A model generated the notes under the pieces. The model ran no database searches and was not told where the DNA came from. It was given only the letters and a program-made list of their open reading frames with translations. Made by a program: the position numbers and the translations under genes. A stretch of DNA of 64,000 bases from an uncultured Gammaproteobacteria bacterium (GTDB lineage: Bacteria > Pseudomonadota > Gammaproteobacteria > Steroidobacterales > Steroidobacteraceae), in assembly GCA_963749775.1 (NCBI GenBank), contig CAVVPB010000003.1, positions 402,004 to 466,003 on the forward strand, read 5' to 3'. Shown here one piece after another: positions 1 through 64,000 of this stretch (positions are counted from its first letter, which is position 1; each line of letters starts with the position of its first letter).

Positions 1-1
1 C

Positions 2-205
2 CAAAATGGCGCTTTCCCGTTGCCGCGAAGACTGATACTGACGACGACCAGCGACCCCGCTCGTCCGCGACATAGCATGATCTTGACTTGGAATCTTGCG
101 CCCTCTTTTGACGATGGCGCCTTCACTTTCAATCCGCCGAAGGATGCGCATAAGATCGTGCTTGCGAAGCGGGAAGACTCTGACGCCGATGGCAAGAAAA
201 AGTAG
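2..205 (+). CDS. 3' end of a LolA-fold / DUF2092-like periplasmic protein gene (5' part lies outside the window)
   Basis: The frame is open from base 2, so the TTG at 20 in the ORF track is not a real start. The tail ..LILTTTSDPARPRHSMILTWNL..DDGAFTFNPPKDAHKI resembles, from memory, the conserved C-terminus of DUF2092 proteins. Stop at 203-205. Confidence 0.5.
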   Translation, partial: QNGAFPLPRRLILTTTSDPARPRHSMILTWNLAPSFDDGAFTFNPPKDAHKIVLAKREDSDADGKKK

Positions 206-214
206 GAGACTACT

Positions 215-781
215 GTGACACCGCCACTCCGACTGATGATTTCGACCCTGTTGGCGCTGACACTATTCAGCTTGCCACCTACGGCTGATTCGCAGCGAGG
301 CGGCGGCGGCAGGGGCGGGGGTGGAGGCGGAGGAGCTGCACGCACCAGCGTCAATCGCAGTCCAAGCGCGAGCGCAGGCCACAACGCGAACGCAAACCAG
401 GGTGCGAACGCAAACCGCAACGTCAATACAAACCAGAACGCGAACGCAAACCGCAACGTCAATACAAACCAGAACGTGAATGCAAACCGCAACGTCAACG
501 TCAATCAGAACGTGAATGTGAACCGCAATGTCGAGGTCGACGCTCACGGCGGCGGCTACTATGGCGGAGGATGTTGTTACCATCCGGTCGCTACTGCGGC
601 GGCGGTTACCGCCACGGTGGCGGTGACCGCTGCGGTCGTGGGGTCGATCGTCAACACGGTGCCACCTTCTTGTGCCGCGGTGGTGGTCAACGGCCTGACC
701 TACCAGCAGTGCGGGAGCACGTGGTATCAGCCGCAATTCACCGGGACTAGCACGAGCTACGTGGTCGTCAACCCGCCGTAA
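215..781 (+). CDS. Secreted Asn-repeat protein (Gly tract, about 50 residues of N-x alternation, Cys-containing conserved C-terminal module)
   Basis: GTG start 5 nt after AGGAGA. Signal peptide MTPPLRLMISTLLALTLFSLPPTADS. Then GGGGRGGGGGGG, then HNANANQGANANRNVNTNQNANANRNVNTNQNVNANRNVNVNQNVNVNRNV. C-terminus ..VVVNGLTYQQCGSTWYQPQF..YVVVNPP. Confidence 0.75.
   Translation: MTPPLRLMISTLLALTLFSLPPTADSQRGGGGRGGGGGGGAARTSVNRSPSASAGHNANANQGANANRNVNTNQNANANRNVNTNQNVNANRNVNVNQNVNVNRNVEVDAHGGGYYGGGCCYHPVATAAAVTATVAVTAAVVGSIVNTVPPSCAAVVVNGLTYQQCGSTWYQPQFTGTSTSYVVVNPP
383..532 (+). repeat. Coding tandem repeat, 36-bp unit (aacgcgaacgcaaaccgcaacgtcaatacaaaccag = NANANRNVNTNQ), about 4 copies with decay toward the 3' end
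   Basis: Read directly. Two near-identical units lie at about 407-478, flanked by more diverged units. Asn occupies every second codon throughout. Confidence 0.85.
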
Positions 782-816
782 CGCGGTAAGGAAGCGCTAG
801 CTAGGATCCGAGCCGC

Positions 817-999
817 TTAACTGCCCGGGGCACGCACGTTCGCCGCCGCCCAGTCGGACATTTCCGCCTCATGAGCCTCGAGAAACTCGAGCGCCGAAGC
901 CCAGGTGCGTGTGGTAAACCCTTCCGCTTGCAGTATTCGCGCAAGCGCTTCAATCTTTGATTCATCGTCGTTCATTTCGATTGCTACCGGCGTATCCAT
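817..999 (-). pseudogene. N-terminal fragment of a FixJ-type receiver domain (truncated after about 48 residues)
   Basis: VAIEMNDDESKIEALARILQAEGFTTRTWASALEFLEAHE aligns by eye with VVFLLDDEPSVLHALERLLQASGFAVHAWTSACEFLAEHD of the intact regulator at 22658-23356. The phospho-acceptor region and HTH are absent. Confidence 0.45.
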
Positions 1000-1598
1000 G
1001 CGCCGTTCTCCCTAGATTGATTTCCGTCATTCGAACCCGTAAAAATCTGGCCCCGACGTCTTGGATACCCACGACGCCGGGCCAGAAGGGGCGATCGGTC
1101 TTGAAGTCGGGGGTCGACGAACGTCAAATATGTACCGTACGAATGGCGTCGTGCACAAAACTGAAGAGTTACCCTGCACGTTGGTACAAGCATCCATCGG
1201 TTGATCCAAGTCCCTGACTGCCCGAGCGGTAGTCTTGCGCGAACTTTTTAGCGAAACTATTGGATCAAGGACCTATTTGCGTATTCGTCGAAATTCAGAA
1301 TGAACCTGAAAATCGACGCATTGGCGCTTTTGGCAATGTCTCGCCAATCCGCTTGCGCCCTTTATCTACCGCGATCGCTTGACTTTCCCAAACCGGCCAG
1401 CAGGAAGCCGCGACAGCCGAATTGATTTGCGCAGTACGGGGAAAATGCGATATATAAGCGCAATAAGCTAAATAATGTTACATAATACAGTGCCTTGCAA
1501 GATGGGAGGCGGGACGCATTGGTAGAGGTCGTTCATAATCGGCCCTCTGCCATTACAGATCGACGCCGGGCGCGACGTGCGCCCCAAAGAGCGATGTC

Positions 1599-3571
1599 AT
1601 GGAGGATGGGGATTGGCTGATTGATGCCGTACGGCGGATGTTGCAGGCCGCGCCCGTAGCGTTGTTCGGCTGCTTGGCGTCTGCCCTGGTACTGCTCGGA
1701 AGCGAGCTTTACGCCGCTGAGCGTAATGACAGCGCACCGATCCGTATCCTGTTGCTCCACCCGGACGACTTGCACGCCCGTCAGGTGATAGCGGCGGATG
1801 CAGCCACTCGCAGTGCGCTAAGTGCGGCGCTGCGCCAGCCCCTCGAATTTAACTCCGAAGGCTTTGAGACCTTGCGATTGGCGGGAACACGATTGCAGGA
1901 GCCGGCATTCATCGAGCAGCTCCTCGAGAAGTACGCATCCCATCCTCCCGATCTGATCATCACGCACGCGGAAATGTTTAGCGTCGTGATGCGACACCGT
2001 GCAGAGCTTTGGCCGCAAACGCCGCTGATGTTTGTCGACGTGGCCGAGCAGCGTGTGCGCGCCGGTGAAGTGCCCGCGGGTATTCCGCGAGTAAGCGTCG
2101 ATGTGGATTTTGCCGGAACGCTTGAACTGGCGCGGCGCTTGCAACCGGAGGCGCGACGCGCGCTGGTCGTGTTTGGCACAACCGACCACGACCAATATTG
2201 GGGCCAGTATGTGATGCGTATGCTGGAGCCCTTTAGGAAGCGACATCGCGATCGAAGCAACTGACAAGCTTCCGATGGATGAGATCCTAAATGCGGTGGC
2301 GTCAGTCGATCGCAATACGATAGTGATCTATGTCAGTGTGGTGCGCGATCAAAGCGGTCAAGCCTACGTAAGCCAAGATGTCGCGCGAAGACTTGCTGAA
2401 ACATCGAAGGCACCCATGTACTCGGGCTACGGGTCACTCATGGGCCTCGGGATCGTGGGGGGGCTGATCACCCGAGCGAGCGATTCAAAAGCCTACGCGG
2501 TCGGCGAAATCGCCCGGCGGCTTCTCAATGGAGAACCCGCGGCGGACATTCCGCATGCGCCGGTGACGCAACCCGGCTGCGCGATCGATTGGAGAGCCGT
2601 TCAACGTTGGCATCTCGATGAATCGCGAATCCCAACGCTCGTGTCGGATCCTTTTCCGCGAAGCGTCTTTCATCTCGAGGCATCAAACTGAAGTGATGGC
2701 GCTGGTCGTCTTGGCCGCAATCCTCGGCAGCCTGTTGACCGGATGGCTGCGACAGCGCCGCCGGGGCGCAAGGGCAGAGGCGCAAGTGGAGCAGCAACGC
2801 GAAGAACTCGCTCACGCCGACCGGTTGGTCTCGGCGGGTCAGTTGACGGCTTCAATCACCCATGAGCTCAACCAATCCCTGACGGCGATTCTCAGCAACG
2901 CCGAGGCAGGCTCGATTCTCCTGTCACAGGATAATCCTCCGCTCGGCGAAATAAAGCAGATACTCGAGGATATCGGGGCCGATGATTTGCGGGCGGCCGA
3001 GGTCATCCGGCGACTTCGGAGTCTTTTGACCAAGAATGTGGTGGAAGTGCAGTCCGTTGACCCCAATGAGATCATTTCGGAAACGCTGAAGCTGCTGGAG
3101 CCCTTAACGAAGTCGCTGCAAATAACCGTCACTACCCGGCTGGTGGATCCCGCCCCGGTGCTCGAAGGCGATCGCGTCCAGTTGCAGCAGGTTCTGCTGA
3201 ATTTGCTGATGAACGCCATTGAAGCAACGAAGGATTCGTCACTCGAGCGCCGACAGATCAGTATCCATAGCGACGTGGATTCCGAAAGCAATTACAGCGT
3301 TTCGATTTCGGACAGCGGGCCGGGCATCCCGCCCGAGCAGATTGCGAATTTGTTCAAGCCGTTCTTTTCCACAAAGCCCAAGGGTATGGGTCTCGGACTG
3401 TTCCTGGTACGCACCATCGTCGAGGCCCACAGGGGTCAAGTCGGCGCCACAAGCGATGGGGTTGGCGCGACCTTTCACGTAACCATTCCCTTCGAAAAAA
3501 ATCGGTTCACCGGTGCGCTCTTGGGGCACATCACCGGGCCGCAGAGCGAGAATCTTGGGGCTGCGTCTTGA
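1599..3571 (+). pseudogene. Sensor histidine kinase (periplasmic ABC-substrate-binding-like domain, TM, HisKA, HATPase) interrupted by two frameshifts
   Basis: ORFs 1599-2264 (frame 3), 2275-2691 (frame 1) and 2618-3571 (frame 2) read as one protein when joined near 2235 (..MLEPF|GSDIAIEATDKLPMDEIL..) and near 2645. TM VMALVVLAAILGSLLTGWL. H-box SITHELNQSLTAILSNAEAG. Also LLMNAIEAT, DSGPGIP and GMGLGLFLVRTIVEAH. Confidence 0.7.
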
Positions 3572-3657
3572 GTACGCAGAGCGAATGCGCGCAATTGTGC
3601 GTGGCGAGATCGCGGGTGTCGTAATAACAATGAGGAGCCCAAGGGTATATGGGAATC

Positions 3658-3669
3658 AGACCTAGGTCT
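3658..3669. promoter_or_regulatory. Perfect 12-bp palindrome AGACCTAGGTCT (GGACC-WW-GGTCC box family)
   Basis: 59 nt upstream of the GTG of the MASE1 kinase gene. The context GGAATCAGACCTAGGTCTAACC resembles the reverse complement of the copy at 24168. Confidence 0.5.
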
Positions 3670-3727
3670 AACCTGCCGGCGCCTCCGCTGTCGCGCTAAG
3701 ATCAAGCGCGGGTGCCAGCGCAACGCC

Positions 3728-6247
3728 GTGTCTCTTAGAGTAGCTGCCGCTATGAGGAAGGACGCCAGTTTCGCATCTCAAGCCCTATCCGGCGACCATT
3801 CGGGTGCTGAAGACGGGCCGGACATCCGACCGATTGTCATCGGCAAATTGCAGCCGCCGGGGGAACCCACGGTTCGCGCAGCCGCCTGCGTCGCCGTTGC
3901 ATACTATCTAGCGGCGGAGCTCGGGGCTGCACTGGCATTTCCTTCGGCCTCGGTTTCCATGTTGTGGGCCCCCAACGCCATCCTGCTGGCCGCACTGGTT
4001 CTCGCCAAGCGCAAGACCTGGTGGGTCTACCTGGCCATGGTGCTGCCCGCGCACCTACTGGCACAGCTGCCCGACGTATCGATACAGATCGTTGCAATTC
4101 AATACATCGTCAATTGCTCCACCGCACTGATTGGCGCCTTCGCGCTATCCGCCTTCGCGCCGGACGCCGCACGTTTCAATACCCTGAAAGCGGCGATCGG
4201 GCTGATCGCGTTCGGCGCGCTGCTGGCCTCCGTTTCAACCAGTATCCTGCTGGCGGCGGCTTTTCTCGCCCTGGGCGTGATCCACACCTTCTGGGTCACC
4301 GTGTTCGCGCGCACTCTGACCAACGCGTTTGCAATACTCACCCTGGTGCCGCTCATTGTGCGTGCGGCAAACTGGATTCGCACCGGCGGCCGACCGGTGC
4401 CGGCCATGCGGGCAGCCGAGGGGTGCCTGCTATTCGTGACCATCGCTGCCGTCGGGATCGCGGTGTTCGCCGCACCGGTCATTGGTCTGACCAATTCGTC
4501 GGCGATCCTGTATGCGCCGTTGCCGATTTTACTGTGGGCGGCGATGCGTTTTGGCGTCGTCGGGGCGTGCGGCTCGATCCTGCTGTTGGGATCACTCGCC
4601 ACTTGGGGCCTTGTGAACGGCATGGGACCGTTCATTGCACTATCGCCGCCACAGAATGCCTTGTCCCTGGTGCTCTATTTCGTCGCTCTGTGCACGCCAC
4701 TGCTGCTGCTGGCCGCAGCGCTCGAGGAACGCGATGCATTGCAGTCGGCGAAGGGACCCATGCAGGCGCGGTTTCGAACGCTGTTTGCCCGAAATATCGT
4801 CCCGACCATCATTTGGCGTAGCGGCGGGCACATCCTTGATGCCAACGATGCTTTCTATCGCCTGACGGGATTTGAGCCAACCGATCTGGATGACGGCCAG
4901 ATTCAACTTCCATCATTGAGCGCGAGCACGGCGCAGTTGCCCGCGGAAACGAGCGATGCAAAATCCTGGATGCCGGATAGTGATTTGCAGGAGCGCGAAC
5001 TCGTGCTTCGCGACGGCCGCAAGAATCCGGTCTTGGTGCAGACATTGCCACTTCCCGGGCAGTCGAATGAACGACTCTCGTTTGCTCTGGATCTATCGCC
5101 TATTCGACGCGCTGAGGAAGCGCGCCACCGGGCCGATTTGCTGCATACCGCGATTCTTGGCTCCATCCGCGACCAGATCGTGGTGTTGGATGCCGCCGGA
5201 ATCATCATCGATGCAAATGATTCGTGGCGACGCTTCGTCGAGTGCGCCGCGATTCGTCCCTTCGAAAGCGCGCGCATCGGTAGCCAGTACTTGGAGCTAT
5301 GCGCGGCGGCGGCGGCGAATGGTGACGCCGTGGCCGCGGATCTGCTGGCGGCGGTTCGTGATGTACTCGACGGAATGAACGCGCGGCGGCGGCTTGAACT
5401 TGCCATTGAAACGGCCGACGGATTGTTGTGGTTCGAAATTTGCATAGAACCGTTGCGGCGTTCGGAGGGCGGGGCCGTCATCATTCGGTCGGATATCACC
5501 GAACGCAAGACAGCCACCCTACAGGCGGGCGAACAACGTCAGCAATTGGCGCTGCTCGGCCGCGCCGCAGTTCTGGGGGAACTCTCCGGCGCCTTCGCGC
5601 ATGAACTCAATCAACCCCTTACCTCGATTCTCGGTAATGCCGAGGCGGCTCTTCAGCTGTTGATGCGCGACTCTGCCGATTTACCTGAAATTCGCGACAT
5701 CTTGCGCGACATCATCCAGGACGATGTACGCGCCGCCGAGGTCATTCAGCGGCTGCGCTCGATGCTGGCCAGGGGCGAAATACAGCGCCAGCCCGTGGAC
5801 CTGAATCAGGTCGTGCGCGAGGTTTTGGAGCTTGCGCACAGCGACCTAATCACTCGGGGCGTCTCGGTCGGCATGCAGCTCGATCCCAATGCAGCGCGGG
5901 TACTTGCCGATAAAGTCCAAATGCAGCAGGTCGCTCTGAACCTCATCGTCAATGCGTGCGAGGCGATGTCCGGCGTGGTAGCATCCGAAAGAAAGCTTAC
6001 TATCGCAACGCAGCTTGCCGGCGACGGCAGCTTCATTGAGTGTTCCTTCTCCGACGCAGGGCGCGGCATCCCCTCGGGCGATCTGGAACGAATTTTTCAG
6101 CCCTTCGTGACGACCAAGAAACAAGGCTTGGGGCTTGGACTCGCGATCTGCCGCTCAATTGTCGAGGCGCACGGCGGCCGCCTGTGGGCTGAGCATGGGC
6201 CGAATGGCGGTGCCATCTTTCGGTTCACGGCCAGAATCAATGCATAG
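3728..6247 (+). CDS. MASE1-like membrane domain / PAS / PAS sensor histidine kinase
   Basis: 839-aa ORF. Polytopic N-terminal region ..VAVAYYLAAELGAALAFPSASVSMLWAPNAILLAALVL.. (MASE1-like). PAS-like segments. H-box FAHELNQPLTSILGNAEAA. Also LIVNACEAM, DAGRGIP and GLGLGLAICRSIVEAHGG. Start is GTG 3728 or ATG 3752. Confidence 0.85.
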   Translation: MSLRVAAAMRKDASFASQALSGDHSGAEDGPDIRPIVIGKLQPPGEPTVRAAACVAVAYYLAAELGAALAFPSASVSMLWAPNAILLAALVLAKRKTWWVYLAMVLPAHLLAQLPDVSIQIVAIQYIVNCSTALIGAFALSAFAPDAARFNTLKAAIGLIAFGALLASVSTSILLAAAFLALGVIHTFWVTVFARTLTNAFAILTLVPLIVRAANWIRTGGRPVPAMRAAEGCLLFVTIAAVGIAVFAAPVIGLTNSSAILYAPLPILLWAAMRFGVVGACGSILLLGSLATWGLVNGMGPFIALSPPQNALSLVLYFVALCTPLLLLAAALEERDALQSAKGPMQARFRTLFARNIVPTIIWRSGGHILDANDAFYRLTGFEPTDLDDGQIQLPSLSASTAQLPAETSDAKSWMPDSDLQERELVLRDGRKNPVLVQTLPLPGQSNERLSFALDLSPIRRAEEARHRADLLHTAILGSIRDQIVVLDAAGIIIDANDSWRRFVECAAIRPFESARIGSQYLELCAAAAANGDAVAADLLAAVRDVLDGMNARRRLELAIETADGLLWFEICIEPLRRSEGGAVIIRSDITERKTATLQAGEQRQQLALLGRAAVLGELSGAFAHELNQPLTSILGNAEAALQLLMRDSADLPEIRDILRDIIQDDVRAAEVIQRLRSMLARGEIQRQPVDLNQVVREVLELAHSDLITRGVSVGMQLDPNAARVLADKVQMQQVALNLIVNACEAMSGVVASERKLTIATQLAGDGSFIECSFSDAGRGIPSGDLERIFQPFVTTKKQGLGLGLAICRSIVEAHGGRLWAEHGPNGGAIFRFTARINA

Positions 6248-6298
6248 GACGAAGATCCACTATCGCTCGGCGGACGCGCGGGCGCCCAATGATGCACC

Positions 6299-6691
6299 AT
6301 GAGCACGGTGCGGCCACTCATTGCGATCGTCGATGACGAAGAGTCCGTCAGGCGCGCGCTGTCGCGCACGCTGCGCGCATCGCGCTTTGATGTCATGGTT
6401 TTCGCGTCCGGTCAGGAATTTCTTGATTCGATAGATACGCGTCGCCCCGACTGCGTGGTGCTGGATTTTCAGATGCCCGGGCTCACCGGCCGCGATGTGC
6501 AACGGCAATTGACTCTTGCCAAAATAAAATTGCCGATCATTGTTGTTACAGCGCATGACCAGCCAGCCATTCGTGAACAGTGCCTCGCCGACGGCGCGAT
6601 TGCCTATCTTGCAAAGCCGCTGCGCCGCGAACACCTGATTGCGATGATCAATTCAGCGTTGCACGAGAGCGATAGTGAGGCCAGCACTTAA
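6299..6691 (+). CDS. Single-domain response regulator (receiver only)
   Basis: IAIVDDEESVRRAL, CVVLDFQMPGLTG, IIVVTAHD and YLAKP. No output domain. Starts 51 nt after the kinase stop. Confidence 0.85.
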   Translation: MSTVRPLIAIVDDEESVRRALSRTLRASRFDVMVFASGQEFLDSIDTRRPDCVVLDFQMPGLTGRDVQRQLTLAKIKLPIIVVTAHDQPAIREQCLADGAIAYLAKPLRREHLIAMINSALHESDSEAST

Positions 6692-6699
6692 TCTCGGCC

Positions 6700-6944
6700 T
6701 TACGGGATGCGCAATTTTTGACCTGGGAATATCTCTTCGCTTTCCGAGAGTACATCACGATTCGCTTCGAGAAGCGTGGCGGCGTGCCTTGAATCGCCGT
6801 AGTGCGCTTCGGCGATTTTGGATAACGTCTCGCCGCGCTTTACAATGTGATACTGCAGGAAATTCTCGAAATCCGGGCGGCACCGGGTTCGAGTGGAGCA
6901 AATTCGGCCTGCGAATCATGGAATGATCGCTCTATGCCCGGCAT
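6700..6944 (-). pseudogene. LysM-domain ORF without a clean start (not in the ORF track; probable frameshift near 6877)
   Basis: The minus strand of 6703-6852 translates to YHIVKRGETLSKIAEAHYGDSRHAATLLEANRDVLSESEEIFPGQKLRIP followed by TAA (6700-6702). This is a textbook LysM as in YgaU/Kbp C-termini. That frame has no start codon. An ATG at 6944 (another frame) or AGGAG-N8-ATG at 7012 (third frame) could be the original start. Confidence 0.4.
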
Positions 6945-7567
6945 CGAACAGCGATGGGGCTCTCGCGCGGCGCACTCAATCCACGCAGCGTCGCAGATAA
7001 TTCTAGACGCATCGTCTTTTCTCCTCGCTCGGGTTCACCTATTTCACGCTGTAACCGCGCCCTTGCATGCAAGCGCCGAACAGTGCGCTGATAGTCGCTG
7101 AGTTTTTGGTTGGCGGCAGCCTGCTGCGCGGCCTGCTGCTGCAGAGCGGCTTGCTGCGCCTGCTGTTGCGCTTGCTCTTGCTTGCGCTTGCGCGCACCGC
7201 CGCCCACCGCGCCCACCGCGGCTCCGATCGCCGCTCCTTTGCCGGCATTGCCTGCGATCGCGCCGAGCGCGGCTCCCCCGGCCGCACCGCCAACAGTGCC
7301 TCTGGCAACTTGGCCGTCGGACGCGGGGGGCGCCGTCTGGGCCTGCTGCGTCTGCTGAGCCTGCTGCGCCTGTTGTTGCTGTAAGACTTTGACGGGGTCA
7401 TAGCCGGTCTGCTGCGTGGCCCAGGTGTTGCACTCGGACTTGTCTTTTTGCATCTGCTCATCGCTTTGGCCATTGGCCGGATATATGGCAGGCGGACTTG
7501 GCGCGGCCGTCGGCGCAGGAGTCTGCGCAAAGGCTTCGGCAGCTGCGTAAAGCACCAATAGGTGCAA
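6932..7567 (-). CDS. Secreted Gln/Ala-rich glycine-zipper protein. The native C-terminus probably lies in another frame, ending at 7039.
   Basis: ..GQSDEQMQKDKSECNTWATQQTGYDP.., then the glycine zipper GTVGGAAGGAALGAIAGNAGKGAAIGAAVGAVGGG. After ..KLSDYQR (about 7083) the family-typical tail ALFGACMQGRGYSVK* is encoded in the +1 frame (stop 7039-7041). The listed frame instead runs on as RTVRRLHARARL... TTG start, weak signal peptide. Confidence 0.55.
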   Translation of the reverse strand: MHLLVLYAAAEAFAQTPAPTAAPSPPAIYPANGQSDEQMQKDKSECNTWATQQTGYDPVKVLQQQQAQQAQQTQQAQTAPPASDGQVARGTVGGAAGGAALGAIAGNAGKGAAIGAAVGAVGGGARKRKQEQAQQQAQQAALQQQAAQQAAANQKLSDYQRTVRRLHARARLQREIGEPERGEKTMRLELSATLRGLSAPRESPIAVRCRA

Positions 7568-7656
7568 ACCGAGTGAATTCCAGCGCGACGCAACAAGTCA
7601 ATCTCCCCGCATGTCGATCTAGTCTGAATAACGAAATACGGCGAAGCGGAGCGCCT

Positions 7657-7750
7657 TGCCATCGGACTTTGGTCCCATCGCCGTCGCTGCCATCGGAACG
7701 TGGTCGCTTCGCGGTCGCTGCCACTGGCACTTTGATCCCATCACAGTGAC
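7657..7750. repeat. Three tandem degenerate repeats of about 31 bp, each carrying a GGAC..GGTC-type half or full box
   Basis: tgccatcggactttggtcccatcgccgtcgc / tgccatcggaacgtggtcgcttcgcggtcgc / tgccactggcactttgatcccatcacagtgac. They lie in the divergent promoter region between 7567(-) and 7831(+). Confidence 0.7.
7664..7675. promoter_or_regulatory. GGACTTTGGTCC box
   Basis: The context CATCGGACTTTGGTCCCATCG is nearly identical to CATCGGACCTAGGTCCCATCG at 11371-11391. It lies 97 nt upstream of the glycine-zipper gene and 156 nt upstream of the GH63-like gene. Confidence 0.5.
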
Positions 7751-7830
7751 TACCATAGGGCTTAGGTCCAATTCCAGCCGCGATCCTTGACTGGTATTTC
7801 TACAAGATCACCTACGAGAAGGACGAGCGC

Positions 7831-10505
7831 ATGAGTGACGAACGAGCGCGTTTGGGCGAGGCGCGGGACAAGGGCGTCCCGTGGAAAAAATGGGGTCCCT
7901 ACCTCAGCGAGCGGCAGTGGGGGACGGTACGAGAAGATTACAGTTCTTCAGGTGACGCCTGGAACTATTTCACCCATGACCACGCGCGCTCGCGAGCCTA
8001 CCGGTGGGGCGAGGACGGACTGGCAGGTATCTCCGACGATCAGCAGCAGCTCTGCATTTCCCTCGCGCTTTGGAACGGAAAAGATCCGATCATCAAGGAG
8101 CGCTTATTCGGACTGACGAACAACGAAGGCAATCACGGCGAGGACGTGAAGGAGTACTACTTCTATCTCGACAGTACGCCCACTCACTCCTACATGAAAT
8201 ACCTGTACAAGTACCCGCAGCGCGCCTATCCCTACGAAAATCTTATCGCGACCAACAAGCAGCGCTCTCGTTTGGATCTGGAATACGAACTGCTCGACAC
8301 GGGTGCATTTGACGAAAATCGGTATTTTGACGTTTTTGTCGAGTATGCCAAGGCGTCGCCGGAAGACATTCTTATTCAGATCACCGTCCACAATCGAGGT
8401 CCCGGAGGCTGCCACGCTGCACGTGCTTCCGACACTCTTGTTTCGCAACACATGGGCGTGGACTGCGGGGGCGACCAAGCCGATGCTGCGCGAGAACAAG
8501 CGCGGCGTGATCTCGATATCGCATCGTGATCTTGGCGAGCGCGTGTTGGAATGCGAAGGCGCCGGTGAGATCCTCTTTACCGAGAACGACACCAACTCGC
8601 AGCGTCTTTTCGGCACTCCGAATGCGACGCCGTACGTCAAGGACGGCATCGACGAGTTTCTCGTGCACGGTCACCACGACGCGGTGAACCCAGAACACGT
8701 CGGTACGAAGGCGTGCGCTGATTACATTCTCAATGTGGACGCGCAAGCATCAAAAACGATTCGCCTCAGATTTCGCGAGCCAGCGGCCAACGGCGCATTC
8801 GGCAGTGATTTCGATGCGATCATGCAGAGTCGGCGGCAGGAGGCAGACGCGTTTTACTCTACGGTAATCCCGACCTCGCTCGATCGCGACGCCGCGCTGG
8901 TGATGCGTCAAGCGCTGGCGGGGATGCTTTGGTCAAAACAGTTTTACAATTACGATGTCGAACGGTGGCTGAAACGGGACGCCACCGGTTCAGGCAATGG
9001 CAACGGCCAGGTGGCACTGCGCAACGAGCATTGGCGTCATCTGGATAACGCCGACATCGTGTCGATGCCGGATAAATGGGAGTACCCCTGGTACGCCGCC
9101 TGGGATCTTGCCTTTCACGTGATCGCGCTGACGCTGGTGGACGAGGACTTCGGCAAACAGCAGCTGGACTTGCTTCTCCGGGATGCCTACTTGCATCCGA
9201 GCGGGCAGCTCCCCGCTTATGAATGGAATTTTGGCGACGTCAACCCGCCGGTGCACGCTTGGTCCACCATTTTTACCTATCGTCTCGAGCAGGCGCAGGG
9301 CAAAAAAGGAGACGTCGAGTGGCTTCAGCGCTGCTTCCACAAACTGATGCTCAATTTCACCTGGTGGGTCAACCGCAAAGACGTTGCGGGCAAAAACGCA
9401 TTCGAAGGCGGCTTCCTCGGCCTCGATAATATCGGGGTGTTCGACCGCAGTGCGCCTTTGCCGACGGGGGGCTATTTGGAGCAGGCCGATGGCACCGCGT
9501 GGATGGCGCTTTTTTGCCAGAACATGATGGAAATCGCCGCGGAATTGTCGATGACCATGCCGGCTTACATCGATATGTTGCTCAAATTTGTTGAGCATTT
9601 TCTGCTGATCGCCTCAGCCCTGATGCATACGGGCGACGACACGGGAATGTGGGACGAGCAGGACGGCTTTTTCTATGATGTGCTGAGATTGCCGGATGGG
9701 CGGTCAGAACGGCTGAAGGTGCGGTCCATGGTGGGACTGCTGCCAATGTGTGCGGCAACGACGTTCGACGGGAAGGTCCTGTGCGAAGCATCCGGAAGTC
9801 GCCCAACGCGCGATGAGGATCATTGACGCGCGCCCGGAGCTGCGCACCTTCATCCACGATCCGGTTGCGATCGGCCCGACCGGCCGCCGTCTAGCCTCCG
9901 TTCTGGACGAGACGAAGCTGCGCCGCGTGCTCGCGATCATGCTCGATGAGAAAGAATTCTTAAGTCTCCACGGTATTCGCGCGCTGTCCCTGGTCCATGC
10001 CGAGCGGCCTTATGTGTTTCGTACCGGCGATCAAGAGCATCGCGTTTCGTTTCTCCCGGGCGAGTCCGATAGCGGCATGTTCGGCGGCAACTCAAACTGG
10101 CGTGGTCCGGTGTGGATGCCGGTGAACGCCCTGATTATTCGCGCACTGCTGCAGTACTACCTCTACTACGGCGACACCTTCATGATCGAATGCCCCACCG
10201 GATCCGGCCGGCAGATGAACTTGTACCAGGTGGCCGAGGAAATTGAGCGCCGGCTGGCGGGCATTTTTCTGCGGGACGCGGAGGGTCACCGTCCCGTGTA
10301 TGGCGGAACGCAGAAGTTTCAGGAAGATCCCTACTGGCGCGATCTCATCTTGTTCTACGAGTACTTTCACGGCGAAAACGGCGCAGGGATTGGCGCCAGC
10401 CATCAAACCGGATGGACCGGAATTGTCGCCAGGATGATGCATATGTTTGCAACCGTGCCTGCGGATCGGCTGCTCAGCAGCCGCGGCCTGCTACCTGCGA
10501 ATTGA
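7831..10505 (+). pseudogene. GH63-clan (MGH1-like) glycoside hydrolase of about 890 aa, interrupted by two frameshifts
   Basis: ORFs 7831-8529 (frame 1), 8303-9826 (frame 2) and 9750-10505 (frame 3) join at about 8400 (..[19 protein letters not shown].., extra base in ggtcccgga) and about 9775 (..TTFDGKVL|AKHPEVAQRAM..). Family recalled from [39 protein letters not shown] and GFLGLDNIGVFDR. Confidence 0.75.
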
Positions 10506-10530
10506 GAGCGCTAGAACAAGTCCGTACGAT

Positions 10531-11241
10531 TTAGATCGGAAATCCCTGCAGCATCGGCAGGGAAACCGGTTGCCACCGGCGGCGGGCAAGAAGCGCGGTG
10601 CGCCAAGTCCGGCACCCGTGCCGATGCTCAATGGCGCGTGAGCCTCGCCGGACGGGGTTTCCATCCGGCGAGTCTGGCTCAGTCCCGCACGAAATCAGTG
10701 AATGAGCGGCACTCTCGATCGCTATGACCAAGTCGACAGCGGCATCGAGCTTCTGATCGATTTGAAAGAATCGCGACGTGGTCCGCGCGGACAGCACCTT
10801 GTTCATCCGGCTCCAGTACTTTTCCTTGAGCGACACCGTGTCTTTCTGCTGCTCAAAGAATTGTTTGGTGAGCTTTTCCGCATCGTCCTGGCTCATGGTA
10901 TCGCGTTTGCTAAGAAAGTCCTTAATCAGAGCCACCTTCTTGTCATTCAAGGCGTTGCGCTCGTTACGATACTCATCGTAGAGCGGCCAGAAGGTATTGC
11001 CCTCGGAGGCGGTCAGCAGCATGTTCGCCTTGACGATATCGCGCCGGTCTTGACCTGCTTCCTGCCGCAGGTCCGCGATTGCCTGGTCGAAGTTACCCAA
11101 CTTGTCGCTGGCCTCGGGAGCATCGGCGCCCGAGGCAAGGCCGGGTCCGAAGACCACGGCGGCACTCGCCATGCTGAGAACGACGGCGGAAAGATAGCGT
11201 GCCTGCCACGCGGCCAGGCCACCCTTTTTTTGGATACGCAT
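10531..11241 (-). CDS. Secreted helical protein of unknown function. The probable native stop is at 10695 after a 1-nt frame disruption.
   Basis: ATG 11241. Signal peptide ..VVLSMASAAVVFGPGLASGA. Conserved-looking core FWPLYDEYRNERNALNDKKVALIKDF..RFFQIDQKLDAAVDLVIAIE. Dropping base 10713 gives the tail VPLIH* (TGA 10695-10697) instead of a 55-aa Arg/Pro-rich extension. Confidence 0.5.
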   Translation of the reverse strand: MRIQKKGGLAAWQARYLSAVVLSMASAAVVFGPGLASGADAPEASDKLGNFDQAIADLRQEAGQDRRDIVKANMLLTASEGNTFWPLYDEYRNERNALNDKKVALIKDFLSKRDTMSQDDAEKLTKQFFEQQKDTVSLKEKYWSRMNKVLSARTTSRFFQIDQKLDAAVDLVIAIESAAHSLISCGTEPDSPDGNPVRRGSRAIEHRHGCRTWRTALLARRRWQPVSLPMLQGFPI

Positions 11242-11374
11242 ACTTGCTCCTTGTGATCAAAAAATCGGCCGCCGCGCGCGGTTCAGCCTCGGTATCGGTT
11301 CTGCTCTCTCACAGTCTCGCGACTGCGCGCCAGCTCTCGCAATTTTTTACTACACCAAAGCAGCCGATGACATC

Positions 11375-11386
11375 GGACCTAGGTCC
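11375..11386. promoter_or_regulatory. Perfect 12-bp palindrome GGACCTAGGTCC
   Basis: 134 nt upstream of ATG 11241 (minus-strand gene). Its flanks are shared with the 7664 copy. Confidence 0.5.
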
Positions 11387-11681
11387 CATCGTTCACGCGC
11401 CAGTGTGCCGGCGTGGGCGAGAGGGGCGTAACAAACACCGTGATGATTGTGATCGGCCATGATGAAGCCGAGATGCGCGGGAGTCGTGCGGGTACAACCC
11501 GCCATGTTGCGGCGCGATTGCGCGGCCTGCCATGGTTCGAGCCAGCGGGTGGCACTTATCATGGTCGGGAAGCCGGGCATTCTTAGCCATCCAGCGAGGA
11601 GCCCGGCCGGGCTGATTGCACGAATTGGCGATGCGCGTTGTTCGCGATTAGCGGGCGCGAACCACTGCGGAGTGCGACCCT

Positions 11682-12644
11682 TTATGGAAGCGCGCTAACG
11701 CTTGAGGCGCCTTGATTGGCGGCGGAAGTGGCAAATTTCGATTTCATTGCCCCGTCGGCTACGAGCGCATCGACTACGGCTCCGTCGTGGCCGGGAACGA
11801 TGTGAATCTTTGGTTCCGCTGCGTGTAATTGGCCTAGAGCCGCCAACTCACCAAATACCGCGGTACGATCTTCATTTAGGAGTAGCCATGTCACGAGCCG
11901 AGCGCGCTCGCGCTGCGTGGTGATATTGCGAAACTGCCAGGCGACATCGCCGATGAGAAGAAATTCTTTGCCATCGGCGGTTTCGACATAGACCATCTGA
12001 CTTCCCGGGGTATGACCCGGTGCCTTGATCAGCACGACTCCAGGCGCGATTGCCAAATACTTCTGGTAGTCGAGCGTCGAGAGACCATCAAGGGCATGAT
12101 CTGCAAACTTCGCGGGCACCATCAACTCGGGGTGCGACATCTGGTCGCGATTCAGTCGAACCGCATGCGAGATGGCGGGAAAATCGGGAAAAGCGGTCAG
12201 TCCGCCGATATGGTCCATGTGCTCATGCGTGATCACGATAAGGGATGCCTGCGTCATGGCCGCCTGCATTCGCGAATACGCATCGGCGTCAAACGAGACG
12301 AGGCTGCTTCCGCCGGTTTCCTTGTTGAGCGCGGTATCGACGATGATCGAGGTCTGTGGATAGGCGATTCGGTATGAATACACCGGCAAGTCGCGAATCT
12401 GCCAACCATCACCGGCAACGACGGCGGTTGCGGGGAATCGAAATAGTGCCACTCGCTCGACTTCCAGCGAGGTCGGTTTGTCTCCCGGCATGCTGGTGGC
12501 AAGTCGGCGCACCTGGGAGATATCGATGGCATACTGCGATTGCGAGGGCCTATGGCTTTCAACGATGAGCCAATAGTAGGCAGCCGCCAGGGCAACCAGC
12601 ATGCCGCTTGCGATGATGAGAGAATTGCGGATCCAGGGTTTCAT
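11682..12644 (-). CDS. MBL-fold metallo-hydrolase with N-terminal membrane anchor
   Basis: HxHxDH motif in VITHEHMDHIGG. Later GHTPGS and ..HIVPGHD. N-terminal TM LIIASGMLVALAAAYYWLIV. Confidence 0.8.
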   Translation of the reverse strand: MKPWIRNSLIIASGMLVALAAAYYWLIVESHRPSQSQYAIDISQVRRLATSMPGDKPTSLEVERVALFRFPATAVVAGDGWQIRDLPVYSYRIAYPQTSIIVDTALNKETGGSSLVSFDADAYSRMQAAMTQASLIVITHEHMDHIGGLTAFPDFPAISHAVRLNRDQMSHPELMVPAKFADHALDGLSTLDYQKYLAIAPGVVLIKAPGHTPGSQMVYVETADGKEFLLIGDVAWQFRNITTQRERARLVTWLLLNEDRTAVFGELAALGQLHAAEPKIHIVPGHDGAVVDALVADGAMKSKFATSAANQGASSVSALP

Positions 12645-12683
12645 GCTTGCCTCACGTTCGATCCGTTGATCGGGGCTCGACGT

Positions 12684-13301
12684 TTACTCTTTCGACTGTC
12701 TCGGCGGGTCCGATTGGGCTTCCCGGCTCCAATCCACCGGTCCCCGTTCAGCAGCGCTTTTCAGATGCTCCAGCGTCCAAGAATCTCCGAAGCGGAATTT
12801 TGTCAGCAGTGCGTCAAAGGATGGAGTTGGCAGAAAGCCAACGCCATCGAGCTCGACCCGCGCACGGTGCGCCGAGATGGATCGCAGATTGATTACAGTC
12901 ACGGTTTTGCCGAAGTCCTCGGCATGCTCAAACCCCACCGGCGCCTGTACATTGCGTAGTACCAATAGCTGCTCTGGCACGTATGCCACTATCGCATTCT
13001 TGATATTGCCTGCCTGACCGCGAACCGCCGTTGCGGTGTAACTGGTCTCGATCATTCCACCCACGCCGAAGTCCACCCACGCGACCGGTACCGCCCAACT
13101 TTGCCAGCCTTCGGCGCTGATGAGAAGCTTCCAAATTCTGCTAACCGGGGCATCTACGAGAATGCTGAGTTTAAGTACGCGGCTCCCGTTCGGCTCCGGA
13201 TATGAATCATCACGCACGTTGGGAAAGTCCGCGGCAACGGCGCCGGGCGGGCAGCCGTTAGCGAGGACCGCAAAAGCGGCAAATTTAAGGAACATGTTCA
13301 T
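12684..13301 (-). CDS. Secreted SRPBCC (AHSA1/START-like) family protein
   Basis: Preferred start is ATG 13301 (GAGGGA upstream), giving signal peptide MNMFLKFAAFAVLANG. Core ..VDAPVSRIWKLLISAEGWQSWAVPVAWVDFGVGGMIETSY.. The ORF track extends to 13328. Confidence 0.65.
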   Translation of the reverse strand: MNMFLKFAAFAVLANGCPPGAVAADFPNVRDDSYPEPNGSRVLKLSILVDAPVSRIWKLLISAEGWQSWAVPVAWVDFGVGGMIETSYTATAVRGQAGNIKNAIVAYVPEQLLVLRNVQAPVGFEHAEDFGKTVTVINLRSISAHRARVELDGVGFLPTPSFDALLTKFRFGDSWTLEHLKSAAERGPVDWSREAQSDPPRQSKE

Positions 13302-13334
13302 GCGGGATCCCTCGTGCGCAGTGACCACTTGTTA

Positions 13335-13375
13335 CTTGAGTGTTCAATCAAACCATGTCTTGAGTGATCAATCAA
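13335..13375. promoter_or_regulatory. Direct repeat CTTGAGTG(T/A)TCAATCAA x2, 24-bp period, upstream of the SRPBCC gene
   Basis: 13335-13351 and 13359-13375 differ at one position. The second copy contains the TGATCA palindrome. Confidence 0.4.
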
Positions 13376-13444
13376 GTGCGCGCGATGAAACGAATCAGGG
13401 CCCGCAGAAGCAAGGTTTGCAACGTCGTGCAGGCGGCACGATCC

Positions 13445-14600
13445 TCAGGTGCGCTCAAAGCGAGCCACGGTCTCGACATGTTCGGTGAACGGCAAGAAAT
13501 CAAATGCGGCGAGCGCGGCGAGACGCAGCTTGCCCTGTGATATCAACTGCGCGGCGTCGCTGAGGAATGATTCGAGTCCACAGCTCACGTAGACGAAACG
13601 CTCGGGCGGCTGCTCGCATAAATACTGGGTCAGCGCGGGATCTAAACCCTTGCGCGGCGGGTCGGCGATGACCACCTGCGCGCCGGCCGCGGCACCGACG
13701 CGCCGCACCTGCGCAGCCCGGGACGACGGAAACCTTGGCTCGATTCGCCGGGTCGAGCTGCGCGAGTCCGAGTTCCAGCCCTTGTAGAGAGTGCGGGCTG
13801 ACTTCGTTCAATTGGAGATAGCCCGCGCGCCCCAGCACGGACAAGCCGATCGCGCCGACGCCCGCATAGAACTCGGTGACCCGCGCACCCTGCGGAATTT
13901 GCTGCCGCACGTGATCGATGATGGCTTGCGCGATCTCGAGATTGTTTTGCCCGAAGGCACCCGGCGGGTAATGTACCGCCGCTTCGCCGAAGTGCTCGAT
14001 CACGCTGGGCGCTCCGCACCAGTTTTGAAACTCAGGGCCGAGGATGGTGTTGGAGCGCCCGAGATTGGCGTTGAACCACAGGCTATGCAGCTGGCCGCCG
14101 AGGCGTTCGCGGATCAACTCCAGGCACTCGGCCAGCGGCTCAACGGTCTCGCAGTTGGCAACGAGCACCACCTGTGCCGTTTGCGAGCTGCGTTCCACGA
14201 CCACCTGCAGGTATCGGGCGAGTCCCAGGTGGGCGCTGTCCGAGTAGCTGGTCACTCGGGCATCAACCAGGGCGCGCCGAATCACATCAGCGACACGATT
14301 GATGAGGGGGTGTTGAACGCTGCAGTTCGGGATGTGAACCACCCGATGGGTACCCAACTCAAACAGGCCCACCTTCGGCGAGCCGAGCCTGCCACGGATG
14401 GCAAGCCGCGCGCGATGTCGAAATCCGGCGGTCTGCCCGGCAACTACCGACACCTCGGGCAAGCCGTGGACCCGCGCGAGCTCATCGAGCGCGCGGCGCG
14501 CGCTTAACGCAATGCCGCGCTCACCGAAGCGCGGGCATCCTGGGCAGGGCGGGCGATGCGGGCACGACAGCAAAGCTTCCTGGCGCGTGCCCGTGTTCAT
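13445..14600 (-). pseudogene. RumA/TrmA-type SAM-dependent RNA (uracil-5) methyltransferase with one frameshift
   Basis: N-terminal Cys cluster CPHRPPCPGCPRF. SAM motif EFYAGVGAIGL. The conserved C-terminus ..AQVVIADPPRKGLD..FVYVSCG.. is in another frame (ORF 13445-13708). Junction near 13715. Confidence 0.7.
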
Positions 14601-14602
14601 CG

Positions 14603-16220
14603 TCAGCGCAGATCTTCTAGAATCATTTGTGCACCTTTCTCGGCGATCATCGCCGTTGGCGTATTGGTATTGCCGGAGGGAATCGTCGGCATGACGGAGG
14701 CATCGACAATTCGAAGCGTGCCGACGCCATGAACCCGAAGGCGCGCATCAACGACCGAGTCGGCGTCGGCCGCGACCCCCATCTTGGCGGTCCCCACGGG
14801 GTGAAAGATGGTCGTCCCAATATCTCCCGCCGCTGCCGCGAGCGAATCGGTATCGTCGCCGACGTCGGGACCGGGCAAGTATTCCGATGGAGCGAATTTT
14901 CGCACCGCAGACTGAAGCCATGAGGCGCCGCGTCGCGCGGATTGCATCCGCCGCCACGGCGCGGTCCTCGTCGGTTGATAGATAGTTCGGAGCGATCAAC
15001 GGGGCCGCGGTCGGATCGGCAGACTTCGGGCGCACCGTGCCACGCGATGAAGGGTGTAGATTGCAGGCGCTTACGGTAATCGCCGGAAACGTGTGAAGCG
15101 GGTCGCCGAACTTGTCGAGAGACAAAGGCTGCACGTGGAACTCGATATTCGCTCTGGGCTGGGCCGGGTTCGAGCGCATGAAGATTCCGAGCTGCGAAGG
15201 CGCCATGGTTAAGGGCCCGCGCCGGCGCAGCGCATAGTCGAGACCCATCCAGGCACGGCCCAGCACCGAATGATAACTCTCGTTCAGCGTCTTGACATGA
15301 CTGACCTTGTAAATCGCGCGCTGCTGCAAGTGATCTTGCAGGTTCGAGCCTACGCCGGGCCGATTCATCAGGGTGCTTATGCCGAGCGGCGCGAGCCAAT
15401 CGTGCCTGCCGATTCCGGACAGGTTGAGGATGTGGGGCGAACCGATTGCCCCGGCACAAAGGATGACCTCGCCGTTGGTGCGAGCCTCGAATACTTCGCC
15501 GCCGCGCCGGAACAGTACGCCGCAGGCGCGGCCGTTCTCGATGATCAAACGCTCGACGAGCACATGCATCTCAAGCCTTAGGTTCCTGCGCCCGAGCACC
15601 GGCTTCAAAAACCCGCGCGCCGCTGACCAACGACGGCCGCGCCTCTGGTTGACGTGGAAGTAGGAGACTCCTTCGTTGTCGCCGCGATTGAAGTCCTCGA
15701 GCGCGGGCAGCCCGAGCTGCACCGCCGCGTCACGCACGGCGTCGAGTACCTGCCACGCTACGCGCGGCGCTTCGACACGAAACTCACCGCCCGATCCGTG
15801 GTGTTCGCTTTCGCCCATAAAATGATCTTCCAGGCGCCTGAAGGCCGGCAGGACGTCGCTCCATCCCCAGCCCTCGAGCCCGAGCGAGTGCCAAGCGTCG
15901 TAGTCCGCCGCCTGACCGCGCATACAGATCATGGCATTGATCGCCGAGGAGCCACCAATGACTTTGCCGCGCGGATAGGCGAGCGAACGCCCGTTGAGGC
16001 CAGCCTCCTTTTCCGTTCGGAACATCCAGTCGGATCGCGGATTGCCGATGGTGAATAGATAGCCGATCGGAATGTGGTACCAGATCCAGTTGTCTTTGCC
16101 GCCCGCTTCGAGGAGCAGGACGCGCCGCTTCGGGTCGGCCGTGAGCCGGTTTGCCACGATGCACCCGGCCGTGCCGGCGCCGACCACGATGCAGTCATAG
16201 TCCCCCGCCAGTCGCTTCAT
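14603..16220 (-). pseudogene. GMC-family FAD oxidoreductase (choline/alcohol dehydrogenase-like) with one frameshift near the 3' end
   Basis: DYDCIVVGAGTAGCIVANRLTAD and LLLEAGG. The conserved C-terminus ..[30 protein letters not shown].. is in ORF 14603-14947. Junction near 14925 (..[19 protein letters not shown]..). ATG 16220 overlaps the upstream stop (ATGA). Confidence 0.75.
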
Positions 16221-17197
16221 GCGGGGCGTCGATCGAGCGCCGCGCGGTCCCACCGCCCGAGATCTGCGGCGGCTGCGTAGGTGGTTTGGAAGAACCGCAA
16301 CAGCGCGTCGTCGGGCGCGGTTGCCGCGCGCAATGCGCCATACGGAAGCAAGAATTCCCGCGCCGTTGAATCGTAGTGCGCCGCGATCGGTTCAACGGGG
16401 TGCGCCGGGTAGCCGGCGGGCTCAGGATATGCATATGCGTAGAATACCGCCGGGTGGGAATCCCCATCGCCTGGCCAGAATCCGCAGCTGCAGCATTCGT
16501 GGGAGTAAGCCTCGACCATGACGCGGTCCGGACAATGCGGCGCCCCGCCCGGATGCTTAGGCGCGCGCCGTCCGGAGAAGCGAGTCGAGGCAAGGTCGAA
16601 GCTGCCCCAGAAGAAATGGATGGGGCTCTGTTTTCCGGTAAACGCGCCGCGATACCTCTGCATGACCCGCTGCGTGTTGGCGAGTATCCGCCAACACTGA
16701 TGGGCCGCGTTCGGATCGTAGATAGCATGCTGGTGGTCTTGGGGAAACGGTATCGCGGTTTCGACCTCCACCGGTGACGGGTAGATCTTCGCATCGATTC
16801 CAAGATCGCCAAGCGTGCCCATATATCGTGCAAAAAAATCCGCCACCGACATTGGCGCCAGCGGAAAGGAACGTTCGGAACCGGTGCTTGTCTGAACTCG
16901 TAGCTCGTGTGAAATGAAGTCGAACTCGACAGCCACCGTGCGGTTGCCGCATGGCATGGGTGAGGTGGTCAGTCCCCTTACGCTGAGGTAAAGCGCCACC
17001 TGCCACCAGTGATTTTCCATGGGCGCAAGAGCCAGGCGAGTTTTGCCGACGATTTGGGTCCACATATGCAGCGTCGCATACATGTCGCGCCACTTGGCCG
17101 GCGCTAGATCTGGCCAATCGAAGGACGGGTTGTCGCCCATGAGCGCGTGGGTTGCCTTAATTGGACTGAGGTTAGGTTGCGCGTAATATAGGCGCAC
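16217..17197 (-). CDS. Conserved hypothetical protein (DUF5996-like from memory)
   Basis: 326-aa ORF with ..WRDMYATLHMWTQIVGKTRLALAPMENHWWQVALYLSVRGLTTSPM.. Translationally coupled to the GMC gene. Confidence 0.55.
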   Translation of the reverse strand: MRLYYAQPNLSPIKATHALMGDNPSFDWPDLAPAKWRDMYATLHMWTQIVGKTRLALAPMENHWWQVALYLSVRGLTTSPMPCGNRTVAVEFDFISHELRVQTSTGSERSFPLAPMSVADFFARYMGTLGDLGIDAKIYPSPVEVETAIPFPQDHQHAIYDPNAAHQCWRILANTQRVMQRYRGAFTGKQSPIHFFWGSFDLASTRFSGRRAPKHPGGAPHCPDRVMVEAYSHECCSCGFWPGDGDSHPAVFYAYAYPEPAGYPAHPVEPIAAHYDSTAREFLLPYGALRAATAPDDALLRFFQTTYAAAADLGRWDRAALDRRPA

Positions 17198-17224
17198 GAG
17201 TGCTTCGATACTAGGAGACCTTTT

Positions 17225-17492
17225 ATGGCGAACATACGTTTTCTTGGCGCCATTGTTGCGGGATTCGCTCTGTGCGGCTGCGCGTCCACGGCTGGGAATG
17301 TAAACTCGCAGTCGCTGGCGAAAAGCGATCCTACTTGCCTCGCCGACACCGGAAGTCGAGCGCCAGGCGTGAAAGGCGATTGTCGGGGAACAGGCCGCTC
17401 ATATACACAATTCGATCTTCTAGAGGACGGGCGAAACCGACGTCGGCGATGCGTTGGCTCATCTGGATCCCTCGATCACGGTGCATCATTAG
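17225..17492 (+). pseudogene. Small lipoprotein with one frameshift (about 17425)
   Basis: AGGAGA-N6-ATG. Lipobox in MANIRFLGAIVAGFALCGC. After ..SYTQFDLLE the plausible tail TGETDVGDALAHLDPSITVHH* continues in another frame (TAG 17490-17492). The listed frame runs on into the convergent amidase gene. Confidence 0.45.
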
Positions 17493-20400
17493 GCACGGCT
17501 GATCAGCGCGGGAAGACGACTCGCGGGATTCGCCGCACTCTCATACGCGTAGGCCAATTGCAGGCAGCTGAAATCCTGGCGATTGGGACCGATGATCTGA
17601 ATTCCGATGGGCAGCCCATGATCGCTGAATCCCGCCGGCGCGGCGAGCGCCGGGCATCCTGACATGGTGACCAGAAGCGTGGCCTTCATCCATTCGTGGT
17701 AGGTCTGCATTTCGCGGCCCGCGATCTCCCGCGGCCAATGCAGTTCGGCGTCGAAGGGGAAGACCTGCGCCGTCGGCACGACGAAGAAATCATACCGCTC
17801 GAAGAATCGACGTACGGCCGAAGACCATTCGGTGCGCACGACCGAAGCGCTGGTAATGTCGTAGGCCGACTGCCGAAGACCCGTCTCCACTTCATATACT
17901 GCCTCGGGCTTGAGCAAGGCGCGTTTGGCAGGATCATTGTAGTAGGCCAGCAAGGAGGCACCTTGTTGCCAGCCGCGAAGGCGTATCGCCGCTTGCCATA
18001 CCGCTTCCAGGTCAAAATCCGGTACCGCCTCATCGACGCTGCAACCGAGGGACTCGAACGCTTTTAACGCTTGCCGGCAGACCTTAAGGACTTCCGGTTC
18101 GCACGGCGTGTGACCCTGGAAATCGGCGCACCAGGCTATGCGCGTACCCTTGAAGTTCCTGTCCAGACGCCGCTGAAAAAGTGATCCATCCCCGTCCAGA
18201 GACAGCGGTGCGCGCGCATCGAAGCCCGTTTGCACCGAGAGCAGCATGGCGAGGTCTGCGACGTTTCTGGCCATCGGGCCGGTAACGCTCATCGAGGGCA
18301 GCCACGCGTCGCGCGCGTCGTTGGGGATGCGTCCAATGCTGGTACGAAAGCCGAAAACATTATTCCATCCGGCGGGGTTGCGCAGACTCCCGCCGTAATC
18401 AGAACCGTCCGCGACCGGCAGCATACGAAGCGCAAGCGCCACGGCCGCGCCGCCGCTGCTGCCGCCAGCCGATCGCGCGGTGTCGTAGGCATTGCGAGTG
18501 ATGCCATAGACAGGATTGTACGTATGCGAGCCCAGGCCGAACTCTGGCGAGTTGGTTTTACCGATAAATATGGCGCCTGCGGCGCGCAATCGCCCCACCA
18601 TCAACCCGTCCGAGGAGGGCACGAAATCCTTCAGGATTGGTGATCCCATCGTGGTTCGAATGCCCTTGACCGCTTGCAAGTCCTTCACAGCATGCGGAAA
18701 GCCGTGCAGTGGTCCCATCGATTCGCCGCGTGCCAGCTGATTGTCGCGCTCACGCGCGAGCTCCAGCAGAGCGCCGCGGTCCTGAAGCGCGACGATCGCG
18801 TTGACTTTCGAATTGAGCCGTTCGATATGGTCTAAGTACGCGCTCATCACTTCGGTGCATGACACCTTGCGCGAATGGATTTCCTTGGCGAGAGACGTCG
18901 CGTCCATCAGCACGAGTTCATTCGTCCGGTGCGGGGCGCCGGTCTGTCCAGAAGCCGAATAGGCGGCCGCGCCGACGGATGCGCCGGCCGCCAGGGTCAG
19001 CACCGCTCGACGGCTCAAGGCGGTTTTGTTTGATTTTTCATCCGCGTCAGTCATGTGCGATACCTTGTCCAATGCCATCTTAAATGTCGTCACTCGCTCT
19101 GCACCTGCAAAATTACTCCACGCTTTGGCGAGGAACACGCCGGGTTGTTCGCGAAGATCGCAGAGGATGAGTTGCGTGCCGTTGCCGCGAGCTTGGCGTA
19201 CAAATGCTTCCAACGCACTCGCGCCACTGGAATCGATGTAGGGCACGTGCTCCATGCGCAGAATGATGATCTTTGGTGTGCGGCCTGATCGATGTAGCAC
19301 GTCGAGCATTTCACGAGCGACGCCGAAGAACATCGGTCCGGCGAACCGGAATACTTCCACGCCTTTTGGAAGTGAAGCGCGTTGCGCCGGATCATCGATG
19401 CTGAATTCTTCGGGCAACAGCCCTGCTGTTTCGCTCATGCGGGTCATAAACAAGAGCGATGCCAGCGTAACACCGACGCCAATGGCGACGGTCAGGTCAA
19501 CGAGCACGGTGAGGCCGAAAGTCAGCAACAATAAGGCGCGCTCTCCGGCATCCATCCGCAACAAGCTTCTGAAGCGATCTATTTCACTCATGCCCCAGGC
19601 GACGATGAGTAGAATCGCGGCCAGCGCGGCCATCGGCACTCGCGCGATGAACTTGCCGGCGACCAGCAAGAAGATCAACAGAAATATCGAGTGGAATATC
19701 CCCGCCAACGGCGTCCGTGCGCCAGCTCGGATATTGGTGGCAGTTCTCGCGATGGCGCCAGTTGCGGGTAGGCCGCCGAACAGCGCCGAGGCGATATTCG
19801 CAACACCTTGCCCCACGAGCTCCTGCCCGGAGCGGTGGTGGTAGCCGGTCATGCCGTCTGCGACCGTGGCCGATAGCAATGCTTCGAGGCCGGCCAGAAA
19901 AGCGATGGTCAGTGCGGACGGCAAGAGATGCTGTATCAATGCCAATGATGCTTCAGGCATGTGGGGTGCCGGAATGCCGGTCGGCATGGAGGGGAAGCGC
20001 TCGCCCACCGTGGCGACCGGCAGGTGCAGCAGGGCGACCGCCAAGGAGGCAACGAGGAGCGCGATCAGGAACGCCGGCAGCTGCGGTGCGAAACGCCTCA
20101 GCAATATCACCATGGCCAGAGTCGCGCTGCCAACGGCCAGCGTGTACGGGCTGATCGTATTGAGCGCACCGAAGTACACCGCCCACTTGGCGATGAACTC
20201 CGCCGGCACCTTGCCGGTTGCGAGTCCAAGAAAATCAGCTATTTGACTTGATGCAATGACCACCGCGATCCCCGCGGTGAATCCCGTGACCACCGGCATC
20301 GGAACGAAGCGTATCAGGCGGCCGAGACCTGCATAGCCGGCGGCGATCAGAATGATGCCGGCAAGCAAGGTGGCCAATACCAGGCCGGCGTAGCCGTGCG

Positions 20401-20713
20401 CCGCGATGATGCCTGCGACAATCACGACAAACGCGCCGGTGGGTCCACCGATCTGCACCCGGGAGCCGCCCAGCAGTGAGATCAAGAATCCCGCGATCAC
20501 TGCGGTGACCAAACCCTGATTGGGCGATGCGCCACTGGCGATGCCGAGCGCCATGGCAAGCGGCAGCGCCACGATGGCGACCGTCAGCCCGGCAAGCGCA
20601 TCTTTACGCCAGAGCTTGCCAAGCTGTCCTTCGCGCCAAACGATGATGAGCTTGGGGGTAAAGGACGACCAAAATGCGGAGGAACGCGCCTTTGCGGCGA
20701 TGAGATCAGTCAC
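17489..20713 (-). CDS. Single 1074-aa ORF: SulP-family anion permease with STAS domain (20713-19055) joined in frame to a Tat-signal amidase-signature enzyme (19054-17489)
   Basis: SulP part: ..DALAGLTVAIVALPLAMALGIASG.., many TM segments, then the STAS domain ..FRFAGPMFFGVAREML..YIDSSGASALEAF..TFKMALDKVSH. It is followed immediately by MTDADEKSNKTALSRRAVLTLAAGASVGAAAYSA (twin-arginine signal). The amidase part has HAVKDL and GGSSGGAAVALA..DYGGSLRNPA. No stop codon lies between the two parts. Confidence 0.85.
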   Translation of the reverse strand: MTDLIAAKARSSAFWSSFTPKLIIVWREGQLGKLWRKDALAGLTVAIVALPLAMALGIASGASPNQGLVTAVIAGFLISLLGGSRVQIGGPTGAFVVIVAGIIAAHGYAGLVLATLLAGIILIAAGYAGLGRLIRFVPMPVVTGFTAGIAVVIASSQIADFLGLATGKVPAEFIAKWAVYFGALNTISPYTLAVGSATLAMVILLRRFAPQLPAFLIALLVASLAVALLHLPVATVGERFPSMPTGIPAPHMPEASLALIQHLLPSALTIAFLAGLEALLSATVADGMTGYHHRSGQELVGQGVANIASALFGGLPATGAIARTATNIRAGARTPLAGIFHSIFLLIFLLVAGKFIARVPMAALAAILLIVAWGMSEIDRFRSLLRMDAGERALLLLTFGLTVLVDLTVAIGVGVTLASLLFMTRMSETAGLLPEEFSIDDPAQRASLPKGVEVFRFAGPMFFGVAREMLDVLHRSGRTPKIIILRMEHVPYIDSSGASALEAFVRQARGNGTQLILCDLREQPGVFLAKAWSNFAGAERVTTFKMALDKVSHMTDADEKSNKTALSRRAVLTLAAGASVGAAAYSASGQTGAPHRTNELVLMDATSLAKEIHSRKVSCTEVMSAYLDHIERLNSKVNAIVALQDRGALLELARERDNQLARGESMGPLHGFPHAVKDLQAVKGIRTTMGSPILKDFVPSSDGLMVGRLRAAGAIFIGKTNSPEFGLGSHTYNPVYGITRNAYDTARSAGGSSGGAAVALALRMLPVADGSDYGGSLRNPAGWNNVFGFRTSIGRIPNDARDAWLPSMSVTGPMARNVADLAMLLSVQTGFDARAPLSLDGDGSLFQRRLDRNFKGTRIAWCADFQGHTPCEPEVLKVCRQALKAFESLGCSVDEAVPDFDLEAVWQAAIRLRGWQQGASLLAYYNDPAKRALLKPEAVYEVETGLRQSAYDITSASVVRTEWSSAVRRFFERYDFFVVPTAQVFPFDAELHWPREIAGREMQTYHEWMKATLLVTMSGCPALAAPAGFSDHGLPIGIQIIGPNRQDFSCLQLAYAYESAANPASRLPALISRA

Positions 20714-21042
20714 AGGTCTGCGGCAAGTGTTGGCTCGATTCCCATACCGGACTCTTAGGGTGCCGTTTCTATTGCGTCATGATCGCATGGAATTGCAGTA
20801 CTTTCGCGAAAAAAGCTGGCGGCCCGCGAAGCGGCGGTTTCCCATGCGTCGCCTCATAAAGACGACGTCAACCGGAAGATTGTTGGTTTTGAGAGCTCGA
20901 TTAAGCTTTTCTTATGGCGACTAGCGCCCGAACGCCCGACAGCAGCGCAACTGTGAGTCGAATGGCCTCGATGCTGGCTGCAGTCACCGACCTCACCACT
21001 CCTGGCAAGCGGCTATGCAGCCATCACCCCTCGACGCCTCTG

Positions 21043-21513
21043 TCAGTGCGGCGGCAGCCCTTGCCCCCCAGTGGTGGCACCCGGAGCGCCGTAAATCGAG
21101 AAGCGGTTCTCCGAGACCCAGAAGGTCACGGGATCCCCCACCTTCAGCTCGGAAAACTTCTCCTGCTGCCCGTTGACGAGCAGTATCGCGTCGGGGTTTG
21201 GTTTGAAGCTGATCGTATCGAGCGCATCACCGCGGACATTGAAGACTTGTAAAACGAGGTACGCAGGATCGGTCAGGTAGACCTTACCTTTGAACTTCGC
21301 ATATTTCACGCCCTTGTATACGCGGGCCTCCTGACAGGCGGCGGGGGCCTTCGGGTACTTATCGAGGAAATCATGACTGAATGTGAGACTGGTGCAGTTA
21401 ACCTTGGGCAATTTCTCGGGATCAGGCATCTCCGACTGCGCGCGCGTGTACTGCGCACCGATTGCCAACGGCAGCGTAACTGCCAAACTAGCCAGCCACC
21501 GATTAATTTTCAT
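21043..21513 (-). CDS. Secreted hypothetical protein (156 aa)
   Basis: GAGGAG-N6-ATG at 21513. Signal peptide MKINRWLASLAVTLPLAIGAQY. The ORF-track extension to 21723 lacks an RBS. Confidence 0.6.
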   Translation of the reverse strand: MKINRWLASLAVTLPLAIGAQYTRAQSEMPDPEKLPKVNCTSLTFSHDFLDKYPKAPAACQEARVYKGVKYAKFKGKVYLTDPAYLVLQVFNVRGDALDTISFKPNPDAILLVNGQQEKFSELKVGDPVTFWVSENRFSIYGAPGATTGGQGLPPH

Positions 21514-21756
21514 TGGATGCTCCTCTTGAAGTGGGTCGCGATAGCTTCCATTGCCATCTCTGTTGCTTTGCAAAGCACGATGCATTGAGGCCACCCGCCT
21601 CTCCGTGCACGTTGCGGTATTGAACCGCTTTTGCGCCGCGCATAGATATAGGTCCAAGTACCTACGAATCCGCTGCCCATGAGAAGCGTCTATGTCGCAA
21701 TAGAAAAAAATGAGTGGTTTCAACTGTTTGAGGCCGGGGCAGCGATCATTTACTGG

Positions 21757-21768
21757 GGACCAAGGTCC
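21757..21768. promoter_or_regulatory. GGACCAAGGTCC box
   Basis: Lies in the 467-bp divergent region between 21513(-) and 21981(+). Weaker copies are GGTCCAAGTACC at 21651-21662 and GACCAAGGCC near 21930. Confidence 0.5.
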
Positions 21769-21980
21769 TATTCACGGCGACCCGAGTGTTGTTCATATTG
21801 ATTCTAAGATCGTTGCGAAGCGAGATTCGGTATCCCTTCCATGCTCACTTTACTATCGAGCTCGCGTGATAAACCGTTGCGGTTGGCGTTGGGAGAGGGC
21901 AGGCTGTCGCTCGCCGGTCGAGGCGGGTTTCGACCAAGGCCGCTGCTTGATCGAATCTCAAAGCACACTATGGCTACCCC

Positions 21981-22637
21981 GTGCGCACGCGCATCGCGGC
22001 TACTGTAGTCGGCGTTGCGGTATTTCTGGGAGGTTCGGCGTGGGCCGATACATCCCTCGAATTCTGGCCAGAACTCGACACCTGGGTCAGGCTTACGGAT
22101 CCGGCGCAGTTGTTGTTCATCGTCTCCGGCGATCGTGACGCGGATAGCGGCGATAAGACCGATGGCAAATTTGGCGTTTATCTCGACTACCGATCAAGCG
22201 ATCACATCTCGTTGCGCGCCGGTTATGTTCTTCAGCGCAACCTCGCCGAATCGCCCGGCGAGAAGGACACGCTCGAGAATCGGTTGGTGTTCGACTTTAA
22301 CTATCGTTGGCAGATCGGGGAGCATGGGCAACTCGCCGATCGCGTCAGGTTGGATCTTCGCGATATGGAGGGCGAGACCTCATACCGAATTCGGAATCGG
22401 CTAAGGTATGCGCAGGAGTTTAAGCTCACACAGGTCACGTTGATTCCCTATGCCAGTATTGAGGCGTACTACGACAGTCGGTTCGACACGATCAGCCGTT
22501 ATCGCACAGAGGTCGGTACAACCGTTCCATTCACGCGCAGGTTCGCGAGTGATTTCTACGTGGCCTGGCAACACGATACTCAACCGAAGGACCAGAAGAT
22601 CGCCGCTCTCGGCCTAACGTTGACCTTGAAGTTTTAG
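21981..22637 (+). CDS. Putative outer-membrane beta-barrel protein (DUF2490-like)
   Basis: GTG start. Signal peptide VRTRIAATVVGVAVFLGGSAWA. Alternating amphipathic strands. C-terminal ..LGLTLTLKF ends in Phe. Confidence 0.6.
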   Translation: MRTRIAATVVGVAVFLGGSAWADTSLEFWPELDTWVRLTDPAQLLFIVSGDRDADSGDKTDGKFGVYLDYRSSDHISLRAGYVLQRNLAESPGEKDTLENRLVFDFNYRWQIGEHGQLADRVRLDLRDMEGETSYRIRNRLRYAQEFKLTQVTLIPYASIEAYYDSRFDTISRYRTEVGTTVPFTRRFASDFYVAWQHDTQPKDQKIAALGLTLTLKF

Positions 22638-22657
22638 CGGCCGCTCGATCCGCGCGC

Positions 22658-23356
22658 TTACAAACTCAGGCCCAATTGCCACGGATCGCCGGGAAGTCGG
22701 GCATGACCTGGGTCGTTCTGCAGCGGAACCGAAATTGATTCAGCGCCGGAATCTTGAGCCCGCGAGAGCAGACCGACCAACGCCGCCGCCGACCTGACCT
22801 GCAGTTTTTCCATGGCCCGCCCGCGGTGCACCTTAATCGTCTTTTCCGCAGCGCCGAGTTGTCCAGCGATCTGCTTGTTGAGCATTCCTTTGGCCACGAG
22901 TTCAATCACCTGGCGTTCGCGCGGAGTGAGTCTTTCAATTCGTTCGACGATGGCATATCGCTTATGCTGAAGCGCACGCGCGAGCACATCCTTCGAAATG
23001 GCCTCACGCACACTCGTGAGGAGGTCCGCGGCGCGAACCGGCTTCGGCAAGAAGCTGATGGCGCCGGCCTTCATCGCCTGCACGCTCATCGGGATGCTTC
23101 CGTGGCCCGTGATAAAAATGATCGGCCGCTCAGACCCGGTGCTCACTAGAGCCCGGTGCAGATCGAGGCCGCTCATATCGGGCATCACGACATCCGTGAT
23201 GAGACAGCCGGGGGTCTCCGGATCGTGCTCAGCCAAAAATTCGCATGCCGAGGTCCAGGCATGCACCGCGAAGCCGCTCGCTTGCAGAAGCCGCTCGAGT
23301 GCGTGCAGTACCGACGGCTCATCGTCCAGCAGGAAGACAACGGAAGTTCTGTCCAT
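22658..23356 (-). CDS. FixJ/NarL-family response regulator (receiver + LuxR-type HTH)
   Basis: VVFLLDDEPSV, CLITDVVMPDMSG, IIFITGHG, FLPKP, then LTPRERQVIELVAKGMLNKQIAGQLGAAEKTIKVHRGRAMEKL. Confidence 0.9.
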   Translation of the reverse strand: MDRTSVVFLLDDEPSVLHALERLLQASGFAVHAWTSACEFLAEHDPETPGCLITDVVMPDMSGLDLHRALVSTGSERPIIFITGHGSIPMSVQAMKAGAISFLPKPVRAADLLTSVREAISKDVLARALQHKRYAIVERIERLTPRERQVIELVAKGMLNKQIAGQLGAAEKTIKVHRGRAMEKLQVRSAAALVGLLSRAQDSGAESISVPLQNDPGHARLPGDPWQLGLSL

Positions 23357-23471
23357 GTCAAATGACTCCCTTCAAACATCGGGGCCCTACACAGCACCCG
23401 ATCCGCATCTGGCTTTGTTCGTTGCTGACTATACATAACGGCTGTGACCGCCCGCAATCTCGAATTACACT

Positions 23472-23490
23472 GGTCCTAGGACCAAGGTCT
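23472..23490. promoter_or_regulatory. Two overlapping boxes, GGTCCTAGGACC and GGACCAAGGTCT
   Basis: 116 nt upstream of the FixJ/NarL-type regulator start (23356, minus strand). This is the only place in the window where two boxes overlap. Confidence 0.55.
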
Positions 23491-23648
23491 TATAGACAAG
23501 CGCTTCATTGCGCGTTTGTGGGCGCAAACATCGAGATTTGAGGATAGAAAGTGCAGCCAGTGCGGCCTGCGTTTGAGTATGCATCTACGGTGCCAACGTA
23601 GATAGCCGCTCGCGGGAGAAAATTCACCGATTAGGGCTGACCCGGCGT

Positions 23649-24104
23649 CTAGGTTAGGCGCAGCAACACGGCGCTAAACGCCACCAGTCCGATCACTGCA
23701 ACGACAATCGTGATCACGAGAGTCGGGGTCTGCTCCGCGACGGGTGCCATGTGACCCGTGGCGCTAATCCCTGCGAGCGCGCGGTAGGGCTCCTGCCACA
23801 GATAGCGCACTACACGCCGGAATTGAATGCCCGAGATGATCAGCGTGAGCACGCCGGCACCGATTAAGCTCAGACCGAGATACCGCGGCGTCTCCGGCCG
23901 GTATGCGGGCGCCACCCCCGCCGTGGTATTCAAATGCTGAAAGAATTGAACGATCGTGAACCCGAATCCGATCATGGACACGCCGGTGCGAAGCCAGGCC
24001 ATCATGGTGCGCTCGACGGCCAGCCGCGTTCGAATCCAGCCGAAATGGCTGTCTGATGTCATGCGCACTTCGAAACGATCCGATTGCGTTTGGGCCATGT
24101 GCAT
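23649..24104 (-). CDS. DUF202 (YidH-like) membrane protein
   Basis: ..FGWIRTRLAVERTMMAWLRTGVSMIGFGFTIVQFF.. plus two further TM segments. Confidence 0.7.
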   Translation of the reverse strand: MHMAQTQSDRFEVRMTSDSHFGWIRTRLAVERTMMAWLRTGVSMIGFGFTIVQFFQHLNTTAGVAPAYRPETPRYLGLSLIGAGVLTLIISGIQFRRVVRYLWQEPYRALAGISATGHMAPVAEQTPTLVITIVVAVIGLVAFSAVLLRLT

Positions 24105-24167
24105 TCTCCCTGTTTAGACCGCTCGGGTTCCCATCGAAACCTATGTCAAGCCAGTAATTGCCGCATC

Positions 24168-24179
24168 AGACCTTGGTCC
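24168..24179. promoter_or_regulatory. AGACCTTGGTCC box
   Basis: 64 nt upstream of the DUF202 gene (-) and 97 nt upstream of the BASS gene (+). Context CATCAGACCTTGGTCCGATTCC. Confidence 0.5.
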
Positions 24180-24275
24180 GATTCCGGTTGCGCGCGCTCT
24201 AATCCATGCTGCTCGCATGCCTATCTTCGGGTAGGAAGCGCAACACGCCGCGAAATACACAGCAGAGGATTGGGT

Positions 24276-25160
24276 ATGAACGCCGTCAAATGGCTGTCAC
24301 TCGCGCTGCAGTTCAGCATCATGCTCATGGTGCTGGGATTCGGGTTGACGGCGACGTGGCATGAGGCCACCTACCTGCTGCGTACCCCCAAGCTGCTCGC
24401 GCGCACCGTGGTGTCGATGAACATCATCATGCCCGTCATTGCCGCCGTGCTGGCATCGATCTTTCCGCTGCCGCTCGAAGTGAAGGCGGCGTTGGTGGCC
24501 TTGGCCCTCTCACCCGTACCGCCGATGATCCAAAAGAGTCAGCTGACGGCCGGTGGTCGACGGGAATATGTGGTCGGATTGATGGTGGCCATGTCGTTGG
24601 TCGCGATCATACTGGTGCCGCTGGCAGTGCTGATTTTTAATCGTGTATTGGGATCCGCGGCCGTGGTCACTCCGCTGACGGTGGCGAAGATCATGCTGAA
24701 GACCGTGTTCGCGCCGTTGTTCGTCGGCCTGCTGATCCGACAATGGTTCCCGGCGGCCGAAAAGGCGTCCGGCGCGATTCTCGCCGTAGCCGGCATTTTG
24801 CTCGTCCTCGGAGTTGCGCTGCTGTTGATCGGGCTATGGCCGGTTACCCGCTCCTACTTGGGTAACGGCGTGGTGCTAATGCTCACGGTGCTCGCGGCCA
24901 TTGGTCTTGGCGTTGGACATCTCATGGGAGGTCCTTTGCCGGGCGATCGAACGGTCCTGGCGATATCAACCTCTTCGCGGCATCCCGCCGTGGCTCTGGC
25001 GATTGCAACCTCCGGTCCGCTCACCGAGGATCTGGTCAAACAGGAGCTTGCGGTCATTTTGCTCTATGTTCTGGCCGCGATGATTCTCGCCATCCCTTAC
25101 AAAAAATGGCGCGCACGCACGGCCGGCGCGCCGCTCCGGGATGCGAGCAACAAAGCGTGA
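24276..25160 (+). CDS. Bile acid:sodium symporter (BASS/SBF-like) family transporter
   Basis: GAGGA-N7-ATG at 24276. Polytopic MNAVKWLSLALQFSIMLMVLGFGL.... The ORF-track extension back to 24084 is non-membrane Arg/Ser-rich sequence. Confidence 0.65.
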   Translation: MNAVKWLSLALQFSIMLMVLGFGLTATWHEATYLLRTPKLLARTVVSMNIIMPVIAAVLASIFPLPLEVKAALVALALSPVPPMIQKSQLTAGGRREYVVGLMVAMSLVAIILVPLAVLIFNRVLGSAAVVTPLTVAKIMLKTVFAPLFVGLLIRQWFPAAEKASGAILAVAGILLVLGVALLLIGLWPVTRSYLGNGVVLMLTVLAAIGLGVGHLMGGPLPGDRTVLAISTSSRHPAVALAIATSGPLTEDLVKQELAVILLYVLAAMILAIPYKKWRARTAGAPLRDASNKA

Positions 25161-26125
25161 ACGCCAACAGCGCGCCGGGCGGCGCCGAGTCCGATCTGTC
25201 GCACGACATGGTGCGAATCCGCGGCGGCACGTTTCGAATGGGGTCCGACAGCCACTATCCAGAGGAGGCTCCGGCACACAATGTACGCGTGCACGGATTT
25301 TGGATCGATCGGTGTGCCGCTACCAACGCGGACTTTAAGCGTTTCGTTGACGCGACCCGATATGTCACGCTGGCCGAGCGGCCCGCGAATGCCGCGGATT
25401 ATCCGGACGCGAAGCCCGAACTGCTGGTGCCGTCATCAGTGATGTTTAAAAAGGCCGACGGGCCGATCGATCTGCACAATCATTACAACTGGTGGACGTA
25501 CGTGGCCGGCGCCGACTGGCGGCATCCGCGTGGACCGCAGAGTTCATTGCAAGACCTGTGGGACCACCCCGTCGTGCACGTCGCCTTCGAAGACGCTGAA
25601 GCCTATGCGCACTGGGCCGGCAAGTCGTTGCCCACCGAAGCGGAGTGGGAGTTCGCGGCGCGCGGCGGCTTGGAGGCGGCCGAATATGCGTGGGGTGGGG
25701 AGATGATGCCGGGCGGCAAGGCGATGAGCAACACCTGGCAGGGCGAGTTCCCCTGGCAGAATTTGCTGGAGGACGGCTATGAATGGACGGCGCCGGTGGG
25801 CTCCTTCCCGCCCAATGGCTATGGCCTGCATGAGATGACCGGTAATGTTTGGGAATGGACGACCGACTGGTACCAGGATCACGGCAAGATTCAAAAGGCC
25901 TGCTGCACGCTGGAAAATCCACGCGGCGGGGTGCGCGAAAATAGCTACGATCCGCGCAATCCTGCGGTGCGCATTCCACGCAAGGTCATGAAGGGCGGCT
26001 CATACCTGTGCGCACCGAATTATTGCCGGCGCTACCGACCGGCCGCGCGAATGCCGCAGCCCGTCGACACCTCGACCTGCCACTTGGGTTTCCGCTGCGT
26101 CAGCCACGCCCCTGCAGAACGCTGA
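25157..26125 (+). CDS. Formylglycine-generating-enzyme (SUMF1/FGE) family protein
   Basis: MVRIRGGTFRMGSD..EAPAHNVRVHGFWIDRCAATNADF..HPVVHVAFEDAEAYAHWAGKSLPTEAEWEFAARGG..GNVWEWT..RKVMKGGSYLC. GTG 25157 overlaps the BASS stop (GTGA). ATG 25208 is an alternative start. Confidence 0.8.
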   Translation: MNANSAPGGAESDLSHDMVRIRGGTFRMGSDSHYPEEAPAHNVRVHGFWIDRCAATNADFKRFVDATRYVTLAERPANAADYPDAKPELLVPSSVMFKKADGPIDLHNHYNWWTYVAGADWRHPRGPQSSLQDLWDHPVVHVAFEDAEAYAHWAGKSLPTEAEWEFAARGGLEAAEYAWGGEMMPGGKAMSNTWQGEFPWQNLLEDGYEWTAPVGSFPPNGYGLHEMTGNVWEWTTDWYQDHGKIQKACCTLENPRGGVRENSYDPRNPAVRIPRKVMKGGSYLCAPNYCRRYRPAARMPQPVDTSTCHLGFRCVSHAPAER

Positions 26126-26140
26126 GCGGGGTGCCTAGGG

Positions 26141-26509
26141 GTGGAAATGCTGTTGCATACCATCGCCCAGGGCGTAGCGCTCGGGATCGAGGCGATCGCG
26201 ATTGCAGTGATCGCCATTGGCGCAATCGAGGCGGTTGCCGGCATCGCCCGCATGGTGGCGCGACCCGGTGAGACGAAACACGAGCGGCGTCATGTCTGGC
26301 TGGAATTCGCCCGCTGGCTGGTCGCGGGACTCACGTTTCAATTGGCAGCGGACATTGTCAATACATCATTCGCACCGACGTGGGATGAAATAAAGCGTCT
26401 CGGCGCGATCGCCGTGATCCGAACATTCTTGAGCTACTTCTTGGATCGGGAATTGGCCGATACGCGCGGTGTGCAGGAGGCTGACAAAGCAGCGGTAAGC
26501 CCGCCATGA
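26141..26509 (+). CDS. DUF1622 membrane protein
   Basis: ..GIEAIAIAVIAIGAIEAVAGI..RHVWLEFARWLVAGLTFQLAADIV..AIAVIRTFLSYFLDRE. Confidence 0.65.
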   Translation: MEMLLHTIAQGVALGIEAIAIAVIAIGAIEAVAGIARMVARPGETKHERRHVWLEFARWLVAGLTFQLAADIVNTSFAPTWDEIKRLGAIAVIRTFLSYFLDRELADTRGVQEADKAAVSPP

Positions 26510-26578
26510 CCCGTCTGACGATGTTGGCGCTAATGCTTGAGGTTAAAGCCAGAATAGGCGCGACCTTCGCCTAAACCT

Positions 26579-26618
26579 GCCATTCCCAACTCATCACTTA
26601 ACGATGAGTGGGAATGGC
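26579..26618. terminator. Strong hairpin between convergent genes (bidirectional terminator candidate)
   Basis: gccattcccaactcatc-acttaac-gatgagtgggaatggc. 16 of 17 bp pair, with one bulge. Lies between DUF1622 (+) and YHS (-). Confidence 0.6.
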
Positions 26619-26646
26619 ATTCGCGTTGAAGGATTTCGGGAACGGC

Positions 26647-27120
26647 TCAGCGGTTCAGCGCCAGTTTCGAGACTTCCTGCCATTGATCGGTTGCACGCGC
26701 GATGTTGCCGGGAACGTCTTTCTTCCAATTCTTGCGAGCATCGAGATCGCTGAACATGTAGAGCTTGCCATCAACGACCGCAAACACCCGCGGGTGCGCG
26801 CCAATCTTATGTCCCTGCGAGACGCCATAGGCACAAAAGCCGCCAAACTGCGGTGCGTAGCGCTCCGGGTCACTCACAAACGAATCCAGATGCGACCCTG
26901 TAATGAAGTAGAATTTTGAACCCTGGTAGGTGTAGCTGTGTTCCTTTACGCCTAGTACCGGATCAGGCGCGGGCGTGAAGTAGGAGAGCGCGTCGTAGCT
27001 TTTGAGGGCAACGCCGTTTTCCTCGAAAAAGTCTCCTGCCAATGCGTAAGTGGCCGTAAGGCTTAAAATCGCAAGCGAGGAAAGACGAAATATTGATCGG
27101 TAAGTCACGGTAGTCTCCAA
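26647..27120 (-). CDS. Periplasmic YHS-domain protein
   Basis: Signal peptide ..FRLSSLAILSLTATYALAG. ..YDALSYF..YTYQGSKFYF..ERYAPQFGGFCAYGVSQGHK..VVDGKLYMF. Start is TTG 27120 or the GTG four codons in. Confidence 0.75.
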   Translation of the reverse strand: METTVTYRSIFRLSSLAILSLTATYALAGDFFEENGVALKSYDALSYFTPAPDPVLGVKEHSYTYQGSKFYFITGSHLDSFVSDPERYAPQFGGFCAYGVSQGHKIGAHPRVFAVVDGKLYMFSDLDARKNWKKDVPGNIARATDQWQEVSKLALNR

Positions 27121-27188
27121 GTGGTCATGACAAAAATATGCAGAAGATCAGCAACCCGGCCCGCACCGGCGAATTTGCGTCAAACGCT

Positions 27189-27311
27189 TCAAGGCGCTTG
27201 GTTTAGCTCCGCCTTCGCCGCGATCGAATCATTGACTGCGATGACGGCAAAGGGCATCAGCGCAAGAATCATCGAAAGAAATACTGCACCGAGGTTGGCG
27301 AGGGCTTTCAT
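27189..27311 (-). CDS. Possible 40-aa hydrophobic peptide
   Basis: GGGAGA-N5-ATG, then MKALANLGAVFLSMILALMPFAVIAVNDSIAAKAELNQAP. No family recognised. Confidence 0.25.
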   Translation of the reverse strand: MKALANLGAVFLSMILALMPFAVIAVNDSIAAKAELNQAP

Positions 27312-27527
27312 GAGCATCTCCCGACTGTGGACCTTGGAGGCACTGTAGTCGGCGACTTGGCATGCCGTGCGGCGATGCGCCAAACCGGCCTTTCTGCGGC
27401 GTGAACGGCAGGGGAGGAGCGCGAACGGTGCCTAAGACTTCAGGAGTGGCTTAGCTTGCGCGCAAGCAAGGGACCCGTGATCTGATGGCATTTGGGATAG
27501 CGCCGCCGCTTAATGGAGCACGCGTTT

Positions 27528-27590
27528 ATGCGGTCGGCGCGATTTGACGCTCGAACAAGGGAGCCCCGACCGCATGCTAAAATTTTATTT
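27528..27590 (+). promoter_or_regulatory. Leader hairpin (10-bp arms ATGCGGTCGG/CCGACCGCAT, 28-nt loop) followed by AAAATTTTATTTT and the RBS
   Basis: Read directly. It sits immediately 5' of the persulfide dioxygenase gene. A 14-bp perfect palindrome GCTTGCGCGCAAGC lies at 27454-27467. Confidence 0.35.
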
Positions 27591-27602
27591 TGAGGAGAAC
27601 TC

Positions 27603-28646
27603 ATGATCTTCGAATCGGTGTCCAGCGGCGGCTGCCGCTCTTATCTGATCGGTTGCGAGGAAAGCTGCGCGGCGGCGCTGATCGATCCGGAATTGAGCCA
27701 AATTGATCGTTACACGGCGCTGGCCGCACGGCACGGACTGCGCATCCACTATCTCATCGATACGCATACACATGCCGATCATTTTTCAGCGACACGACAA
27801 CTCGCGCGGCAGTTCGATGTGCCCGTCGTCATGCATCGCTTGAGCCCAGCGCCTTTCGTGAATCTGCGTCTGGAGGGCGGCGAACTGCTGGTGATCGGCC
27901 ATCTACGCCTGCAGGCGCTGCACACACCGGGTCACACGAAAGATTCTATGTGCCTGCAGGTCGAGGATCGGGTGTTCACCGGCGACACGTTGCTGATCGG
28001 AGCGACCGGCCGTACCGATCTGCCGACCGGTGACGCCGAGGCATTGTACGATAGTCTGTTTAACGGAGTACTGAAGCTCGATCCGGCGCTGAAGGTGTTC
28101 CCCGCGCATGAATACAAGGGACGTTCCCACTCGACCATAGGCCAGGAGCTGGCTGACAACCCGCGCCTGCAGAAGCGCGAACGCGGTGCGTTCATCGACA
28201 TGATGCACAGCCTGAATCTCACCATGCCCACGCATGTCACCGAGGCCCTGCGAACCAACATGAGCGGCGGAAAAACCGTCGCGCAAATGCTCTCCGACGC
28301 GGCGGCATCGGTGCCGTTCATGTCGATGGCAGAGCTCGTGGCGAGCATTGAGGGCCGCCGCGCAGAGCTGATCGTCCTGGACGTGCGCGAGCGTGACGCC
28401 TACGAATCCGGGCATATTTCCGGTGCGCGGCACCTGCCGCGCGGACAGCTGGAACTGCGAGTCAACGACGAGTTGAAAGACCCGACCCAGCGAATTATCG
28501 TTTGCTGCGAGTTCGGACGCATTTCGACTCTAGCGACGGCGACGCTCCGGTCGATGGGATTTCAGGGTGCGGTGGCGCTCGATGGCGGTATGAAGGCGTG
28601 GCGCGAAGCAAACAACGCGGTGATTGAGGGCAAGAAGCCCGCATAA
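27603..28646 (+). CDS. Persulfide dioxygenase (ETHE1-like MBL fold) fused to a rhodanese domain
   Basis: GAGGAG-N5-ATG. SYLIGC..AALIDP..IDTHTHADHFS..TPGHT..GDTLLIG..TDLP. C-terminal rhodanese ..LIVLDVRERDAYESGHISGARHLP..IIVCCEFGRIS. Confidence 0.85.
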   Translation: MIFESVSSGGCRSYLIGCEESCAAALIDPELSQIDRYTALAARHGLRIHYLIDTHTHADHFSATRQLARQFDVPVVMHRLSPAPFVNLRLEGGELLVIGHLRLQALHTPGHTKDSMCLQVEDRVFTGDTLLIGATGRTDLPTGDAEALYDSLFNGVLKLDPALKVFPAHEYKGRSHSTIGQELADNPRLQKRERGAFIDMMHSLNLTMPTHVTEALRTNMSGGKTVAQMLSDAAASVPFMSMAELVASIEGRRAELIVLDVRERDAYESGHISGARHLPRGQLELRVNDELKDPTQRIIVCCEFGRISTLATATLRSMGFQGAVALDGGMKAWREANNAVIEGKKPA

Positions 28647-28693
28647 CGGCCCGTCACCCGACCCCATGGCGCCGAACGAGGGGGGCGGGACGA

Positions 28694-29212
28694 TTATTTC
28701 GAGCGCGTCCTGCCCATGAAGTCTCGCTTGCCGAGCGGCAGGCCTTTCCAGCGCAGGATGTCGTAGGCGGTCGATGCGTGGAAGTAGAAATTCGGCTGCG
28801 AGAAGGACAGCAGAAAATTCTCCGCGGTGAAATCGATCCGCCGGTCGCCGAATGCGAAGCGCATGTCGCGGCCGACGAAAGCGTCCATCTCGGCCGGTTC
28901 AATCGCCGCAAGCCCCGCGAGTGCGGCGGCGATGTACTCTTTCATCGCGGTAAAGTCCCCGGGCGGCGGCGTCATATCGGGAGAGAACACACCTTTGCGA
29001 ACGCCTTCGATGGCTCCCAGCGAATGCACCACGGTGGACTTTACCTGATAGGCAAACGGCAGCATGTCCGGGGCGAGTCGAGCCTGCACGATATCATCGG
29101 CGGCGATCTTGTTGTCCGTGCAGTGCCGCTCCGCTTTGGTGAGCAAGCCTGCGACGGCACCCAGAGTCTGTTGATACGAAGGAATGGTGGCGGCGTAGAG
29201 CGAAATAGTCAT
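28694..29212 (-). CDS. DUF1993 family protein
   Basis: MTISLYAATIPSYQQTLGAVAGLLTKAE..ARLAPDMLPFAYQVKS..NFYFHASTAYDILR. Confidence 0.75.
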   Translation of the reverse strand: MTISLYAATIPSYQQTLGAVAGLLTKAERHCTDNKIAADDIVQARLAPDMLPFAYQVKSTVVHSLGAIEGVRKGVFSPDMTPPPGDFTAMKEYIAAALAGLAAIEPAEMDAFVGRDMRFAFGDRRIDFTAENFLLSFSQPNFYFHASTAYDILRWKGLPLGKRDFMGRTRSK

Positions 29213-29257
29213 GGCGTCCTCGGGAGTGATCGCGCTGTGGGGATCGATCGCCTAATT

Positions 29258-30682
29258 CTACACCCGAGGCGCGTCGCGGTGATCCATGAGCGCGAAGGCG
29301 CTCAATGAGGCAGCCGCGCAAGTTACCGCCCCCACGATCATCGCCACATGGAACGCCGCCACGAGCTGCTGGCCCTCCGATGCCAGAACGGAACCGAGCA
29401 GCGCCGTGGCGATGAGGCCGCCGGTGCGCGCCACCGCGCTATTGAGGCCCGATGCGGAGCCAGTATGCCGCGTATCGACCGAGGTGAGCACCGCCGTGGT
29501 GAGCGGCGCTACCGCCGCGCTCATGCCAAACGCGATCACCAGCAGCATCGGCAAAACGCCAACCCAGTAGTTGGCAGCGCCGTTGATCCTAAGGGCCAGC
29601 AAGAACCCTGCCGCGACGATCAGTGGGCCGATCGAAAGCGGCAGCCTCGGTCCGATCCGTCCGGCGATCGCCCCCGCAACCGGTGAGGCGACCGTTAGCA
29701 CCAGCGGCAACGGCAGCAATGCCGCACCGGCGGCAGTGCTGGAGTAGCCCGCGGCTTTAATCAGCACGTAGGGGACGAGCACGAATAGTTCGCCCATCGC
29801 GGCGTACAGAAGAAATGTAAATACCGTCAGTCCCACGAAATTTCTGGAGCTGAACAGGCCGAGCGGCATCATCGCGCGGTCGCCCCGCCGTCTCTCAACG
29901 TCTAAGAAAAGCAGGAGCAGGCCTACGGCTAAGGCGGCGGCGATCGATGCAGCGGAACTCCAACCACTCCCGCTCGAACCCTCGGTCAACGCCCAGGTCA
30001 GCGCGGCGAGTCCCACCGTGGCCAGTATGCCCCCAAGGCCATCGAGCGAAGAATCGGGGCGGCTTTTCACGTGAGGGACAAAGCGCCACGCCAGGACGAT
30101 GGCCGCGAGCGCGATCGGCAGATTGATCAGAAATATCGCTCGCCAACTGCCCATGTCGATGAGCCAACCTCCGATCACCGGTCCGACCGCACCCAGCGCG
30201 GCTCCCGTCGCCGCCCAGATGCCGATGGCACGCCCCCTGGATTCACCGGAAAACGTCTGGCCGAGGATGGCAAGACTGCTGGGCATAAGCATGGCGGCGC
30301 CGACGCCTTGCAGCGCTCGACAGGCAAGCAGGGAGCGAAGTCCCGGCGCCAACGCACAACCGAGCGAGGCCAGGGCGAACAGTGCCGTGCCAAGGATCAG
30401 CAGCCTGCGGCGGCCGAAGTAGTCGCCGGCCGCGCCGCCCAGCAACAGCAAGGCGCTCAACGGCAGCAGATAAGCGTTAATGACCCACTGCAGCGCGCCG
30501 GCATCGGCATTGAAACTCTGCGCCATTGCGGGCAGCGCGACGTTGACCACCGAGCCATCCACAAAAGCGAGACCTGAGGCCAGTATGGTGCCCGTCAATA
30601 TGAGCGTCGGATGAGAGGACGTCGGTGCGGGTGTTGCCGAGTGAGCGGCGGCAGAATCGCAGAAAGGATACATGGCGCTCAT
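29258..30682 (-). CDS. MFS transporter, DHA2 (EmrB/QacA-like, about 14 TMS)
   Basis: ..ASGLAFVDGSVVNVALPAM..LGGAAGDYFGRRRLLILG.. and many TM segments. ATG 30682 avoids overlap with the upstream gene. The ORF track extends to 30709. Confidence 0.8.
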   Translation of the reverse strand: MSAMYPFCDSAAAHSATPAPTSSHPTLILTGTILASGLAFVDGSVVNVALPAMAQSFNADAGALQWVINAYLLPLSALLLLGGAAGDYFGRRRLLILGTALFALASLGCALAPGLRSLLACRALQGVGAAMLMPSSLAILGQTFSGESRGRAIGIWAATGAALGAVGPVIGGWLIDMGSWRAIFLINLPIALAAIVLAWRFVPHVKSRPDSSLDGLGGILATVGLAALTWALTEGSSGSGWSSAASIAAALAVGLLLLFLDVERRRGDRAMMPLGLFSSRNFVGLTVFTFLLYAAMGELFVLVPYVLIKAAGYSSTAAGAALLPLPLVLTVASPVAGAIAGRIGPRLPLSIGPLIVAAGFLLALRINGAANYWVGVLPMLLVIAFGMSAAVAPLTTAVLTSVDTRHTGSASGLNSAVARTGGLIATALLGSVLASEGQQLVAAFHVAMIVGAVTCAAASLSAFALMDHRDAPRV

Positions 30683-30683
30683 G

Positions 30684-31430
30684 TCATGCGGCCACGCGGG
30701 CTTTTCCAAAGGTGCACTGTGGCGCCAGCGGGCAGCGAGTGCAATTTGGCTTGCTACGCTTGCACAGATGCTGGGCGTGGCGGCTGATCAAAAGATAGGC
30801 GCGGATCCTAGCGTCGAATGTTGCCGGCAGCGTTTCGAGCATGCGCTGTGCCTGCGCATAGGTGGCGGCATAATTAGCGTCCTCCGGCCCCGATTCCACG
30901 CGAACCAGGACGTGAGGACAGCTCGAAGGAACCGCCGCCGCCGGGAAAAGCCGAGCAAATAGTAAAATGCGATCGGCACCGGGATTGCCAATGCCCGGAA
31001 ATGTCTTGAGTAGTTTGCGCGCCTGGGCCGTCGGGAGTTCCGTGAGGGCCAGGTTCAGATCGCCCGCGTATTCGCCCAGGGTCCTTTGTGCGATCTCCTT
31101 CATGCGAGTTGCGCGCAGCTCCGGCACCATGCCGCCTGCCTTCAATGCTTGCGCAAGCCTTGCGGTCGATACCGAGATCAGTTGCTCCGGCGTTGCGCCA
31201 ATGTGGCCGGTTAGCGCTTTCCAGCCCTTCGAGCAGCGATCTTCGCTCGCCGGATAGCCGCAATGCCACCACACCAAGAACCCAAACGGGTCGGTCGGGG
31301 CAAACGGCGACTGTTTGCCGTACAGCGCTTCCAGCGCATCAAGAACTCTTACGATTTGCCGCGTCGCCACGTGTGTTGGGGTTGTTTTCGGGACCGTACG
31401 GGCGTTGCGCGTGGGTGCGATCCGCGACAC
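30684..31430 (-). CDS. Endonuclease III-like HhH-GPD protein with C-terminal Cys cluster
   Basis: ..LKTFPGIGNPGADRILLF.. (HhH-GPD). C-terminal CKRSKPNCTRCPLAPQC. The GTG start overlaps the alkB stop by 1 nt. Confidence 0.7.
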   Translation of the reverse strand: MSRIAPTRNARTVPKTTPTHVATRQIVRVLDALEALYGKQSPFAPTDPFGFLVWWHCGYPASEDRCSKGWKALTGHIGATPEQLISVSTARLAQALKAGGMVPELRATRMKEIAQRTLGEYAGDLNLALTELPTAQARKLLKTFPGIGNPGADRILLFARLFPAAAVPSSCPHVLVRVESGPEDANYAATYAQAQRMLETLPATFDARIRAYLLISRHAQHLCKRSKPNCTRCPLAPQCTFGKARVAA

Positions 31431-32629
31431 TACAAGGTAAGGTGGCCTTCGAGCCCGGCACGGTATTTGGCGAACAGCCGATCCTTCTTGGCCGGATCCA
31501 CGTTGATTTTGGTGATGTCACCGTTCGCCCACCGCAACAGCTTCGGGTCCATCACCTTGAACCACAGCCACGGAAAGGCCGCCAGCCCAAACGAGCCCGG
31601 ATAGCCGCTGGGCAAGCGCGGCAGATCCTCGAAATCGCGCAGCGTTTGATAGGGGCGCAGCGCATTCGCATGATGATCGGAATGACGCTGCAAATGAAAA
31701 GTCAGAAGATTGGAAAAGACGTGATTGGTATTCCATGAATGACGCGGCTTGCAAGCCCCGTAGCGACCGCCCGGCATCTGCTGCCGCAGCAGGCCGTAGT
31801 GTTCGACATAGTTGGCCTGCGTAAGCCCGTACCATGCGTAAGTGTGGTGAATGATCAAAAAGGGCACGATGATCCAGCCGAAGGTCACGGCCAACGCGAC
31901 GCCGATGCTCAGCGTCAACAACCACGACGTCAATATGTGATTGCGCCACGTGAATGGCGCGAAACCGAGCTTTGACAGGCGTTCGCGCTCGTGATGCCAA
32001 CCCCGCTTGAAAGCGCCCGGAATCTCGCGCAGCACGAACTTGTAAATGCTTTCGCCCATGCGTGCGCTCGCGCAATCTTCCGGCGTAGCCACATGCACAT
32101 GATGGCCGACATTGTGCTCGATACAGAAGTGCCCATAGCCTACCAAGCCATTGGAGACTTGCGCGGCAATACGATCGGCACGGTTGTTCTTGTGGCCGAG
32201 TTCATGACCCAGCAAAATCGCGCCGCTGCTTTGGAAGCCGGTACCGAGCGCCAACACCGTGTAGGCCCACCACGGCAAGCGGTGGGTGCCGAGGAACCAC
32301 GCCACCACGAGGAAATTCACAAACAGCAATACGATGCCGACATACAAGAGCGCACGGTAATAGTTGTCGCGCGCCATCGGCCGCACCACCTCCTCGGGCG
32401 GATTGTGCGGATCCTCGCCCATGATTGCATCGATGATGGGTATCGCTACAAAGGTGTAGAGCAGCGGAAATAGCATCGTGAAGGGGTTGCCGCCGGTGGC
32501 AAAATACATGGCGATCGCAAGCGGCGGATAGAATCCGCCGGTGAGCGACAGAAGCCACCAGTAGCGCTTGCGATCGACGTAGCGAACCGTGTTCCCGTCT
32601 GCCGACTGTGCCACGAATTCCATGTCCAA
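31430..32629 (-). CDS. alkB: Alkane 1-monooxygenase-type integral-membrane di-iron hydroxylase
   Basis: His boxes HELGHK, EHNVGHH and LQRHSDHH. N-terminal TM hairpins. ..NYVEHYGL.. Confidence 0.85.
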   Translation of the reverse strand: MDMEFVAQSADGNTVRYVDRKRYWWLLSLTGGFYPPLAIAMYFATGGNPFTMLFPLLYTFVAIPIIDAIMGEDPHNPPEEVVRPMARDNYYRALLYVGIVLLFVNFLVVAWFLGTHRLPWWAYTVLALGTGFQSSGAILLGHELGHKNNRADRIAAQVSNGLVGYGHFCIEHNVGHHVHVATPEDCASARMGESIYKFVLREIPGAFKRGWHHERERLSKLGFAPFTWRNHILTSWLLTLSIGVALAVTFGWIIVPFLIIHHTYAWYGLTQANYVEHYGLLRQQMPGGRYGACKPRHSWNTNHVFSNLLTFHLQRHSDHHANALRPYQTLRDFEDLPRLPSGYPGSFGLAAFPWLWFKVMDPKLLRWANGDITKINVDPAKKDRLFAKYRAGLEGHLTL

Positions 32630-32668
32630 CCTCGCTCGAAAGCGCTGCTGTTTGGATCAGCCGGCGCG

Positions 32669-33412
32669 TCAAGTCGCCGCGAGCGACTTGCGCTTGCGGG
32701 TTTTCAGCCTGCTGGCGGGACGTGGCTCCGCAACCTTCGAGGGCTTGGAACTCCCGCTTGCCTCGCCGTGCAGGGACAGCAGCGACTCCAGGAGACCCTC
32801 ATCCGTGCTCGAACAAACCCCGAGCACGGTTGCCTCGTCGCAGCCTTCGGCGGTGACATAGGCGTGCCCCATGTTGCTGTCGATGTAAATCGATTCGCCC
32901 ACGTTGAGCACTACCGGATCGTAAAACTCGGTGAAAACCTTGATGCCGCCTTCCAAGACATAAATGTACTCCTCGCCCGAATGGCGGACGAGAGCGCCGA
33001 ATTCCTGGGCGCTCTTGGCGCGAATACGCGTCAAGATCGGGATCATGCGTTTCCTGCGCAATTCCGGGCATAGGTAGTGATAGTCGTAGTTCTTGGTGTT
33101 GACGCGCACCGCGTCATCGGTGCGGCCGATGCTGCGGCGCGCAGTCACCGCCGGTTCGACGCTGTCGGCGGCATCGGCGAACAATTCTGAAATTCGGATG
33201 TTGAGCCGCTGGCTCAATTGCACCAACTTATCGTAAGTGAGGGTCAGTCGATCATGCTCGACCTTCGAAAGCGTCGAGACCGGAATGTTGGTGCGCTGAC
33301 TCATTTCCTTCAGCGTCCAACCGTTTCGCGATCGAAGCGAGCGCAGCAGGCTGCCCAGCGTCGATTGACGCGTCTTTACGTCCATAGCAAAAGGCTTGTT
33401 CGCGGAATCCAA
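32669..33412 (-). CDS. XRE-family HTH regulator with C-terminal cupin domain
   Basis: ..LRSLRSRNGWTLKEMSQRTNIPVSTLSKVEHDRLTLTYDKLVQLSQRLN.. then ..EEYIYVLEGGIKVFTE..GESIYIDSNMGH.. Confidence 0.85.
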   Translation of the reverse strand: MDSANKPFAMDVKTRQSTLGSLLRSLRSRNGWTLKEMSQRTNIPVSTLSKVEHDRLTLTYDKLVQLSQRLNIRISELFADAADSVEPAVTARRSIGRTDDAVRVNTKNYDYHYLCPELRRKRMIPILTRIRAKSAQEFGALVRHSGEEYIYVLEGGIKVFTEFYDPVVLNVGESIYIDSNMGHAYVTAEGCDEATVLGVCSSTDEGLLESLLSLHGEASGSSKPSKVAEPRPASRLKTRKRKSLAAT

Positions 33413-33690
33413 TTTGCCCCCCGTCCCTAGCGGTTATTATCGTCCTAATCAGGACGTTTTTCTGAACTTTCGAAACACAAGCCTTTGCGCCCAGAAGTTG
33501 AGGATCCTTAAACGAGGACACTTGCTGCAGCATACCCGCGGTGCATGACAGGTCAACCGCCGGGCGCTGAAATCGCCGAAGAACATAGAGTTTAAGCTTC
33601 AGTGGCGTGAGCGAGTGCGCGCGCCGATCCTGAGTTTCCGTTGAACCGCGGAGAGTCCGGCCGAGCGCGCAATCCCCCGTAAACCTGCAC

Positions 33691-33729
33691 AGAGAATATA
33701 ATTGACAATTCTCTATACAGGACTACTCT
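33691..33729 (+). promoter_or_regulatory. Candidate sigma-70 promoter (TTGACA-N16-TACTCT) embedded in the inverted repeat AGAGAAT-N10-ATTCTCT
   Basis: TTGACA at 33702-33707 and TACTCT at 33724-33729. Inverted-repeat arms at 33691-33697 and 33708-33714. About 150 nt upstream of the TonB-dependent receptor ATG, in the region shared with the divergent XRE-cupin gene. Confidence 0.4.
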
Positions 33730-33877
33730 GTCTCAATCGCGCCATAGTTAAGAGATGCCTTCCGCGACAAGGGATCGATACCGGCGGATTTGAAAGTCCG
33801 CGAAATACATACGAACTCACGGCCGCATCTCTGGCGCCTTGGCAATTGAAAACCCAGAACAAAACAGGGGATGAATC

Positions 33878-36091
33878 ATGAACTCGACACTGAGACTTGC
33901 AATCCTTGCATCGTTAAGCGCGATCGGGCCATTTCTAGCGCAAGAGAGTAGGGCCGCAGATACGGCAGCGCCGGCGGACAGCGACGCGCTCGCGACGATC
34001 GTCGTCACGGCGGAAAAGCGCGAAGAAGCACTCAAGGATGTGCCCATGAGCGTGACCGCCTTGACCGGCAGCAGCCTCGACAAGCTGCAGGACAGAGAAT
34101 TCGCCGACTACGCGGCCCGGGTGCCGGGCCTGTCGCTGGTGAGCGGCGACAGCGGCCTCACCCGCTTGACCTTGCGCGGCCAGAATGCCGGCGGTGACGG
34201 CTCGACGGTGGCTGTTTATTTGGACGAATCGCCGTTCGGATCCAGCACCGCCTTGCTCAACGGTTCCGTCCTCAGTGGCGATTTCGATACCTGGGATCTG
34301 CAACGCATCGAGGTGCTGCGCGGACCGCAAGGCACCTTGTACGGCGCCAATAGCGAAGGCGGTCTTTTGAAGTTTGTCACTGTGGCTCCGGTGCTCGGCA
34401 GCTTCTCCGGCGCCGCCGAAGTAACGGGCGAGAGCGTTGCCCATGGCGGCAATGGCGGCGATGTGCGTGCGGTGCTGAACTTGCCGCTGGGCGACAAGGT
34501 CGCTTTCCGCATCAGCGGATTCGATCAGGATGTCCCCGGCTACATCGACGATCCGTTGAGCGGCCGCAGCGACGTGAACGATGGCCACAAGTACGGCGGC
34601 CGGGCTTCCCTGCTGGCCGCGCCTACGGATGATCTATCCATCCGCTTGACTGCTTCATCGCAGCAATCCAAATACAATGGATCCAACAGCGTCGATATCA
34701 ATCCGGTCACCTTGCAGCCTTCCCATGGCGATCTTACCCAGGAACGTCTTGTGCCCGAGCCGAGCAGTTTCAAGTACGAGAATTACAACGCGACTATCAA
34801 TTGGAATGCCGGACCGTTCAGCATTCTATCGACCACAAGCTACGGAATTTTGAATTCGGATACCGTCAGGGATGCCACCAACGTCCTCCTCCAGGCGACG
34901 CCCTTCCCGGTGACATATGGCGAGGCTCTCGGTTCCGGCGTCGTGCTCGACAACTCGGCAGACCTGCAGAAGTTCACCCAGGAGCTGCGCCTGTCGTCGG
35001 CGGCTTCGGATCGCCTGGAATGGCAAGTCGGCGGGTATTACACGCGTGAAACCGGACTCTTGGATCAGCACCTCAATGCGTTTCGCGGATCCCGGCGGCG
35101 GTTCTCTCGGCAACTTGGAGTTGTTGACACTGGCATCGACTTATAAAGAATGGGCCGGATTCGGCAATCTGACCTACCATTTCAACTCGCAGTTCGATCA
35201 TCCAAGGCGGCGGGCGCTGGTCGAGCAATGAGCAGACTGGCACCGAGACTGTCTCCGGACCCCTCGCAGGGCCCACACCCACCGAATTCAGCACGCCGTC
35301 GAAGGGCCACGTCTTCACCTATTCGCTGGCGCCGCGTTGGCATGTGGATGCGAACACCATGGTGTATGCGACGCCTGGCGACCGGCTTCCGACCGGGCGG
35401 TCCCAACGTGTTGCCGCCTGGCTTACCGGCTGGCGTGCCGCTTGAGTACGGCTCGGACAAGACCACCAACATCGAACTCGGGATTAGGTCGACCCAGCTC
35501 GAGGGTTTGCTGTCCATTGATGTCGCGGCATTCCACATCGATTGGACCAACATTCAGCTCCTCCAAACCTTTAGCGGCTTCACTGTCAATGGCAACGGCG
35601 GCAAGGCACGCAGCCAGGGACTCGAGTGGACCTTTGGATATATGCCGCTCCATGGCCTGACATTGAGCTGGACCGGCGCCTACACCGACGCAAAACTGAC
35701 GGAGCCCGTGCCGGCGCTGCACGGCGATTCCGGTGATCCGCTGCCGTACGCTCCGAAGTGGAGCACCTCGCTCGATGGTGAATACGACTGGGCTGCGTTC
35801 GCGGATTACAAAGGCTTTGTCGGGGGCACCTGGAGCTATGTCGGCACGAGGAGCACTGACTTCGGCAGTTCCGCCGACACCCTCTCGCAGGTAGAGTTGC
35901 CCAGCTACAATACCTACGCGGTTCGCCTCGGCCTCGACAACAATCGTTACCGCATTACGCTGTACGGCAAAAATCTCGGAGACACGCGCGGCATCACCAG
36001 CTATGTGAGCAGCAGTGCGCCGGGCCTTCAGGGCACAATGGGTGTCATTCAGCCGCGAACGATTGGCGTCACACTGTCTGCGAAATTCTAA
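33878..36091 (+). pseudogene. TonB-dependent outer-membrane receptor with three frame disruptions between about 35080 and 35365
   Basis: Signal peptide. Plug ..IVVTAEKREEALKDVPMSVTAL..RGQNAGGDGSTVAVYLDESP..IEVLRGPQGTLYGANSEGG. The barrel ends ..TLSAKF. The conserved path runs frame 2, then frame 3 (..LASTYKEWAGFGNLTYHFNSQFD), then frame 1 (QGGGRWSSNEQ..FTYSLAPRWHVDANTMVYA), then frame 2 (RLATGFRPGGPN..). Confidence 0.85.
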
Positions 36092-36102
36092 GGTCGCAGG
36101 GA

Positions 36103-37161
36103 ATGAAATCGAAACGCGATCTGCACACGGCGGAGGCGGGAATGGCGCAGGTCATGGATTTACCTCATCCGTATTTGCTGTTTCTGGGCGATACCACCGA
36201 AAAAGGTTACGCCAAGACGGCATTCGGGTTGCGCGACTGGGCGCCTGATCGCTGCGTCGGCGAGTGGTCGTGCGCCGGTGCGACCGTCACCACGGAGTTG
36301 CCGCGCTTGACGCCGAAGGAGGCGCGCGCGCGCGGTGCGCGCGCGCTGGTCATCGGTGTCGCGAATACCGGCGGCGTGATCGCCGACAGTTGGATCCCTT
36401 CGCTGGTCGAAGCGCTCGAGTCGGGTCTCGATATCATCAGCGGCATGCACGCGAAGCTCGGCAATGTGCCGCAACTGAAAGCCACCGCGGAGCGGCACGG
36501 CCGCCGACTCATCGATGTGCGTACGCCGCCGAAAAATATCCCGATTGCATCCGGAATCAAGCGCTCCGGGAAACGCCTCCTGACGGTGGGCACCGATTGC
36601 GCTATCGGCAAGAAATACACAGCGCTCGCGCTGGCGCGCGCGTTTGCGCAGCGCGGGCTCGATGCCGATTTTCGAGCCACCGGGCAAACCGGAATCTTGA
36701 TCGCGGGAGGCGGCATCCCGATGGATGCGGTGGTTGCCGATTTTGAGGCCGGGGCAGCGGAATTGCTCAGCCCGGAAGCATCCCCGCAGCACTGGGATGT
36801 GATTGAAGGTCAGGGTTCCTTGTTCCATCCCGCTTATGCCGGCGTATCGCTCGGCCTGCTTCACGGTAGCCAGCCGGATGTCATCGTCGTGTGCCACGAC
36901 CCAGATCGCAAGGAACTTCTCGGTCATGCCGGCTATGCGCTGCCGGAGGTCGCCGAGACGATCGATTTGCACCTGCGGCTCGGCCGCCGCACCAATGCGG
37001 CAATCCGCTGCGCGGGCGTGAGCCTGAATACCTCGAGACTGAGCGCAACCGATGCGGCGCGACTGCTGGCCGCGGAAAGCGCCCGGCTCGGCGTGGCGGT
37101 TGCGGATCCGATGCGAGCCGGCGAGGCATTCGAACGCCTTGTCGACGACTGCCTCGCATAA
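36103..37161 (+). CDS. dgcN: DUF1611-family protein, D-glutamate N-acetyltransferase DgcN-like
   Basis: ..HPYLLFLGDTTEKGYAKTAFGLRDWAPDRCVGEW..LVIGVANTGG..LLTVGTDCAIGKKYTALALARAF..IEGQGSLFHPAYAGVSLGLLHGSQPD.. matches my memory of DUF1611/DgcN. Confidence 0.75.
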   Translation: MKSKRDLHTAEAGMAQVMDLPHPYLLFLGDTTEKGYAKTAFGLRDWAPDRCVGEWSCAGATVTTELPRLTPKEARARGARALVIGVANTGGVIADSWIPSLVEALESGLDIISGMHAKLGNVPQLKATAERHGRRLIDVRTPPKNIPIASGIKRSGKRLLTVGTDCAIGKKYTALALARAFAQRGLDADFRATGQTGILIAGGGIPMDAVVADFEAGAAELLSPEASPQHWDVIEGQGSLFHPAYAGVSLGLLHGSQPDVIVVCHDPDRKELLGHAGYALPEVAETIDLHLRLGRRTNAAIRCAGVSLNTSRLSATDAARLLAAESARLGVAVADPMRAGEAFERLVDDCLA

Positions 37162-37220
37162 TGTTTGACTCACACGACAGTTTGTAGATAACAGCGACTG
37201 TAGTCGCAAGAAGAGAAGCC

Positions 37221-39185
37221 ATGCGTAATCTAACAATCTTGGGCGCAGCGCTCATCACACTGACGACGATGTCCGCTGCCGCGCAAAACAATGCCGCACC
37301 CGCAACGCCGACCACGTCCCCGGCAGCCGCTCCGGTGGCCGTCGCGCTCACCGCGCAGGATGTCAATGCGTGGCTCGACGGCTACATGCCTTACGCGCTG
37401 CGCACCGGCGACATCGCGGGCGCCGTCGTCGTCGTGGTCAAGGATGGCCAGATCCTCACCGAACGCGGCTTTGGGTTTTCCGACGTCGCCAAGCGCACGC
37501 CGGTCGATCCGAAACTGACCTTGTTCAGGCCGGGATCGGTATCGAAACTCTTGACTTGGACCGCGGTGATGCAGCTCGTTGAGCAGGGCAAGATCGATCT
37601 CGATGGCGACGTCAATCAGTACCTCGATTTCAAGATTCCGCCGCGTGACGGAAAGCCGGTGACGATGCGCAATCTCATGCAGCACACCGCCGGCTTCGAA
37701 GAGCAGGCCAAGGGCATCATGTCGGATGATCCCAAATCGCCGAGCTTCGAAGCGCTGCTCAAGCAATGGGTGCCCGAGCGAGTCTTCGCGGTCGGCACGA
37801 CGCCAGCTTACTCCAATTACGGCGCATCCCTCGCCGGCTACATCGTGGAGCGCGTCTCGGGCGAGCCGTTCGACGATTACATCGAGAAGCATATTTTTGC
37901 GCCCCTGGATATGAAATATTCGAGCTTCCGGCAGCCATTGCCAGCGATTCTCGAGCCGCTGATGTCCAAGGGGTATCCGGTGGCGTCGGCGCCGGCAAAG
38001 CCATATGAAATTGTCGGGCCGGCGCCGGCCGGTTCGCTGGCTTCGTCGGGCGAGGACATGGCGCATTTCATGATCGCGCATCTGCAAAATGGCGAATATC
38101 ACGGCAACCGCATTCTGAACGCGGAAACTGCCGAATTGATGCACAACAGCCCGCTCACCATCCTGCCGCCCTTGAATCGCATGGAGCTGGGTTTTTTCGA
38201 AACCAATATCAACGGCCATGAGGTGATCGCGCATCTGGGCGATACGGGGAATTTTCACACCTCGTTGCACTTGTTCCTCAAAGAAGGCGTTGGTTTCTAT
38301 GTCTCCTTCAACAGCTTAGGCAAGGCGGGCGCCGCCGGCGGACTGAGAGGAGCATTGTTCGACGACTTCGCGGATCGTTACTTTCCGGTGGCCGAATCGA
38401 ACGCCCGTGTTGATGCCAAGACGGCCGCCGACCACGCGGCGATGCTGAAGGGCCGCTGGGCCAATTCGCGCGGCTCGCAATCGAGCTTTTTGGCCGCACT
38501 CGGATTGGTTGGTCAAACCAAGGCCGGCGTCAACGCCAAGGGTGAGCTCGTCGTTCCCTTCCTGGGGTTGAACGGCAAGCCGCGCAACTGGGTCGAGACC
38601 GCGCCGTTCGTGTGGCGCGACACCGGTAGCCATGAGCGCCTGGCGGCCAAAGTGGTCGACGGCAAGGTCGTGCGTTTCAGCATCGACGGCATTTCCCCGT
38701 TTATGGTGTTCGATCGGGTGCCTTGGTATGAAAATTCCACGTGGTTGCTGCCCGCCGTGTGCGTGGCCCTTGCCGCGCTGCTGCTGACCGCCCTGTTCTG
38801 GCCGATTACTGCCATCGTTCGGCGCCGCTTTGGCGCCACGGTGGCGCTGGCGCCGGATGATTTGCGCGTGTATCGCTTCAGCAAGGTGGGATCGATCTTG
38901 ATCCTCGCCGGCCTGGGGGTGTGGGCGTTCACCTTTTTCCGCATGCTCAATGATTTCAACAATCTTAGCGCCAAGTTCGACTCGACCCTGCACTTCACGC
39001 AGCTTTTCGGCGCTCTCGCGTTCATCGTGGGTTCCGCCTTGATCCTGTGGAATCTGTGGAAGGTGTGGAGCGGCACGCGTCGCTGGCCGGCCAAGCTCTG
39101 GAGCATCGTGCTCGCGCTATCGGCATCCGTCGTCATGTGGGTGGCGGTCACATTCAATCTGATCGGCTTTGGGGCGAACTTCTGA
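37221..39185 (+). CDS. Beta-lactamase-fold serine hydrolase with C-terminal four-TM anchor
   Basis: Signal peptide. SxxK in PGSVSKLLTW. YxN in YSNYG. Four hydrophobic helices in the last 150 aa or so. Its stop overlaps the next start (TGATG). Confidence 0.85.
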   Translation: MRNLTILGAALITLTTMSAAAQNNAAPATPTTSPAAAPVAVALTAQDVNAWLDGYMPYALRTGDIAGAVVVVVKDGQILTERGFGFSDVAKRTPVDPKLTLFRPGSVSKLLTWTAVMQLVEQGKIDLDGDVNQYLDFKIPPRDGKPVTMRNLMQHTAGFEEQAKGIMSDDPKSPSFEALLKQWVPERVFAVGTTPAYSNYGASLAGYIVERVSGEPFDDYIEKHIFAPLDMKYSSFRQPLPAILEPLMSKGYPVASAPAKPYEIVGPAPAGSLASSGEDMAHFMIAHLQNGEYHGNRILNAETAELMHNSPLTILPPLNRMELGFFETNINGHEVIAHLGDTGNFHTSLHLFLKEGVGFYVSFNSLGKAGAAGGLRGALFDDFADRYFPVAESNARVDAKTAADHAAMLKGRWANSRGSQSSFLAALGLVGQTKAGVNAKGELVVPFLGLNGKPRNWVETAPFVWRDTGSHERLAAKVVDGKVVRFSIDGISPFMVFDRVPWYENSTWLLPAVCVALAALLLTALFWPITAIVRRRFGATVALAPDDLRVYRFSKVGSILILAGLGVWAFTFFRMLNDFNNLSAKFDSTLHFTQLFGALAFIVGSALILWNLWKVWSGTRRWPAKLWSIVLALSASVVMWVAVTFNLIGFGANF

Positions 39186-40195
39186 TGTCAGGCCTTACGC
39201 TACGCATTGAGGTCGAGAAGCTGCGTCTGGCCGCGCCGTTTCGCATCTCGGGCTTTGTATTCGAGGAGCAGGACGTCGTCGTCGCGACGCTCGAGGATGG
39301 CGAGCATCGCGGCCGCGGCGAAGCCTCGGGCGTTTATTATTTGAACGATACCGCGAAGGAAATGGTCGCCGCGATCGAGGCCGTGAGGCGTGTGATCGAG
39401 GCGGGCATCGATCGCGCGGAACTGCAACGATTGCTTCCCGCCGGCGGTGCTCGCAATGCGATCGATTGCGCGCTGTGGGAACTGGATGCGCACCGCCTCG
39501 GCGCAACCGTGTGGGAACTCGCCGGATTGCCGGCCCCCAGACCGTTGGTGACGACTTTCACGCTGAGCGCCGACGATCCGGCGGTCATGGCCGCGGGCGC
39601 GCGCAAATATGCGCAAGCTCGGTCGCTGAAGCTGAAATTGACGGGCGATCTGGATCTCGATATCGCGCGCGTGAATGCGGTGCGTGCGGCGCGCCCCGAG
39701 GCCTGGATCGGCGTCGACGCCAATCAGGGCTACGCCATCAATGCGCTGGATGCGCTGGTGGGCGCTCTGGTCGCCGCCAATGTGTCGTTGCTCGAACAAC
39801 CGCTCAAGCGTGGGCGTGAGGCTGATCTTAGCGGTTTTACATCGAAGATTCCGATCGCGGCCGACGAAAGCGCTCTGACACTCGCCGACGTTGCCGGTCT
39901 GGTCGGTCGCTTCGATGTCATCAATATCAAGCTGGACAAGTGCGGTGGCTTGACCGAAGGACTCGCCATGGCACAAGCGGCGAAACGACTGGGGCTTCAG
40001 GTCATGGTCGGCAACATGGTGGGAACGAGTCTGGCGATGGCACCCGCGTTTGTACTCGGCCAGCTGTGCGACGTGGTGGATCTGGACGGTCCTATATTTC
40101 TCGCTAAAGATCGAACGCCCGGCATGATCTACGTGAACGGCACCGCATGGAGCGGCGAGAATGTCTGGGGGGGGTCGCACTCGTACGCGGCATGA
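39185..40195 (+). CDS. dgcA: Enolase-superfamily (MLE subgroup) racemase/epimerase, N-acetyl-D-Glu racemase DgcA-like
   Basis: KxK in SLKLKLTG, then GVDANQGY, LLEQPL, IAADES and INIKLDKCGG. ATG 39185 overlaps the upstream stop. Confidence 0.75.
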   Translation: MSGLTLRIEVEKLRLAAPFRISGFVFEEQDVVVATLEDGEHRGRGEASGVYYLNDTAKEMVAAIEAVRRVIEAGIDRAELQRLLPAGGARNAIDCALWELDAHRLGATVWELAGLPAPRPLVTTFTLSADDPAVMAAGARKYAQARSLKLKLTGDLDLDIARVNAVRAARPEAWIGVDANQGYAINALDALVGALVAANVSLLEQPLKRGREADLSGFTSKIPIAADESALTLADVAGLVGRFDVINIKLDKCGGLTEGLAMAQAAKRLGLQVMVGNMVGTSLAMAPAFVLGQLCDVVDLDGPIFLAKDRTPGMIYVNGTAWSGENVWGGSHSYAA

Positions 40196-41502
40196 GCGCG
40201 AGCCAACACACGTGGTTCGGCCAGCCGCGCGGCCTCACCATCCTGTTTCTGACCGAGATGTGGGAGCAATTCTCCTACTACGGCATGCGCGCGTTGTTGG
40301 TCTATTACATGACCAAGCAATTGCTGCTCGGACAGGAAAGGGCATCGTTCATCTACGGTACCTACACGGCGATGGCGTACTTAACGCCGATTTTCGGCGG
40401 CATGATCGCCGATCGCTGGCTCGGCAAGCGGCGTGCGGTGATTATCGGCGGCAGCGTCATGGCCGCCGGTCATTTCATGATGACCTTCGAGCCGCTGTTC
40501 TACGTTGCCCTCGCGACGATTGCGCTCGGCAACGGATTGTTTCTTCCCAGTTTGCCGAGCCAGATCGATGGCCTGTACCGCCCGGACGATCAGCGCCGCG
40601 GCTGGGCTTACAACGTCTACTACGTCGGCATCAACATCGGTGGGTTTCTGGCGCCGCTGGTCTGCGGCACGCTCGGAGAATTCTATGGCTGGCACTTCGG
40701 CTTCGGCGCAGCCGGAGTCGGGATGTTGTTGGGGCTGATCATCTATATATTCGGCAGCCGCTACTTGCCTGAAGAGGTTCGCGTTGCGAGAAACAATGCG
40801 CAGCCCGTCACCTTTGCCGGACACTACCGCGCGACGTTCATACTCCTGTTTTCGGTAGGACTTGCGGTCACCGTATTTCGGGGTGCTTACGAGCAAGTGG
40901 GCAACACGGTGGCACTGTGGGCGGATGTCGGTATTGATCGTGCGACTTCGCTGATGAGCATTCCAATGACGTGGTTCCAGTCGTTGAATCCATTGTTGGT
41001 GATTGCAATGACACCTGCGCTGCTTGGCCGCTGGCGCCGGCGTGCCGATGCCGGACACCGCGATTCATCGATGAGAAAAATGGCGCTGGGTGCGCTCATC
41101 GTCGCGGCGGCCTATCTCTTGCTCGCGATCGTGGCATGGGTATCAGGATCAGGCCGCGCGAGTTGGCTGTGGCTGGTGTTGTTTTTCGTTATCTTCACCT
41201 TCGGCGAACTCTACATCTTGCCGACTGGATTGGGGCTATTCGCGCGGCTGGCGCCGATCGGATTCGGCGCCACAACAGTCGCAGCCTGGTTCCTGGCCAT
41301 CTTCAGCGGCAGCCTATCGGCCGGCTTGGTCGGCATGCTGTGGAGTAGCACGAGCCACGCTCAATTCTTTGCATTCCTCACCCTGATCGCTGCGATCGCA
41401 GCGGCCATGCTGTTCGCGCTCGACCGCACGGCGCGGCGCATCGAGGCGCAGCGGGCGAGTGAAATCATCTCTTTAAGCGCAATTCAATCGGAGATCGTAT
41501 GA
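40192..41502 (+). CDS. POT/PTR2-family proton-dependent di/tripeptide permease
   Basis: ..GQPRGLTILFLTEMWEQFSYYGMRALLVYYM.. and ..TPIFGGMIADRWLGKRRAV... ATGA overlap with dgcA. Confidence 0.9.
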   Translation: MSASQHTWFGQPRGLTILFLTEMWEQFSYYGMRALLVYYMTKQLLLGQERASFIYGTYTAMAYLTPIFGGMIADRWLGKRRAVIIGGSVMAAGHFMMTFEPLFYVALATIALGNGLFLPSLPSQIDGLYRPDDQRRGWAYNVYYVGINIGGFLAPLVCGTLGEFYGWHFGFGAAGVGMLLGLIIYIFGSRYLPEEVRVARNNAQPVTFAGHYRATFILLFSVGLAVTVFRGAYEQVGNTVALWADVGIDRATSLMSIPMTWFQSLNPLLVIAMTPALLGRWRRRADAGHRDSSMRKMALGALIVAAAYLLLAIVAWVSGSGRASWLWLVLFFVIFTFGELYILPTGLGLFARLAPIGFGATTVAAWFLAIFSGSLSAGLVGMLWSSTSHAQFFAFLTLIAAIAAAMLFALDRTARRIEAQRASEIISLSAIQSEIV

Positions 41503-43070
41503 AACGTGCAGCCCTCGTGCCATTTTTGTTTGCGTGTACAGCGGCGCTCGCAGCGCCCCCGGCCGGCTTCGAGGCCCGCGTGGAGAGACTGCGCAAGGAG
41601 ATCGGCGTTCCCGGCATGTCGATAGCCATCGTCGAGAACGACAAGGTCACGTTCGCCAAAGGTTTCGGCGTCAAGCGCCTCGGAGTTCCCGATCCGGTTG
41701 ATGCGGATACGATTTTCCCCACCGGCTCGACAGGCAAGGCCTTCACCGTAGCAGCGCTCGGCATCCTCGTCGATCAGGGCAAAATTAGCTGGGACGACAA
41801 GGTGATCGATCGATTGCCGGGCTTTCAAATGTACGACGCGTGGGTGACGCGCGAGATGACGATACGCGATCTGCTCGTGCATCGCAGCGGCTTGGGGTTG
41901 GGCGCCGGGGATTTATTGTTCGTGCCGCGCACCAACTTGAGCCGCGCGGAGTCGGTTCGACGCCTGCGCTACATCAAGCCGGCCACCAGCTTTCGCAGCG
42001 CCTATGCGTACGACAATATTCTGTACATGGTCGCGGGCCAGTTGATCGAAGAGGTGACCGGCGAAACCTGGGAAAAATTTACCGCCGACCATGTGCTCAA
42101 GGCCGCCGGAATGCTGCATTCCACCACCGACAATGAAGGGCACTTCTCAAACCCGGATCGATCTCAGCCGCATGCGCGCATGAACGGCGGTCTGCGCGGA
42201 GTGGGCGATCAATCGGTGCTCAATGAGCGTGACAATCTCGGCAGCAATGCATCGCCCGCCGGCGGCTTGGCGGTCAGCGCGAATGACATGGCCCGCTGGC
42301 TGATGATTCAGCTGGATGGGGGCGGCCTTCCCAACAATGGCGGCCGATTGTTCAGCCAGGCGGCGCACGATGAAATGTGGAAGCCGGTGGTGCTGCAGCC
42401 GGTAGCGCCTCCCTCAGGGGTAATGGCGGCCACTCAGCCCATGTTCAACACCTACGCGCTCGGTTGGGATATCAGAGACTATCGCGGCACCAAGATCGTA
42501 TGGCACGGCGGCGCGGTATTCGGATCTCAAACCGCGGTGGTGCTGATTCCCGACAAGCGTGTGGGATTCTCAATCGAGATCAACAGCGAGGACGGCGAGA
42601 TCATCGTCGGACTAATGTACGAGCTGCTCGATCACTATCTTGGACTGCCCAAGGATACGTGGCCGGAGAAAATCCGCGCGCAAAAGCATGAGCGGGTGCA
42701 GGCAGCGCTGAAGATGTACCAATCAGCCGCGGCAGCGCCCGCCAAGGTCGGGCCGTCGCTGCCGCTCGATCGCTACGTCGGCAGCTATGCCGATCCTTGG
42801 TACGGCAATATCGAAATTGCGCAGGCAAATGGAACGCTCACGATCGACTTCAAGTCGACGCCGCGCATGGGTGGCACCCTGGAGCACTGGCAATACGATA
42901 GCTTCATCACCCGCTTCGATGATAAGACCATCGAGCCGGCGTATGTGACATTTGGCCTCGACGCGGACGGTAAGGTGGAACACATCACAATGAAACCGGT
43001 GTCGCCGCTTGCCGATTTCAGTTACGACTACAAGGATCTCTTGTTCACGCCCGCAAACCAGTCGAAATGA
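41499..43070 (+). CDS. Beta-lactamase-fold serine hydrolase with DUF3471-like C-terminal domain
   Basis: Signal peptide. SxxK in TGSTGKAFT. YxN in YAYDNILY. C-terminal ..YVGSYADPWYGNIEIAQANGTLTIDF... ATGA overlap with the permease gene. Confidence 0.85.
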   Translation: MKRAALVPFLFACTAALAAPPAGFEARVERLRKEIGVPGMSIAIVENDKVTFAKGFGVKRLGVPDPVDADTIFPTGSTGKAFTVAALGILVDQGKISWDDKVIDRLPGFQMYDAWVTREMTIRDLLVHRSGLGLGAGDLLFVPRTNLSRAESVRRLRYIKPATSFRSAYAYDNILYMVAGQLIEEVTGETWEKFTADHVLKAAGMLHSTTDNEGHFSNPDRSQPHARMNGGLRGVGDQSVLNERDNLGSNASPAGGLAVSANDMARWLMIQLDGGGLPNNGGRLFSQAAHDEMWKPVVLQPVAPPSGVMAATQPMFNTYALGWDIRDYRGTKIVWHGGAVFGSQTAVVLIPDKRVGFSIEINSEDGEIIVGLMYELLDHYLGLPKDTWPEKIRAQKHERVQAALKMYQSAAAAPAKVGPSLPLDRYVGSYADPWYGNIEIAQANGTLTIDFKSTPRMGGTLEHWQYDSFITRFDDKTIEPAYVTFGLDADGKVEHITMKPVSPLADFSYDYKDLLFTPANQSK

Positions 43071-43157
43071 AATGAAATTCATGCCTGGCGCGACCCTGGC
43101 CGTTGCCCTGATCTTGGCTGTTGCGCAGGAAGTGCCGTCGTTGAGCGAGCGTGCGCC

Positions 43158-44300
43158 ATGAACAACATTCCGGCAGCGACGAGCGCCTCGTGGTTTCAGC
43201 GCTATCTGTTGCCGGGCCTGGCGTTCAAGGCGGTGGTCATCGGCGGCGGGTATGCCACGGGACGCGAGCTGGCCGAGTTCTTTTTGCCGAGCGGGCCGCA
43301 GGGCGGTTTGCTCGCCATCCTGCTGGCGATGCTGATTTGGAGCGCCGTGTGCGCGGTGACATTCTGCTTGGCGCGGGCGACCGCCAGTTGGGATTACAGG
43401 ACGTTCTTCAAGAATCTGTTGGGCCCGTTATGGGTGCTCTTCGAAGCCGCTTACGTGTTGTTCATCATTTTGATTCTGGCGGTGTTCGGCGCAGCAGCGG
43501 GCGCGATCGGCGCGGCCGTGCTGGGGTGGCCTCCGATCGCGGGTACCTGCTGTCTCATCATCAGCATCAGTCTCGTGGCGGCCTACGGCAACGCCTCGGT
43601 GGAGCAGCTGTTTAAGTGGGTCTCCATATTCCTGTACGCGACCTATGGTGTCTTTGTCGTTTTGTCGCTGTTTGCGTTTGGCGATAAGATCCTGACGCAT
43701 CTGTCGATACCTGCGCCGCGCGATGGCTGGGTGTCCGGCGGACTGACATACGCGAGCTATAACGTCGTGGGGGCCGTGATCATACTTCCCGTGCTTAGGC
43801 ATCTTCGGAGCACCAAGGATGCGCTTGCTGCCGGGATGCTGGCGGGTCCCCTTGCGATGATTCCTGCATTGCTCTTTTTCATCTGCATGATTGCCTACTA
43901 TCCGCAGATCGGCAATGAGTCTCTGCCATCGGATTTCCTGCTGCGGCGTCTGAATTTTCCGGCGTTCCATTTCCTGTTTCAGCTCATGATCTTTCTGGCG
44001 CTGCTGGAAAGCGGTACCGGTTGCGTGCACGCGATCAACGAACGCGTCGCGCAGGCCTACGCCGCCCGCAAAGGGAAATCCCTATCGAAGATGCTTCGCC
44101 TCTCGATCACCGGCGCGCTGCTGGTGGGTTCGATATTTCTGGCGGCACAATTCGGATTGGTGACGCTGATTGCGCGGGGCTATCGCGGTTTGGCCTACGT
44201 ATTCCTGGGCGTCTTCGTACTGCCGGTCATGACCTTGGGCGTATGGCAGCTCTGTACGTCGAATAGAATCCTAAGACCCTTGAATCAATCTGACAGGTAG
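43158..44300 (+). CDS. Polytopic membrane protein, YkvI-like putative amino-acid transporter
   Basis: ..AFKAVVIGGGYATGRELAEFFL.. and about 11 predicted TM segments. Family assigned from memory. Confidence 0.55.
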   Translation: MNNIPAATSASWFQRYLLPGLAFKAVVIGGGYATGRELAEFFLPSGPQGGLLAILLAMLIWSAVCAVTFCLARATASWDYRTFFKNLLGPLWVLFEAAYVLFIILILAVFGAAAGAIGAAVLGWPPIAGTCCLIISISLVAAYGNASVEQLFKWVSIFLYATYGVFVVLSLFAFGDKILTHLSIPAPRDGWVSGGLTYASYNVVGAVIILPVLRHLRSTKDALAAGMLAGPLAMIPALLFFICMIAYYPQIGNESLPSDFLLRRLNFPAFHFLFQLMIFLALLESGTGCVHAINERVAQAYAARKGKSLSKMLRLSITGALLVGSIFLAAQFGLVTLIARGYRGLAYVFLGVFVLPVMTLGVWQLCTSNRILRPLNQSDR

Positions 44301-44306
44301 GCAGCA

Positions 44307-46037
44307 ATGAGTACGGTTTCCATCAGTCGGCGCGACCTGCTCACCCTGGGATTGCTGGCGTCGATTCCCGGGGGACTGCGCTGGCAAGCCGCGGGCGCGG
44401 CGCCGGCAAGCAACGCCAACGCGATGCGCACCCTGGATCAATTCATCGCGGGCTACTGCGACGCCATGAATGCGCCGGGACTGACCCTCGGGCTCGCCAG
44501 TGCGGACGGACCCATCCGAATCTCGTCCTATGGGTATGTCGACCTTGCGGCGAGAATCCCGGTGTCGACCTCGCACCTGTTCGAAATCGGTTCGATAACC
44601 AAGTCCTTTGTGGGGCTCACCCTTCTGCAGATGCACGAGGAGGGCAAAGTAGACCTCCAGGCGCCGATTCTTCGCTACCTTCCCTGGCTCGCGATGGAAA
44701 CCGATTTCGGCGACATCCTCGTCCACCATCTATTGACGCATTCCGGCGGCATGCCGGATGACGCCCCGTTATTCCCGAGCTCCCCACAGCGCCGGCCCCG
44801 TCAGGCGTTCAAGCCCGGCTCGGAGTTTCATTACTGCAATTGGGGCTACGACGTGCTGGGGCATCTGATTGAAAAGCTGGATGGGCGGCCGTGGCCCGCG
44901 GCCGTAACCGCGCGCATCTTAAAGCCAGCCGGCATGTCCGATACCGCGGCGACGATCACCAGCGCCGTGCGTCCGCGCATTGCCCAGAGCTACGTGCCGT
45001 TGCACGACGATCGCCCCTATCCGCGCCGCGGCCCGCTGGTGCCCGCGGGCAATTTGGCCGTTGAATTTGCGGCCGGATCGATAGCCTCGACGCCCCAAGA
45101 CATGACGAAATACATGCAAATGATTTTGAACCGGGGCGCGGTTCGCGGCGGCAGAATTATTTCCGAGGAGAGCTTCAGGCTCTTCTCGACGCCGCACATA
45201 GCCGCGCCCATTTTTGGTCCAACCGCCGGCTATGGCTACGGGATTGCGGTGGATCAGTTCGATGGACACGTGCGACTCAGGCATACGGGCGGCATGGTGT
45301 CCTTCATGTCGGCCATGCAGCTCGACCTGGACGCGCGAATCGGGGCCTTTGCATCGGTTAACGCCCAATTGGGCTATCGACCCAATCCGGTGGCAGAATT
45401 TGCGCTGCAGCTGCTGCGCTCCGGGGCGGAGCACTCAAAGCCGCCGGCAACTCCCGCCTATGACGCGGCCGCAAAGGTCGACGACGCGCGGGGCTACGAC
45501 GGCGTGTATACCTGCGGCGATGGACGCCGCCTCGAAGTAAACAGTGCCGGCGACCGTCTGAGGCTCATCATCGCGGGCCGCAGTGTTCCCCTGCAGCAAT
45601 CCGACGACGGTACCTTTGTCGCGGATCATCCCGGGTTTGATCTTTTTCCCGTGGTATTCGAGCGCGAGCGTGAATCACCCGCCGAAACCAGCTCCAAGGC
45701 TGCCGTCACCGCTCTCGCTTACGGGCCGGATTGGTATGCTCGTGCAGGGCATCAGGTTCGGCCGCAACCCGAGCCGTCAACCGAACTCGCCAAATACACC
45801 GGGAAGTATTACTCAGAGAATCCGTGGAACGGCGTCGTGCGGGTCGTGCAGCGGCAGGGCCAGCTCTGGATGGGAGGAACCGACCCCTTGATTTCCGTTG
45901 GAGATCACTTGTTTAGGATCGGCGCGAGCCCCTCACTACCGGAGACCGCGGAGTTCTCTGAGTGGGGGGATGATAAGGCCAACTTGCTTTGGTATAGCGG
46001 TGTCGAGTATCGAAGAATCGGCGAAGCCGATGCGTGA
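44307..46037 (+). CDS. Tat-signal beta-lactamase-fold serine hydrolase
   Basis: MSTVSISRRDLLTLGLLASIPG. SxxK in IGSITKSF. YxN in YCNWGY. HTGG later. Confidence 0.85.
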   Translation: MSTVSISRRDLLTLGLLASIPGGLRWQAAGAAPASNANAMRTLDQFIAGYCDAMNAPGLTLGLASADGPIRISSYGYVDLAARIPVSTSHLFEIGSITKSFVGLTLLQMHEEGKVDLQAPILRYLPWLAMETDFGDILVHHLLTHSGGMPDDAPLFPSSPQRRPRQAFKPGSEFHYCNWGYDVLGHLIEKLDGRPWPAAVTARILKPAGMSDTAATITSAVRPRIAQSYVPLHDDRPYPRRGPLVPAGNLAVEFAAGSIASTPQDMTKYMQMILNRGAVRGGRIISEESFRLFSTPHIAAPIFGPTAGYGYGIAVDQFDGHVRLRHTGGMVSFMSAMQLDLDARIGAFASVNAQLGYRPNPVAEFALQLLRSGAEHSKPPATPAYDAAAKVDDARGYDGVYTCGDGRRLEVNSAGDRLRLIIAGRSVPLQQSDDGTFVADHPGFDLFPVVFERERESPAETSSKAAVTALAYGPDWYARAGHQVRPQPEPSTELAKYTGKYYSENPWNGVVRVVQRQGQLWMGGTDPLISVGDHLFRIGASPSLPETAEFSEWGDDKANLLWYSGVEYRRIGEADA

Positions 46038-46043
46038 GGTCGG

Positions 46044-46496
46044 CTACGGCTGCGACCCGATAAACTGTTTGATCTGCGCGCTCCATTCCGGCCCCGCTAT
46101 CTTGTCGCGCGCGGCCAGATGTCTCACCCGCTCGTTGGCGGCCTCCGCGAGCGCGGTGCGATCATAGGTTACCTCGACATGGGTCGATGATCCGCTCCGC
46201 CTTAGTTTCAGGGTTATCACGGTAACGACGATGTTGGGTACCACGTAGACGTATTGGATTCGGTTTGCTTCCGGATCAAGAGAAGTATTTACCCAGATGG
46301 CGGTTTCATCGCCATCCGCGATCTCGAAAACCATGCCCTGTTGATCGTTCGCCACCGGCGGCCAAACAAACCTGGGGCGCCAGCCGGGAGCCCAGTCCTG
46401 TTCTCTCTTTGCTCCAAACAGCGGCCAAGCGCTTTCGAGCGGCGCCTCGACGCAGAATTCGAAATGCTCGTGGGTGTGCACGCGCGGCGCCCTCAT
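46044..46496 (-). CDS. SRPBCC-superfamily protein
   Basis: 150 aa, ..FEFCVEAPLESAWPLFG..VTVITLKL..THVEVTYDRTAL... ATGA overlap with the upstream small gene. Confidence 0.55.
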   Translation of the reverse strand: MRAPRVHTHEHFEFCVEAPLESAWPLFGAKREQDWAPGWRPRFVWPPVANDQQGMVFEIADGDETAIWVNTSLDPEANRIQYVYVVPNIVVTVITLKLRRSGSSTHVEVTYDRTALAEAANERVRHLAARDKIAGPEWSAQIKQFIGSQP

Positions 46497-46741
46497 GACT
46501 GTTTCTCCCTTAGTTTGTGGCTGTCGCCGGCGCGAAGCGGCATGTTGTAGATCTTCCTGAGCTCGCCGATCTGGCCTAAGGTCTCTTTGGAGAACGGCGC
46601 CTTGCCTTCAAACGCGTGCAGCACGATACCCTCGAGCAAGTCCCCGAGCGTAAGATCCTTCAGCTCGGCCAACGCCTTCAGTGTCTTCAAGAGACGCTTT
46701 TCGATTCGAATTCCGGTCTGAACCCGCTCAACATCAATCAT
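46493..46741 (-). CDS. Small RHH-like DNA-binding protein candidate (82 aa)
   Basis: MIDVERVQTGIRIEKRLLKTLKALAELKDLTLGDLLEGIVLHAF... Preferred start is ATG 46741. The ORF track extends to 46780. Confidence 0.45.
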   Translation of the reverse strand: MIDVERVQTGIRIEKRLLKTLKALAELKDLTLGDLLEGIVLHAFEGKAPFSKETLGQIGELRKIYNMPLRAGDSHKLREKQS

Positions 46742-46760
46742 GACGCGCTCCGGTGATGGT

Positions 46761-46790
46761 ATTAATATACAAATGTACATATATATTACA
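46761..46790. promoter_or_regulatory. AT-rich island with imperfect dyad around TGTACA in a divergent promoter region
   Basis: attaatatacaaatgtacatatatattaca stands out against GC-rich flanks. It lies between the RHH-like gene (-) and the DUF1800 gene (+). Confidence 0.4.
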
Positions 46791-46863
46791 GGCGCGTAAT
46801 CGACGCGTCAAAAGCCCCGGGGGAGAGCTCGGCTGTCAACGCGATTAGACAGCGTCCGTTAGC

Positions 46864-48450
46864 ATGGATGAGGATATCCGTGGAGGCCTCGTGCACCGGC
46901 CAGATGCCAGACGATCTGCGGGGATGAGATTTGTGGTCGCAGGACTGTTCACTGCACTGGCAGCCGGTTGCGCCGCGCGTGGGCCCCCTGCCGACTCGGC
47001 CTCGGCGCCGCTCTTGCATCGCGAGGATCTACTGTGGATCGAACGCACGTCTTTCGGTCTCGATACCGCGAGCGTCTTGAACTATCGCCGGCTTGGACGC
47101 GAAGTGTATCTCGACCGCCAGCTGCACCCGCGCGAGGAAGCGCTGCCGGCGCCGATCGCTGCGCAGATCGGTGCACTCGAGGTGACCCGTTTGGATCCCC
47201 AGTCATTGCTTGCCGAAGTCAACGCGAAATACAAGTCCATCAATGCGATGTCCGACGGGCCCGACAAGGAGCAGGCGCGCAAGGCGCTCAACGAGCACGG
47301 TAATAAATTGGCGTATGAAGCCACCCGCCGCGACCTGCTGCGTGCGGTGTATTCACCGGACCAGCTGCGAGAGCAAATGGTTTGGTTCTGGCTCAATCAC
47401 TTCAGTGTGTTTCAGTACAAGGCCAATCTGCGCTGGTTGGTCGGCGACTACGAGGAGCGCGCCATCAGACCCAATGTCTTCGGGCACTTCAAGGATCTGG
47501 CTCTTGCCGTGCTCGAGCATCCGGCCATGCTGCAGTATCTGGACAACAACCAGAATGCCGTTGGGCACATCAATGAAAATTATGCGCGCGAGCTGATGGA
47601 ACTGCACACGCTGGGAGTCGAAGGGGGCTATTCACAGCAGGATGTGCAGGAGCTGGCGCGGGTGTTGACCGGGGTGGGCGTGAATGCAGGCGATGCGCCG
47701 CATCTTAAGGCTGATTGGCAGCGGTTGTACCTTCGCAGCGGCGCCTTTGAATTCAATCCCGCCCGGCACGACTTCGGCAGCAAGACGCTTCTTGGCCATG
47801 CCATCAAGTCGACGGGCTTTGCTGAAGTCGAGGAGGCCGTCGACCTGATCGTCAGGCAGCCCGCCTGTGCCCGCTTCATATCACGCAAACTGGCCATCTA
47901 TTTCGTCGCGGACAATCCTCCGGCACCCCTGGTTGAGCGAATGGCGCAGACCTTTCTGCGCACCAACGGCGACATCACCGCGGTGCTGCGCGTCATGTTT
48001 CTGTCTCGAGAATTCAACGCAGCCCTCGGCGGTAAATTCAAGGATCCGGTGCGCTTCGTGGTGTCGGCCGTGCGCTTTGCCTACGACGACAGGCCGATTA
48101 GCAATACACGGCCCATGCTCAATTGGCTCAACTCGCTCGGTGAGGGGCCTTATGGCCGCCAGACTCCCGACGGTTATCCCTTAACCGAACTGAACTGGGC
48201 CAGCTCGGGCCAAATGAGCCGGCGTTTTGAGATCGCCCGCGCAATCGGCGCGGGCAATGCCGGCCTGTTCGACCCGCAAGAGGGCGGCGCGGCAAGTGCC
48301 GGCGGTTTCCCGCAGCTGTCGAGTCGGCTGTACTTCGAGGCGGTCGAGCCGCTGCTTGCGACGCGCACCAAGGATGCGCTCAATCGCGCGAACTCGCAGC
48401 AGGAATGGAACCTGTTCCTGCTCTCATCGCCGGATTTCAGCTATGAATAG
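46864..48450 (+). CDS. DUF1800 family protein
   Basis: ..WFWLNHFSVF..ENYARELMELHTLGV..GYSQQDV.. The ATG at 46924 (MRFVVAGLFTALAAGCA, lipobox-like) is an alternative start. Confidence 0.75.
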   Translation: MDEDIRGGLVHRPDARRSAGMRFVVAGLFTALAAGCAARGPPADSASAPLLHREDLLWIERTSFGLDTASVLNYRRLGREVYLDRQLHPREEALPAPIAAQIGALEVTRLDPQSLLAEVNAKYKSINAMSDGPDKEQARKALNEHGNKLAYEATRRDLLRAVYSPDQLREQMVWFWLNHFSVFQYKANLRWLVGDYEERAIRPNVFGHFKDLALAVLEHPAMLQYLDNNQNAVGHINENYARELMELHTLGVEGGYSQQDVQELARVLTGVGVNAGDAPHLKADWQRLYLRSGAFEFNPARHDFGSKTLLGHAIKSTGFAEVEEAVDLIVRQPACARFISRKLAIYFVADNPPAPLVERMAQTFLRTNGDITAVLRVMFLSREFNAALGGKFKDPVRFVVSAVRFAYDDRPISNTRPMLNWLNSLGEGPYGRQTPDGYPLTELNWASSGQMSRRFEIARAIGAGNAGLFDPQEGGAASAGGFPQLSSRLYFEAVEPLLATRTKDALNRANSQQEWNLFLLSSPDFSYE

Positions 48451-49657
48451 GTCTTCAGATCGACGGCATTTCCTGAAACTGAGCGCCGCCGCGCTGCTCA
48501 GCGCCGGCGTCACGGGCCGTTTATATGCCGCGCCCAGCGCGGGGCCGCGTTTTCTGCTGGTGTTCCTGCGCGGTGGTTATGATTCCACCAATCTGTTGAT
48601 TCCGTATACCAGCAGCTACTACTACGAAGCACGTCCGACTATAGCCATCGCCAGGCCCGACCTGGCATCGAATACCGGCGCCCTCGCGTTAGATGCCGAT
48701 TGGGCACTTGCACCCGCGGTGCGCGAGACCATCGGAGCCATGTACTCGCAGCGCCAGGTGGCCTTCGTGCCATTTGCGGGTACCGATGATTTGTCGCGCA
48801 GTCACTTCGAGACTCAAGACTGCATCGAGCTCGGACAACCATTGGTCGGCTCGCGCAACTATCGCTCGGGCTTTCTCGGCCGTCTCTCGGAGATCTTGGT
48901 CGGCCCCACCGCCGTGAACTCATCGATCGCCTTTACCGACGCGTTGCCTTTGGTTTTCGCGGGAGCCGTGACCGTACCCAACCTCTCTCTCAAGAATGTC
49001 GGCAAGCCGCCCTTCGACGATCGGCAGGCCCGCATTCTCGGCGGCATGTATGCCGGACACCATTTGGAGTCGGCCGTGAGCAGCGGTCTTGAGTTGCGTC
49101 ACGAGGTGGCGCAGGAGATGGCGGATGAGATGAGTACGGCCAATCGCAACGCCATCAATACCAAGGGTTTTGAACTCGAAGCCGAACGCATGGGGCGACT
49201 GATGCGCGATAAGTATCGGATCGGATTCATCGACATCGGCGGTTGGGACACCCATGTCGGTGAGGGCGCGGCGCAGGGTGTCCTCGCGACCAATCTGAGC
49301 AGCTTAGGAAGGGGGCTGCAGGTGTTCGCGCAATCTCTCGGCGCCGAGTGGGACAACACCGTGGTGGTGGTACTCTCGGAGTTCGGTCGAACCTTTCGAG
49401 AGAACGGCAATCGGGGAACTGATCACGGTCATGGCACGGTCTATTGGGTGCTTGGCGGCTCGATCAAGGGGGGCGCCATCCTCGGAGAGCAACAACGCTT
49501 GGAACGCCGCACTTTGTTTCAAGATCGCGACTATCCGGTGCTAAACGATTATCGCGGGGTGCTGGGCGGATTGTTTCGTTCGCTCTGGAGTCTTTCGCCG
49601 AATCAGATGGCGCGCGTCTTTGATCGAACATCGCCAATTGATTTGCGCCTGGTCTGA
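48443..49657 (+). CDS. DUF1501 family protein with Tat signal
   Basis: MNRSSDRRHFLKLSAAALLSAG. ..GGWDTH..SEFGRT..NGNRGTDHGHG.. Overlaps the DUF1800 stop by 8 nt. Confidence 0.8.
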   Translation: MNRSSDRRHFLKLSAAALLSAGVTGRLYAAPSAGPRFLLVFLRGGYDSTNLLIPYTSSYYYEARPTIAIARPDLASNTGALALDADWALAPAVRETIGAMYSQRQVAFVPFAGTDDLSRSHFETQDCIELGQPLVGSRNYRSGFLGRLSEILVGPTAVNSSIAFTDALPLVFAGAVTVPNLSLKNVGKPPFDDRQARILGGMYAGHHLESAVSSGLELRHEVAQEMADEMSTANRNAINTKGFELEAERMGRLMRDKYRIGFIDIGGWDTHVGEGAAQGVLATNLSSLGRGLQVFAQSLGAEWDNTVVVVLSEFGRTFRENGNRGTDHGHGTVYWVLGGSIKGGAILGEQQRLERRTLFQDRDYPVLNDYRGVLGGLFRSLWSLSPNQMARVFDRTSPIDLRLV

Positions 49658-49689
49658 CTTGCGATTACTGTCCGACGGGGTGCGGGGAG

Positions 49690-50718
49690 ATGGCGATGAC
49701 AACAATTCTTGTAACCGGCGGATCGGGCTTTATTGGCAGCCATGCCATTGTGCAGCTCTTGGGCGCAGGCCATCGAGTGCGCGCCACGCTGCGGAGTCTA
49801 AAACGCGAGAACGACGTGCGCGCCATGCTGAAAGAGGGCGGTGCCGCGCCGGGCGAAAACTTGAGCTTCTTCGCCGCGGATCTTGAAAGCGATGCGGGCT
49901 GGCCGGAAGCGGTCGCGGGGTGTGACTACGTGTTGCACGTGGCATCACCCTTTCCCTCCAACGTTCCGCAGCACGAGGATGAGCTGATCGTGCCCGCGCG
50001 GGAAGGCGCACTGCGCGTGCTGCGGGCCTCGCGCGACGCCGGCGTCAAACGCGTGGTGCTGACTTCGTCGTTCGCGGCGATTGGCTACGGCCACAAGCCG
50101 CAAAAGACACCGTTCAACGAGACCGACTGGACGGAGATCACCGGCAACGATGTGACCGCCTACGTGAAATCCAAGACCTTGGCCGAACGCGCTGCTTGGG
50201 ATTTCATCGCCAAGGAAGGCGGGGCTCTGGAGCTTTCTGTGGTCAACCCGGTGGCCGTGTTCGGTCCCATTCTAGGGCCCGATTTCTCGACCTCGATCCT
50301 CCTCTTGCAACGCCTGATGAGCGGCGCCGTGCCGGGCTGTCCGCAGCTCACTTTCGGCGTCGTCGACGTTCGCGACGTTGCTGACTTGCACATCCGCGCC
50401 ATGACCCATCCCGCCGCCAAAGGCGAACGCTTCCTTGCCGCCACGGGCGATTTCATGTTGATACGCGATATCGCCAAGGTGCTCAAGGACCGCATGGGCG
50501 AAGCGGGCAAGAAGGTTTCGACGCGCCAACTGCCCAATTGGGTGGTGCGAATCGCCGCGCTACGAGACCCCACGATAAGACAGATCCTGCCGGAGCTCGG
50601 CAAACTGAAGTACGGTACGAATGAGAAGGCTAGGAGCCTACTGGGCTGGACGCCGCGCTCCCGGGAGGACGCCATCGTGGCCAGTGCCCAAAGCTTGGTG
50701 CGGCACGGACTGGTGTAG
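49690..50718 (+). CDS. NAD(P)-dependent SDR, aldehyde/flavonol reductase-like
   Basis: ILVTGGSGFIGSH, ..HVASP.., ..YVKSKTLAE.. (YxxxK). Confidence 0.85.
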   Translation: MAMTTILVTGGSGFIGSHAIVQLLGAGHRVRATLRSLKRENDVRAMLKEGGAAPGENLSFFAADLESDAGWPEAVAGCDYVLHVASPFPSNVPQHEDELIVPAREGALRVLRASRDAGVKRVVLTSSFAAIGYGHKPQKTPFNETDWTEITGNDVTAYVKSKTLAERAAWDFIAKEGGALELSVVNPVAVFGPILGPDFSTSILLLQRLMSGAVPGCPQLTFGVVDVRDVADLHIRAMTHPAAKGERFLAATGDFMLIRDIAKVLKDRMGEAGKKVSTRQLPNWVVRIAALRDPTIRQILPELGKLKYGTNEKARSLLGWTPRSREDAIVASAQSLVRHGLV

Positions 50719-50720
50719 GC

Positions 50721-50987
50721 CTACCGCAGCTGACTGTCCTTGCTGCCTCGGCGGTTGTATCCGGCGGACCGCGCCAGGTCGCGGTCACGATTGTCTTGGC
50801 AAGTCAGGCACATGCGAACGCCGGGAATCGCATCTCGGCGGGCTTGCGGAATCTCCAGGCCGCACTCGGCACAATGGGCTAGCCCGGGCCCGTGGGGCAA
50901 GCGGCTCTGAGCAAGGCTGACAGCGTCCTTTACGGTCGCGTCAATTTGCTCTTGCACTGCACCTTCGTTTGCCCAGCCCGTCGCCAC
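50721..50987 (-). CDS. TraR/DksA-family C4 zinc-finger protein
   Basis: CAECGLEIPQARRDAIPGVRMCLTCQ. Confidence 0.7.
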   Translation of the reverse strand: MATGWANEGAVQEQIDATVKDAVSLAQSRLPHGPGLAHCAECGLEIPQARRDAIPGVRMCLTCQDNRDRDLARSAGYNRRGSKDSQLR

Positions 50988-51153
50988 TGCGCGCTCCTGT
51001 CGCGTTGCTGCTGACCTCTATCATTGGAGCCGAAAGACCAAAACGCAAGCCCGCAGATTTTTTGGCGGGGGAGGTTGACTAACGAGAGACTTCAAGCGCA
51101 GTTAACGTTCCAGACTGAAGCGTCACCCGAGTGCAGGCTCTTAGTTTTGCGAT

Positions 51154-51185
51154 CCGCCGGTACGCGCGGATGCGCGTACCGGCGG
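51154..51185 (-). terminator. Perfect 14-bp-stem hairpin just downstream of the htrA-like gene
   Basis: ccgccggtacgcgc-ggat-gcgcgtaccggcgg. No clear U tract on the minus strand. Confidence 0.5.
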
Positions 51186-51209
51186 GACTTTGGGTGCCGG
51201 CTTGTCGAA

Positions 51210-52679
51210 TTAGCCCAGCGTCACCGGAACAAACATGCGAGCGTCACCGCGTTGAATGAGCAGCGCGATTTGCTTGCTGTGCTCCTGCACCAACTTGCGC
51301 AATTGGGCGACGCTTTCCACCGGAGTTCCGTCGACCGAAAGCACGACATCGCCCGGTTGGATACCCGCGTCGGCGGCTCGGCCTTCCGCGTCTTCGACCA
51401 CGAGGCCGCCAGCGACACCCGCTTGCCGGCGCTCCTCAGGATTTAAGGGACGCAAGGCCAAGCCTAGGCGAGCGGGGGCAGAGTCGCCCGAGGCATCATC
51501 GGCGGAAAGCTGTTTGCCGGCGGTGCCGATGGTTGCGGTCAAGGTCAGGGTTTTGCCGTCGCGCCATACCTCGAGCGGAACCTTGTCACCGGGTGTGGCA
51601 GCACCCACGCGCTGCGATAGTTGGCCGGCGTCCACAATGGCAGCGCCGTTGAACTTGAGGATCACATCGCCCACCTTGATGCCGGCTTGCGCCGCCGCCG
51701 AGTCGGGCACAACCTTGGCAACGAGGCCTCCACCGGGTGTCTTTAATTTGAACGAATCGGCCAACGATTGATCCACCGTTTGCACCTCGACGCCCAATCG
51801 CGCATGCACCACTTTGCCGGTCTTCACGATTTGGTCTTTGATCTGCACGGCGAGATTGATCGGGATGGCGAATGACACGCCTTGGTAGCCGCCCGAATTG
51901 CTATAGATCTGGGAGTTAATGCCCACAACCGAGCCGTTGGCATCAAATAGCGGGCCGCCGGAATTGCCGGGGTTGACTGCCGCATCCGTCTGAATGAAGG
52001 GAACATAGCCGTCGCCGGGCAGGGAGCGGCCCTTCGCACTGACGATTCCGGCGGTGGCGGTTTCCTCGAGGCCGAAGGGTTCGCCAATCGCAAGGACGTA
52101 GTCGCCAACCCCGATTTGATCCGAATCGCCCAGGCTGACCACGGGCAGATTGTGGCCGTCGATCTTCAGCACGGCAATGTCGCTGCTTTTATCGGCTCCC
52201 AATACTTTGGCTTTGAATTCGCGATGGTCGGATAGCTTGACAGTGACCTCCTTCGCGCCGTCCACGACATGCGCATTGGTCAGCACCAGGCCGTCGGAAG
52301 AAATCAAAAATCCGGAGCCCTGTGCGTGCTGCACCCCATGCGGCCGGGGCATCGGCAGTCCGCGGAAGAACTGTCCCAGCGGACCGTCGTCATCGCCGTT
52401 GGGCACTCCTTGTCTAGACTCTTGGGTAGCGGTGTTCATGGGACCCGCGGTCGTGATGCCGACAACCGCCGCCTGATTGCGTGCCACGATTGCGCGATAG
52501 TTCGGCGCTGTGATCAAGGGAATGGGCTGCGGTGGCGTGTGACTCGAATCGGCCACGGCCGGTGCCGCTGTTGTCGAGGCCGCGGTCGACAATAATGCGT
52601 GGGCGGAAAGGCCCGTGGCGGTACCGACGGCGAGCAAGCCTGCTGCCGACCATACCAGGTGTCTGTTGCGAAGCTGCAT
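51210..52679 (-). CDS. HtrA/DegP/DegQ-family periplasmic serine protease with two PDZ domains
   Basis: AGGAG-N5-ATG at 52679. ..GSGFLISSDGLVLTNAHVV..DIAVLKI..TDAAVNPGNSGGPL.. Two PDZ-like repeats (..GIKVGDVILKFNG.., ..GIQPGDVVLSVDG..). Confidence 0.9.
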   Translation of the reverse strand: MQLRNRHLVWSAAGLLAVGTATGLSAHALLSTAASTTAAPAVADSSHTPPQPIPLITAPNYRAIVARNQAAVVGITTAGPMNTATQESRQGVPNGDDDGPLGQFFRGLPMPRPHGVQHAQGSGFLISSDGLVLTNAHVVDGAKEVTVKLSDHREFKAKVLGADKSSDIAVLKIDGHNLPVVSLGDSDQIGVGDYVLAIGEPFGLEETATAGIVSAKGRSLPGDGYVPFIQTDAAVNPGNSGGPLFDANGSVVGINSQIYSNSGGYQGVSFAIPINLAVQIKDQIVKTGKVVHARLGVEVQTVDQSLADSFKLKTPGGGLVAKVVPDSAAAQAGIKVGDVILKFNGAAIVDAGQLSQRVGAATPGDKVPLEVWRDGKTLTLTATIGTAGKQLSADDASGDSAPARLGLALRPLNPEERRQAGVAGGLVVEDAEGRAADAGIQPGDVVLSVDGTPVESVAQLRKLVQEHSKQIALLIQRGDARMFVPVTLG

Positions 52680-52749
52680 GTGATCTCCTGTTAAATGCCA
52701 TGGAGCCATTGCTCCGAAGGCAGCTTCACATGACTTGCTTAAGTGAGTC

Positions 52750-54054
52750 TTAAGACGCGAGAGGAAAGCCCACGGTGACGTGCAGACCGCCTCCCGCTGC
52801 CTCCTGGAGGCTTACGTGTGCGCCGTGGCGTTGTGCGATGGCCCTGACAATCGCAAGCCCAAGCCCGGTACCGCTTTCCTGCGCCGCAGCGCGTCGATAA
52901 AAGCGATCGAATACCCGCTCCCGGTCCGCCGGGGCGATTCCGGGGCCCGTGTCCATGACTTCGAGCGTCGCTTCGCCGGGCGCAATCGCACACCTGACCT
53001 GAACCGATCCCTGGGTCGGCGTGTAGCGAACGGCGTTGTCGACCAGGTTGCGCACCAGCGTGCGCAGGCCTTCGCGATCGCCGCGAACCAGAATATTCGG
53101 CGGCGAGTCGAGACTAAGATCGATGCCGCGCGCTCGGGCCAGATCGTGGGTATCGGTGATGCCCTCGGCCGCTGCGGCCGACAAGTCCACGACCTCAAAG
53201 TCGGGCACGGTCTCCTGGGGCTCGCTGCGCGCCAGCGCCAGCAACTGCTCGACCAGGTGAATCGCGCGTTCGACCGCTGCGCCAAGACGCCCTCGCGCCT
53301 CGATCCGCGCCGCCTCATCCGGCGCACGATCCAGCAATTGCAGCTGTAGCCGCAGCGCCGTGAGCGGCGAGCGCAGCTCGTGTGCGGCATCGGATATGAA
53401 GGCGCGTTGCGCCGAGAAGGACTGCTGCAGGCGCGCCAGCAGCCGGTTCAGCTCGCTGACCAGCGGCTCGATCTCGCGCGGCAGATTGTCGGTCCCCAGC
53501 GCCGCCAGGCTGCGTACATCGCGCCGCTGAACCTCGGCGGTGATGTCGCGCAACGGCAGCAAGCCGCGATGGACGATCCATGCAGCCGCGATAATCATGA
53601 TCGGCAACAGCAGAATCGTCGGTATCACGACCCTTGCCGCGGCCGCCCGCGCCAAGCTTTCACGGACCCGCAGCGGCTGGGCGATCTGAATCACGCCCTC
53701 GGCCGTCTGCAATCCATAAGCCCGCCAGGGCTCTCCGCGCAAGGATAAGTCCGCGTAACCTAACACGGTCAGATTGATCATCGGCAAGCCGGGCCGCGAC
53801 AGATAAGTGCGTGCGCCGAAGACATCCCAGATTTGGACCACAAAGTCACTGTCACCCTGGTCGGGGGGCACCTCGATGCGCGGCGCGACGGAAATTTGGC
53901 CGCGCAGGGAGAGCGCCATTTGACGCAGCTGATAGTCGAACAGCGCCGACGTTTCGTCTAATACGCGCCGGTAAGTAACCGCGGCCGCGAGCAGCGAGAT
54001 CAGCGCGACGAGCACTATCAAGGCAACCAGCAGTTGGGTGCGGATGGATTTCAT
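52750..54054 (-). CDS. Sensor histidine kinase (QseC/PhoQ-like two-TM topology)
   Basis: ATG 54054 overlaps the regulator stop (ATGA). TM1 LLVALIVLVALISLLAAAV. H-box SDAAHELRSPLTAL. Also NLVDNAVRYT, DTGPGI and GTGLGLAIV. Confidence 0.85.
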   Translation of the reverse strand: MKSIRTQLLVALIVLVALISLLAAAVTYRRVLDETSALFDYQLRQMALSLRGQISVAPRIEVPPDQGDSDFVVQIWDVFGARTYLSRPGLPMINLTVLGYADLSLRGEPWRAYGLQTAEGVIQIAQPLRVRESLARAAAARVVIPTILLLPIMIIAAAWIVHRGLLPLRDITAEVQRRDVRSLAALGTDNLPREIEPLVSELNRLLARLQQSFSAQRAFISDAAHELRSPLTALRLQLQLLDRAPDEAARIEARGRLGAAVERAIHLVEQLLALARSEPQETVPDFEVVDLSAAAAEGITDTHDLARARGIDLSLDSPPNILVRGDREGLRTLVRNLVDNAVRYTPTQGSVQVRCAIAPGEATLEVMDTGPGIAPADRERVFDRFYRRAAAQESGTGLGLAIVRAIAQRHGAHVSLQEAAGGGLHVTVGFPLAS

Positions 54055-54707
54055 TTGGGAATGAAGTACCCGACGCCGCGCAACGTCTGAATGGTCTCGC
54101 TGCCGAGCTTGCGTCGCAAACCGTGAATGTAGACCTCGATGGCATTGCTGCCGATCTGTTCGTCCCAACCGTACAGGCGGTCCTCCAACTGCAGTCGAGA
54201 CAACACCGCTCCCGGGCGCTGCAGCAACGCCTCCAACACCGCGAATTCGTGGGCCGACAAATTCACCGCAACTCCGCTGCGTTCAACCGTGTGCGACACC
54301 GGATCAAGGCGCAGCTCGCCGTGCTGGATGCTGGAATCGCCGCGTCCGGCGGCGCGACGCAGAACCGAGCGCATGCGCGCCATGACTTCGTCAAGGTCGA
54401 AAGGCTTGACGATGTAGTCATCGGCGCCTGCATCGAGGCCCGCCACACGATGCTGAATCTCATCGCGCGCGGTGACAATGATCACCGGCGTTAGATTGCC
54501 GCGTTTGCGCAGATCCCGCAGAACCTCTATCCCGTCGCGCTGTGGCAATCCCAGATCGAGCAGCACCACGTCGAAGGCCGATGTCTGCAGCGCATGGCTT
54601 GCGCTATTGCCGTCGCGCATCCAATCGACGGCGAAGCCGCCCTGGCGCAGCGCCGTTTGCAGGCCTTGCGCAATCATGGCGTCGTCTTCAACGAGCAACA
54701 CACGCAT
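54051..54707 (-). CDS. OmpR/PhoB-family response regulator
   Basis: MRVLLVEDD, VVLLDLGLPQRDG, IIVTARD, YIVKPF and the winged helix ..LSAHEFAVLEALL..IEVYIHGLRRKL. Confidence 0.9.
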   Translation of the reverse strand: MRVLLVEDDAMIAQGLQTALRQGGFAVDWMRDGNSASHALQTSAFDVVLLDLGLPQRDGIEVLRDLRKRGNLTPVIIVTARDEIQHRVAGLDAGADDYIVKPFDLDEVMARMRSVLRRAAGRGDSSIQHGELRLDPVSHTVERSGVAVNLSAHEFAVLEALLQRPGAVLSRLQLEDRLYGWDEQIGSNAIEVYIHGLRRKLGSETIQTLRGVGYFIPK

Positions 54708-54922
54708 ATCGCATCGCCCTCGTCCTCAATCGCCTGGTTTGCTTGTCATAACGCAGCCGAAATTATGAGCCAACGCATCGATGACCGTTCCGTTCAGGGG
54801 GCCTGTCCGGCACCTACGCGAGAATACCGTATCGGGGCGCGCCAAAATCTTATCCGAACCATGTCCTCGTCCGCTCACGCAATCCGATTTATCTCATAGG
54901 TGACTTAAAGGGAGCACGAGCC

Positions 54923-56422
54923 ATGTCCAAACCCAACTCTGGGGTGTTGCGCGCCTCGCCACCGGCGGCATTGTTGATGGTCATTGTGGCTAATCTGAGT
55001 GCGGCGCATGCAGTTGCACAGGACCTTGGTGGCAAGCAATTATTTCCGGATCCGACGGGCACGCTCGAGACATTCAACGTCAACGGCCGCGTCGACACCA
55101 AGGGCGCGTTCTTCCAAAGCTTGGGTACCAACGGTCGAAGCTGCTCCACGTGTCATGTGGCCGACCAGGCCATGAGCATCTCCCCGCCACAGATTCGCCA
55201 GCGCTTTGAGCAGACTAACGGTCGCGATCCTCTGTTTGCCGCATTCGATGGAGCGAACTGCAGCAATGCAAAACCCGGGGTCGCCGCCTCCCATAGCCTG
55301 CTGTTGTCGCACGGATTGATACGCATTCCGTTGGCCGTCCCAGCCAAGGCCCAATTCACGGTAACCGTCGTCCACGATCCTTATGGCTGCGCATTGGTCT
55401 TCGATTCGAGTACCGGGCAGATGATGCTATCGACCTACCGTCGGCCGCTTCCGACCACGAATCTGCGCTTCCTCAGCACCCTGATGTTCGACGGCCGCGA
55501 ATCGCCCGCAACGTCGGCGCTGAATAATAAGGCAACCTTTGCCGCCAACCTGCAAGCGGACCTGAAACAACAGGCGACGGACGCCACGTTGGGCCATGCG
55601 CAAGCCGCGCACGCGCCGACCAGCGATCAGCTCGCTGATATCGTGAGCTTCGAGATGGGCTTGTCGACCGCGCAGCTCGATGATCGACTTGCCGGAAGGC
55701 TCGATCACGACGGTGCGCTGGGGGGCGCGCTTAATCTGGTCACTGAAACCTACTATCCGGGCATCAACGATGTGCTGGGCGCGGATCCGGACGGAATAGC
55801 CTTTGACAAGACCAGCATGACGCTATTTGCCGCTTGGGAGAACGGCGGTCATGACCCCGACGATCGCCGAGCCGCCCGCCGCGACATTGCGGCGGGAGAA
55901 GAGCTGTTCAACACGGCGGCGCTGAGCATCAGTGCGGTGCGCGGTCTTAACGACAACGCCGCGCTCGGCAGCCCCGTGTCGTTCAAAGGGACTTGCACGA
56001 CCTGCCACGATGCGCCGAACGTGGGCGATCATTCCCTGCCGCTGCCTTTGGATATCGGGGTCGGCCATACGCCGCGTGCAGGATTCGAGAACGACCCTAA
56101 TATCGAGAAAGCAATTGCAGAACTCGACCAACCGGACTTGCCGGTGTTTCTGGTCAGCGGTTGTCCCACGCCTTTTAGCGCGGGTCAGCCGGTCTCTTTT
56201 TACACCACGGACTTGGGCAAGGGCATGATCAGCGGGCTGTGCAGCGATCTGAATCGAGTGAAGGGCCCGATTCTTCGCGGCTTGGCGGGCAGGGCGCCAT
56301 ACTTTCACAATGGTTCCGCGGCGACCCTGCTGCAGGCCGTGAATTTCTACAATCAGCGATTTTCCATGCATCTCACGGAGGAGCAGAAGCGCCAGCTCGT
56401 TGCCTTCCTGAATTCCTTGTAG
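54923..56422 (+). CDS. Secreted di-haem c-type cytochrome, peroxidase-like
   Basis: AGGGAG RBS. Signal peptide. Two CXXCH motifs (CSTCH and CTTCH). C-terminal ..APYFHNGSAATL.. Confidence 0.6.
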   Translation: MSKPNSGVLRASPPAALLMVIVANLSAAHAVAQDLGGKQLFPDPTGTLETFNVNGRVDTKGAFFQSLGTNGRSCSTCHVADQAMSISPPQIRQRFEQTNGRDPLFAAFDGANCSNAKPGVAASHSLLLSHGLIRIPLAVPAKAQFTVTVVHDPYGCALVFDSSTGQMMLSTYRRPLPTTNLRFLSTLMFDGRESPATSALNNKATFAANLQADLKQQATDATLGHAQAAHAPTSDQLADIVSFEMGLSTAQLDDRLAGRLDHDGALGGALNLVTETYYPGINDVLGADPDGIAFDKTSMTLFAAWENGGHDPDDRRAARRDIAAGEELFNTAALSISAVRGLNDNAALGSPVSFKGTCTTCHDAPNVGDHSLPLPLDIGVGHTPRAGFENDPNIEKAIAELDQPDLPVFLVSGCPTPFSAGQPVSFYTTDLGKGMISGLCSDLNRVKGPILRGLAGRAPYFHNGSAATLLQAVNFYNQRFSMHLTEEQKRQLVAFLNSL

Positions 56423-56501
56423 AAGGTGTGCGGGACGATCGCGTATCATATCCACGCCCATAAATGGCGCATTGATGCGTTGATCGTTCAATCACGGGGG
56501 A

Positions 56502-56885
56502 ATGGCAATGACGATGAAATTTAAGGCGGGCTTAGGCGCATTGTTGGCGATTGCCGTATTGACGATCGCGCCAGTAGCCGGTGCCGCAGATGTCACCGGT
56601 ACCTGGCTGATGGCGGTGGAAACCGGCGCTGGCAGCGGATCTCCGACATTCATCCTGGTCCAAAAAGGCGAAGCGCTTTCCGGAAGCTACAAAGGCCAGC
56701 TGGGCGAAGCGCAGGTGACCGGCACGGTGAAGGGCGATGATGTGACAATTGAATACACCGTCGCCGGGCAGGGCGGTCAAAGCCTCGCGGTCAAGTATTC
56801 CGGCAAAACCGACGGGAAAAAGATGAGCGGCAAGGTGTCGCTCGGGCAGTTGGGCGAAGGCACGTTTACCGGCACCAAGCAGTGA
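56502..56885 (+). CDS. Small secreted hypothetical protein
   Basis: Signal peptide ..AIAVLTIAPVAGAADV. Beta-rich ..GTWLMAVETGAGSGSPTFILVQKGEALSGSY.. Confidence 0.5.
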   Translation: MAMTMKFKAGLGALLAIAVLTIAPVAGAADVTGTWLMAVETGAGSGSPTFILVQKGEALSGSYKGQLGEAQVTGTVKGDDVTIEYTVAGQGGQSLAVKYSGKTDGKKMSGKVSLGQLGEGTFTGTKQ

Positions 56886-56894
56886 CGTGAAGGG

Positions 56895-56916
56895 CGCCGG
56901 CCCGAGAATGCCGGCG
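56895..56916 (+). terminator. Hairpin CGCCGGC-N8-GCCGGCG followed by TTAAAATCT
   Basis: Read directly, 10 nt after the stop at 56885. Confidence 0.45.
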
Positions 56917-57209
56917 TTAAAATCTCGCTTAAAGTCCGCCGGGCGGCGGCGTAAAGCGCGGCCTTAAGTTAAGCCAAACAAAAAACGGCGGACTTCGTGC
57001 GCTGCGTTGCATCGCATCTGCGAAGTAGTTCTCATCTTGCGTGTTTATCCCTCCGCAGTGCTCATTCTGCGCGCGCCAGCGCACGCAAATGTGACCCAAA
57101 GCATGTCGAAAACCCCTGATTTGCCCGACCCTTATTGTGTTAAGCGAAACACCAAAATGGGTCGGGTGCGGATGCTAGTCGCAACGCAACAAAGCCGGGT
57201 TCGGGGTAA

Positions 57210-59261
57210 TTGCGGTACGGGACTCCTATGATGCCGAAAAGTCTGAGAAAACATGAGGTTGCCGAACCGGAGCCAACCGAGCGGCCACCGCTTGAGGCGG
57301 TCAAAAAGCAGAAGCTCAGCGTGCTTTTGGTGACCGAAGACGATGAGCTGTGGCCGCTGATCGGCACGGATTTGAGCGGCGCCTTTGCCCTCAAGCAGCT
57401 CGATTCCATTGATGAACTGATCAACTCCACGCCGCCCGGACAGGCCGCCATCGTCCTGTGGGACGCACGTAACAACTCCGACCATGCCGCGGTCCTCTCG
57501 CGCCTGCATTTGCATTCGTCCCGCTGTGCCATCATCGCGCTGGACGATGCTCTCAGCGCCGGCGCCTGGACCATCCTGACCCAGCAGCGGCAAGTAGTCG
57601 CCCACGTGGCTGTGCCCCTAACAGGCAATGCGTTGGCCGGCGCCCTCGATAGCGCACACGAAGAGGTGAACTCGCGCATCGCGCTTCTCGGCGACGGCGC
57701 AGAGCCCGTGCTCGCCGCGTCGGGGCCTCCGAGCAAGCCGTGGCTCGTGCCGGTCATTATCGGTGGCGTGCTCGTGGCTGCCGTGGTTGCCTACCTGCTG
57801 ACGCGTCGTGGCACTGACGTAAGCCCACCGACTACGGCCGCAGGCACCGCTCATACGGTCCCCGCCGTGCAAGCACCCGGCAAATCCCTGGCGGAGGTCG
57901 ACGAGAAAGTCGATGCACTCATCCAGAAAGCTCAGCAGGCGATGCTCGATCGGCATTTCATAGATCCGGTATCCGGCAGCGCCCTATCGCTTTATCGGGA
58001 AGTGCTGATCGTTGATCCCGACAATGGCGAAGCGCGGCAGGGCCTGCAGCGCCTATCCGAAATACTGATTGCGCGCGTGCAATCGGCGCTCGATGACCGC
58101 AAATTTGATGTCGCTTTGCAGTTCCTGGAAACGGCCCGCAGTATCGACGCCAACGATCAGCGTCTTTATGCACTCGATGAAAAAATTGCGAACCTGCGCG
58201 CGGAATTGGGTCCGGCGCAGATTCTCGCGGCGCTGAACGCGCAGAATTTTGATCGCGCGACCCAGCTGATTGACGAGGCAGGCCGTACCAAGGCCCTGCC
58301 GCTCGCGAAATTGACCCAGCTGCGCGATGAAGTGCACCGGCGACGCGACGAATTCGAAGTCGCCCGCCTGCTCAAGCTCGTCGATGCGCGCGTGCAGCAG
58401 GACCATTTGATTGATCCGCGCAACGACAGCGCCGTCTACTATCTCGATCAGGCGAAGCAGGCGGGCGCGAGTGCGCCGGCGGTGCAGGCGCAGGCCCAGG
58501 ATCTGACCAAACGCATGGCGCAAATGGCGCGTGCGGCCATCGACCAGCATCGTTTCAGCGATGCGGATCGCTTGATCGTGGAGCTGCGCGGCATCGGCGC
58601 GCCGGCTGCGGCGGCAACTTTGCAACGTGAGCTAAGCGCTGCACGCAATCAGCCGGCGCAAAAGCCCGAGCTTCCGCAATATCTGGAACTCGCGCAGGCG
58701 CGCCTCGCCCAGGGCAAATTGACCGAGCCCGACGGCGACAATGCACTGTTCTACGTGAATCAATTGCGCACAGCCGATCCGAAGAGCAGCGGGCTCTCGC
58801 AAATATCCGGCGCACTGCAGGCGCAGATCGTCGACCGCGCGCGTGCCGCGCTCGATGCCGGCGACTTGGAAAAATCCGAGGCGCTGGCGCAATCGGCAGG
58901 CGGACTTGGCGGTTCACCGGACCTGGAGGCGTTGAACGACCGCATACGTCAAAAGAAAGTAGCGGCCGGCGACGTACCTCAGTTGCCCGAGCAGTCCCTG
59001 ACGCGGTTGAACAAGCTCGACGTCCAGTATCCTCCGCGCGCCCTGCAGGACAATGTCGAGGGTTGGGTGGAAGTCGCGTACATCGTCAAGGCGGATGGTT
59101 CGGTCACTAATGTCAAGGTAGTGAATGCCGCGCCTCCCAAGGTCTTTGACGCCTCGGCTTCCCGAGCGGTGAGCCGACTGCGGTATCAGCCGGTGGTGCA
59201 AGGCGGCAAGCCGATGGCGATCGGCACCGAGGTGCGTATCGTCTATCGCGTTCCTAAATAG
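57210..59261 (+). CDS. Receiver-like domain / TM / repeated helical periplasmic modules / TonB C-terminal domain protein
   Basis: N-terminus KLSVLLVTEDDELW..AAIVLWDARN.. (receiver-like). TM WLVPVIIGGVLVAAVVAYLL. At least three modules of about 75 aa (..LDRHFIDPVSGSALSLYREVL.., ..QDHLIDPRNDSAVYYLDQA.., ..GKLTEPDGDNALFYVNQL..). TonB_C ..YPPRALQDNVEGWVEVAYIVKADGSVTNVKVV... The start is uncertain (57210 or 57228). Confidence 0.75.
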   Translation: MRYGTPMMPKSLRKHEVAEPEPTERPPLEAVKKQKLSVLLVTEDDELWPLIGTDLSGAFALKQLDSIDELINSTPPGQAAIVLWDARNNSDHAAVLSRLHLHSSRCAIIALDDALSAGAWTILTQQRQVVAHVAVPLTGNALAGALDSAHEEVNSRIALLGDGAEPVLAASGPPSKPWLVPVIIGGVLVAAVVAYLLTRRGTDVSPPTTAAGTAHTVPAVQAPGKSLAEVDEKVDALIQKAQQAMLDRHFIDPVSGSALSLYREVLIVDPDNGEARQGLQRLSEILIARVQSALDDRKFDVALQFLETARSIDANDQRLYALDEKIANLRAELGPAQILAALNAQNFDRATQLIDEAGRTKALPLAKLTQLRDEVHRRRDEFEVARLLKLVDARVQQDHLIDPRNDSAVYYLDQAKQAGASAPAVQAQAQDLTKRMAQMARAAIDQHRFSDADRLIVELRGIGAPAAAATLQRELSAARNQPAQKPELPQYLELAQARLAQGKLTEPDGDNALFYVNQLRTADPKSSGLSQISGALQAQIVDRARAALDAGDLEKSEALAQSAGGLGGSPDLEALNDRIRQKKVAAGDVPQLPEQSLTRLNKLDVQYPPRALQDNVEGWVEVAYIVKADGSVTNVKVVNAAPPKVFDASASRAVSRLRYQPVVQGGKPMAIGTEVRIVYRVPK

Positions 59262-59273
59262 CATGGCGGCGAG

Positions 59274-60626
59274 ATGAACACTCAAACTGTAACGACGGCG
59301 ACAACCATAACCACGACAGTGCTTGCCGTGCCGACGGCGGCCGAGCGCAGCCGGGGCACAGTGCTGTGCCTCATCGTGCACGATGAATTGGAATTGCGGC
59401 TTCGGCTCGCGGGCCTGGTGCGCCGGGCCATGCCGAAAATCGATGCGGACACGGTCACCCGCGCGGGGTTTGATGCGCTATCGATCGAGCGTCTTCAGGC
59501 GTATGTCGCCGTGATGTTCATCGTCGAATTCAGCCCGCCGGACGCGGCAGCGGCATCCTTGGCCGCTCTCAAGCGATTGCACGAGCAGGCGCCCAATCTA
59601 CCGATATTCGTATTCGCGCGCGGCGGCAACGAGCGAAGCGCCGCACGCGCGATGAAATTGGGCGCCAGCGATTACTGGCCAATCCATTCTGTGATCGTCG
59701 GGGAGTTATGCAGCGCGCTGCAGCCTCTCATCGAGCAGGCCCAATCGCCGCCCCTCGCGGCGAGTACCGCGGCGGATCGATGGCGGCAGCCGGAGATTGC
59801 CGGCTATACATTGTTGAAGAAGATCGCACAGTCGGCTGCGGCGGGCGTTTATCTCGCCCGCAACGACGAGTTCGCCCAACCCGTGGCTCTGAAAGTCGAG
59901 GCGATCAAGGGACCGCAGATCGTTTCCGAGGCCGATAGGGAGCGGTTCACCAAAGAGTGCGAGATTTTGTCGAAGCTGAATCACCGATCGATTGCGAACG
60001 TACTCGACTTTGGCACGACCGACGACTACCTGTTTCTGGCCCTGGAATACTTTCCCTGCGGCAGCTTGCGCGAACGGCTAAAACATCCCGTGAGTGAGGC
60101 GGATGCCGTCAATTACGCGCATCAGATCGGCGAAGCCCTGCAGATCGTGCATGCCGCCCGCGTGGTACACCGCGATTTGAAGCCGTCGAATCTCATGTTG
60201 ACCAACGAAAATCGCTTGGTGCTGATTGACTTCGGCTCGGCGCGAACGCAATTCGCATCGACCGACCTGGCGCGTTCCGGCGATTGCACCGGTACTCCGT
60301 ACTATGTCTGCCCGGAGCAAATTGATGACCGCGAACCCGATGCCCGGGGCGATCTCTACAGCCTCGGCGTGGTGTTGTTCGAAATGCTCTCAGGCAACCT
60401 ACCCTTTACCGGCAAGACCCTCGCCGACATCCTGGCGGCGCATCGTTCGACACCCGTGCCACGCTTGCCCGAAAGCCTGGCGCTCTATCAGCCGATCATC
60501 GATCGCTTGCTGGCAAAAGATCCGCAGGGGCGATACGCATCGGCCGCTGAGTTTCTCGACGCCTTGGACGCGTTGCGCGCGGAATCGATCGCGCGCAAGA
60601 CCAACAAATCACCGCGGAGTCCTTGA
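59274..60626 (+). CDS. Degenerate receiver-like domain fused to a Hanks-type Ser/Thr protein kinase
   Basis: Kinase motifs VALKV, HRDLKPSNLM, LIDFGSA and GTPYYVCPEQ. N-terminus VLCLIVHDELEL..VAVMFIVEFSPPD..PIFVFARGG..GASDYWPI. 12 nt after the previous stop. Confidence 0.8.
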   Translation: MNTQTVTTATTITTTVLAVPTAAERSRGTVLCLIVHDELELRLRLAGLVRRAMPKIDADTVTRAGFDALSIERLQAYVAVMFIVEFSPPDAAAASLAALKRLHEQAPNLPIFVFARGGNERSAARAMKLGASDYWPIHSVIVGELCSALQPLIEQAQSPPLAASTAADRWRQPEIAGYTLLKKIAQSAAAGVYLARNDEFAQPVALKVEAIKGPQIVSEADRERFTKECEILSKLNHRSIANVLDFGTTDDYLFLALEYFPCGSLRERLKHPVSEADAVNYAHQIGEALQIVHAARVVHRDLKPSNLMLTNENRLVLIDFGSARTQFASTDLARSGDCTGTPYYVCPEQIDDREPDARGDLYSLGVVLFEMLSGNLPFTGKTLADILAAHRSTPVPRLPESLALYQPIIDRLLAKDPQGRYASAAEFLDALDALRAESIARKTNKSPRSP

Positions 60627-60629
60627 TTC

Positions 60630-62825
60630 ATGAATCCTCGTCAAACCAGAGCCTTATTTCCCCGTCTAACCAGCGGAGGTCTCGGGGTGCTGGTCGTCAT
60701 TCTCTCATTTAGCTTCGTCGCGATCGTGCTGATACCGGGGCTGGAACTCGCCAGCGAATTGGCTGAAAGCAGCGTCGCCCTCAAGTTTGCGGGAGAGCAA
60801 CAACGCAATCCGGCGCTCATCCGCGCCTCGCTCGAGTCGATGCGCGATCGCTTGGTCAATCGCGGCTACATCCAAGAAGCTTTGGATCAACTGCGCGACT
60901 CAACCGCCAAGCTCGACGCCGGGCTGCGCGCAATGAACGCGCCACGGCCGGCGAGCTGGTTTGCCCTGGCGGGCGACACCAGCGCCAAGGGCGAGCCGGT
61001 TGCGGGAAAGCATGCCGCGGTTTTGCGCGAAGTTTGGTCCGCGGAACTGGAATCGTTGCAGCCGCTTCTCAATTTCAAGGGGGTGCCGTACCAGGATAAC
61101 GAAGCGACCGGCACGGTCCTCAACGAGAGCGGCAAGCAGCTGGAGCGCGACGTCACCGCGGCGCTGCGCGTCGGCCGGCGCGCCATACCCCAGCTTGACA
61201 GCGAGCTGACGGCAATTGTCGGCGACCTACAGACCGGCAACGCCCGTTCCGCCACCGAGCTGCGGCTCGTCATGCTCACGGGCCTGCTCATCGCCTTGGT
61301 GTTGGGGACACTGGTGTCGACGTTGCTGCTCGCGCGGCGGCGGCAAGACGCCTCGCTGCGCGAAGCACGCCAGCAGACCGCGGACATTTTGCGCACCGTC
61401 AAAGATGGTTTGTTCCTGCTCGATGAACACCTGGTGATCGGCGCCTCGTATTCCAGTGCGCTGGAATCGCTGTTTCAGCGTACTGACTTTGCCGGCCTGC
61501 CATTCGAAAGCTTGCTGAAAGGCGTCGTGTCTGAGAAGACTTTGGCAACCGCGCTGAAATTCGTCGGCATCCTGTGGTCGGAGCGTACCAAGGAGAACTT
61601 GGTCAAGTCGATTAATCCGCTCGGCGAGGTCGAGGTCAATTTCGACACGGGACCAGGCAGAGTCTCGACGCGCTATCTGCAATTCGATTTCCATCGAGTA
61701 CGCGTGGACGGCAAGATCACGCACGTACTGGTGGCGGTGTCGGATGTAAGCGCGCGCGTGGATCTCGCCCGGGAACTGCAGAGCTCACAAACGCAGGCGC
61801 AGGCACAGGTCGATACGCTATTGGGGATCCTGCACGTCGACCCCGCGCAGCTTGCGGCATTTCTAAACGACTCCAACGCCGCGATGAAAATGATCAACGC
61901 GGTGCTGCGCGAGCCGGCACGCGAGGAATCCGCCTTCCGCAAGAAATTGGACACCCTGTTTCGCCAGGTTCACTCGGTCAAGGGCGAGGCCGCGGCCTTG
62001 GGGCTGTCCTCGATCGAAAGCCGCGCGCATTCCTTCGAGGATGATTTGAAGCATCTGCGCGAAAAGTCGGATTTGTCCGGCAACGATTTCCTGCCGCTGG
62101 TCATCAAGCTCGATGATTTGTTGACCCACTTGCAATCCGTGGGCGATCTGGTATCGCGTCTTGCGCGCCTGCACGTGGCGGCGACGGGCAATGATTCGCA
62201 TACGGATACGGCGGTGATCGAGCATGGGGAAATGCTCCCGAAGCCCGACAACACCATGGGCGCCATGCTGCAGCAGCTGACCGCCCGCGTGGCGAGTGAG
62301 AATAACAAAGAGGCAGTGCTGCAATGCCTAGGGTTCGACACCGTGCCGGATGCCTATCGGCGCATCGTGAAAGACATCTCCGTTCAGGCGGTACGCAACG
62401 CGATCGTTCATGGCATTGAGCCCACGACCGAGCGGCTCAACGCCGGAAAACCCGCGCAAGGCATGCTTAAGCTGATATTCCAGGATGTCGGCGAGGCGGG
62501 CTACAAATTCATCGCCGAAGACGACGGCCAGGGTCTGTCGACCGATAAGATCAAACATGCTGCTTTGAAGAAAGGATTTATCACCCCAGAAAAAGCGCTG
62601 ACCTTGGACGCGAAGCAGGTATTTTCCCTGCTATTCCAGCCGGGGTTCTCCACCGTCGAGACCGCCACCAAGGACGCGGGGCGCGGCGTGGGGATGAATT
62701 TGATGGCCGGGCTGATGCAGCAGATCGGCGGCAAAGTTTCGGTGGCCACCGTGCCGGGAAAATTTACTAGGCTCACACTGAGCCTGCCGCCCGCTAAGCG
62801 CGCCGGAAATACGGAAGCCGCCTAA
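60630..62825 (+). CDS. Membrane-anchored CheA-type histidine kinase: 2 TM with helical periplasmic domain, PAS-like, Hpt, CheA-like HATPase, no CheW-like P5 domain
   Basis: TM1 LGVLVVILSFSFVAIVLIPGL. TM2 LVMLTGLLIALVLGTLVSTLLLA. Hpt FRQVHSVKGEAAALGL. CheA-style N box VRNAIVHGIE..AGKPAQGMLKL. Also EDDGQGL, PGFST and GRGVGMN. The protein ends 12 aa after ..RLTLSLP. Confidence 0.8.
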   Translation: MNPRQTRALFPRLTSGGLGVLVVILSFSFVAIVLIPGLELASELAESSVALKFAGEQQRNPALIRASLESMRDRLVNRGYIQEALDQLRDSTAKLDAGLRAMNAPRPASWFALAGDTSAKGEPVAGKHAAVLREVWSAELESLQPLLNFKGVPYQDNEATGTVLNESGKQLERDVTAALRVGRRAIPQLDSELTAIVGDLQTGNARSATELRLVMLTGLLIALVLGTLVSTLLLARRRQDASLREARQQTADILRTVKDGLFLLDEHLVIGASYSSALESLFQRTDFAGLPFESLLKGVVSEKTLATALKFVGILWSERTKENLVKSINPLGEVEVNFDTGPGRVSTRYLQFDFHRVRVDGKITHVLVAVSDVSARVDLARELQSSQTQAQAQVDTLLGILHVDPAQLAAFLNDSNAAMKMINAVLREPAREESAFRKKLDTLFRQVHSVKGEAAALGLSSIESRAHSFEDDLKHLREKSDLSGNDFLPLVIKLDDLLTHLQSVGDLVSRLARLHVAATGNDSHTDTAVIEHGEMLPKPDNTMGAMLQQLTARVASENNKEAVLQCLGFDTVPDAYRRIVKDISVQAVRNAIVHGIEPTTERLNAGKPAQGMLKLIFQDVGEAGYKFIAEDDGQGLSTDKIKHAALKKGFITPEKALTLDAKQVFSLLFQPGFSTVETATKDAGRGVGMNLMAGLMQQIGGKVSVATVPGKFTRLTLSLPPAKRAGNTEAA

Positions 62826-63217
62826 TGGATATCGAGGCCGGTTCCAAGGCTTCCCTGAAGCTTATGATCGTTGATGATTCCAATATCATTCGTCGTCGTA
62901 TTGAACGCTCTCAGCAAATCGCCCGCCTAGAGGTGGTCGGTGCCGCGAGCAACGGCCGGGCGGCCGTGGAAATGTTCCTGCGCACTCAGCCGGATGTCGT
63001 GACGATGGATCTGACCATGCCCGAGATGGACGGAATCGAATGCGTCAAGGAGTTGGTCTCCATCAATTCAAACGTGTTGATCTTGGTCGTTTCGGCTCTT
63101 GCCGATAAGGCGACAGCCGTCGAAGCGATAGAAAATGGCGCAAACGGGTTTCTCTGCAAGCCTTTCACAGATCGCCAGCTCAACGATGCGTTAGAAGAGC
63201 TGCTGTCGGAGGCTTGA
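62825..63217 (+). CDS. cheY: CheY-like single-domain response regulator
   Basis: LMIVDDS, VVTMDLTMPEMDG, LVVSAL and FLCKPF. TAATG overlap with the kinase gene. Confidence 0.9.
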   Translation: MDIEAGSKASLKLMIVDDSNIIRRRIERSQQIARLEVVGAASNGRAAVEMFLRTQPDVVTMDLTMPEMDGIECVKELVSINSNVLILVVSALADKATAVEAIENGANGFLCKPFTDRQLNDALEELLSEA

Positions 63218-63218
63218 G

Positions 63219-63665
63219 ATGTTCAAGGAAGCAGAAATTCGCACATTCGTTGAGGGAACGACCAATTATTTCGAGACCTCGGCGCAGCAGTCGGCCACCG
63301 TCGGATCGCCCTATCTTGTGACGGACGGCAAGCCCGGCGCTTACGAGTACACCGGCGTCATCGGCATCACCGGCGCGCGCAAGGGCATCGTTTATTTCAC
63401 CGCTCCGCGCGGCATGCTCACCGTATTGCTGATGCGCATGCAGGAAACCGACACCAGCGACGAAAACATCAAGGATCTGGTTGGCGAAGTGGCCAACACC
63501 ATTTCCGGCAATGCGCGCCGGGATTTCGGCAAGAACTTCGTCATTTCGGTCCCGGTGGTCATTGCGCACGATTTGGAAAAGGTGACCACGCCGTATTCGC
63601 GCTCCTTTGTGATTCCCATCAACTGGCGGACCCACTCCGCCAAACTCGTGGTCTGCCTGGAGTAA
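63219..63665 (+). CDS. cheX: CheX/CheC-type CheY-P phosphatase
   Basis: ..VIGITGARKGIVYF.. and the phosphatase-type motif LVGEVANTISGNARRDFGKNFVISVP (E-x2-N ... P). Starts 1 nt after the cheY stop. Confidence 0.75.
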   Translation: MFKEAEIRTFVEGTTNYFETSAQQSATVGSPYLVTDGKPGAYEYTGVIGITGARKGIVYFTAPRGMLTVLLMRMQETDTSDENIKDLVGEVANTISGNARRDFGKNFVISVPVVIAHDLEKVTTPYSRSFVIPINWRTHSAKLVVCLE

Positions 63666-63675
63666 CCCCGTTCGG

Positions 63676-64000
63676 CTATTTTCCGTCGACGGAAAAGGCC
63701 AACAGCACGTTAACCCCGTTGCTGCCGGTGCGCGCCGCGCCATTGAAGCCGGACATCGTGTAGACCATGCCGCCGGCAATAGTCGGCCCCATGCCGTCGA
63801 TCCCGCCGCCAGGCTGAGCCGGATGGCCGTTGACGGTGCTATAGGTCTGAGCGGTGGTGCTGAACTCCCATACAATTCTGCCGCTTAAGGCATCGTAGGC
63901 TCGAAACCAGCCATCCAGGGTGCCGGAGAAGACAATCTCGGGCATGACCGCCGGCGCCGCTGATTGCGCCCGCACGCAGGCGCCCTTGGTGTAGTCCTTC
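63676..64000 (-). CDS. 3' part of a PQQ-dependent dehydrogenase / beta-propeller gene (continues right of the window)
   Basis: ..IVFSGTLDGWFRAYDALSGRIVWEFST..GGMVYTMSGF..LLAFSVDGK*. The ORF is open to the window edge. Confidence 0.6.
   Translation of the reverse strand, partial: KDYTKGACVRAQSAAPAVMPEIVFSGTLDGWFRAYDALSGRIVWEFSTTAQTYSTVNGHPAQPGGGIDGMGPTIAGGMVYTMSGFNGAARTGSNGVNVLLAFSVDGK
63679..63696. terminator. 18-bp perfect palindrome TTTTCCGTCGACGGAAAA at the convergent cheX / PQQ gene junction
   Basis: Read directly. It overlaps the last codons of the minus-strand gene and has A/T runs on both sides, so it could act in both directions. Confidence 0.45.

Follow-up and report, generated by a model that had tools for sequence, protein, structure and literature searches.

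The window, by which we mean the whole 64,000-nt stretch of Steroidobacteraceae DNA analysed here, contains a 12-base palindrome, GGACC-WW-GGTCC, that is repeated before about ten genes and raises the question of what these boxes do and which protein reads them. A preliminary description of this DNA had proposed a regulon of about eight promoters governed by the FixJ/NarL-type regulator encoded in the same stretch, and every box sequence that it listed was found where it had been placed (Table 1). The recurrence is well above expectation. Allowing at most one mismatch, GGACCWWGGTCC matched five times against 0.35 expected, and five or more matches occurred in none of 100 shuffles. A 20-bp weight matrix, trained on 19 sites of other organisms and phyla with the sites of the window and of its relative L001 left out, returned nine sites that scored 10 bits or more, where 0.31 were expected, followed by a clean gap down to the next score of 6.8 bits; because the training sites were found by scanning with the window's own motif, these scores are independent of the window sequences, not of the motif idea. 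All nine sites lie outside genuine coding sequence, though ~87% of the window is covered by ORFs, in agreement with the promoter location claimed earlier, and they are confined to the 24 kb with the signalling genes (1.2-24.2 kb). Right of 24.2 kb the matrix found no site of at least 10 bits in the window (best score, 5.1 bits); the earlier description had seen no copy right of 27.4 kb. The shared flanks that had been noticed extend the consensus to (c/t)AT(c/g)-GGACC-WW-GGTCC-(g/c)AT(g/a).

Table 1. Boxes, putative target genes and regulator in the window (scores in bits, from the weight matrix)
Feature	Position	Strand	Remarks
Box GGATCAAGGACC	1262..1273	.	337 nt upstream of HK2 gene; score 18.3; non-coding
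HK2, sensor histidine kinase, HisKA/HATPase core	1599..3607	+	Pfam
Box AGACCTAGGTCT	3658..3669	.	Upstream of MASE1 kinase gene; score 16.1; exact RGNCYWWRGNCY fit
MASE1-PAS-PAS histidine kinase, FixL-like kinase core	3728..6247	+	Pfam, NCBIfam
Box GGACGAAGATCC	6247..6258	+	Kinase/receiver junction; score 10.2
Single-domain receiver (REC only)	6299..6691	+	Pfam Response_reg
Glycine-zipper (Omp-type) protein gene	6932..7612	-	Pfam Gly-zipper; start codon uncertain
Box GGACTTTGGTCC	7664..7675	-	AA strand towards Gly-zipper gene; score 19.3
Two degenerate box-like elements, at 7695 and 7727	7695..7738	.	Repeat family D2; scores -1.9 and 6.8
Box GGGCTTAGGTCC	7758..7769	+	Upstream of GH63/MGH1-like hydrolase gene; score 17.1; exact RGNCYWWRGNCY fit
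GH63/mannosylglycerate-hydrolase-like gene	7831..10505	+	Pfam MGH1-like_GH and Glyco_hydro_63 on separate ORFs
Secreted helical protein, unknown family	10720..11241	-	Box before orthologues in L088, L085
Perfect box GGACCTAGGTCC	11375..11386	-	134 nt upstream of helical-protein gene; score 22.0
Secreted protein, 156 aa	21046..21513	-	Orthologues in L088, L085
Weak degenerate box GGTCCAAGTACC	21651..21662	-	137 nt upstream of 156-aa protein gene; score 4.4
Perfect box GGACCAAGGTCC	21757..21768	+	Divergent region, AA strand towards DUF2490; score 12.3
DUF2490 outer-membrane-type protein gene	21981..22637	+	Pfam
FixJ/StyR-like response regulator, REC + GerE HTH, helix AEKTIKVHRGRAMEKL	22658..23356	-	Pfam, NCBIfam
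Overlapping double box GGTCCTAGGACC / GGACCAAGGTCT	23472..23490	-	116 nt upstream of regulator gene; scores 6.5 (23472) and 19.0 (23479); both fit RGNCYWWRGNCY
DUF202 (YidH-like) membrane protein gene	23649..24104	-	Pfam
Box AGACCTTGGTCC	24168..24179	.	Divergent DUF202/BASS region; score 19.0
SBF/BASS transporter, FGE-sulfatase-domain protein, DUF1622	24278..26509	+	Pfam; probably one operon

The earlier list of sites and targets held in the main but lacked the site at 6247, the receiver gene and the second kinase (HK2). Box 6247 overlaps the kinase stop codon, with the receiver start codon 40 nt on, and identical or near-identical counterparts with the same flanks occur in L088 (4778) and L087 (9393); in these sites a CCCAAT/TCCAAT hexamer is kept 26-27 nt past the box, with the ATG 7-9 nt later. 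Two listed sites are less clear-cut. Box 21651 is part of a 60-nt stretch that L001 shares almost unchanged, and TTCAAT stands 25-26 nt downstream, as after L088 box 12052, but the box scores low; the copy at 23472, which had been counted as strong, fits the 12-bp EL222 consensus RGNCYWWRGNCY and is conserved in L001, but its score too is below the nine. The box proposed at 27329, with YHS as its possible target, was abandoned, as the matrix gives it no score and L001 has no counterpart.

In Steroidobacteraceae relatives with regulators 61-92% identical to that of the window (L001, 92%; L002, L085/86, L087 and L088, 61-70%), the same box stands before orthologous genes; this holds for target genes of five related genomes, and the loci carry 3-11 boxes per 20 kb. 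In L088 (7329) and L087 (6769) a box stands at the corresponding place ahead of the MASE1-kinase orthologue, and boxes also lie in the upstream region of the L088 HK2 orthologue (9681) and precede the L088 Gly-zipper gene (19555) as well as the DUF2490 genes of L001 and L088. Orthologues of the helical protein in L088 (3403-3939, 58% identity) and L085 (11434-11751) each have a box in front, an exact box followed by a homologue of this protein recurs in metagenome locus L091, and boxes precede both orthologues of the 156-aa protein (L088 12129-12587, 63% identity; L085 12082-12555, 57%). DUF202 reappears in box-rich neighbourhoods of L001, L086, L087 and L088, and the BASS-FGE-DUF1622 set beside boxes in L001, L087 and L088; box 24168 between these genes sits inside a 30-nt fully conserved block. 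The double box before the regulator gene forms a 31-nt island fully conserved in L001, and in L002 a perfect box precedes the regulator gene by 130 nt, observations that favour the autoregulation suggested earlier; no strong box was found directly before the regulator or receiver gene in L085/86. The MASE1 kinase gene adjoins those of the regulator and receiver in L002, L085, L087, L088 and the P0003 contig, and its product is probably the cognate sensor. Several target genes are frameshifted in the window: the 686-aa HK2 of L088 matches 1632-2243, 2245-2688 and 2642-3607 in frames 3, 1 and 2 (tblastn), and the GH63-like gene is spread over three frames (7831-8529, 8303-9826 and 9750-10505). 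The regulon may therefore be partly decayed, or the assembly error-prone.

At most targets a -10-like hexamer follows the box end by 24-27 nt, which places the box at about -49 to -38, with its centre near -43.5. This geometry suggests the lux-box-type activator position just upstream of -35. The hexamer is TAAGAT 27 nt after box 3658 (TAACAT in L088), TATTTC 25 nt downstream of box 7664 on the minus strand and of box 7758 on the plus strand, and CATATT, kept in L001, 25 nt downstream of box 21757. Hexamers are kept at the same distance while spacers diverge; for example, AGTAAAAAAT lies 25 nt downstream of box 11375 and has the same letters in L088. Box 24168 faces TAGGTT at 24 nt on the minus strand (TAGGGT in L001) and TCCATG at 23 nt on the plus strand (TCCAAT in L088); these two and CCCAAT are poor -10-like hexamers. 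Among 83 exact metagenome boxes, TAnnnT was found 25-26 nt past the core in 29 of 80 cases in the AA direction and in 6 of 83 in the opposite direction. Two sites depart from this geometry: box 1262 is not followed by a clear -10 hexamer at the usual spacing, and the two overlapping boxes before the regulator gene sit farther out, near -56 and -63, a position that likens them to a class I site. Between this island and the conserved core promoter of the regulator, window and L001 differ by an indel of exactly 10 nt, in keeping with a preserved helical phase.

The window encodes only one GerE-type HTH with the helix given in Table 1, that of the regulator, which is the best candidate binder of the boxes on sequence and comparative evidence. 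Across regulators, a strong box lay within 600 nt of 23 of the 35 genes encoding an E-K-T-x-K helix, leaving 12 without, and of 7 of 59 others (Fisher p about 1e-7). In the seven box-bearing exceptions the first lysine is mostly replaced by Gln or Arg, or the second by Asn, and no box accompanies any surveyed regulator in which the first is Ile, Ala, Val or Thr. Box and regulator gene are physically linked in at least 12 loci of several phyla. In Acidobacteriota, Bacillota, Planctomycetota and others the gene order is kinase, regulator, box, single-domain receiver, with a perfect box 30-90 nt past the regulator gene and 25 nt before the TAnnnT of the REC-only gene.

Known relatives of the regulator agree with this specificity. 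Among solved structures its best match, and the closest full-length protein, is StyR (1yio, E = 1.5e-49), and the HTH alone retrieves StyR first and EL222 next. The 12-bp consensus of EL222 is RGNCYWWRGNCY (PMC10521638); it fits nine window positions against 1.8 expected, eight of the nine are boxes, and every strong box fits it exactly. EL222, a LOV-HTH protein of Erythrobacter litoralis, shares the GerE-type HTH (E = 2.6e-13) with an almost identical recognition helix (SEKTVKMHRGLVMEKL against AEKTIKVHRGRAMEKL here), but is a one-component photoreceptor with LOV in place of REC and light-driven dimerisation, whereas here a MASE1/PAS kinase would bring about dimerisation by phosphorylating the regulator; the boxes here are also far less degenerate, with GGACC/GGTCC and conserved AT-rich flanks. 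StyR/TodT share the REC, Q-linker and GerE architecture and an inverted-repeat box, ATAAAC-N4-GTTTAT, with the same AC-N4-GT core and spacing, although the half-site is AAAC instead of GGAC. The proposed StyR contact residues Lys175 and Val176 are conserved, but the helices differ (AEVTVKVHRH in StyR, AEKTIKVHRG here), with Val at the first Lys and Gly here in place of His179, and StyR/TodT answer to the double kinases StyS/TodS and serve a catabolic regulon. DosR/DevR of Mycobacterium tuberculosis, a NarL/LuxR-type regulator, has a 20-bp palindrome with the same GGAC-N4-GTCC core and controls an autoregulated stress regulon with sites overlapping -35. Its box is TTSGGGACTWWAGTCCCSAA (PMC2275270), as stated in the preliminary description. 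Next to the centre the window boxes have C/G where DosR has T/A, and AT-rich sequence replaces the S-AA of the outer flanks. DosR is only a distant homologue (E = 2.6e-15) whose haem-GAF kinases DosS/DosT respond to hypoxia, in contrast to the MASE1/PAS kinases here; Asn183 of DosR is Val in the regulator (EKTVKN against EKTIKV). Comparison with the StyR E-value ruled out the regulator as a DosR orthologue, and the box too has nearer precedents in EL222 and StyR/TodT. Among NCBIfam models FixJ fits the regulator best and FixL both kinase cores, but the regulator scores 187.5, below the equivalog cut-off of 255, and the haem-PAS sensor of FixL-FixJ is absent here.

We considered whether the boxes could be operators of another GerE/LuxR-type protein with this specificity whose gene lies beyond the window, such as a response-regulator paralogue or a LOV-HTH protein like EL222, with the local regulator only one of its targets. 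EL222, which is no response regulator, recognises the same consensus, L002 and L085/86 each have two regulators with this helix within a few kb, and most exact metagenome boxes are not beside a regulator gene. We nevertheless regard this as unlikely, given the linkage and helix association described above and the clustering of window sites round the kinase, receiver and regulator genes, with no other such HTH in the window; identical-helix paralogues would be co-binders, not alternatives. The local regulator might instead bind the boxes and mainly repress, or act dually, by occluding -35 or by looping between phased sites. Boxes that end near -38 lie directly against the -35 hexamer, the region 7657-7781 holds four box-like elements (7664, 7695, 7727 and 7758) spaced by 31-32 nt, StyR represses at STY1 and STY3 by tetramer-mediated looping (PMC2442086), and EL222 represses from a site inside the core promoter (PMC5001607). 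Yet -35 hexamers are weak or absent and -10 hexamers non-consensus, as is typical of activator-dependent promoters, no box overlaps a -10 hexamer or spacer, and the fixed 25-nt distance and orientation bias match class II activation; LuxR, EL222 and StyR activate from the same position, EL222 with its site replacing the lux box over -35 of a sigma-70 promoter (PMC5001607) and StyR from the high-affinity site STY2 at about -40 (PMC2442086). Predominant or dual repression thus appears distinctly improbable.

A REP/MITE-like repeat, an RNA hairpin or terminator, or a chance or restriction-site pattern (two GGWCC) without regulatory role is very hard to credit. The perfect short palindrome could fold (stem AUUGGAC, loop CAAG), and in other phyla the box lies just past a gene's 3' end. 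However, likeness between copies stops at about 20-30 nt, which speaks against the repeat that the preliminary description had itself named as the opposing reading; no T-run follows the box, no Rfam match was found, and flanks are often asymmetric (tatG...Aata), so that base pairing is broken. All copies are intergenic; they face either way, and the spacing to -10-like hexamers is fixed in both cases. GGWCC alone is under-represented in the window (95 against 126 +/- 11), and the enrichment of the full motif is far above shuffles.

We therefore regard the boxes as very probably the operators to which the phosphorylated FixJ/StyR-like regulator binds as a dimer, which would define a small self-regulating two-component regulon, much as first proposed; conservation, cross-phylum linkage, helix association, promoter geometry and EL222 specificity all point this way. 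By homology, each GerE-type HTH would recognise a single RGNCY half-site (GGACC in these boxes); both lysines of the helix E-K-T-I-K-V align with base-contacting Lys179 and Lys182 of DosR. The dimer would activate from about -43.5, as do LuxR, EL222 (engineered promoters) and StyR (STY2) at sigma-70 promoters. Membership rests on site position and conservation in relatives, and the regulon would comprise a signalling part (MASE1 kinase, second kinase, single-domain receiver and regulator) and an envelope or secreted part (Gly-zipper, DUF2490, two small secreted proteins, DUF202, BASS-FGE-DUF1622 and the GH63-like hydrolase). Because the sensor has a MASE1 domain, the signal is presumably membrane-associated; hypoxia is not indicated, since the sensors are of MASE1/PAS and not haem-GAF type.

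Activation of the kinase and regulator genes would provide positive autoregulation, while the receiver-only protein, which can be phosphorylated and would be induced directly, would provide delayed negative feedback, the protein acting as a phosphate sink or kinase inhibitor analogous to FixT on FixL in Caulobacter. Caulobacter FixT is induced through FixK, whereas the receiver gene here bears the regulator's own box, so that feedback would be direct. FixT of Caulobacter crescentus is reported to be a pathway-induced single-domain receiver with feedback on the kinase (PMC7078487). The combination of this box, this type of regulator and the putative feedback gene is found again in several bacterial phyla, and the REC-only gene is the target common to every phylum examined, the box-following receivers being 31-51% identical to that of the window in other phyla and 67-81% in relatives.

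Eleven sequences had been quoted in support of a recurrent GGACC-WW-GGTCC box upstream of many genes of the window, and each of the 11 lies where it had been placed. With at most one mismatch, GGACCWWGGTCC occurs five times against 0.35 expected, and none of 100 shuffled sequences reached five; with two mismatches allowed, the count is 12 versus 6.3. Since weak copies could therefore not be judged by mismatch counting alone, we built a 20-bp weight matrix, trained on 19 sites of other organisms with the sites of the window and of L001 (the locus of a relative with a 92% identical regulator) excluded, and took expected hits from Markov-simulated sequences (first-order, dinucleotide frequencies kept). 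Nine positions scored at least 10 bits against 0.31 expected, separated by a clean gap from the next best at 6.8 bits, and no score above 5.1 bits was found in the window right of 24.2 kb. The receiver-gene box at 6247 and HK2, the second histidine kinase, are additions to the targets proposed in the preliminary description. The copy at 27329, with its YHS target, was dropped, having no weight-matrix score and no counterpart before the YHS gene in L001. The weak copy at 21651 stood in part: it is degenerate and weak by the matrix, yet it lies within a 60-nt block near-identical in L001 and is followed by TTCAAT at the right distance, as is the box at 12052 of L088, a further relative's locus. 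This block (21596-21665, minus strand) also holds a small hairpin, GCGGT-TCAAT-ACCGC, had no Rfam match and could be part of the promoter or 5' leader of the gene for the 156-aa secreted protein.

All nine sites of at least 10 bits lie outside genuine coding sequence, on a generous ORF map covering 87% of the window, and they are positioned relative to start codons. Only at 24168 is there a formal overlap, caused by an ORF over-extended to a TTG start; for the BASS protein, the ATG at 24278 is a plausible start. The likeness of the flanks that had been noticed is real and extends the consensus to (c/t)AT(c/g)-GGACC-WW-GGTCC-(g/c)AT(g/a), with similarity ending by ~30 nt. A dispersed REP/MITE repeat was rejected because the similarity spans at most 31 nt (68-81% identity) and the sites are non-coding and placed relative to start codons; chance was rejected on the enrichment over both shuffles and Markov expectation. 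The pentamer GGWCC is mildly under-represented in the whole window (95 observed versus 126 +/- 11, second-order Markov model), so that box enrichment is not a by-product of pentamer abundance, and depletion rather than enrichment also rejects a restriction site. An RNA hairpin or terminator was discarded on the lack of an Rfam match, the lack of a T-run and the asymmetric flanks. A gene content like that of a stress regulon prompted a comparison with the EcfG promoter of alphaproteobacteria (GGAAC-N16-CGTT), which was ruled out by sequence inspection; the present taxon is a gammaproteobacterium. Four elements resembling the box (7664, 7695, 7727 and 7758, the inner two degenerate) lie 31-32 nt, or about three helical turns, apart in the divergent region between the Gly-zipper and GH63 genes (7657-7781), a spacing that may reflect cooperative or looping binding by analogy with that described for StyR.

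Genes and boxes of the window, with boxes of related and cross-phylum loci (L001, L002, L085, L087 and L088, relatives; other L numbers, other phyla)
Feature	Window position (strand)	Score (bits)	-10-like hexamer	Predicted target or source of annotation	Boxes at other loci
HK2, second kinase	1599-3607
MASE1-PAS-PAS histidine kinase, FixL-like core	3728-6247			Pfam/NCBIfam
Receiver-only protein	6299-6691			Pfam/NCBIfam
REC+GerE response regulator	22658-23356 (-)			Pfam/NCBIfam
Glycine-zipper protein; GH63/MGH1-like hydrolase; DUF2490; DUF202				Pfam/NCBIfam
SBF/BASS, FGE-sulfatase, DUF1622 gene row				Pfam/NCBIfam
Box	1262	18.3
Box	3658 (+)	16.1	TAAGAT, 27 nt	MASE1 kinase	L088 7329; L087 6769; L085 7133/7193
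Box	6247 (+)	10.2	CCCAAT, 26 nt	receiver	L087 9393; L088 4778 (identical core and flanks); L002 9170
Box	7664 (-)	19.3	TATTTC	Gly-zipper	L088 19555
Box	7758 (+)	17.1	TATTTC	GH63
Box	11375 (-)	22.0	TAAAAA	helical secreted protein	L088 3305; L085 11857
Box	21757 (+)	12.3	CATATT	DUF2490	L001 11536; L088 17914
Boxes	21757 / 21651			156-aa secreted protein	L088 12052; L085 11857
Double box	23472/23479	19.0 (23479)		regulator	L001 9854/9861; L002 9871 (perfect box)
Box	24168 (-)	19.0	TAGGTT	DUF202 (hexamer) / BASS operon	L001 9210; L088 16401
Box after regulator, other phyla					L016 3234; L018 10617; L024 2147; L027 10650; L034 10640; L037 10674; L046 10617; L075 10663; L065 10642; L033 3229; L025 3878; L007 1406

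The gene list of the preliminary description was confirmed by Pfam and NCBIfam. Conservation was examined in loci from contigs encoding 61-92% identical regulators, taken from matches P0001-P0052, and boxes were found before orthologous targets in these related genomes. Per 20 kb these loci have between 3 and 11 sites scoring 9 bits or more, and in pairwise alignments of the window with L001 the boxes stand out as islands of complete identity. In more distant relatives the MASE1 kinase, receiver-only gene and regulator are adjacent, which identifies them as one conserved module, whereas in the window they lie 16 kb apart with box-free metabolic genes between. This block (11682-20713) encodes an MBL hydrolase, a polyketide-cyclase-like protein, a GMC oxidoreductase, DUF5996 and a SulP-amidase, and separates the kinase and receiver genes from the regulator. 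Around the module the families DUF202, DUF1622, FGE-sulfatase, SBF, DUF2490, Gly-zipper, Ysc84, DUF2092 and DUF6515 recur. The local kinases are a MASE1-PAS-PAS-HisKA protein and a kinase with a periplasmic domain, and Pfam and NCBIfam found no GAF or haem-binding domain in either; the phospho-acceptor pocket of the receiver-only protein is intact.

The regulator belongs to the NarL/FixJ (LuxR-type) class, with Pfam Response_reg (3.8e-26, residues 7-116) and GerE (1.1e-18, residues 142-194) domains, and is the sole GerE-type HTH of its helix type in the window. Its homologues indicate a source organism within or close to the Steroidobacteraceae. Its phospho-acceptor pocket (DD...D...T...K) is conserved as LLDDE, ITDVVMPDM, FITGHG and LPKP, motifs that align with StyR and FixJ over residues 5-200. 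FixJ proper (NCBIfam equivalog NF006900) is the best model, but the score of 187.5 bits falls below its cut-off of 255. The solved structure nearest to the full-length protein is StyR (1yio, 1.5e-49), followed by FixJ (3.5e-33) and DevR (3c3w, 2.6e-15); with the HTH alone, StyR again comes first and EL222 second (2.6e-13). On these values the regulator is not an orthologue of DosR, with whose operator the box had been compared, and EL222 and StyR/TodT are closer precedents. In gap-free alignment the recognition helix reads A-E-K-T-I-K-V-H-R-G in the regulator, S-E-K-T-V-K-M-H-R-G in EL222, A-E-V-T-V-K-V-H-R-H in StyR and A-E-K179-T-V-K182-N183-Y-V-S in DosR (numbering checked); the HMMER alignment to EL222 (8a5r/3p7n) likewise pairs AEKTIKVHRG with SEKTVKMHRG, which have the pattern E-K-T-V/I-K-x-H-R-G in common.

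The DNA specificity of this box is already known biochemically for EL222, whose consensus is given as RGNCYWWRGNCY in PMC10521638, citing Rivera-Cancel 2012. In the form quoted there, the consensus has nine exact matches in the window against 1.8 expected, eight of which are the boxes at 3658, 7664, 7758, 11375, 21757, 23472, 23479 and 24168. The ninth fit to the quoted consensus, GGCCTAAGGTCT at 46573-46584, is probably due to chance, scoring 0.3 bits on the natural-site matrix and lying inside a small ORF. The DosR operator is TTSGGGACTWWAGTCCCSAA, with Lys179, Lys182 and Asn183 contacting bases (PMC2275270, PMC4082495). The proposed likeness to it holds for the GGAC-N4-GTCC core and the WW centre; the positions adjacent to the centre are C/G rather than T/A, and the flanks are (c/t)AT(c/g) rather than TTS. 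The sensors also differ, with haem-GAF kinases DosS/DosT there and MASE1/PAS and periplasmic-domain kinases in the window. The StyR/TodT operator is ATAAAC-N4-GTTTAT, with proposed contact residues Lys175, Val176 and His179 (PMC5874301), whereas the present boxes read GGAC-N4-GTCC; in the regulator the Lys and Val contacts are conserved, His179 is replaced by Gly and the preceding Val of StyR by Lys. An AC-N4-GT core is common to the EL222, StyR/TodT and DosR systems, preceded by GG where the first helix position is Lys (EL222, DosR) and by AA where it is Val (StyR).

This rule agrees with the association of helix and box, as a presumed rather than a demonstrated contact. For the fetched regulators as a whole, a box scoring 12 bits or more lies no further than 600 nt from the gene in 23 of 35 with the E-K-T-x-K helix, as against 7 of 59 whose helix differs (Fisher p about 1e-7). 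Of the two lysines, the first is replaced by Gln or Arg, or the second by Asn, in most of the seven exceptions; where the first is Ile, Ala, Val or Thr, no fetched regulator had a box nearby.

A genome scan with the regulator returned FixJ-like regulators of many phyla, 42-56% identical among the matches listed, with no Steroidobacteraceae orthologues among those matches; an exact look-up of the regulator of the window retrieved no recorded contig. At least 12 of these regulators have a perfect or near-perfect tattGGACCAAGGTCCaata 30-90 nt past their stop codon, in Acidobacteriaceae, Bacillota, Syntrophaceae, Deltaproteobacteria, Planctomycetia, Binatia and one betaproteobacterium. The cross-phylum order is sensor kinase, regulator, box, a TAnnnT hexamer ~25 nt on and receiver-only gene; the kinases combine a variable sensor domain (ETR1_N, GAF or PAS) with a FixL-like core, and the receiver-only proteins are 31-51% identical to that of the window. 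The set of kinase, regulator, box and receiver looks like a conserved cassette. When metagenome contigs were scanned for TATKGGACCAAGGTCCMATA, at least 120 stretches came to light, with a regulator just upstream of the box in only 7/72 and a receiver just downstream in only 12/67; most of these boxes are thus scattered sites of a regulon, and adjacency is no general rule. In soil metagenomes (L089-L168), exact 20-mer boxes mostly precede genes for small signal-peptide proteins or membrane proteins of many unrelated families, and ~15% precede receiver or regulator genes; a homologue of the helical protein of the window (L091) and one of HK2 (L144) are among the genes so preceded.

At the cross-phylum sites (n = 15), a -10-like hexamer starts about 25 nt (range 23-27) past the 12-bp core, and a -35-like TAGACA/TTTACA often begins 2 nt past it. 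Setting the hexamer at -12 to -7 places the box at about -49 to -38, with its centre near -43.5. Seven window sites (Table) have a -10-like hexamer 24-27 nt past the box, and several of these hexamers are kept at equal distance in relatives despite a diverged spacer; AGTAAAAAAT is identical in the window and L088. Among 83 copies of metagenome boxes, TAnnnT occurs 25-26 nt past the core in 29/80 along the strand whose centre reads AA versus 6/83 in the opposite direction, indicating that the near-palindrome is used directionally. The double site of the regulator differs, lying ~21 nt upstream of a weak -35 (TTGCGG, 18-nt spacer, TATAGT) with centres near -63.5 and -56.5. Between this double box and the conserved core promoter (TTGCGG ... 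TATAGT), an indel sets the window (23357-23648) and L001 (9743-10000) apart by exactly 10 nt, or one turn of the helix, so that phase is kept; this would fit a face-of-helix requirement of class I type. Separately, the box lies only 37-40 nt from the receiver start codon (window 6259-6301, L087 9405-9444, L088 4737-4777, L034 10652-10693), and in these genes 7-9 nt separate the end of the -10-like hexamer from the ATG; at such distances the receiver mRNA may be leaderless or nearly so in several lineages.

Taken at the level of sequence, the evidence supports a regulon of the local FixJ/NarL-type regulator, as had been proposed; sites, positions, conservation and linkage to the regulator type are established, and from them we infer the binding of the regulator to the boxes, the sign of regulation and the feedback role of the receiver. 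The input would be a membrane-associated signal, with the MASE1/PAS kinase and perhaps also HK2 as its sensor; the kinase would phosphorylate the regulator, whose dimer would bind the boxes and activate sigma-70 promoters from about -43.5. Besides a group of envelope or secreted proteins, the predicted regulon would take in the signalling genes themselves, implying positive autoregulation. In all phyla examined, the receiver-only gene is the shared putative target, and its product may compete for phosphoryl groups or inhibit the kinase, providing delayed negative feedback; FixT in Caulobacter is reportedly a precedent for receiver-type negative feedback. Nothing points specifically to hypoxia as the signal.

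The true binder of the boxes could instead be a paralogous or unlinked GerE protein, given that only 64 kb of the genome is in view and that in some relatives a second regulator has this helix too, but the local regulator is the strongest candidate on its physical and statistical linkage to the box. The boxes may instead mediate repression or dual control, with precedents in StyR and with the four box-like elements about 31 nt apart in the Gly-zipper/GH63 region; activation is favoured, since the core promoters are weak and the boxes keep a fixed position upstream.

Systems of this kind, with a regulator of LuxR/FixJ type that autoregulates and activates from the lux-box position through an inverted-repeat operator, are textbook material, and no concept is overturned. 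In the searchable literature the exact box strings returned only unrelated eukaryotic papers, and the combination of MASE1, FixJ and regulon nothing relevant. Within that literature, the operator assignment to a large uncharacterised cross-phylum FixJ-like subfamily, for which no DNA site is described there, appears to be new, as do the conserved kinase-regulator-box-receiver cassette and the envelope/secreted-protein regulon in Steroidobacteraceae-like bacteria. A predicted operator, a promoter architecture and a first regulon are thereby assigned to a hitherto uncharacterised two-component system of an uncultured, Steroidobacteraceae-like gammaproteobacterium from soil. Pairing the E-K-T-x-K helix with GGACC-WW-GGTCC would link the separately studied EL222, DosR and StyR/TodT by one recognition logic, direct induction of a receiver-only protein by the regulator would give built-in negative feedback, and the natural boxes and promoters could be used directly as parts of synthetic circuits, whether two-component or optogenetic of EL222 type. 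We consider the chances evenly balanced that a broader reading holds. By this reading, box, E-K-T-x-K-helix regulator and receiver-only gene would form an ancient self-contained cassette (Proteobacteria, Acidobacteriota, Bacillota, Planctomycetota, Verrucomicrobiota-like and candidate phyla) in which the sensor domain of the kinase (MASE1, ETR1_N, GAF, PAS) is freely exchanged while the 20-bp operator, the -43.5 position and the direct feedback target are essentially invariant. A one-residue code would then predict the operator class of thousands of uncharacterised FixJ-like regulators, Lys at the position of DosR Lys179 accompanying a GG half-site and Val, Ile or Ala other half-sites; if true, this would also explain the specificity of EL222.

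HK2 is split into three reading frames, compared with an intact 686-aa orthologue in L088, and the GH63-like gene (7831-10505) into three overlapping frames; both are either pseudogenes or the product of assembly indel errors. On the minus strand, a single 1074-aa ORF (17489-20713) joins a SulP/STAS transporter to an amidase, where L001 has two overlapping genes (12483-14159 and 14143-15711), and is possibly a fusion or a frameshift artefact. Finally, eight tandem 18-nt units at 361-540 encode an Asn-rich hexapeptide repeat (NANANR / NVNTNQ) within a DUF6515-like secreted protein (215-781), whose L088 orthologue lies in an operon with DUF2092 that is preceded by a box and putatively controlled by it.

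Follow-up and report, generated by a model that had tools for sequence, protein, structure and literature searches.

Eight genes in the 64,000-nucleotide stretch of DNA analyzed here (the window) probably make up a single repressor-controlled operon for an envelope-spanning catabolic route that acts on small D-amino-acid peptides, with D-Glu or another acidic D-residue as their signature. In such a route, an XRE-cupin protein would bind a dyad overlapping the -35 and -10 elements of the promoter and would leave it once an inducer occupies the cupin domain. A TonB-dependent receptor would bring peptides across the outer membrane, and three serine hydrolases of the S12 family, one tethered to the inner membrane, one Sec-exported, and one Tat-exported, would trim them in the periplasm. 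Di- and tripeptides would enter through a POT permease, a LeuT-fold permease of the "YkvI" type would import a small product, plausibly a free D-amino acid, and the only two cytoplasmic enzymes of the operon, a DUF1611 protein and an enolase-superfamily racemase, would convert D-Glu via an N-acyl intermediate to the L-form for use in ordinary metabolism. The genes, their families and predicted locations, their conservation as a set, and the conserved promoter/operator are what the sequences show; substrates, flow direction, and chemistry in this scheme are predicted from sequence and context.

Salvage of D-peptides and D-Glu across the envelope is well supported by context because both the gene set and its promoter/operator recur in relatives. 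An earlier note on this DNA had proposed a pipeline of this kind; the recurrence strengthens it, while the assignment of the cytoplasmic pair to DgcN/DgcA, the integrity of the receptor gene, and peptidoglycan as a substrate call for amendment. The locus seems undescribed: literature searches found no paper describing it, in agreement with the note, whose author was not aware of such a combined operon.

Gene content and arrangement

All eight genes lie on the plus strand (Table 1), and an external NCBI/ENA gene call for the source contig agrees on the proteins. Three junctions overlap, by 1 nt at 39185 (TGATG) and through ATGA at 40192 and 41499; 6 nt separate 44300 from 44307, and the remaining gaps are 11, 59, and 87 nt. 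The earlier note had described the common direction and these four junctions correctly; position 33691, at which its range opens, is the start of the dyad rather than of a gene, and the first ATG is at 33878. Neither terminator-like sites in the intergenic gaps of the operon nor Rfam elements in the operon region were found. Profile searches with Pfam and NCBIfam matched Plug, DUF1611_N and DUF1611, Beta-lactamase (three proteins), DUF3471, MR_MLE_N/C, and PTR2, as the families named earlier would lead one to expect. The POT permease, for example, is borne out. The "YkvI-like" label of the second permease finds support in the name that JGI gives to its homologs and in an AF2 model (pLDDT 73) that matches MhsT, CodB, ApcT, BasC, LeuT, and Nramp, and finds none in Pfam or NCBIfam, where this protein has no match. 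Genes of the muramidase, amidase, MpaA, or LdcA type are lacking from the locus, which also encodes no enzyme for gamma-D-glutamyl bonds, no MurNAc-L-Ala amidase, and no N-acetyl-L-Glu deacetylase; M19 genes are absent from the window.

Table 1. Features of the operon and its upstream region (window coordinates).
Feature	Position	Strand	Basis or remark
XRE-family HTH + cupin transcriptional regulator, divergent	32669..33412	-	Pfam HTH_19/HTH_3 + Cupin_2; maximal ORF, true start may be slightly downstream
Compact palindrome TCCTAATCAGGA	33443..33454	.	adjoins regulator 5' end; unique in window
Operator-like dyad CCTGCACAGAGAAT-N10-ATTCTCTATACAGG	33684..33721	.	12/15 complementary per extended arm
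Putative sigma-70-type promoter	33702..33729	+	-35 TTGACA 33702-33707, -10 TACTCT 33724-33729; read from sequence
TonB-dependent receptor gene, disrupted	33878..36091	+	Plug in N-terminal ORF; TIGR01783 C-terminal match in 35150-36091 ORF
DUF1611 protein, DgcN-like putative D-Glu N-acetyltransferase, cytoplasmic	36103..37161	+	Pfam DUF1611_N + DUF1611
S12 beta-lactamase-fold hydrolase: Sec signal, beta-rich middle domain, four C-terminal TM helices	37221..39185	+	Pfam Beta-lactamase 6.8e-61
Enolase-superfamily racemase/epimerase, DgcA-like / dipeptide-epimerase-like	39185..40195	+	MR_MLE_N/C; start overlaps hydrolase stop
POT/PTR2 proton-dependent di/tripeptide permease	40192..41502	+	Pfam PTR2 + MFS_1; TIGR00924 274 bits, cut-off 130
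Secreted S12 hydrolase + C-terminal DUF3471 (lipocalin-like), "CubicO-group" type	41499..43070	+	Beta-lactamase 3.8e-58, DUF3471 4e-27
Polytopic inner-membrane transporter, YkvI-type, LeuT/APC fold	43158..44300	+	JGI homolog names + AF2 model
Tat-signal S12 hydrolase, weak DUF3471 match	44307..46037	+	Pfam Beta-lactamase 2.7e-53

Conservation of the gene set and its promoter/operator

The survey covered 80 species-representative loci found by DUF1611 alignment, and counts were taken over the 48 with a DUF1611 protein of 60% identity or more and 8 kb or more of flanking sequence on each side; because the surveyed loci are those most similar to the query, the frequencies hold for this clade rather than for all DUF1611 genes. 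Among the 48 are loci with the epimerase (36), the membrane-anchored S12 hydrolase (35), the receptor (34), the S12 hydrolase with DUF3471 (32), the YkvI-type permease (29), the POT permease (23), and an Amidohydro_3 protein (23). Most of these loci encode one or both of the two permease types, and periplasmic proteins of two further kinds are frequent, PvdM-like M19 proteins with Tat signals and D-aminoacylase-family (Amidohydro_3) proteins with Sec signals; unbiased clustering of ORFs in the related loci gave no further recurrent families. The epimerase gene directly follows that of the membrane-anchored hydrolase in 37 of 59 homologous loci. One related locus, L001, has all eight genes at 96% nucleotide identity. 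The Tat-signal hydrolase is an accessory gene present only in the closest relative, and none of the 48 other loci has an ortholog at 45% identity or above. Carriers include Steroidobacteraceae, Sphingomonadales, Rhodanobacteraceae/Xanthomonadales, Woeseiaceae, and Duganella, together with one Chthoniobacterales and one Acetobacteraceae MAG, from soil, freshwater, and sediment lineages. As the set occurs in two different gene orders among these taxa, the association survives rearrangement.

The regulator, whose HTH and cupin domains match the earlier description, has an ortholog in 37 of the 48 loci, usually divergent. Both upstream elements that had been pointed out are present, the promoter with a 16-nt spacer and, overlapping it, the dyad, whose core AGAGAAT-N10-ATTCTCT (33691-33714) has two perfect 7-nt arms and occurs once in the window against an expectation of 0.12. 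The dyad is kept in the upstream regions of orthologous loci, with perfect 13-nt arms in two of them (L013 and L016). Moreover, a conserved promoter/operator, TTGACAATTCTC..ATCAGGA, precedes related operons in several orders: the 12-mer TTGACAATTCTC, at one mismatch or fewer, was found at 46 sites across 1.61 Mb of related loci, 45 of them less than 450 nt upstream of a receptor, M19, membrane-anchored S12 hydrolase, or epimerase gene, and loci split into two units have two copies. The shorter palindrome TCCTAATCAGGA is also found in L001, L040, L071, and L074, again adjoining the regulator start in the last two, and may conceivably be an auto-regulatory site. This palindrome scored as "terminator-like".

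The cytoplasmic pair and the serine hydrolases

D-Glutamate is reportedly catabolized through a DgcR-DgcN-DgcA pathway, and the earlier note identified the two cytoplasmic enzymes of the window as DgcN and DgcA. This assignment stands at the level of best matches and fails at that of equivalog membership (NF041892/NF042940). The DUF1611 protein, for which an alternative start exists at 36142, finds DgcN as its best NCBIfam match at 451 bits (cut-off 480) and is 50% identical to PDB 7xrj, which we take to be the characterized DgcN; the epimerase scores 380 bits with the DgcA model (cut-off 400) and 239 bits with the YcjG model (cut-off 343), and matches PDB 4gfi (2e-69) and E. coli YcjG (1jpd, 5e-56). 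The pair falls in a clade apart from 7xrj and from PGAP-named dgcN/dgcA, and PGAP calls the orthologs "DUF1611 domain-containing protein" and, in Sphingobium, "dipeptide epimerase". Because the pair lies below the equivalog cut-offs and in this separate clade, N-acetylation and racemization of free D-Glu can only be inferred. The DgcN-DgcA D-Glu route itself is cited in PMC10845958, PMC12363236, and PMC11747546. The window resembles it in pairing a DUF1611 protein with a racemase of the MLE subgroup of enolases, and differs from it in that a hydrolase gene sits between the two. Likewise, the PGAP-named canonical locus examined in Sphingobium has a LysR regulator and a dicarboxylate/amino-acid symporter, whereas the window has an XRE-cupin regulator, a TonB-dependent receptor, S12 hydrolases, and POT and YkvI-type permeases.

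A second comparison is with the murein-peptide recycling modules mpaA-ycjG of E. coli, which includes the L-Ala-D/L-Glu epimerase, and ykfABCD of B. subtilis, where an enolase-superfamily epimerase also acts at the alpha-carbon of N-acylated D-Glu in the company of peptidases and peptide importers. The epimerase of the window has retained the catalytic residues KxK, D, E, D, K as well as a DLDGP motif; since the DxD motif typical of dipeptide epimerases is retained, its substrate may be an X-D-Glu dipeptide instead of N-acetyl-D-Glu. L-Ala-D-Glu or X-D-Glu imported by the POT permease would then be epimerized to L-Ala-L-Glu and left to housekeeping dipeptidases, with some other role for the DUF1611 protein. 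This account is unlikely. It draws on the catalytic motifs, on 38% identity to YcjG, on the PGAP name, on the presence of a di/tripeptide permease, and on the lack in the window of a dipeptidase able to free D-Glu, but the DgcA model scores far above the YcjG model, and does so in all tested clade members (353-381 versus 215-242 bits). Furthermore, the DUF1611 gene and the epimerase co-occur throughout the clade, which favors a two-enzyme step as in DgcN/DgcA, and homologs of MpaA (M14) and LdcA (S66), as well as NlpC/P60 proteins, are missing; S12 hydrolases are found instead, along with a DUF1611 partner, a receptor, and a dedicated repressor foreign to the recycling modules. For the D-peptide route preferred here, to name peptidoglycan as the substrate is to guess.

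The three hydrolases had been called paralogs with SxxK/YxN motifs and membrane, Sec, and Tat targeting. The motifs and signals are present: SVSK106 and YSN197, with TM segments at 505-652, in the membrane-anchored protein; STGK77, YDN171, and a Sec signal in the protein with the strong DUF3471 domain; and a SRRDLL Tat motif, SITK96, YCN176, and HTG326 in the third. Recent paralogy does not stand, as pairwise identities of 24-26% mark them as distant family members. The closest solved relatives are Pab87 "CubicO" (2qmi), B. cereus alkaline D-peptidase (4y7p), O. anthropi D-aminopeptidase (1ei5) and D-amino-acid amidase (2dns), Streptomyces R61 DD-peptidase (1cef), and ClbP (4e6x, 7mdc). Fold and SxxK/YxN/HxG motifs are shared with these enzymes, which are nevertheless distant in sequence (E-values 1e-14 to 3e-32). 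The best PDB matches are 9sn1, Pab87, Flp, and alkaline D-peptidase for the membrane-anchored protein (its AF2 model, of low confidence, agrees with the predicted domain order); IS11, Pab87, ClbP, and alkaline D-peptidase for the second; and Pab87 (3e-32) for the third. The second and, weakly, the third share with Pab87 a C-terminal lipocalin-like DUF3471 domain. The membrane-anchored protein recalls ClbP, yet its anchor consists of four helices after an extra beta domain and has no detectable similarity to the ClbP TM domain. The "CubicO-group" label of the second is a JGI name. Pab87 is D-stereospecific, with a proposed role in processing environmental D-amino-acid peptides (PMC2651629). Trimming of peptides by the S12 hydrolases is proposed because the nearest characterized relatives are D-stereospecific peptidases. 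It is very improbable that they are instead beta-lactamases or AmpH/PBP4B-type DD-peptidases in an operon for resistance or maintenance of the cell's own wall, as the Pfam Beta-lactamase domains and the best "equivalog" matches (AmpH, class C beta-lactamase) might suggest: those matches reach 54-84 bits against cut-offs of 266-415, and the neighbors of the hydrolase genes encode a receptor, importers, a catabolic pair, and a repressor. Esterases and beta-lactamases also occur among S12 enzymes.

The receptor and its possible cargo

The mlrABCD cluster of sphingomonads degrades microcystin, a peptide rich in D-amino acids, D-Glu included, and encodes a beta-lactamase-fold serine peptidase (MlrB) and a POT-family transporter (MlrD). 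The window combines the same two families, but in place of MlrA and MlrC homologs the locus has a TonB-dependent receptor along with the DUF1611/epimerase pair. The operon might serve catabolism or re-uptake of a specific D-amino-acid secondary metabolite, such as a cyanopeptide, lipopeptide, poly-gamma-glutamate, or siderophore-like peptide, rather than of cell-wall debris. Defined, scarce ligands are the usual cargo of TonB-dependent receptors, and both the MlrB/MlrD-like pairing and the ClbP-like anchoring of one hydrolase point in this direction. Such a function is quite unlikely all the same, for MlrA, MlrC, NRPS, and siderophore genes are absent among the recurrent families, siderophore-receptor models match the receptor weakly (52-59 bits against cut-offs of at least 223), and the locus occurs in many lineages from soil, freshwater, and sediment, as one would sooner expect for a ubiquitous substrate. 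It would parallel the mlr cluster or the handling of pyoverdine by PvdM.

What comes closest in the literature is a remark on PvdM homologs. The study of Sugue et al. 2022 (PMC9305348) places periplasmic PvdM-like proteins (M19, non-hydrolytic) beside TonB-dependent receptors in Sphingomonas, Sphingobium, Novosphingobium, Duganella, and Steroidobacter, the same genera as the related loci, and speculates that D-amino-acid peptides are metabolized in the periplasm. The section of it consulted here does not mention the DUF1611/epimerase/S12/POT/YkvI set. Tat-exported M19 homologs are found immediately upstream of the receptor gene in related loci rather than in the window; they lack the HxD and bridging-Glu metal ligands, a pattern like that described in PMC9305348 and a further point in favor of a secondary metabolite.

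Whatever the cargo, the sequence of this genome shows an interrupted receptor gene. The family named in the earlier note is confirmed by Plug and TIGR01783, but a single intact ORF is not: relative to the intact L001 ortholog (735 aa, 94% identical), there are three 1-nt insertions, at about 35080, 35199, and 35370, and translation from the first ATG ends at 35146. Because of these frameshifts, either the outer-membrane uptake step of the proposed D-peptide route has been lost here or the sequence is wrong. It is quite possible that local assembly errors are responsible and that the organism itself has an intact gene, in that the three insertions add up to +3 and restore the frame, and split genes occur in several MAG-derived related loci (the receptor in L048 and L054, the epimerase in L055). 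Against this, none of the three insertions lies in a homopolymer, and no other indel within a gene body breaks the frame across the 21 kb alignable with L001. Similarly, dN/dS in the receptor is 0.25 against 0.03-0.15 in neighboring genes, and both its dN and its dN/dS are the highest among nine genes compared. One more indel relative to L001, at 31390, falls at the end of a gene.

Operon layout and the interrupted receptor gene

The organization of the operon, in which eight genes on the plus strand face a divergent regulator, is summarized in the table below.

Genes of the operon and its divergent regulator, in window coordinates
Gene product	Position	Strand	Basis and remarks
XRE-HTH + cupin regulator, divergent	32669-33412	-	profile search
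TonB-dependent receptor	33878-36091	+	profile search; Plug in 33878-35146, C-terminal barrel match in 35150-36091
DUF1611_N + DUF1611 protein	36103-37161	+	profile search
Beta-lactamase-fold (MEROPS S12-type) hydrolase, 654 aa (membrane-anchored)	37221-39185	+	profile search
MR_MLE enolase-superfamily enzyme (epimerase)	39185-40195	+	profile search
POT/PTR2 permease	40192-41502	+	profile search
Beta-lactamase + DUF3471 hydrolase	41499-43070	+	profile search
Polytopic membrane protein, 380 aa (YkvI-type permease)	43158-44300	+	no Pfam or NCBIfam match
Beta-lactamase hydrolase, weak DUF3471 match (Tat-signal)	44307-46037	+	profile search

The tight gene junctions described in the earlier note are borne out, TGATG giving a 1-nt overlap at 39185, ATGA forming the overlaps at both 40192 and 41499, and 6 nt separating the genes after 44300; the remaining intergenic gaps measure 11, 59 and 87 nt, and a terminator scan found no terminator-like sites in the intergenic gaps of the operon. 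The proteins predicted by NCBI/ENA on the 591,418-bp source contig are identical, apart from a DUF1611 protein that begins at Met14. A 26-codon ORF at 43083-43161 (MPGATLAVALILAVAQEVPSLSERAP), read by eye, occupies the 87-nt gap and overlaps the permease start by ATGA; because several relatives have little or no gap there, it is probably not a gene.

Upstream of the regulator, at 29258-32629 on the minus strand, lie genes for an MFS transporter, a 248-aa ORF and a fatty-acid-desaturase-family protein, a group shared with the closest related locus, L001 on a metagenome contig, not encountered among the other contigs whose gene calls were listed, and probably unrelated to the operon. Downstream are a DUF1800-type protein (46864-48450; Pfam assignment taken from the L001 ortholog) and, beside it at about 48450-49657, an ORF with a Tat-like signal, RRHFLKLSAAALL, which is not conserved with the locus and is a suspected member of the DUF1501 family. 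No M19, Amidohydro_3 or D-amino-acid oxidase genes were found elsewhere in the 64-kb window.

The receptor had been taken for one intact gene, and in this respect the original description has to be corrected. Three frameshifts separate its Plug and C-terminal barrel parts, and the window holds no single intact ORF encoding both a Plug and a 22-strand barrel. Translation from the ATG at 33878 ends at 35146, with receptor-like sequence running on in the other two frames and then in the original frame. Alignment with the intact 735-aa ortholog of L001 (94% nucleotide identity) places single-base insertions at about 35080, 35199 and 35370; as these total +3, the frame is recovered after about 290 nt, yet the stop codon at 35144-35146 terminates translation. 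The orthologs of L001 and of a second related locus, L003, are intact, with Plug and TonB_dep_Rec_b-barrel matches. Over the 21 kb that can be aligned between the window and L001 (95.9% identity), the three insertions are the only frame-breaking indels inside gene bodies, and the receptor dN/dS, calculated with the three extra bases removed, is the highest of the nine genes compared (0.25 vs 0.03-0.15). The insertions and the raised dN/dS fit pseudogenisation. The frameshifts may instead represent a local assembly error, a reading favored by the sum of +3 and by the split genes that also occur in some MAG-derived relatives. Split receptor or epimerase genes are found in the MAG-derived loci L048:7703-9897, L054:6965-8900 and L055:5233-5936, so that frameshift artefacts or pseudogenes seem to be no rarity in such assemblies.

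Recurrence of the gene set and of its putative operator

When one genome per GTDB species was scanned with an alignment of 10 DUF1611 sequences (a 23-sequence alignment was too diverse), at least 598 places matched, of which the best 80 were surveyed by tblastn with all proteins of the locus. The gene set occurs in Steroidobacteraceae, Woeseiaceae, Duganella, one Chthoniobacterales MAG and one Acetobacteraceae MAG; in the Sphingomonadales genera Sphingopyxis, Sphingobium, Sphingomonas, Novosphingobium and Sphingosinicella; and in Rudaea, Pseudoxanthomonas and Proluteimonas of the Rhodanobacteraceae/Xanthomonadales. L001, whose DUF1611 protein is 96% identical, shares all eight genes with the window. 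At 79-82% identity, Steroidobacteraceae contigs retain the regulator, receptor, DUF1611 protein, membrane-anchored hydrolase and epimerase, and vary in the POT and 380-aa permeases, Amidohydro_3, M19 and a DAO-family oxidase. Two gene orders recur: regulator / [M19] receptor, DUF1611, membrane-anchored S12, epimerase, POT, [permease], S12 + DUF3471; and regulator / membrane-anchored S12, epimerase, POT, [M19], receptor, DUF1611, permease, S12 + DUF3471.

The co-occurrence survey proposed in the earlier note confirms that S12 genes, the epimerase and POT recur with DUF1611. Of the best 80 of at least 598 places, 62 have one or more S12 genes within 10 kb, a frequency that, like those that follow, describes the query's own clade because the surveyed loci are its nearest relatives. 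Among the 48 of these 80 loci with a DUF1611 protein of at least 60% identity and flanks of at least 8 kb on both sides, the XRE-cupin regulator is present in 37, the epimerase in 36, the membrane-anchored S12 hydrolase in 35, the TonB-dependent receptor in 34, the S12 + DUF3471 hydrolase in 32, the 380-aa permease in 29, POT and Amidohydro_3 in 23 each, M19 in 14 and the Tat-signal hydrolase in none. The seven loci below 60% identity have the epimerase at most. The epimerase gene immediately follows that of the membrane-anchored hydrolase in 37 of 59 cases. When all ORFs from 55 loci with an S12 gene within 10 kb were clustered without bias, no additional recurrent family emerged; clusters 9-16, which consist of antisense ORFs, were judged to be shadow ORFs of GC-rich genes and left out.

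Variants of the arrangement were also encountered. Two DUF1611 genes lie within 10 kb in L015 (Sphingobium limneticum), L019 (Sphingobium sp. Leaf26) and L043 (Sandaracinobacteroides hominis), the first two having two epimerase genes as well; one copy belongs to a peptide-type set and the other stands beside Amidohydro_3, each with a separate XRE-cupin regulator. Loci of an intermediate DUF1611 clade encode a serine hydrolase with about 28-32% identity to the Tat-signal hydrolase of the window, adjoining DUF1611 in L065, L067, L070 and L073 and about 4 kb from it in L062; L062, L065, L067 and L070 also have an Amidohydro_3-like gene.

The dyad and promoter reported upstream of the operon are both present. 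AGAGAAT-N10-ATTCTCT occurs once in the window, at 33691-33714 (0.12 expected with up to two mismatches), and is overlapped by TTGACA (33702-33707), a 16-nt spacer and TACTCT (33724-33729). Only the extent of the dyad had been drawn too short, as it spans 33684-33721 with arms CCTGCACAGAGAAT ... ATTCTCTATACAGG, and the arms found in Rudaea loci match perfectly over 13 nt. Allowing up to one mismatch, 1.61 Mb of related loci contain the 12-mer TTGACAATTCTC 46 times; 45 of these copies precede a receptor, M19, membrane-anchored hydrolase or epimerase gene in the same orientation and by less than 450 nt, with at least one in 35 loci and two in the 10 loci where the gene set forms two units. Extended, the consensus reads TTGACAATTcTCtaATcAGGAtcAT. 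On comparative grounds these copies argue strongly for a predicted promoter/operator common to these loci, and from the position of the operator we infer that the adjacent XRE-cupin protein acts as its repressor. A search for Rfam families (E up to 0.1) gave no match in the region, including the roughly 150-nt 5' UTR, where a riboswitch or leader RNA might lie.

Another palindrome, TCCTAATCAGGA (33443-33454), lies about 30 nt upstream of the regulator start and resembles the outer arms of the operator consensus. It is shared with L001, L040, L071 and L074, adjoins the regulator start in L071 and L074 too, scored as terminator-like in the terminator scan, and may be an auto-regulatory site.

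Cytoplasmic enzymes, hydrolases and transport proteins

The proposed assignment of the DUF1611 protein and the epimerase to DgcN and DgcA, the enzyme pair of D-glutamate catabolism, holds only in part. For both proteins the top NCBIfam models are indeed DgcN and DgcA, aligned end to end, with scores below the equivalog cut-offs. The DUF1611 protein scores 451.1 bits against DgcN (NF041892; cut-off 480; profile positions 1-324 of 326), its clade relatives 429-442 bits, and the PGAP-named dgcN of L089, a Sphingobium yanoikuyae contig, 523 bits. The epimerase scores 380.1 bits against DgcA (NF042940; cut-off 400), its clade relatives 353-381 bits, and the canonical dgcA genes of L089 and of contig L078 423 and 415 bits. 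Against YcjG (NF011708), the epimerase reaches 238.7 bits, below both the cut-off of 343 and its own DgcA score (clade relatives, 215-242 bits).

The DUF1611 protein has the two-domain architecture of DgcN (Rossmann-like DUF1611_N, PF17396, 1.8e-23; P-loop-like DUF1611, PF07755, 1e-69) and is 50% identical to PDB 7xrj over 327 residues. In a neighbor-joining tree of 90 DUF1611 sequences, based on distance only and given without support values, the S12-context proteins form a large clade of their own, across the root from 7xrj and the L089 dgcN, rather than grouping with canonical DgcN.

Likewise, the epimerase belongs to the MLE subgroup, with MR_MLE_N/C matches and LKLK, GVD, LLE, AAD and NIK motifs that align with YcjG, in which these residues include two catalytic lysines and three metal ligands. 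In epimerases of the YcjG type, the ammonium group of the dipeptide is bound by a DxD motif that follows the final barrel strand. DLDGP does not discriminate here, being present in the window epimerase, in YcjG and in 4gfi, a protein that groups with canonical DgcA. The best matches are 4gfi (2e-69) and YcjG (1jpd; 5e-56, 38% identity), and a neighbor-joining tree places the hydrolase-locus proteins in a clade separate from 4gfi, the canonical pair and YcjG.

Gene context provides a further distinction. The canonical DgcN/DgcA locus of Sphingobium yanoikuyae comprises LysR, dgcN, dgcA and a dicarboxylate/amino-acid symporter, whereas in the orthologous Sphingobium yanoikuyae pKN1 locus, PGAP names an XRE regulator divergent from a serine hydrolase, dipeptide epimerase, TonB-dependent receptor, DUF1611 protein, hypothetical protein, serine hydrolase and dipeptidase. 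The sub-cut-off scores, separate clades and PGAP loci therefore point to a sister subfamily in a peptide-handling context. From this homology the pair probably acts like DgcN/DgcA, to which it is not assigned as a member.

The placement proposed for the three hydrolases also stands: the membrane-anchored enzyme combines a Sec-type signal with four hydrophobic helices at 505-652, the DUF3471 enzyme a Sec-type signal and the third enzyme an SRRDLL twin-arginine motif. All belong to family S12 (PF00144, 182-207 bits vs a cut-off of 27), with the expected SxxK/YxN motifs (in gene order, SVSK/YSN, STGK/YDN and SITK/YCN) and, read from the sequence, HLG, HGG and HTG as the third motif (H/K-x-G). They are only 24-26% identical to one another and reach 54-84 bits against the class C beta-lactamase and AmpH equivalogs (cut-offs 415 and 266 bits). 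The nearest solved structures are Pab87 (2qmi), IS11, alkaline D-peptidase, ClbP, D-amino-acid amidase, R61 DD-peptidase, D-aminopeptidase and Flp. Pab87 is D-stereospecific, with a proposed role in processing environmental D-amino-acid peptides (PMC2651629). No likeness to the ClbP membrane domain was found: matches to ClbP were confined to periplasmic domains, and to the two hydrolases other than the membrane-anchored one, for which the AF2 model is poor (pLDDT 46).

The POT/PTR2 permease is clearly classified (PF00854, 8.5e-42; TIGR00924, 273.6 bits vs 130). The 380-aa permease has no Pfam or NCBIfam match even at E up to 10, so that its YkvI-like label draws no profile support and depends on the JGI name of its homologs, "uncharacterized membrane protein YkvI," and on its AF2 model (pLDDT 73), which matches the LeuT-fold carriers MhsT, CodB, ApcT and BasC with TM-scores of 0.5-0.63. 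We take the YkvI type to be COG3949 of the APC superfamily.

Accessory proteins vary among loci. M19 "dipeptidase" homologs with twin-arginine signals are encoded directly upstream of the receptor in L003:6600-7781, L008:6568-7719, L013:6544-7740, L035:6626-7768 and others. In the majority, the metal ligands of the HxD motif and the bridging Glu are gone (H to L, D to P, E to Q), which makes these proteins PvdM-like and probably non-hydrolytic. Sugue et al. describe a non-hydrolytic PvdM family that adjoins TonB-dependent receptors in the same genera and speculate that it is linked to periplasmic D-amino-acid peptide metabolism (PMC9305348). The locus-linked Amidohydro_3 proteins have Sec signals and belong to the D-aminoacylase family, which includes N-acetyl-D-glutamate deacetylase (cited in PMC9537276). 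From signals, helices and families, therefore, all proteins but the DUF1611/epimerase pair are predicted to be extracytoplasmic or in the membrane.

A candidate route for D-amino-acid peptides

The best-supported reading of this conserved and experimentally tractable locus is a repressor-controlled route for D-amino-acid peptides. Peptides would be taken up through the outer membrane and trimmed in the periplasm, di/tripeptides and a small product would be imported, and D-Glu, or a related acidic D-residue, would be converted in the cytoplasm, a conversion that to our knowledge goes beyond ordinary metabolism. In nature, the peptides would most obviously be peptidoglycan stem peptides, yet the locus has no component specific to muropeptides or gamma-D-glutamyl bonds. 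Two rival readings are that X-D-Glu dipeptides may be epimerised directly and that the substrate may be a specific D-peptide metabolite.

Within the reading of a D-amino-acid peptide route, it is conceivable, if somewhat short of probable, that this is a "D-peptide utilisation locus" widely distributed in soil, freshwater and sediment Proteobacteria, scavenging D-Glu peptides from bacterial necromass (peptidoglycan stem peptides) by a dedicated receptor, periplasmic S12 D-peptidases, two importers and a new DUF1611/enolase subfamily, all under one conserved XRE-cupin operator, and that it would, by analogy, do for peptides what TonB-dependent polysaccharide utilisation loci do for polysaccharides. 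A large and slowly recycled share of the organic nitrogen in soils and waters consists of D-amino acids and peptidoglycan remnants, and we know of few routes for uptake and breakdown of D-amino-acid peptides in Gram-negative bacteria. If true, the locus would be a genetic marker of necromass-peptide consumers in abundant soil groups (Steroidobacteraceae, sphingomonads) and would provide a first candidate TonB-dependent receptor for D-amino-acid peptides, a defined operator and regulator pair, and physiological roles for three uncharacterised S12 hydrolase types, the YkvI-type permease and the DUF1611/epimerase subfamily, which current annotation leaves unnamed. Because several cultured strains have the locus, among them Povalibacter uvarum DSM 26723 (L012), Rudaea cellulosilytica DSM 22992 (L013), Sphingobium limneticum DSM 25076 (L015), Sphingopyxis terrae NBRC 15098 (L028), Duganella aceris SAP-35 (L060) and Sphingobium yanoikuyae CC4533 pKN1 (L088), the D-peptide hypothesis is directly testable.

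The combined operon was not known to have been described, and a literature search likewise found no description of it, returning the DgcN/DgcA pathway solely as a free-D-Glu route and, for "DgcR," only unrelated DGCR8 papers. The one overlap with the locus, in the part of the PvdM paper available (PMC9305348), concerns a single accessory component. As judged from positions 1-6801 of L089 (Sphingobium yanoikuyae p-A-Sy), dgcN/dgcA may be linked to outer-membrane uptake and amide hydrolases outside this clade as well.

Follow-up and report, generated by a model that had tools for sequence, protein, structure and literature searches.

A putative phosphorelay operon joining a CheA-like membrane sensor kinase to a receiver-TonB_C protein and a Ser/Thr kinase in a soil bacterium

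The P3 and P5 domains are found in 100% of 13,673 surveyed CheAs (PMC10782961). The kinase described here may be called CheA-type for its Hpt and catalytic domains only, as its membrane sensor and PAS-like domain are its own; in having variable input domains, its family resembles ordinary sensor kinases. The kinase gene is the third of five plus-strand ORFs spanning positions 57210-63665 of the window, the whole 64-kb stretch of soil bacterial DNA analysed. The ORF map confirmed the gene arrangement reported in an earlier note, with intergenic spacings of 12, 3, -1 and 1 nt from gene 1 to gene 5, and the domain assignments made there for all five proteins were upheld by Pfam, PDB profiles and structural models. 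Co-translation, deduced in the note from the close packing, was overstated, since the spacing suggests translational coupling at most. The features are the following.

56886..57209, plus strand: upstream non-coding region, 324 bp (gap confirmed in the ORF map)
57210..59261, plus strand: gene 1, REC-TM-TPR-like-TonB_C protein, 683 aa (ORF; Pfam TonB_C, 1.4e-16)
57315..57689, plus strand: gene 1 cytoplasmic receiver-fold domain, aa 36-160 (model, profile search)
57741..57809, plus strand: gene 1 single transmembrane helix, aa about 178-200 (hydropathy; model helix 180-199)
57888..58967, plus strand: gene 1 periplasmic all-helical TPR/Sel1-like repeats, aa 227-586 (AF2 helices)
59007..59249, plus strand: gene 1 TonB C-terminal domain, aa 600-680 (Pfam, Foldseek)
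59274..60626, plus strand: gene 2, pseudo-receiver and Hanks-type Ser/Thr kinase, 450 aa (Pfam Pkinase, 2.7e-45)
59355..59753, plus strand: gene 2 N-terminal pseudo-receiver, aa about 28-160 (profile against PDB, hhalign)
60630..62825, plus strand: gene 3, membrane sensor kinase of the Hpt + CheA-P4 type, 731 aa (Pfam, PDB matches)
60660..61397, plus strand: gene 3 sensor module, TM1, extracytoplasmic helical bundle and TM2, aa 11-256 (hydropathy, model)
61407..61745, plus strand: gene 3 cytoplasmic PAS-like alpha/beta domain, aa 260-372 (AF2 topology, Foldseek)
61842..62183, plus strand: gene 3 Hpt four-helix bundle, aa 405-518 (Pfam Hpt)
62253..62792, plus strand: gene 3 CheA-P4-type catalytic domain, aa 542-721 (PDB profile, Foldseek)
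62825..63217, plus strand: gene 4, single-domain CheY-type response regulator, 130 aa (Pfam Response_reg, 8.4e-27)
63219..63665, plus strand: gene 5, CheX-family CheY-P phosphatase, 148 aa (Pfam CheX, 4.9e-20)
63679-63696, no strand: 18-bp perfect palindrome TTTTCCGTCGACGGAAAA (sequence scan)

In gene 3 (Pfam Hpt, 7.4e-8, and HATPase_c, 1.3e-9; AF2 model pLDDT 87) two hydrophobic segments, about aa 17-42 and 210-235, were identified by hydropathy, and the sensor module is modelled as helices 11-57, 60-76, 82-103, 124-147 and 166-256. The position of the bundle is occupied in relatives by the PilJ Pfam domain, and the gene 3 sensor is a diverged PilJ-type four-helix bundle. The family, which counts 1,285 50%-identity cluster representatives at E<1e-30, features PilJ, TarH-like and HAMP input domains. 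The PAS-like domain, whose global Foldseek matches are PAS/LOV kinases, is the most family-specific portion of the protein; G260, L263 and S275 are invariant in this region, and its motif TV[KR][ED]G[LF]FLLD was used as search pattern. The Hpt domain matches CheA P1 and CheA3 P1 structures, and carries the phospho-acceptor His448 in an H-x-x-K-G motif. It is joined by a 24-residue disordered linker (519-541, pLDDT about 50) to a catalytic domain similar to solved CheA P4 domains (E 6e-27; target-normalised Foldseek TM-score up to 0.86). H448, K451 and G452, as well as the N, G1 and G2 box residues N590, D631/G633/G635 and G684/G686/G688, are invariant in 46 diverse kinases. No P2, P3 or P5/CheW domain is recognizable by Pfam or in the AF2 model. 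The protein ends 10 residues past the catalytic domain, and therefore lacks P3 and P5. For this reason, and because of its own transmembrane sensor and PAS-like domain, it falls outside the definition of a true CheA and is a self-contained sensor kinase rather than a Che core missing its partners.

The earlier note had reported that no MCP, CheW, CheR, CheB, flagellar or pilus gene is adjacent, and this holds. No MCP or CheW signal was found across the whole window, nor in the 9 kb past its edge in the close relative L001; among the 80 kinase loci compared, 79 were negative and the sole match, L063, validates the probe sequences and serves as positive control. Pfam annotation of the 27.6-56.9 kb interval revealed no che, flagellar or pilus genes, pilus or flagellar genes are conserved neighbours in none of the 80 loci, and the adaptation enzymes CheR and CheB are not found with the module. 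Lack of P5, lack of MCP and CheW in the window and at 79/80 loci, the PQQ dehydrogenase that follows the operon in L001, and variable input domains argue together for independence from MCP/CheW.

Genes 4 and 5 retain full sets of catalytic residues, as judged from alignments. The start of gene 4 and the stop of gene 3 share 1 nt. D17, D18, D62, S90, K112 and P113 of the CheY protein are conserved in 78/78 sequences, and so are D86-x3-E90-x2-N93 and P112 of CheX in 82/82.

The gene 1 product (start at Met7 according to NCBI; AF2 pLDDT 76) gives Foldseek matches to TonB CTD, receiver and TPR proteins. Its C-terminal domain superimposes on the TonB CTD 6i97_D (target-normalised TM-score 0.90, rmsd 1.2 A), and the YP motif Y607-P608 is maintained (Y in 31/33 and P in 32/33 sequences). 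The repeat region matches TPR proteins (E 1e-4 to 1e-3), and Pfam TPR_2 is precomputed for some homologues. Ordinary TonB proteins differ in several respects: they lack an N-terminal receiver, their spacer is Pro-rich and not TPR-like, and their transmembrane helix has a conserved His. In the alignment of gene 1 homologues, the transmembrane stretch shows no conserved His, no SHLS-type motif and no invariant residue. Because of the receiver, the TPR-like spacer, the missing His and the lack of ExbBD genes near the gene 1 loci inspected, the protein is not an ordinary TonB. The locus itself encodes no outer-membrane partner.

The N-termini of genes 1 and 2 had been called receiver-like, and solved receivers are indeed the top PDB profile matches of both (E 5.5e-8 and 3.3e-6, respectively). 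They had also been proposed as additional acceptors or docking modules, and here the two proteins diverge. The gene 1 (beta-alpha)5 domain of the AF2 model resembles the DctD and 3kcn receivers (target-normalised Foldseek TM-score 0.70-0.77). Asp85, at the acceptor position, is invariant in 28/28 and 30/30 sequences at 22-60% identity, and the acidic pair of the pocket, Asp44/Asp45, is conserved in most homologues; phosphorylation at Asp85 is therefore plausible. Thr87 and Lys109 equivalents, which in receivers normally couple phosphorylation to conformational change, are missing, although the canonical Lys-Pro is retained in distant members, and the domain may never be phosphorylated. In gene 2, which aligns in register with CheY by hhalign, the acceptor position is taken by Glu85 (Asp in L008 and L021), and neither the Thr nor the Lys of the switch is retained. 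Because of the Glu this is a pseudo-receiver, in which docking is possible but an acceptor role is not. The gene 2 protein has no hydrophobic segment and is soluble. K207, D301, K303, N306 and E348 are conserved in 10/10 sequences and D319-F320-G321 is invariant, which indicates by alignment that the kinase domain is catalytically intact. Some gene 2 homologues are labelled NarL/FixJ family response regulator by JGI.

Gene neighbourhoods were compared at 80 kinase loci from species-level genomes. The kinase, CheY and CheX trio is complete at 72 of them (CheX is present at 73), and extends over Gamma- and Betaproteobacteria and beyond. The TonB_C gene is found at 33/80 loci, corresponding to a single kinase clade of the Steroidobacteraceae/Lysobacterales type; all members of the clade have it, on either side of the trio, at 22-85% identity. 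The Ser/Thr kinase gene is limited to one sub-clade within this clade (10 loci, window included), and is still linked in L006, where gene order is altered. All five genes occur together in 9 further species-level genomes and also on 2 metagenome contigs; identities are 38-85%, and the flanking genes are unrelated between genomes. All four- and five-gene loci derive from uncultured MAGs. The five-gene unit of the earlier note thus recurs, but not as a single invention. The set has grown stepwise in a lineage-specific manner, from the trio to trio plus REC-TonB_C and then plus pseudoREC-Ser/Thr kinase; the trio is widespread and would be ancient, the TonB-like partner would have been recruited once, and later, once, the Ser/Thr kinase. 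The 72/80 complete trios, the clade-wide TonB_C gene, the nested Ser/Thr kinase and the constancy of the set in differing flanks argue for functional linkage of the five genes.

The flanks described in the note, a 324-bp gap upstream and a convergent gene downstream, are both real (ORF map, L001). The gap is a probable promoter/operator region. The blocks GCGAAGTAGTTCTCATCTTG (57020-57039) and AAATGTGACCCAAAGCATGTCG... (57087-57125) are common to L001-L004, the relatives at 57-85% identity used for the alignment of this region, and an inverted repeat is located at 57124-57137/57153-57166. Here the sigma-70 consensus scan found no match and the Rfam search 0 matches. The convergent ORF (63676-63975, minus strand) is the C-terminus of a PQQ dehydrogenase, the complete gene being visible in L001 immediately 3' of the operon. 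The palindrome seen in the note exists, but lies outside the operon and is not intergenic, as it overlaps the final six codons (FSVDGK) of this ORF.

We hold with moderate confidence that the operon is a self-contained phosphorelay around a CheA-derived membrane sensor kinase, for which chemoreceptor and CheW are not needed; the scheme is what we infer from the above. An envelope or periplasmic signal would alter autophosphorylation of His448. CheY Asp62 would receive the phosphoryl group and so, within this lineage, would Asp85 in the TonB-like protein. Since CheX would quickly dephosphorylate CheY-P, CheY could serve as a branch with fast reset, or as a sink for phosphate, setting phosphate supply to the membrane-bound receiver. 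Phosphorylation or dimerisation of the latter would be relayed across the single transmembrane helix, and the periplasmic TPR/TonB-CTD arm would engage a TonB-box protein of the outer membrane, or else the cell wall, in a different way; this engagement would be the output. The Ser/Thr kinase may use its pseudo-receiver to dock to either the Hpt domain or a partner receiver, adding a slower branch of Ser/Thr phosphorylation in the youngest sub-clade. That the relay controls both kinase output and the TonB-like protein, as already proposed in the note, is likewise what we infer.

The TonB-like protein could instead be the input, with CheY-P as the sole output. Its CTD and TPR arm would monitor an outer-membrane receptor or the state of peptidoglycan, and information would reach the periplasmic bundle of the kinase laterally, or its cytoplasmic domains through the receiver fold. 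CheY is universal with the kinase and the TonB-like gene clade-specific; the gene 1 receiver lacks the Thr/Lys switch; in other lineages the periplasmic binding protein SBP_bac_3 adjoins the kinase, a typical co-sensor arrangement; and kinases of the TonB_C-associated clade have a sensor bundle that diverges from the PilJ consensus. Such a role is nonetheless unlikely, as Asp85 is invariant and the acidic pair largely conserved, which suggests retained Mg2+/phosphate binding, and a cytoplasmic receiver fold would be superfluous. Against the favoured scheme, CheY is conserved far beyond the TonB-like partner, and it may be CheY, not gene 1, that provides the true output in all lineages. In a further alternative, the trio might be a minimal taxis-like module: CheY-P would bind type IV pili or a flagellar motor encoded elsewhere, CheX would provide fast reset, and genes 1 and 2 would encode only accessory modulators or scaffolds. 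A single-domain CheY with a dedicated phosphatase, all catalytic residues being kept, is a hallmark of fast behavioural circuits, and PilJ and TarH-like inputs are chemoreceptor-type. Hosts retrieved by the kinase pattern search include Psychrobacter, Moraxella, Kingella and Neisseria, and many hosts of the module are, like these, non-flagellated and typically piliated. We rate a motility output as improbable too, given the lack of pilus or flagellar neighbours and of CheR/CheB, and because it leaves the clade-wide retention of the TonB-like gene unexplained.

That genes 1 and 2 are adjacent by chance and unrelated in function to the trio, which works without them in most taxa, is disfavoured and very improbable. 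The TonB-like gene keeps to the trio at 33/33 loci of its clade in two positions and despite wide divergence, the Ser/Thr kinase in 10/10 members of the nested sub-clade, rearranged L006 included, and the linkage persists while flanks differ. Moreover, both added proteins carry receiver folds, a receiver being the cognate partner of an Hpt kinase. A canonical chemosensory pathway, in which gene 3 would be a CheA coupling to MCPs and CheW from another locus, agrees with the automatic JGI/KEGG label of sensor kinase CheA and with the CheA-like Hpt and P4-type domains. It is largely refuted and hardly credible, as the kinase lacks the P3 and P5 domains that the surveyed CheAs all have, features its own transmembrane sensor, and is found without MCP and CheW in the window and at all loci but one.

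The best reading is a self-contained two-component phosphorelay in which the REC-TonB-like protein would be a lineage-specific acceptor that also provides the output, and the Ser/Thr kinase a docked accessory. The pathway had not been recognised as a described one in the earlier note, and no published description of this operon was found in the literature; the operon looks like an apparently undescribed route joining a phosphorelay to the cell envelope.

Five ORFs on the forward strand, with intergenic gaps of 12, 3, -1 and 1 nt, form the operon. The same coordinates and spacing had been read in the earlier note, and the domain content it had assigned is confirmed by Pfam for all five proteins. 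The called ORFs are:

57210-59261 (+): gene 1, TonB-like protein; TonB_C at aa 606-680 (1.4e-16)
59274-60626 (+): gene 2, Ser/Thr kinase; Pkinase at aa 178-422 (2.7e-45, 155 bits)
60630-62825 (+): gene 3, sensor kinase; Hpt at aa 408-502 (7.4e-8) and HATPase_c at aa 586-721 (1.3e-9)
62825-63217 (+): gene 4, CheY; Response_reg (8.4e-27)
63219-63665 (+): gene 5, CheX (4.9e-20; 71.8 bits vs a cut-off of 27)

The names of near-identical database proteins point to a Steroidobacteraceae-type gammaproteobacterium as the host. In public annotation, an identical TonB-like protein starts at 57228 (Met7, 677 aa) rather than at 57210, and an identical kinase starts at an internal GTG at 60687 (712 aa) rather than at the ATG at 60630. 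This ATG is favoured because relatives align across the full 731-736 aa.

The 324-bp non-coding gap reported upstream of the operon is real, and blocks within it are kept in relatives. Two of these, 57020-57039 and 57087-57125, located 5' of gene 1, are shared with relatives whose proteins are 57-85% identical. A TGTGA half-site found in one conserved block recalls CRP/Clp operators. An inverted repeat with 14-nt arms lies within 57124-57166, shortly before the gene 1 start codon. Upstream of the operon no match to the sigma-70 consensus promoter and, in the non-coding region, no Rfam family were found; terminator candidates were not more numerous than in shuffled sequences. The 18-bp palindrome described downstream of the operon exists, but it is contained in the final six codons of the convergent gene for a PQQ dehydrogenase. 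Being coding sequence, it was discarded as a terminator or operator.

The AlphaFold2 model of the gene 3 product draws on 46 diverse sequences of the family and has a mean pLDDT of 87. It features:

aa 11-256: TM1, an extracytoplasmic helical bundle and a long helix through TM2
aa 260-372: PAS-like alpha/beta domain
aa 405-518: Hpt four-helix bundle
aa 519-541: disordered 24-residue linker, low confidence
aa 542-721: catalytic domain

Hydropathy similarly indicates two TM segments in gene 3, one in gene 1, and a soluble gene 2 product. The Hpt phospho-acceptor His448, set in an H-x-x-K-G motif in which K451 and G452 are also invariant, and the N, G1 and G2 boxes are conserved in all 46 sequences, which share 26-48% identity. 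Solved P4 (catalytic) structures of T. maritima CheA match gene 3 at E 6e-27, and Foldseek aligns its catalytic domain to CheA P4 with target-normalised TM-scores of 0.78-0.86; its identity to P4 is 30-34%. The whole model aligns globally, again by Foldseek, with PAS-linked class I kinases (WalK, LOV-kinase chimeras).

Neither the P3 dimerisation domain (H-kinase_dim) nor the CheW-like P5 domain has a Pfam match in gene 3 or in ten relatives. The 24-residue linker leaves no room for a 60-aa P3 hairpin, and P2, P3 and P5 are all missing, as only 10 residues follow the catalytic domain before the C-terminus at residue 731. The protein has a sensor of its own, made of two TM helices around a helical bundle and of the PAS-like domain that follows; among the ten relatives the input domains at this position vary (PilJ-type bundle, weak TarH-like match, HAMP, unassigned). 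Hpt, H-kinase_dim, HATPase_c and CheW are found in all the 13,673 CheAs surveyed by Berry, Andrianova & Zhulin (2023, PMC10782961), who also stress that CheA has no sensor domain. Measured against the four core domains that define CheA in that survey, gene 3 derives from CheA without being one. The denomination CheA-type kinase used in the earlier note is correct for Hpt and P4 chemistry, but not for overall architecture, as P3 and P5 are missing and a sensor is present. NCBIfam holds no family-level name or model for either the kinase or the TonB-like protein. CheA models are the top NCBIfam matches for the kinase, yet far under cut-off, and automatic pipelines annotate it as 'CheA'. The family counts 1,285 cluster representatives (50% identity) at E<1e-30; most of the best 150 of these are ~700 aa long and match much or all of the query, and the remainder are shorter fragments.

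Genes 4 and 5 keep their catalytic residues. The CheY-type residues D17, D18, D62, S90 and K112 are found in 78 out of 78 gene 4 sequences, and D86, E90 and N93 of the CheX motif D/S-x3-E-x2-N in 82 out of 82 gene 5 sequences. The latter is identified by its Pfam score and motif as a CheX, a putative phosphatase with an intact active site. The presence of CheX suggests that gene 3 lacks, like CheA, a phosphatase activity of its own. In Psychrobacter, CheY is followed by a tandem pair of CheX paralogues at seven loci (L046, L048, L050, L052, L058, L061, L068; ~8600-13500), and the kinase is immediately preceded there by a gene for an SBP_bac_3 periplasmic binding protein; this suggests that the input depends on a binding protein. 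These hosts are, we assume, non-flagellated.

The distribution of the five genes was analyzed at 80 loci from species-representative genomes, retrieved with the family alignment as query; ORFs were searched with the five window proteins, and neighbours were clustered. Kinase, CheY and CheX genes, hereafter the trio, are found in this order in 72 of the 80 loci, and three contig truncations and one frameshifted assembly are among the eight loci lacking the full set. Hosts include Steroidobacteraceae, Lysobacterales, Cellvibrio, Psychrobacter, Moraxella, Neisseria, Kingella, Methylotenera and Rhodocyclaceae, as well as metagenome-assembled genomes (MAGs) of Acidobacteriota, Verrucomicrobiota and Vulcanimicrobiota. 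A TonB_C gene is present in 33 loci, mostly just upstream of the kinase and in five downstream of CheX, and a Ser/Thr kinase gene in ten, window included. The versions with four or five genes come from uncultured bacteria only. Two divergent TonB_C homologues (54-55% identity), carried by the long metagenome contigs L082 and L083, reside in the same five-gene arrangement within wholly different flanks, and the arrangement is also found in L001, a relative at 85% identity on a 1.6-Mb contig. The grouping proposed in the earlier note is hence a recurrent one. No conserved gene beyond the five emerged from the clustering of neighbours at the 80 loci; those not conserved include lineage-specific transporters, ABC ATPases and, in Psychrobacter and Neisseriaceae, SBP_bac_3 proteins.

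A neighbour-joining tree computed from the cytoplasmic portion of the kinase groups the TonB_C loci in one clade, and the loci with the Ser/Thr kinase in a sub-clade nested within it. On the ground of these nested clades, the operon is a stepwise assembly: the trio came first, the receiver-TonB gene was added to it, and the pseudo-receiver-Ser/Thr kinase gene was added last. A chance adjacency of the extra genes to the trio is very improbable, because of the same phylogenetic pattern.

No MCP or CheW gene was found by phmmer in the 64-kb window or in 79 of the 80 loci, by using as probes sequences of CheW and of the MCP signalling hairpin, nor in the precomputed Pfam annotation of L001, L082 and L083. 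The exception, which served as positive control, is L063, from a Propionivibrio MAG, where a conventional che cluster (MCP, CheA-like, CheW) adjoins the trio on the opposite strand (4217-9010, -); it is the sole such locus of the 80. Where the window ends, L001 continues with PQQ dehydrogenase and unrelated metabolism, and in this relative the absence of MCP and CheW noticed from the window alone extends past the window edge. The operon could still be imagined as part of a canonical chemosensory pathway served by distant MCP and CheW proteins, but this is essentially excluded, because gene 3 has no P5 domain.

Upstream of the operon, the window hosts genes for peptide and beta-lactamase-family catabolism, DUF1800/DUF1501 proteins, DegP and an OmpR-type two-component system. 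Genes encoding a DegP/HtrA-type protease, a QseC/PhoQ-like kinase and an OmpR-type regulator occupy 51210-54707 on the opposite strand (-), 2.5-6 kb before the operon. L001 keeps the genes for the kinase and the regulator, and the operon has no such neighbours in L082 or L083; no evidence linking the three genes to the operon was found in the window or at these three loci. In Borrelia, DegP/HtrA is reportedly linked to CheX turnover. A similar action on CheX was dropped, as the protease gene is 4.5 kb off, on the other strand, and not conserved in L082/L083. Two further regions of the window are unusual. At 33878-36091 (+), a 422-aa ORF with the Plug domain of TonB-dependent receptors terminates at a stop codon (35147-35149), after which a 313-aa ORF without a Pfam match follows in frame. 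Their joint length is that of a typical TonB-dependent receptor, and the pair may be a gene that is interrupted or has become a pseudogene, or may result from misassembly. At 17489-20713 (-), a single 1074-aa ORF combines SulP sulfate permease, STAS and C-terminal amidase domains in an unusual transporter-enzyme fusion.

The model of the gene 1 product (mean pLDDT 76) comprises:

aa 36-160: (beta-alpha)5 domain
aa 180-199: TM helix
aa 227-586: all-helical repeat region
aa 600-680: TonB C-terminal domain (CTD)

By Foldseek, the CTD matches the CTD of P. aeruginosa TonB (target-normalised TM-score 0.90, rmsd 1.2 A), the N-terminal domain matches the DctD and 3kcn receivers (target-normalised TM-score 0.70-0.77), and the repeat region TPR proteins. 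The 'YP' motif of TonB CTDs is conserved. The spacer is modelled as a folded helical repeat and is not Pro-rich. The TM stretch features no invariant residue in the alignment, and hence no conserved His of the SHLS type. ExbB/ExbD genes are missing near the operon in L001, L082 and L083; coupling to an ExbBD pair encoded at distance is possible. When a profile of the N-terminal domain (30 homologues) was searched, solved receivers ranked first (E 5.5e-8). Asp85 aligns with the acceptor Asp of CheY and is invariant in every homologue (22-60% identity), and the acidic pair is mostly kept. The position equivalent to Lys109 is Val, Ile or Leu in most sequences and Lys in three out of 33; a Pro follows it in 25 of the 33. 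The Thr/Ser and Lys switch is thus not retained, Lys-Pro persisting in three distant members, and because the switch residues are missing the domain is classified, by sequence, as an atypical receiver.

TonB_C genes located downstream of CheX belong to one sub-lineage (L013, L014, L039, L067, L070; ~13100-14960). The receiver still has the canonical Lys-Pro in three of these five loci. Such a state seems less degenerate, and may be ancestral.

Gene 2 encodes a Hanks-type kinase, in which K207, D301, K303, N306, D319-F-G and E348 (VAIK, HRDLKxxN, DFG and APE-like motifs) are invariant. Receivers rank first also in searches with its N-terminal profile (E 3.3e-6), and the N-terminal domains of genes 1 and 2 resemble each other (hhalign E 2.4e-5). 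The acceptor position is occupied by Glu in eight out of ten sequences, window included, and by Asp only in the two most divergent, L008 and L021. Since Thr and Lys are also lost, the domain is a predicted pseudo-receiver, with a receiver fold and no acceptor Asp. The gene order differs in L006 (6499-12202), where the Ser/Thr kinase precedes the TonB_C gene, and the latter the sensor kinase. The L006 TonB_C gene is apparently split into several ORFs, which may reflect a frameshift or an assembly error.

Several known systems resemble the operon in part. The CheA-CheW-MCP pathways that include CheX, such as those of Thermotoga maritima and Borrelia burgdorferi, share with it the H-x-x-K-G Hpt, P4, a complete CheY and the CheX motif. 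In contrast, the operon lacks P2, P3, P5, CheW, MCP, CheR and CheB, and the sensor (TM bundle plus PAS-like domain) is built into the kinase polypeptide. Class I transmembrane sensor kinases whose inputs are PAS domains or periplasmic four-helix bundles (NarX, WalK, engineered LOV-kinases) have the same succession of TM, sensor, TM, PAS, phospho-His helical bundle and catalytic domain, similarly variable input domains, and a cognate regulator gene immediately downstream. However, the phospho-His of gene 3 resides on a monomeric Hpt bundle and not on a dimeric DHp/HisKA, the catalytic domain belongs to class II, the CheA type, and the regulator has no output domain and is paired with the CheX phosphatase.

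In the Agl-Glt gliding machinery of Myxococcus xanthus, GltJ is organized as ZnR-GYF-TM-TonB-CTD and GltG as FHA-FHA-TM-TonB-CTD. A cytoplasmic switch in GltJ controls the assembly of an envelope-spanning complex, and in both proteins assembly is regulated by cytoplasmic signalling domains (PMC11135422, PMC11761067). By architecture and shared TonB CTD, GltJ and GltG are the nearest likely functional analogues of gene 1. They differ from it because the cytoplasmic module of gene 1 is a receiver fold, the spacer is a folded TPR-like array and not disordered, and no Agl/Glt, TolQR or ExbBD genes are found near the operon. With TonB of the ExbB-ExbD-TonB complex gene 1 shares the fold of the CTD (the rmsd of 1.2 A refers to P. 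aeruginosa TonB bound to FoxA), the YP motif and an N-in bitopic topology. Unlike TonB, it has a 160-residue cytoplasmic receiver, a TM helix without the conserved His/SHLS, a TPR-like spacer in place of the Pro-rich rod, and no adjacent exbBD, and is genetically tied to a histidine kinase.

Fusions of receivers or pseudo-receivers to Ser/Thr kinases are known, in which the N-terminal receiver fold regulates the Hanks kinase. In gene 2 the acceptor position is a Glu, and no phosphoryl group would be taken up on that residue. The M. xanthus Esp system presumably unites within a single genetic module, as the operon does, phosphorylation of the His-Asp and of the Ser/Thr kind; the operon differs from receiver-Ser/Thr kinase and Esp-type systems because its histidine kinase is of the Hpt/P4 type. 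In a full-text literature search, neither the PAS-Hpt-P4 kinase family, nor the trio that it forms with CheY and CheX, nor a receiver-TonB_C protein was found described; PMC9239204 and a Vibrionales preprint proved unrelated to the module. The reading proposed in the earlier note is supported in part, and refined here. All in all, the operon is a two-component phosphorelay whose kinase is of an unusual class and whose receiver output has a novel architecture, and its chemistry is not categorically new.

The intact Hpt/P4 kinase, CheY and CheX, the receiver folds of both extra proteins, and the tight, conserved linkage of the genes are the basis for a model of function. A signal would modulate the phosphorylation of His448 in gene 3; the phosphate would be passed to Asp62 of CheY and removed by CheX. 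In the lineage of the window, phosphate would also reach Asp85 of the TonB-like protein, and the periplasmic TPR/TonB-CTD arm would then engage differently with the wall or with a TonB-box protein of the outer membrane. The Ser/Thr kinase would dock via its pseudo-receiver. This overall picture, of a kinase feeding CheY/CheX and a TonB-like acceptor with the Ser/Thr kinase docked, has roughly an even chance of being correct. Alternatively, the TonB-like protein could be a co-sensor feeding the kinase, which is unlikely, or CheY could be the real output and act on a motility or surface apparatus whose genes lie elsewhere, which is improbable to the same degree. A bolder version of the picture with a TonB-like acceptor is an 'inside-out' pathway. 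The CheA-derived kinase would phosphorylate the TonB-like receiver, and in this way make the TPR/TonB-CTD arm engage with, or disengage from, a TonB-box protein of the outer membrane; CheY/CheX would be a phosphate sink, the pseudo-receiver kinase a slower layer, and PAS-Hpt-P4 proteins a new class. This version is tentative, and somewhat unlikely as a whole. If true, His-Asp signalling would gate an envelope-spanning contact directly, without transcription or an ExbBD motor, and PAS-Hpt-P4 kinases would be an unrecognised, widespread, chemoreceptor-independent class of 'one-protein chemosensory' systems.

To our knowledge, the textbook rule is that CheA-type kinases have no sensor and always depend on CheW and chemoreceptors. 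The family described here contradicts it, as the Hpt/P4 core is re-used in an ordinary membrane sensor kinase. The distribution of the family is wide, covering hundreds of 50%-identity clusters and genera with cultured isolates, among them Psychrobacter, Neisseria, Kingella, Moraxella and Parathalassolituus, and the core trio, also widespread, is uncharacterised. Routine mis-annotation as 'CheA' inflates chemotaxis predictions for non-motile bacteria and metagenomes. The nested phylogeny offers a natural series for how signalling pathways accrete components. The receiver fused across the membrane to a TonB CTD would be a new response-regulator output, and possibly a direct His-Asp route to the outer membrane.
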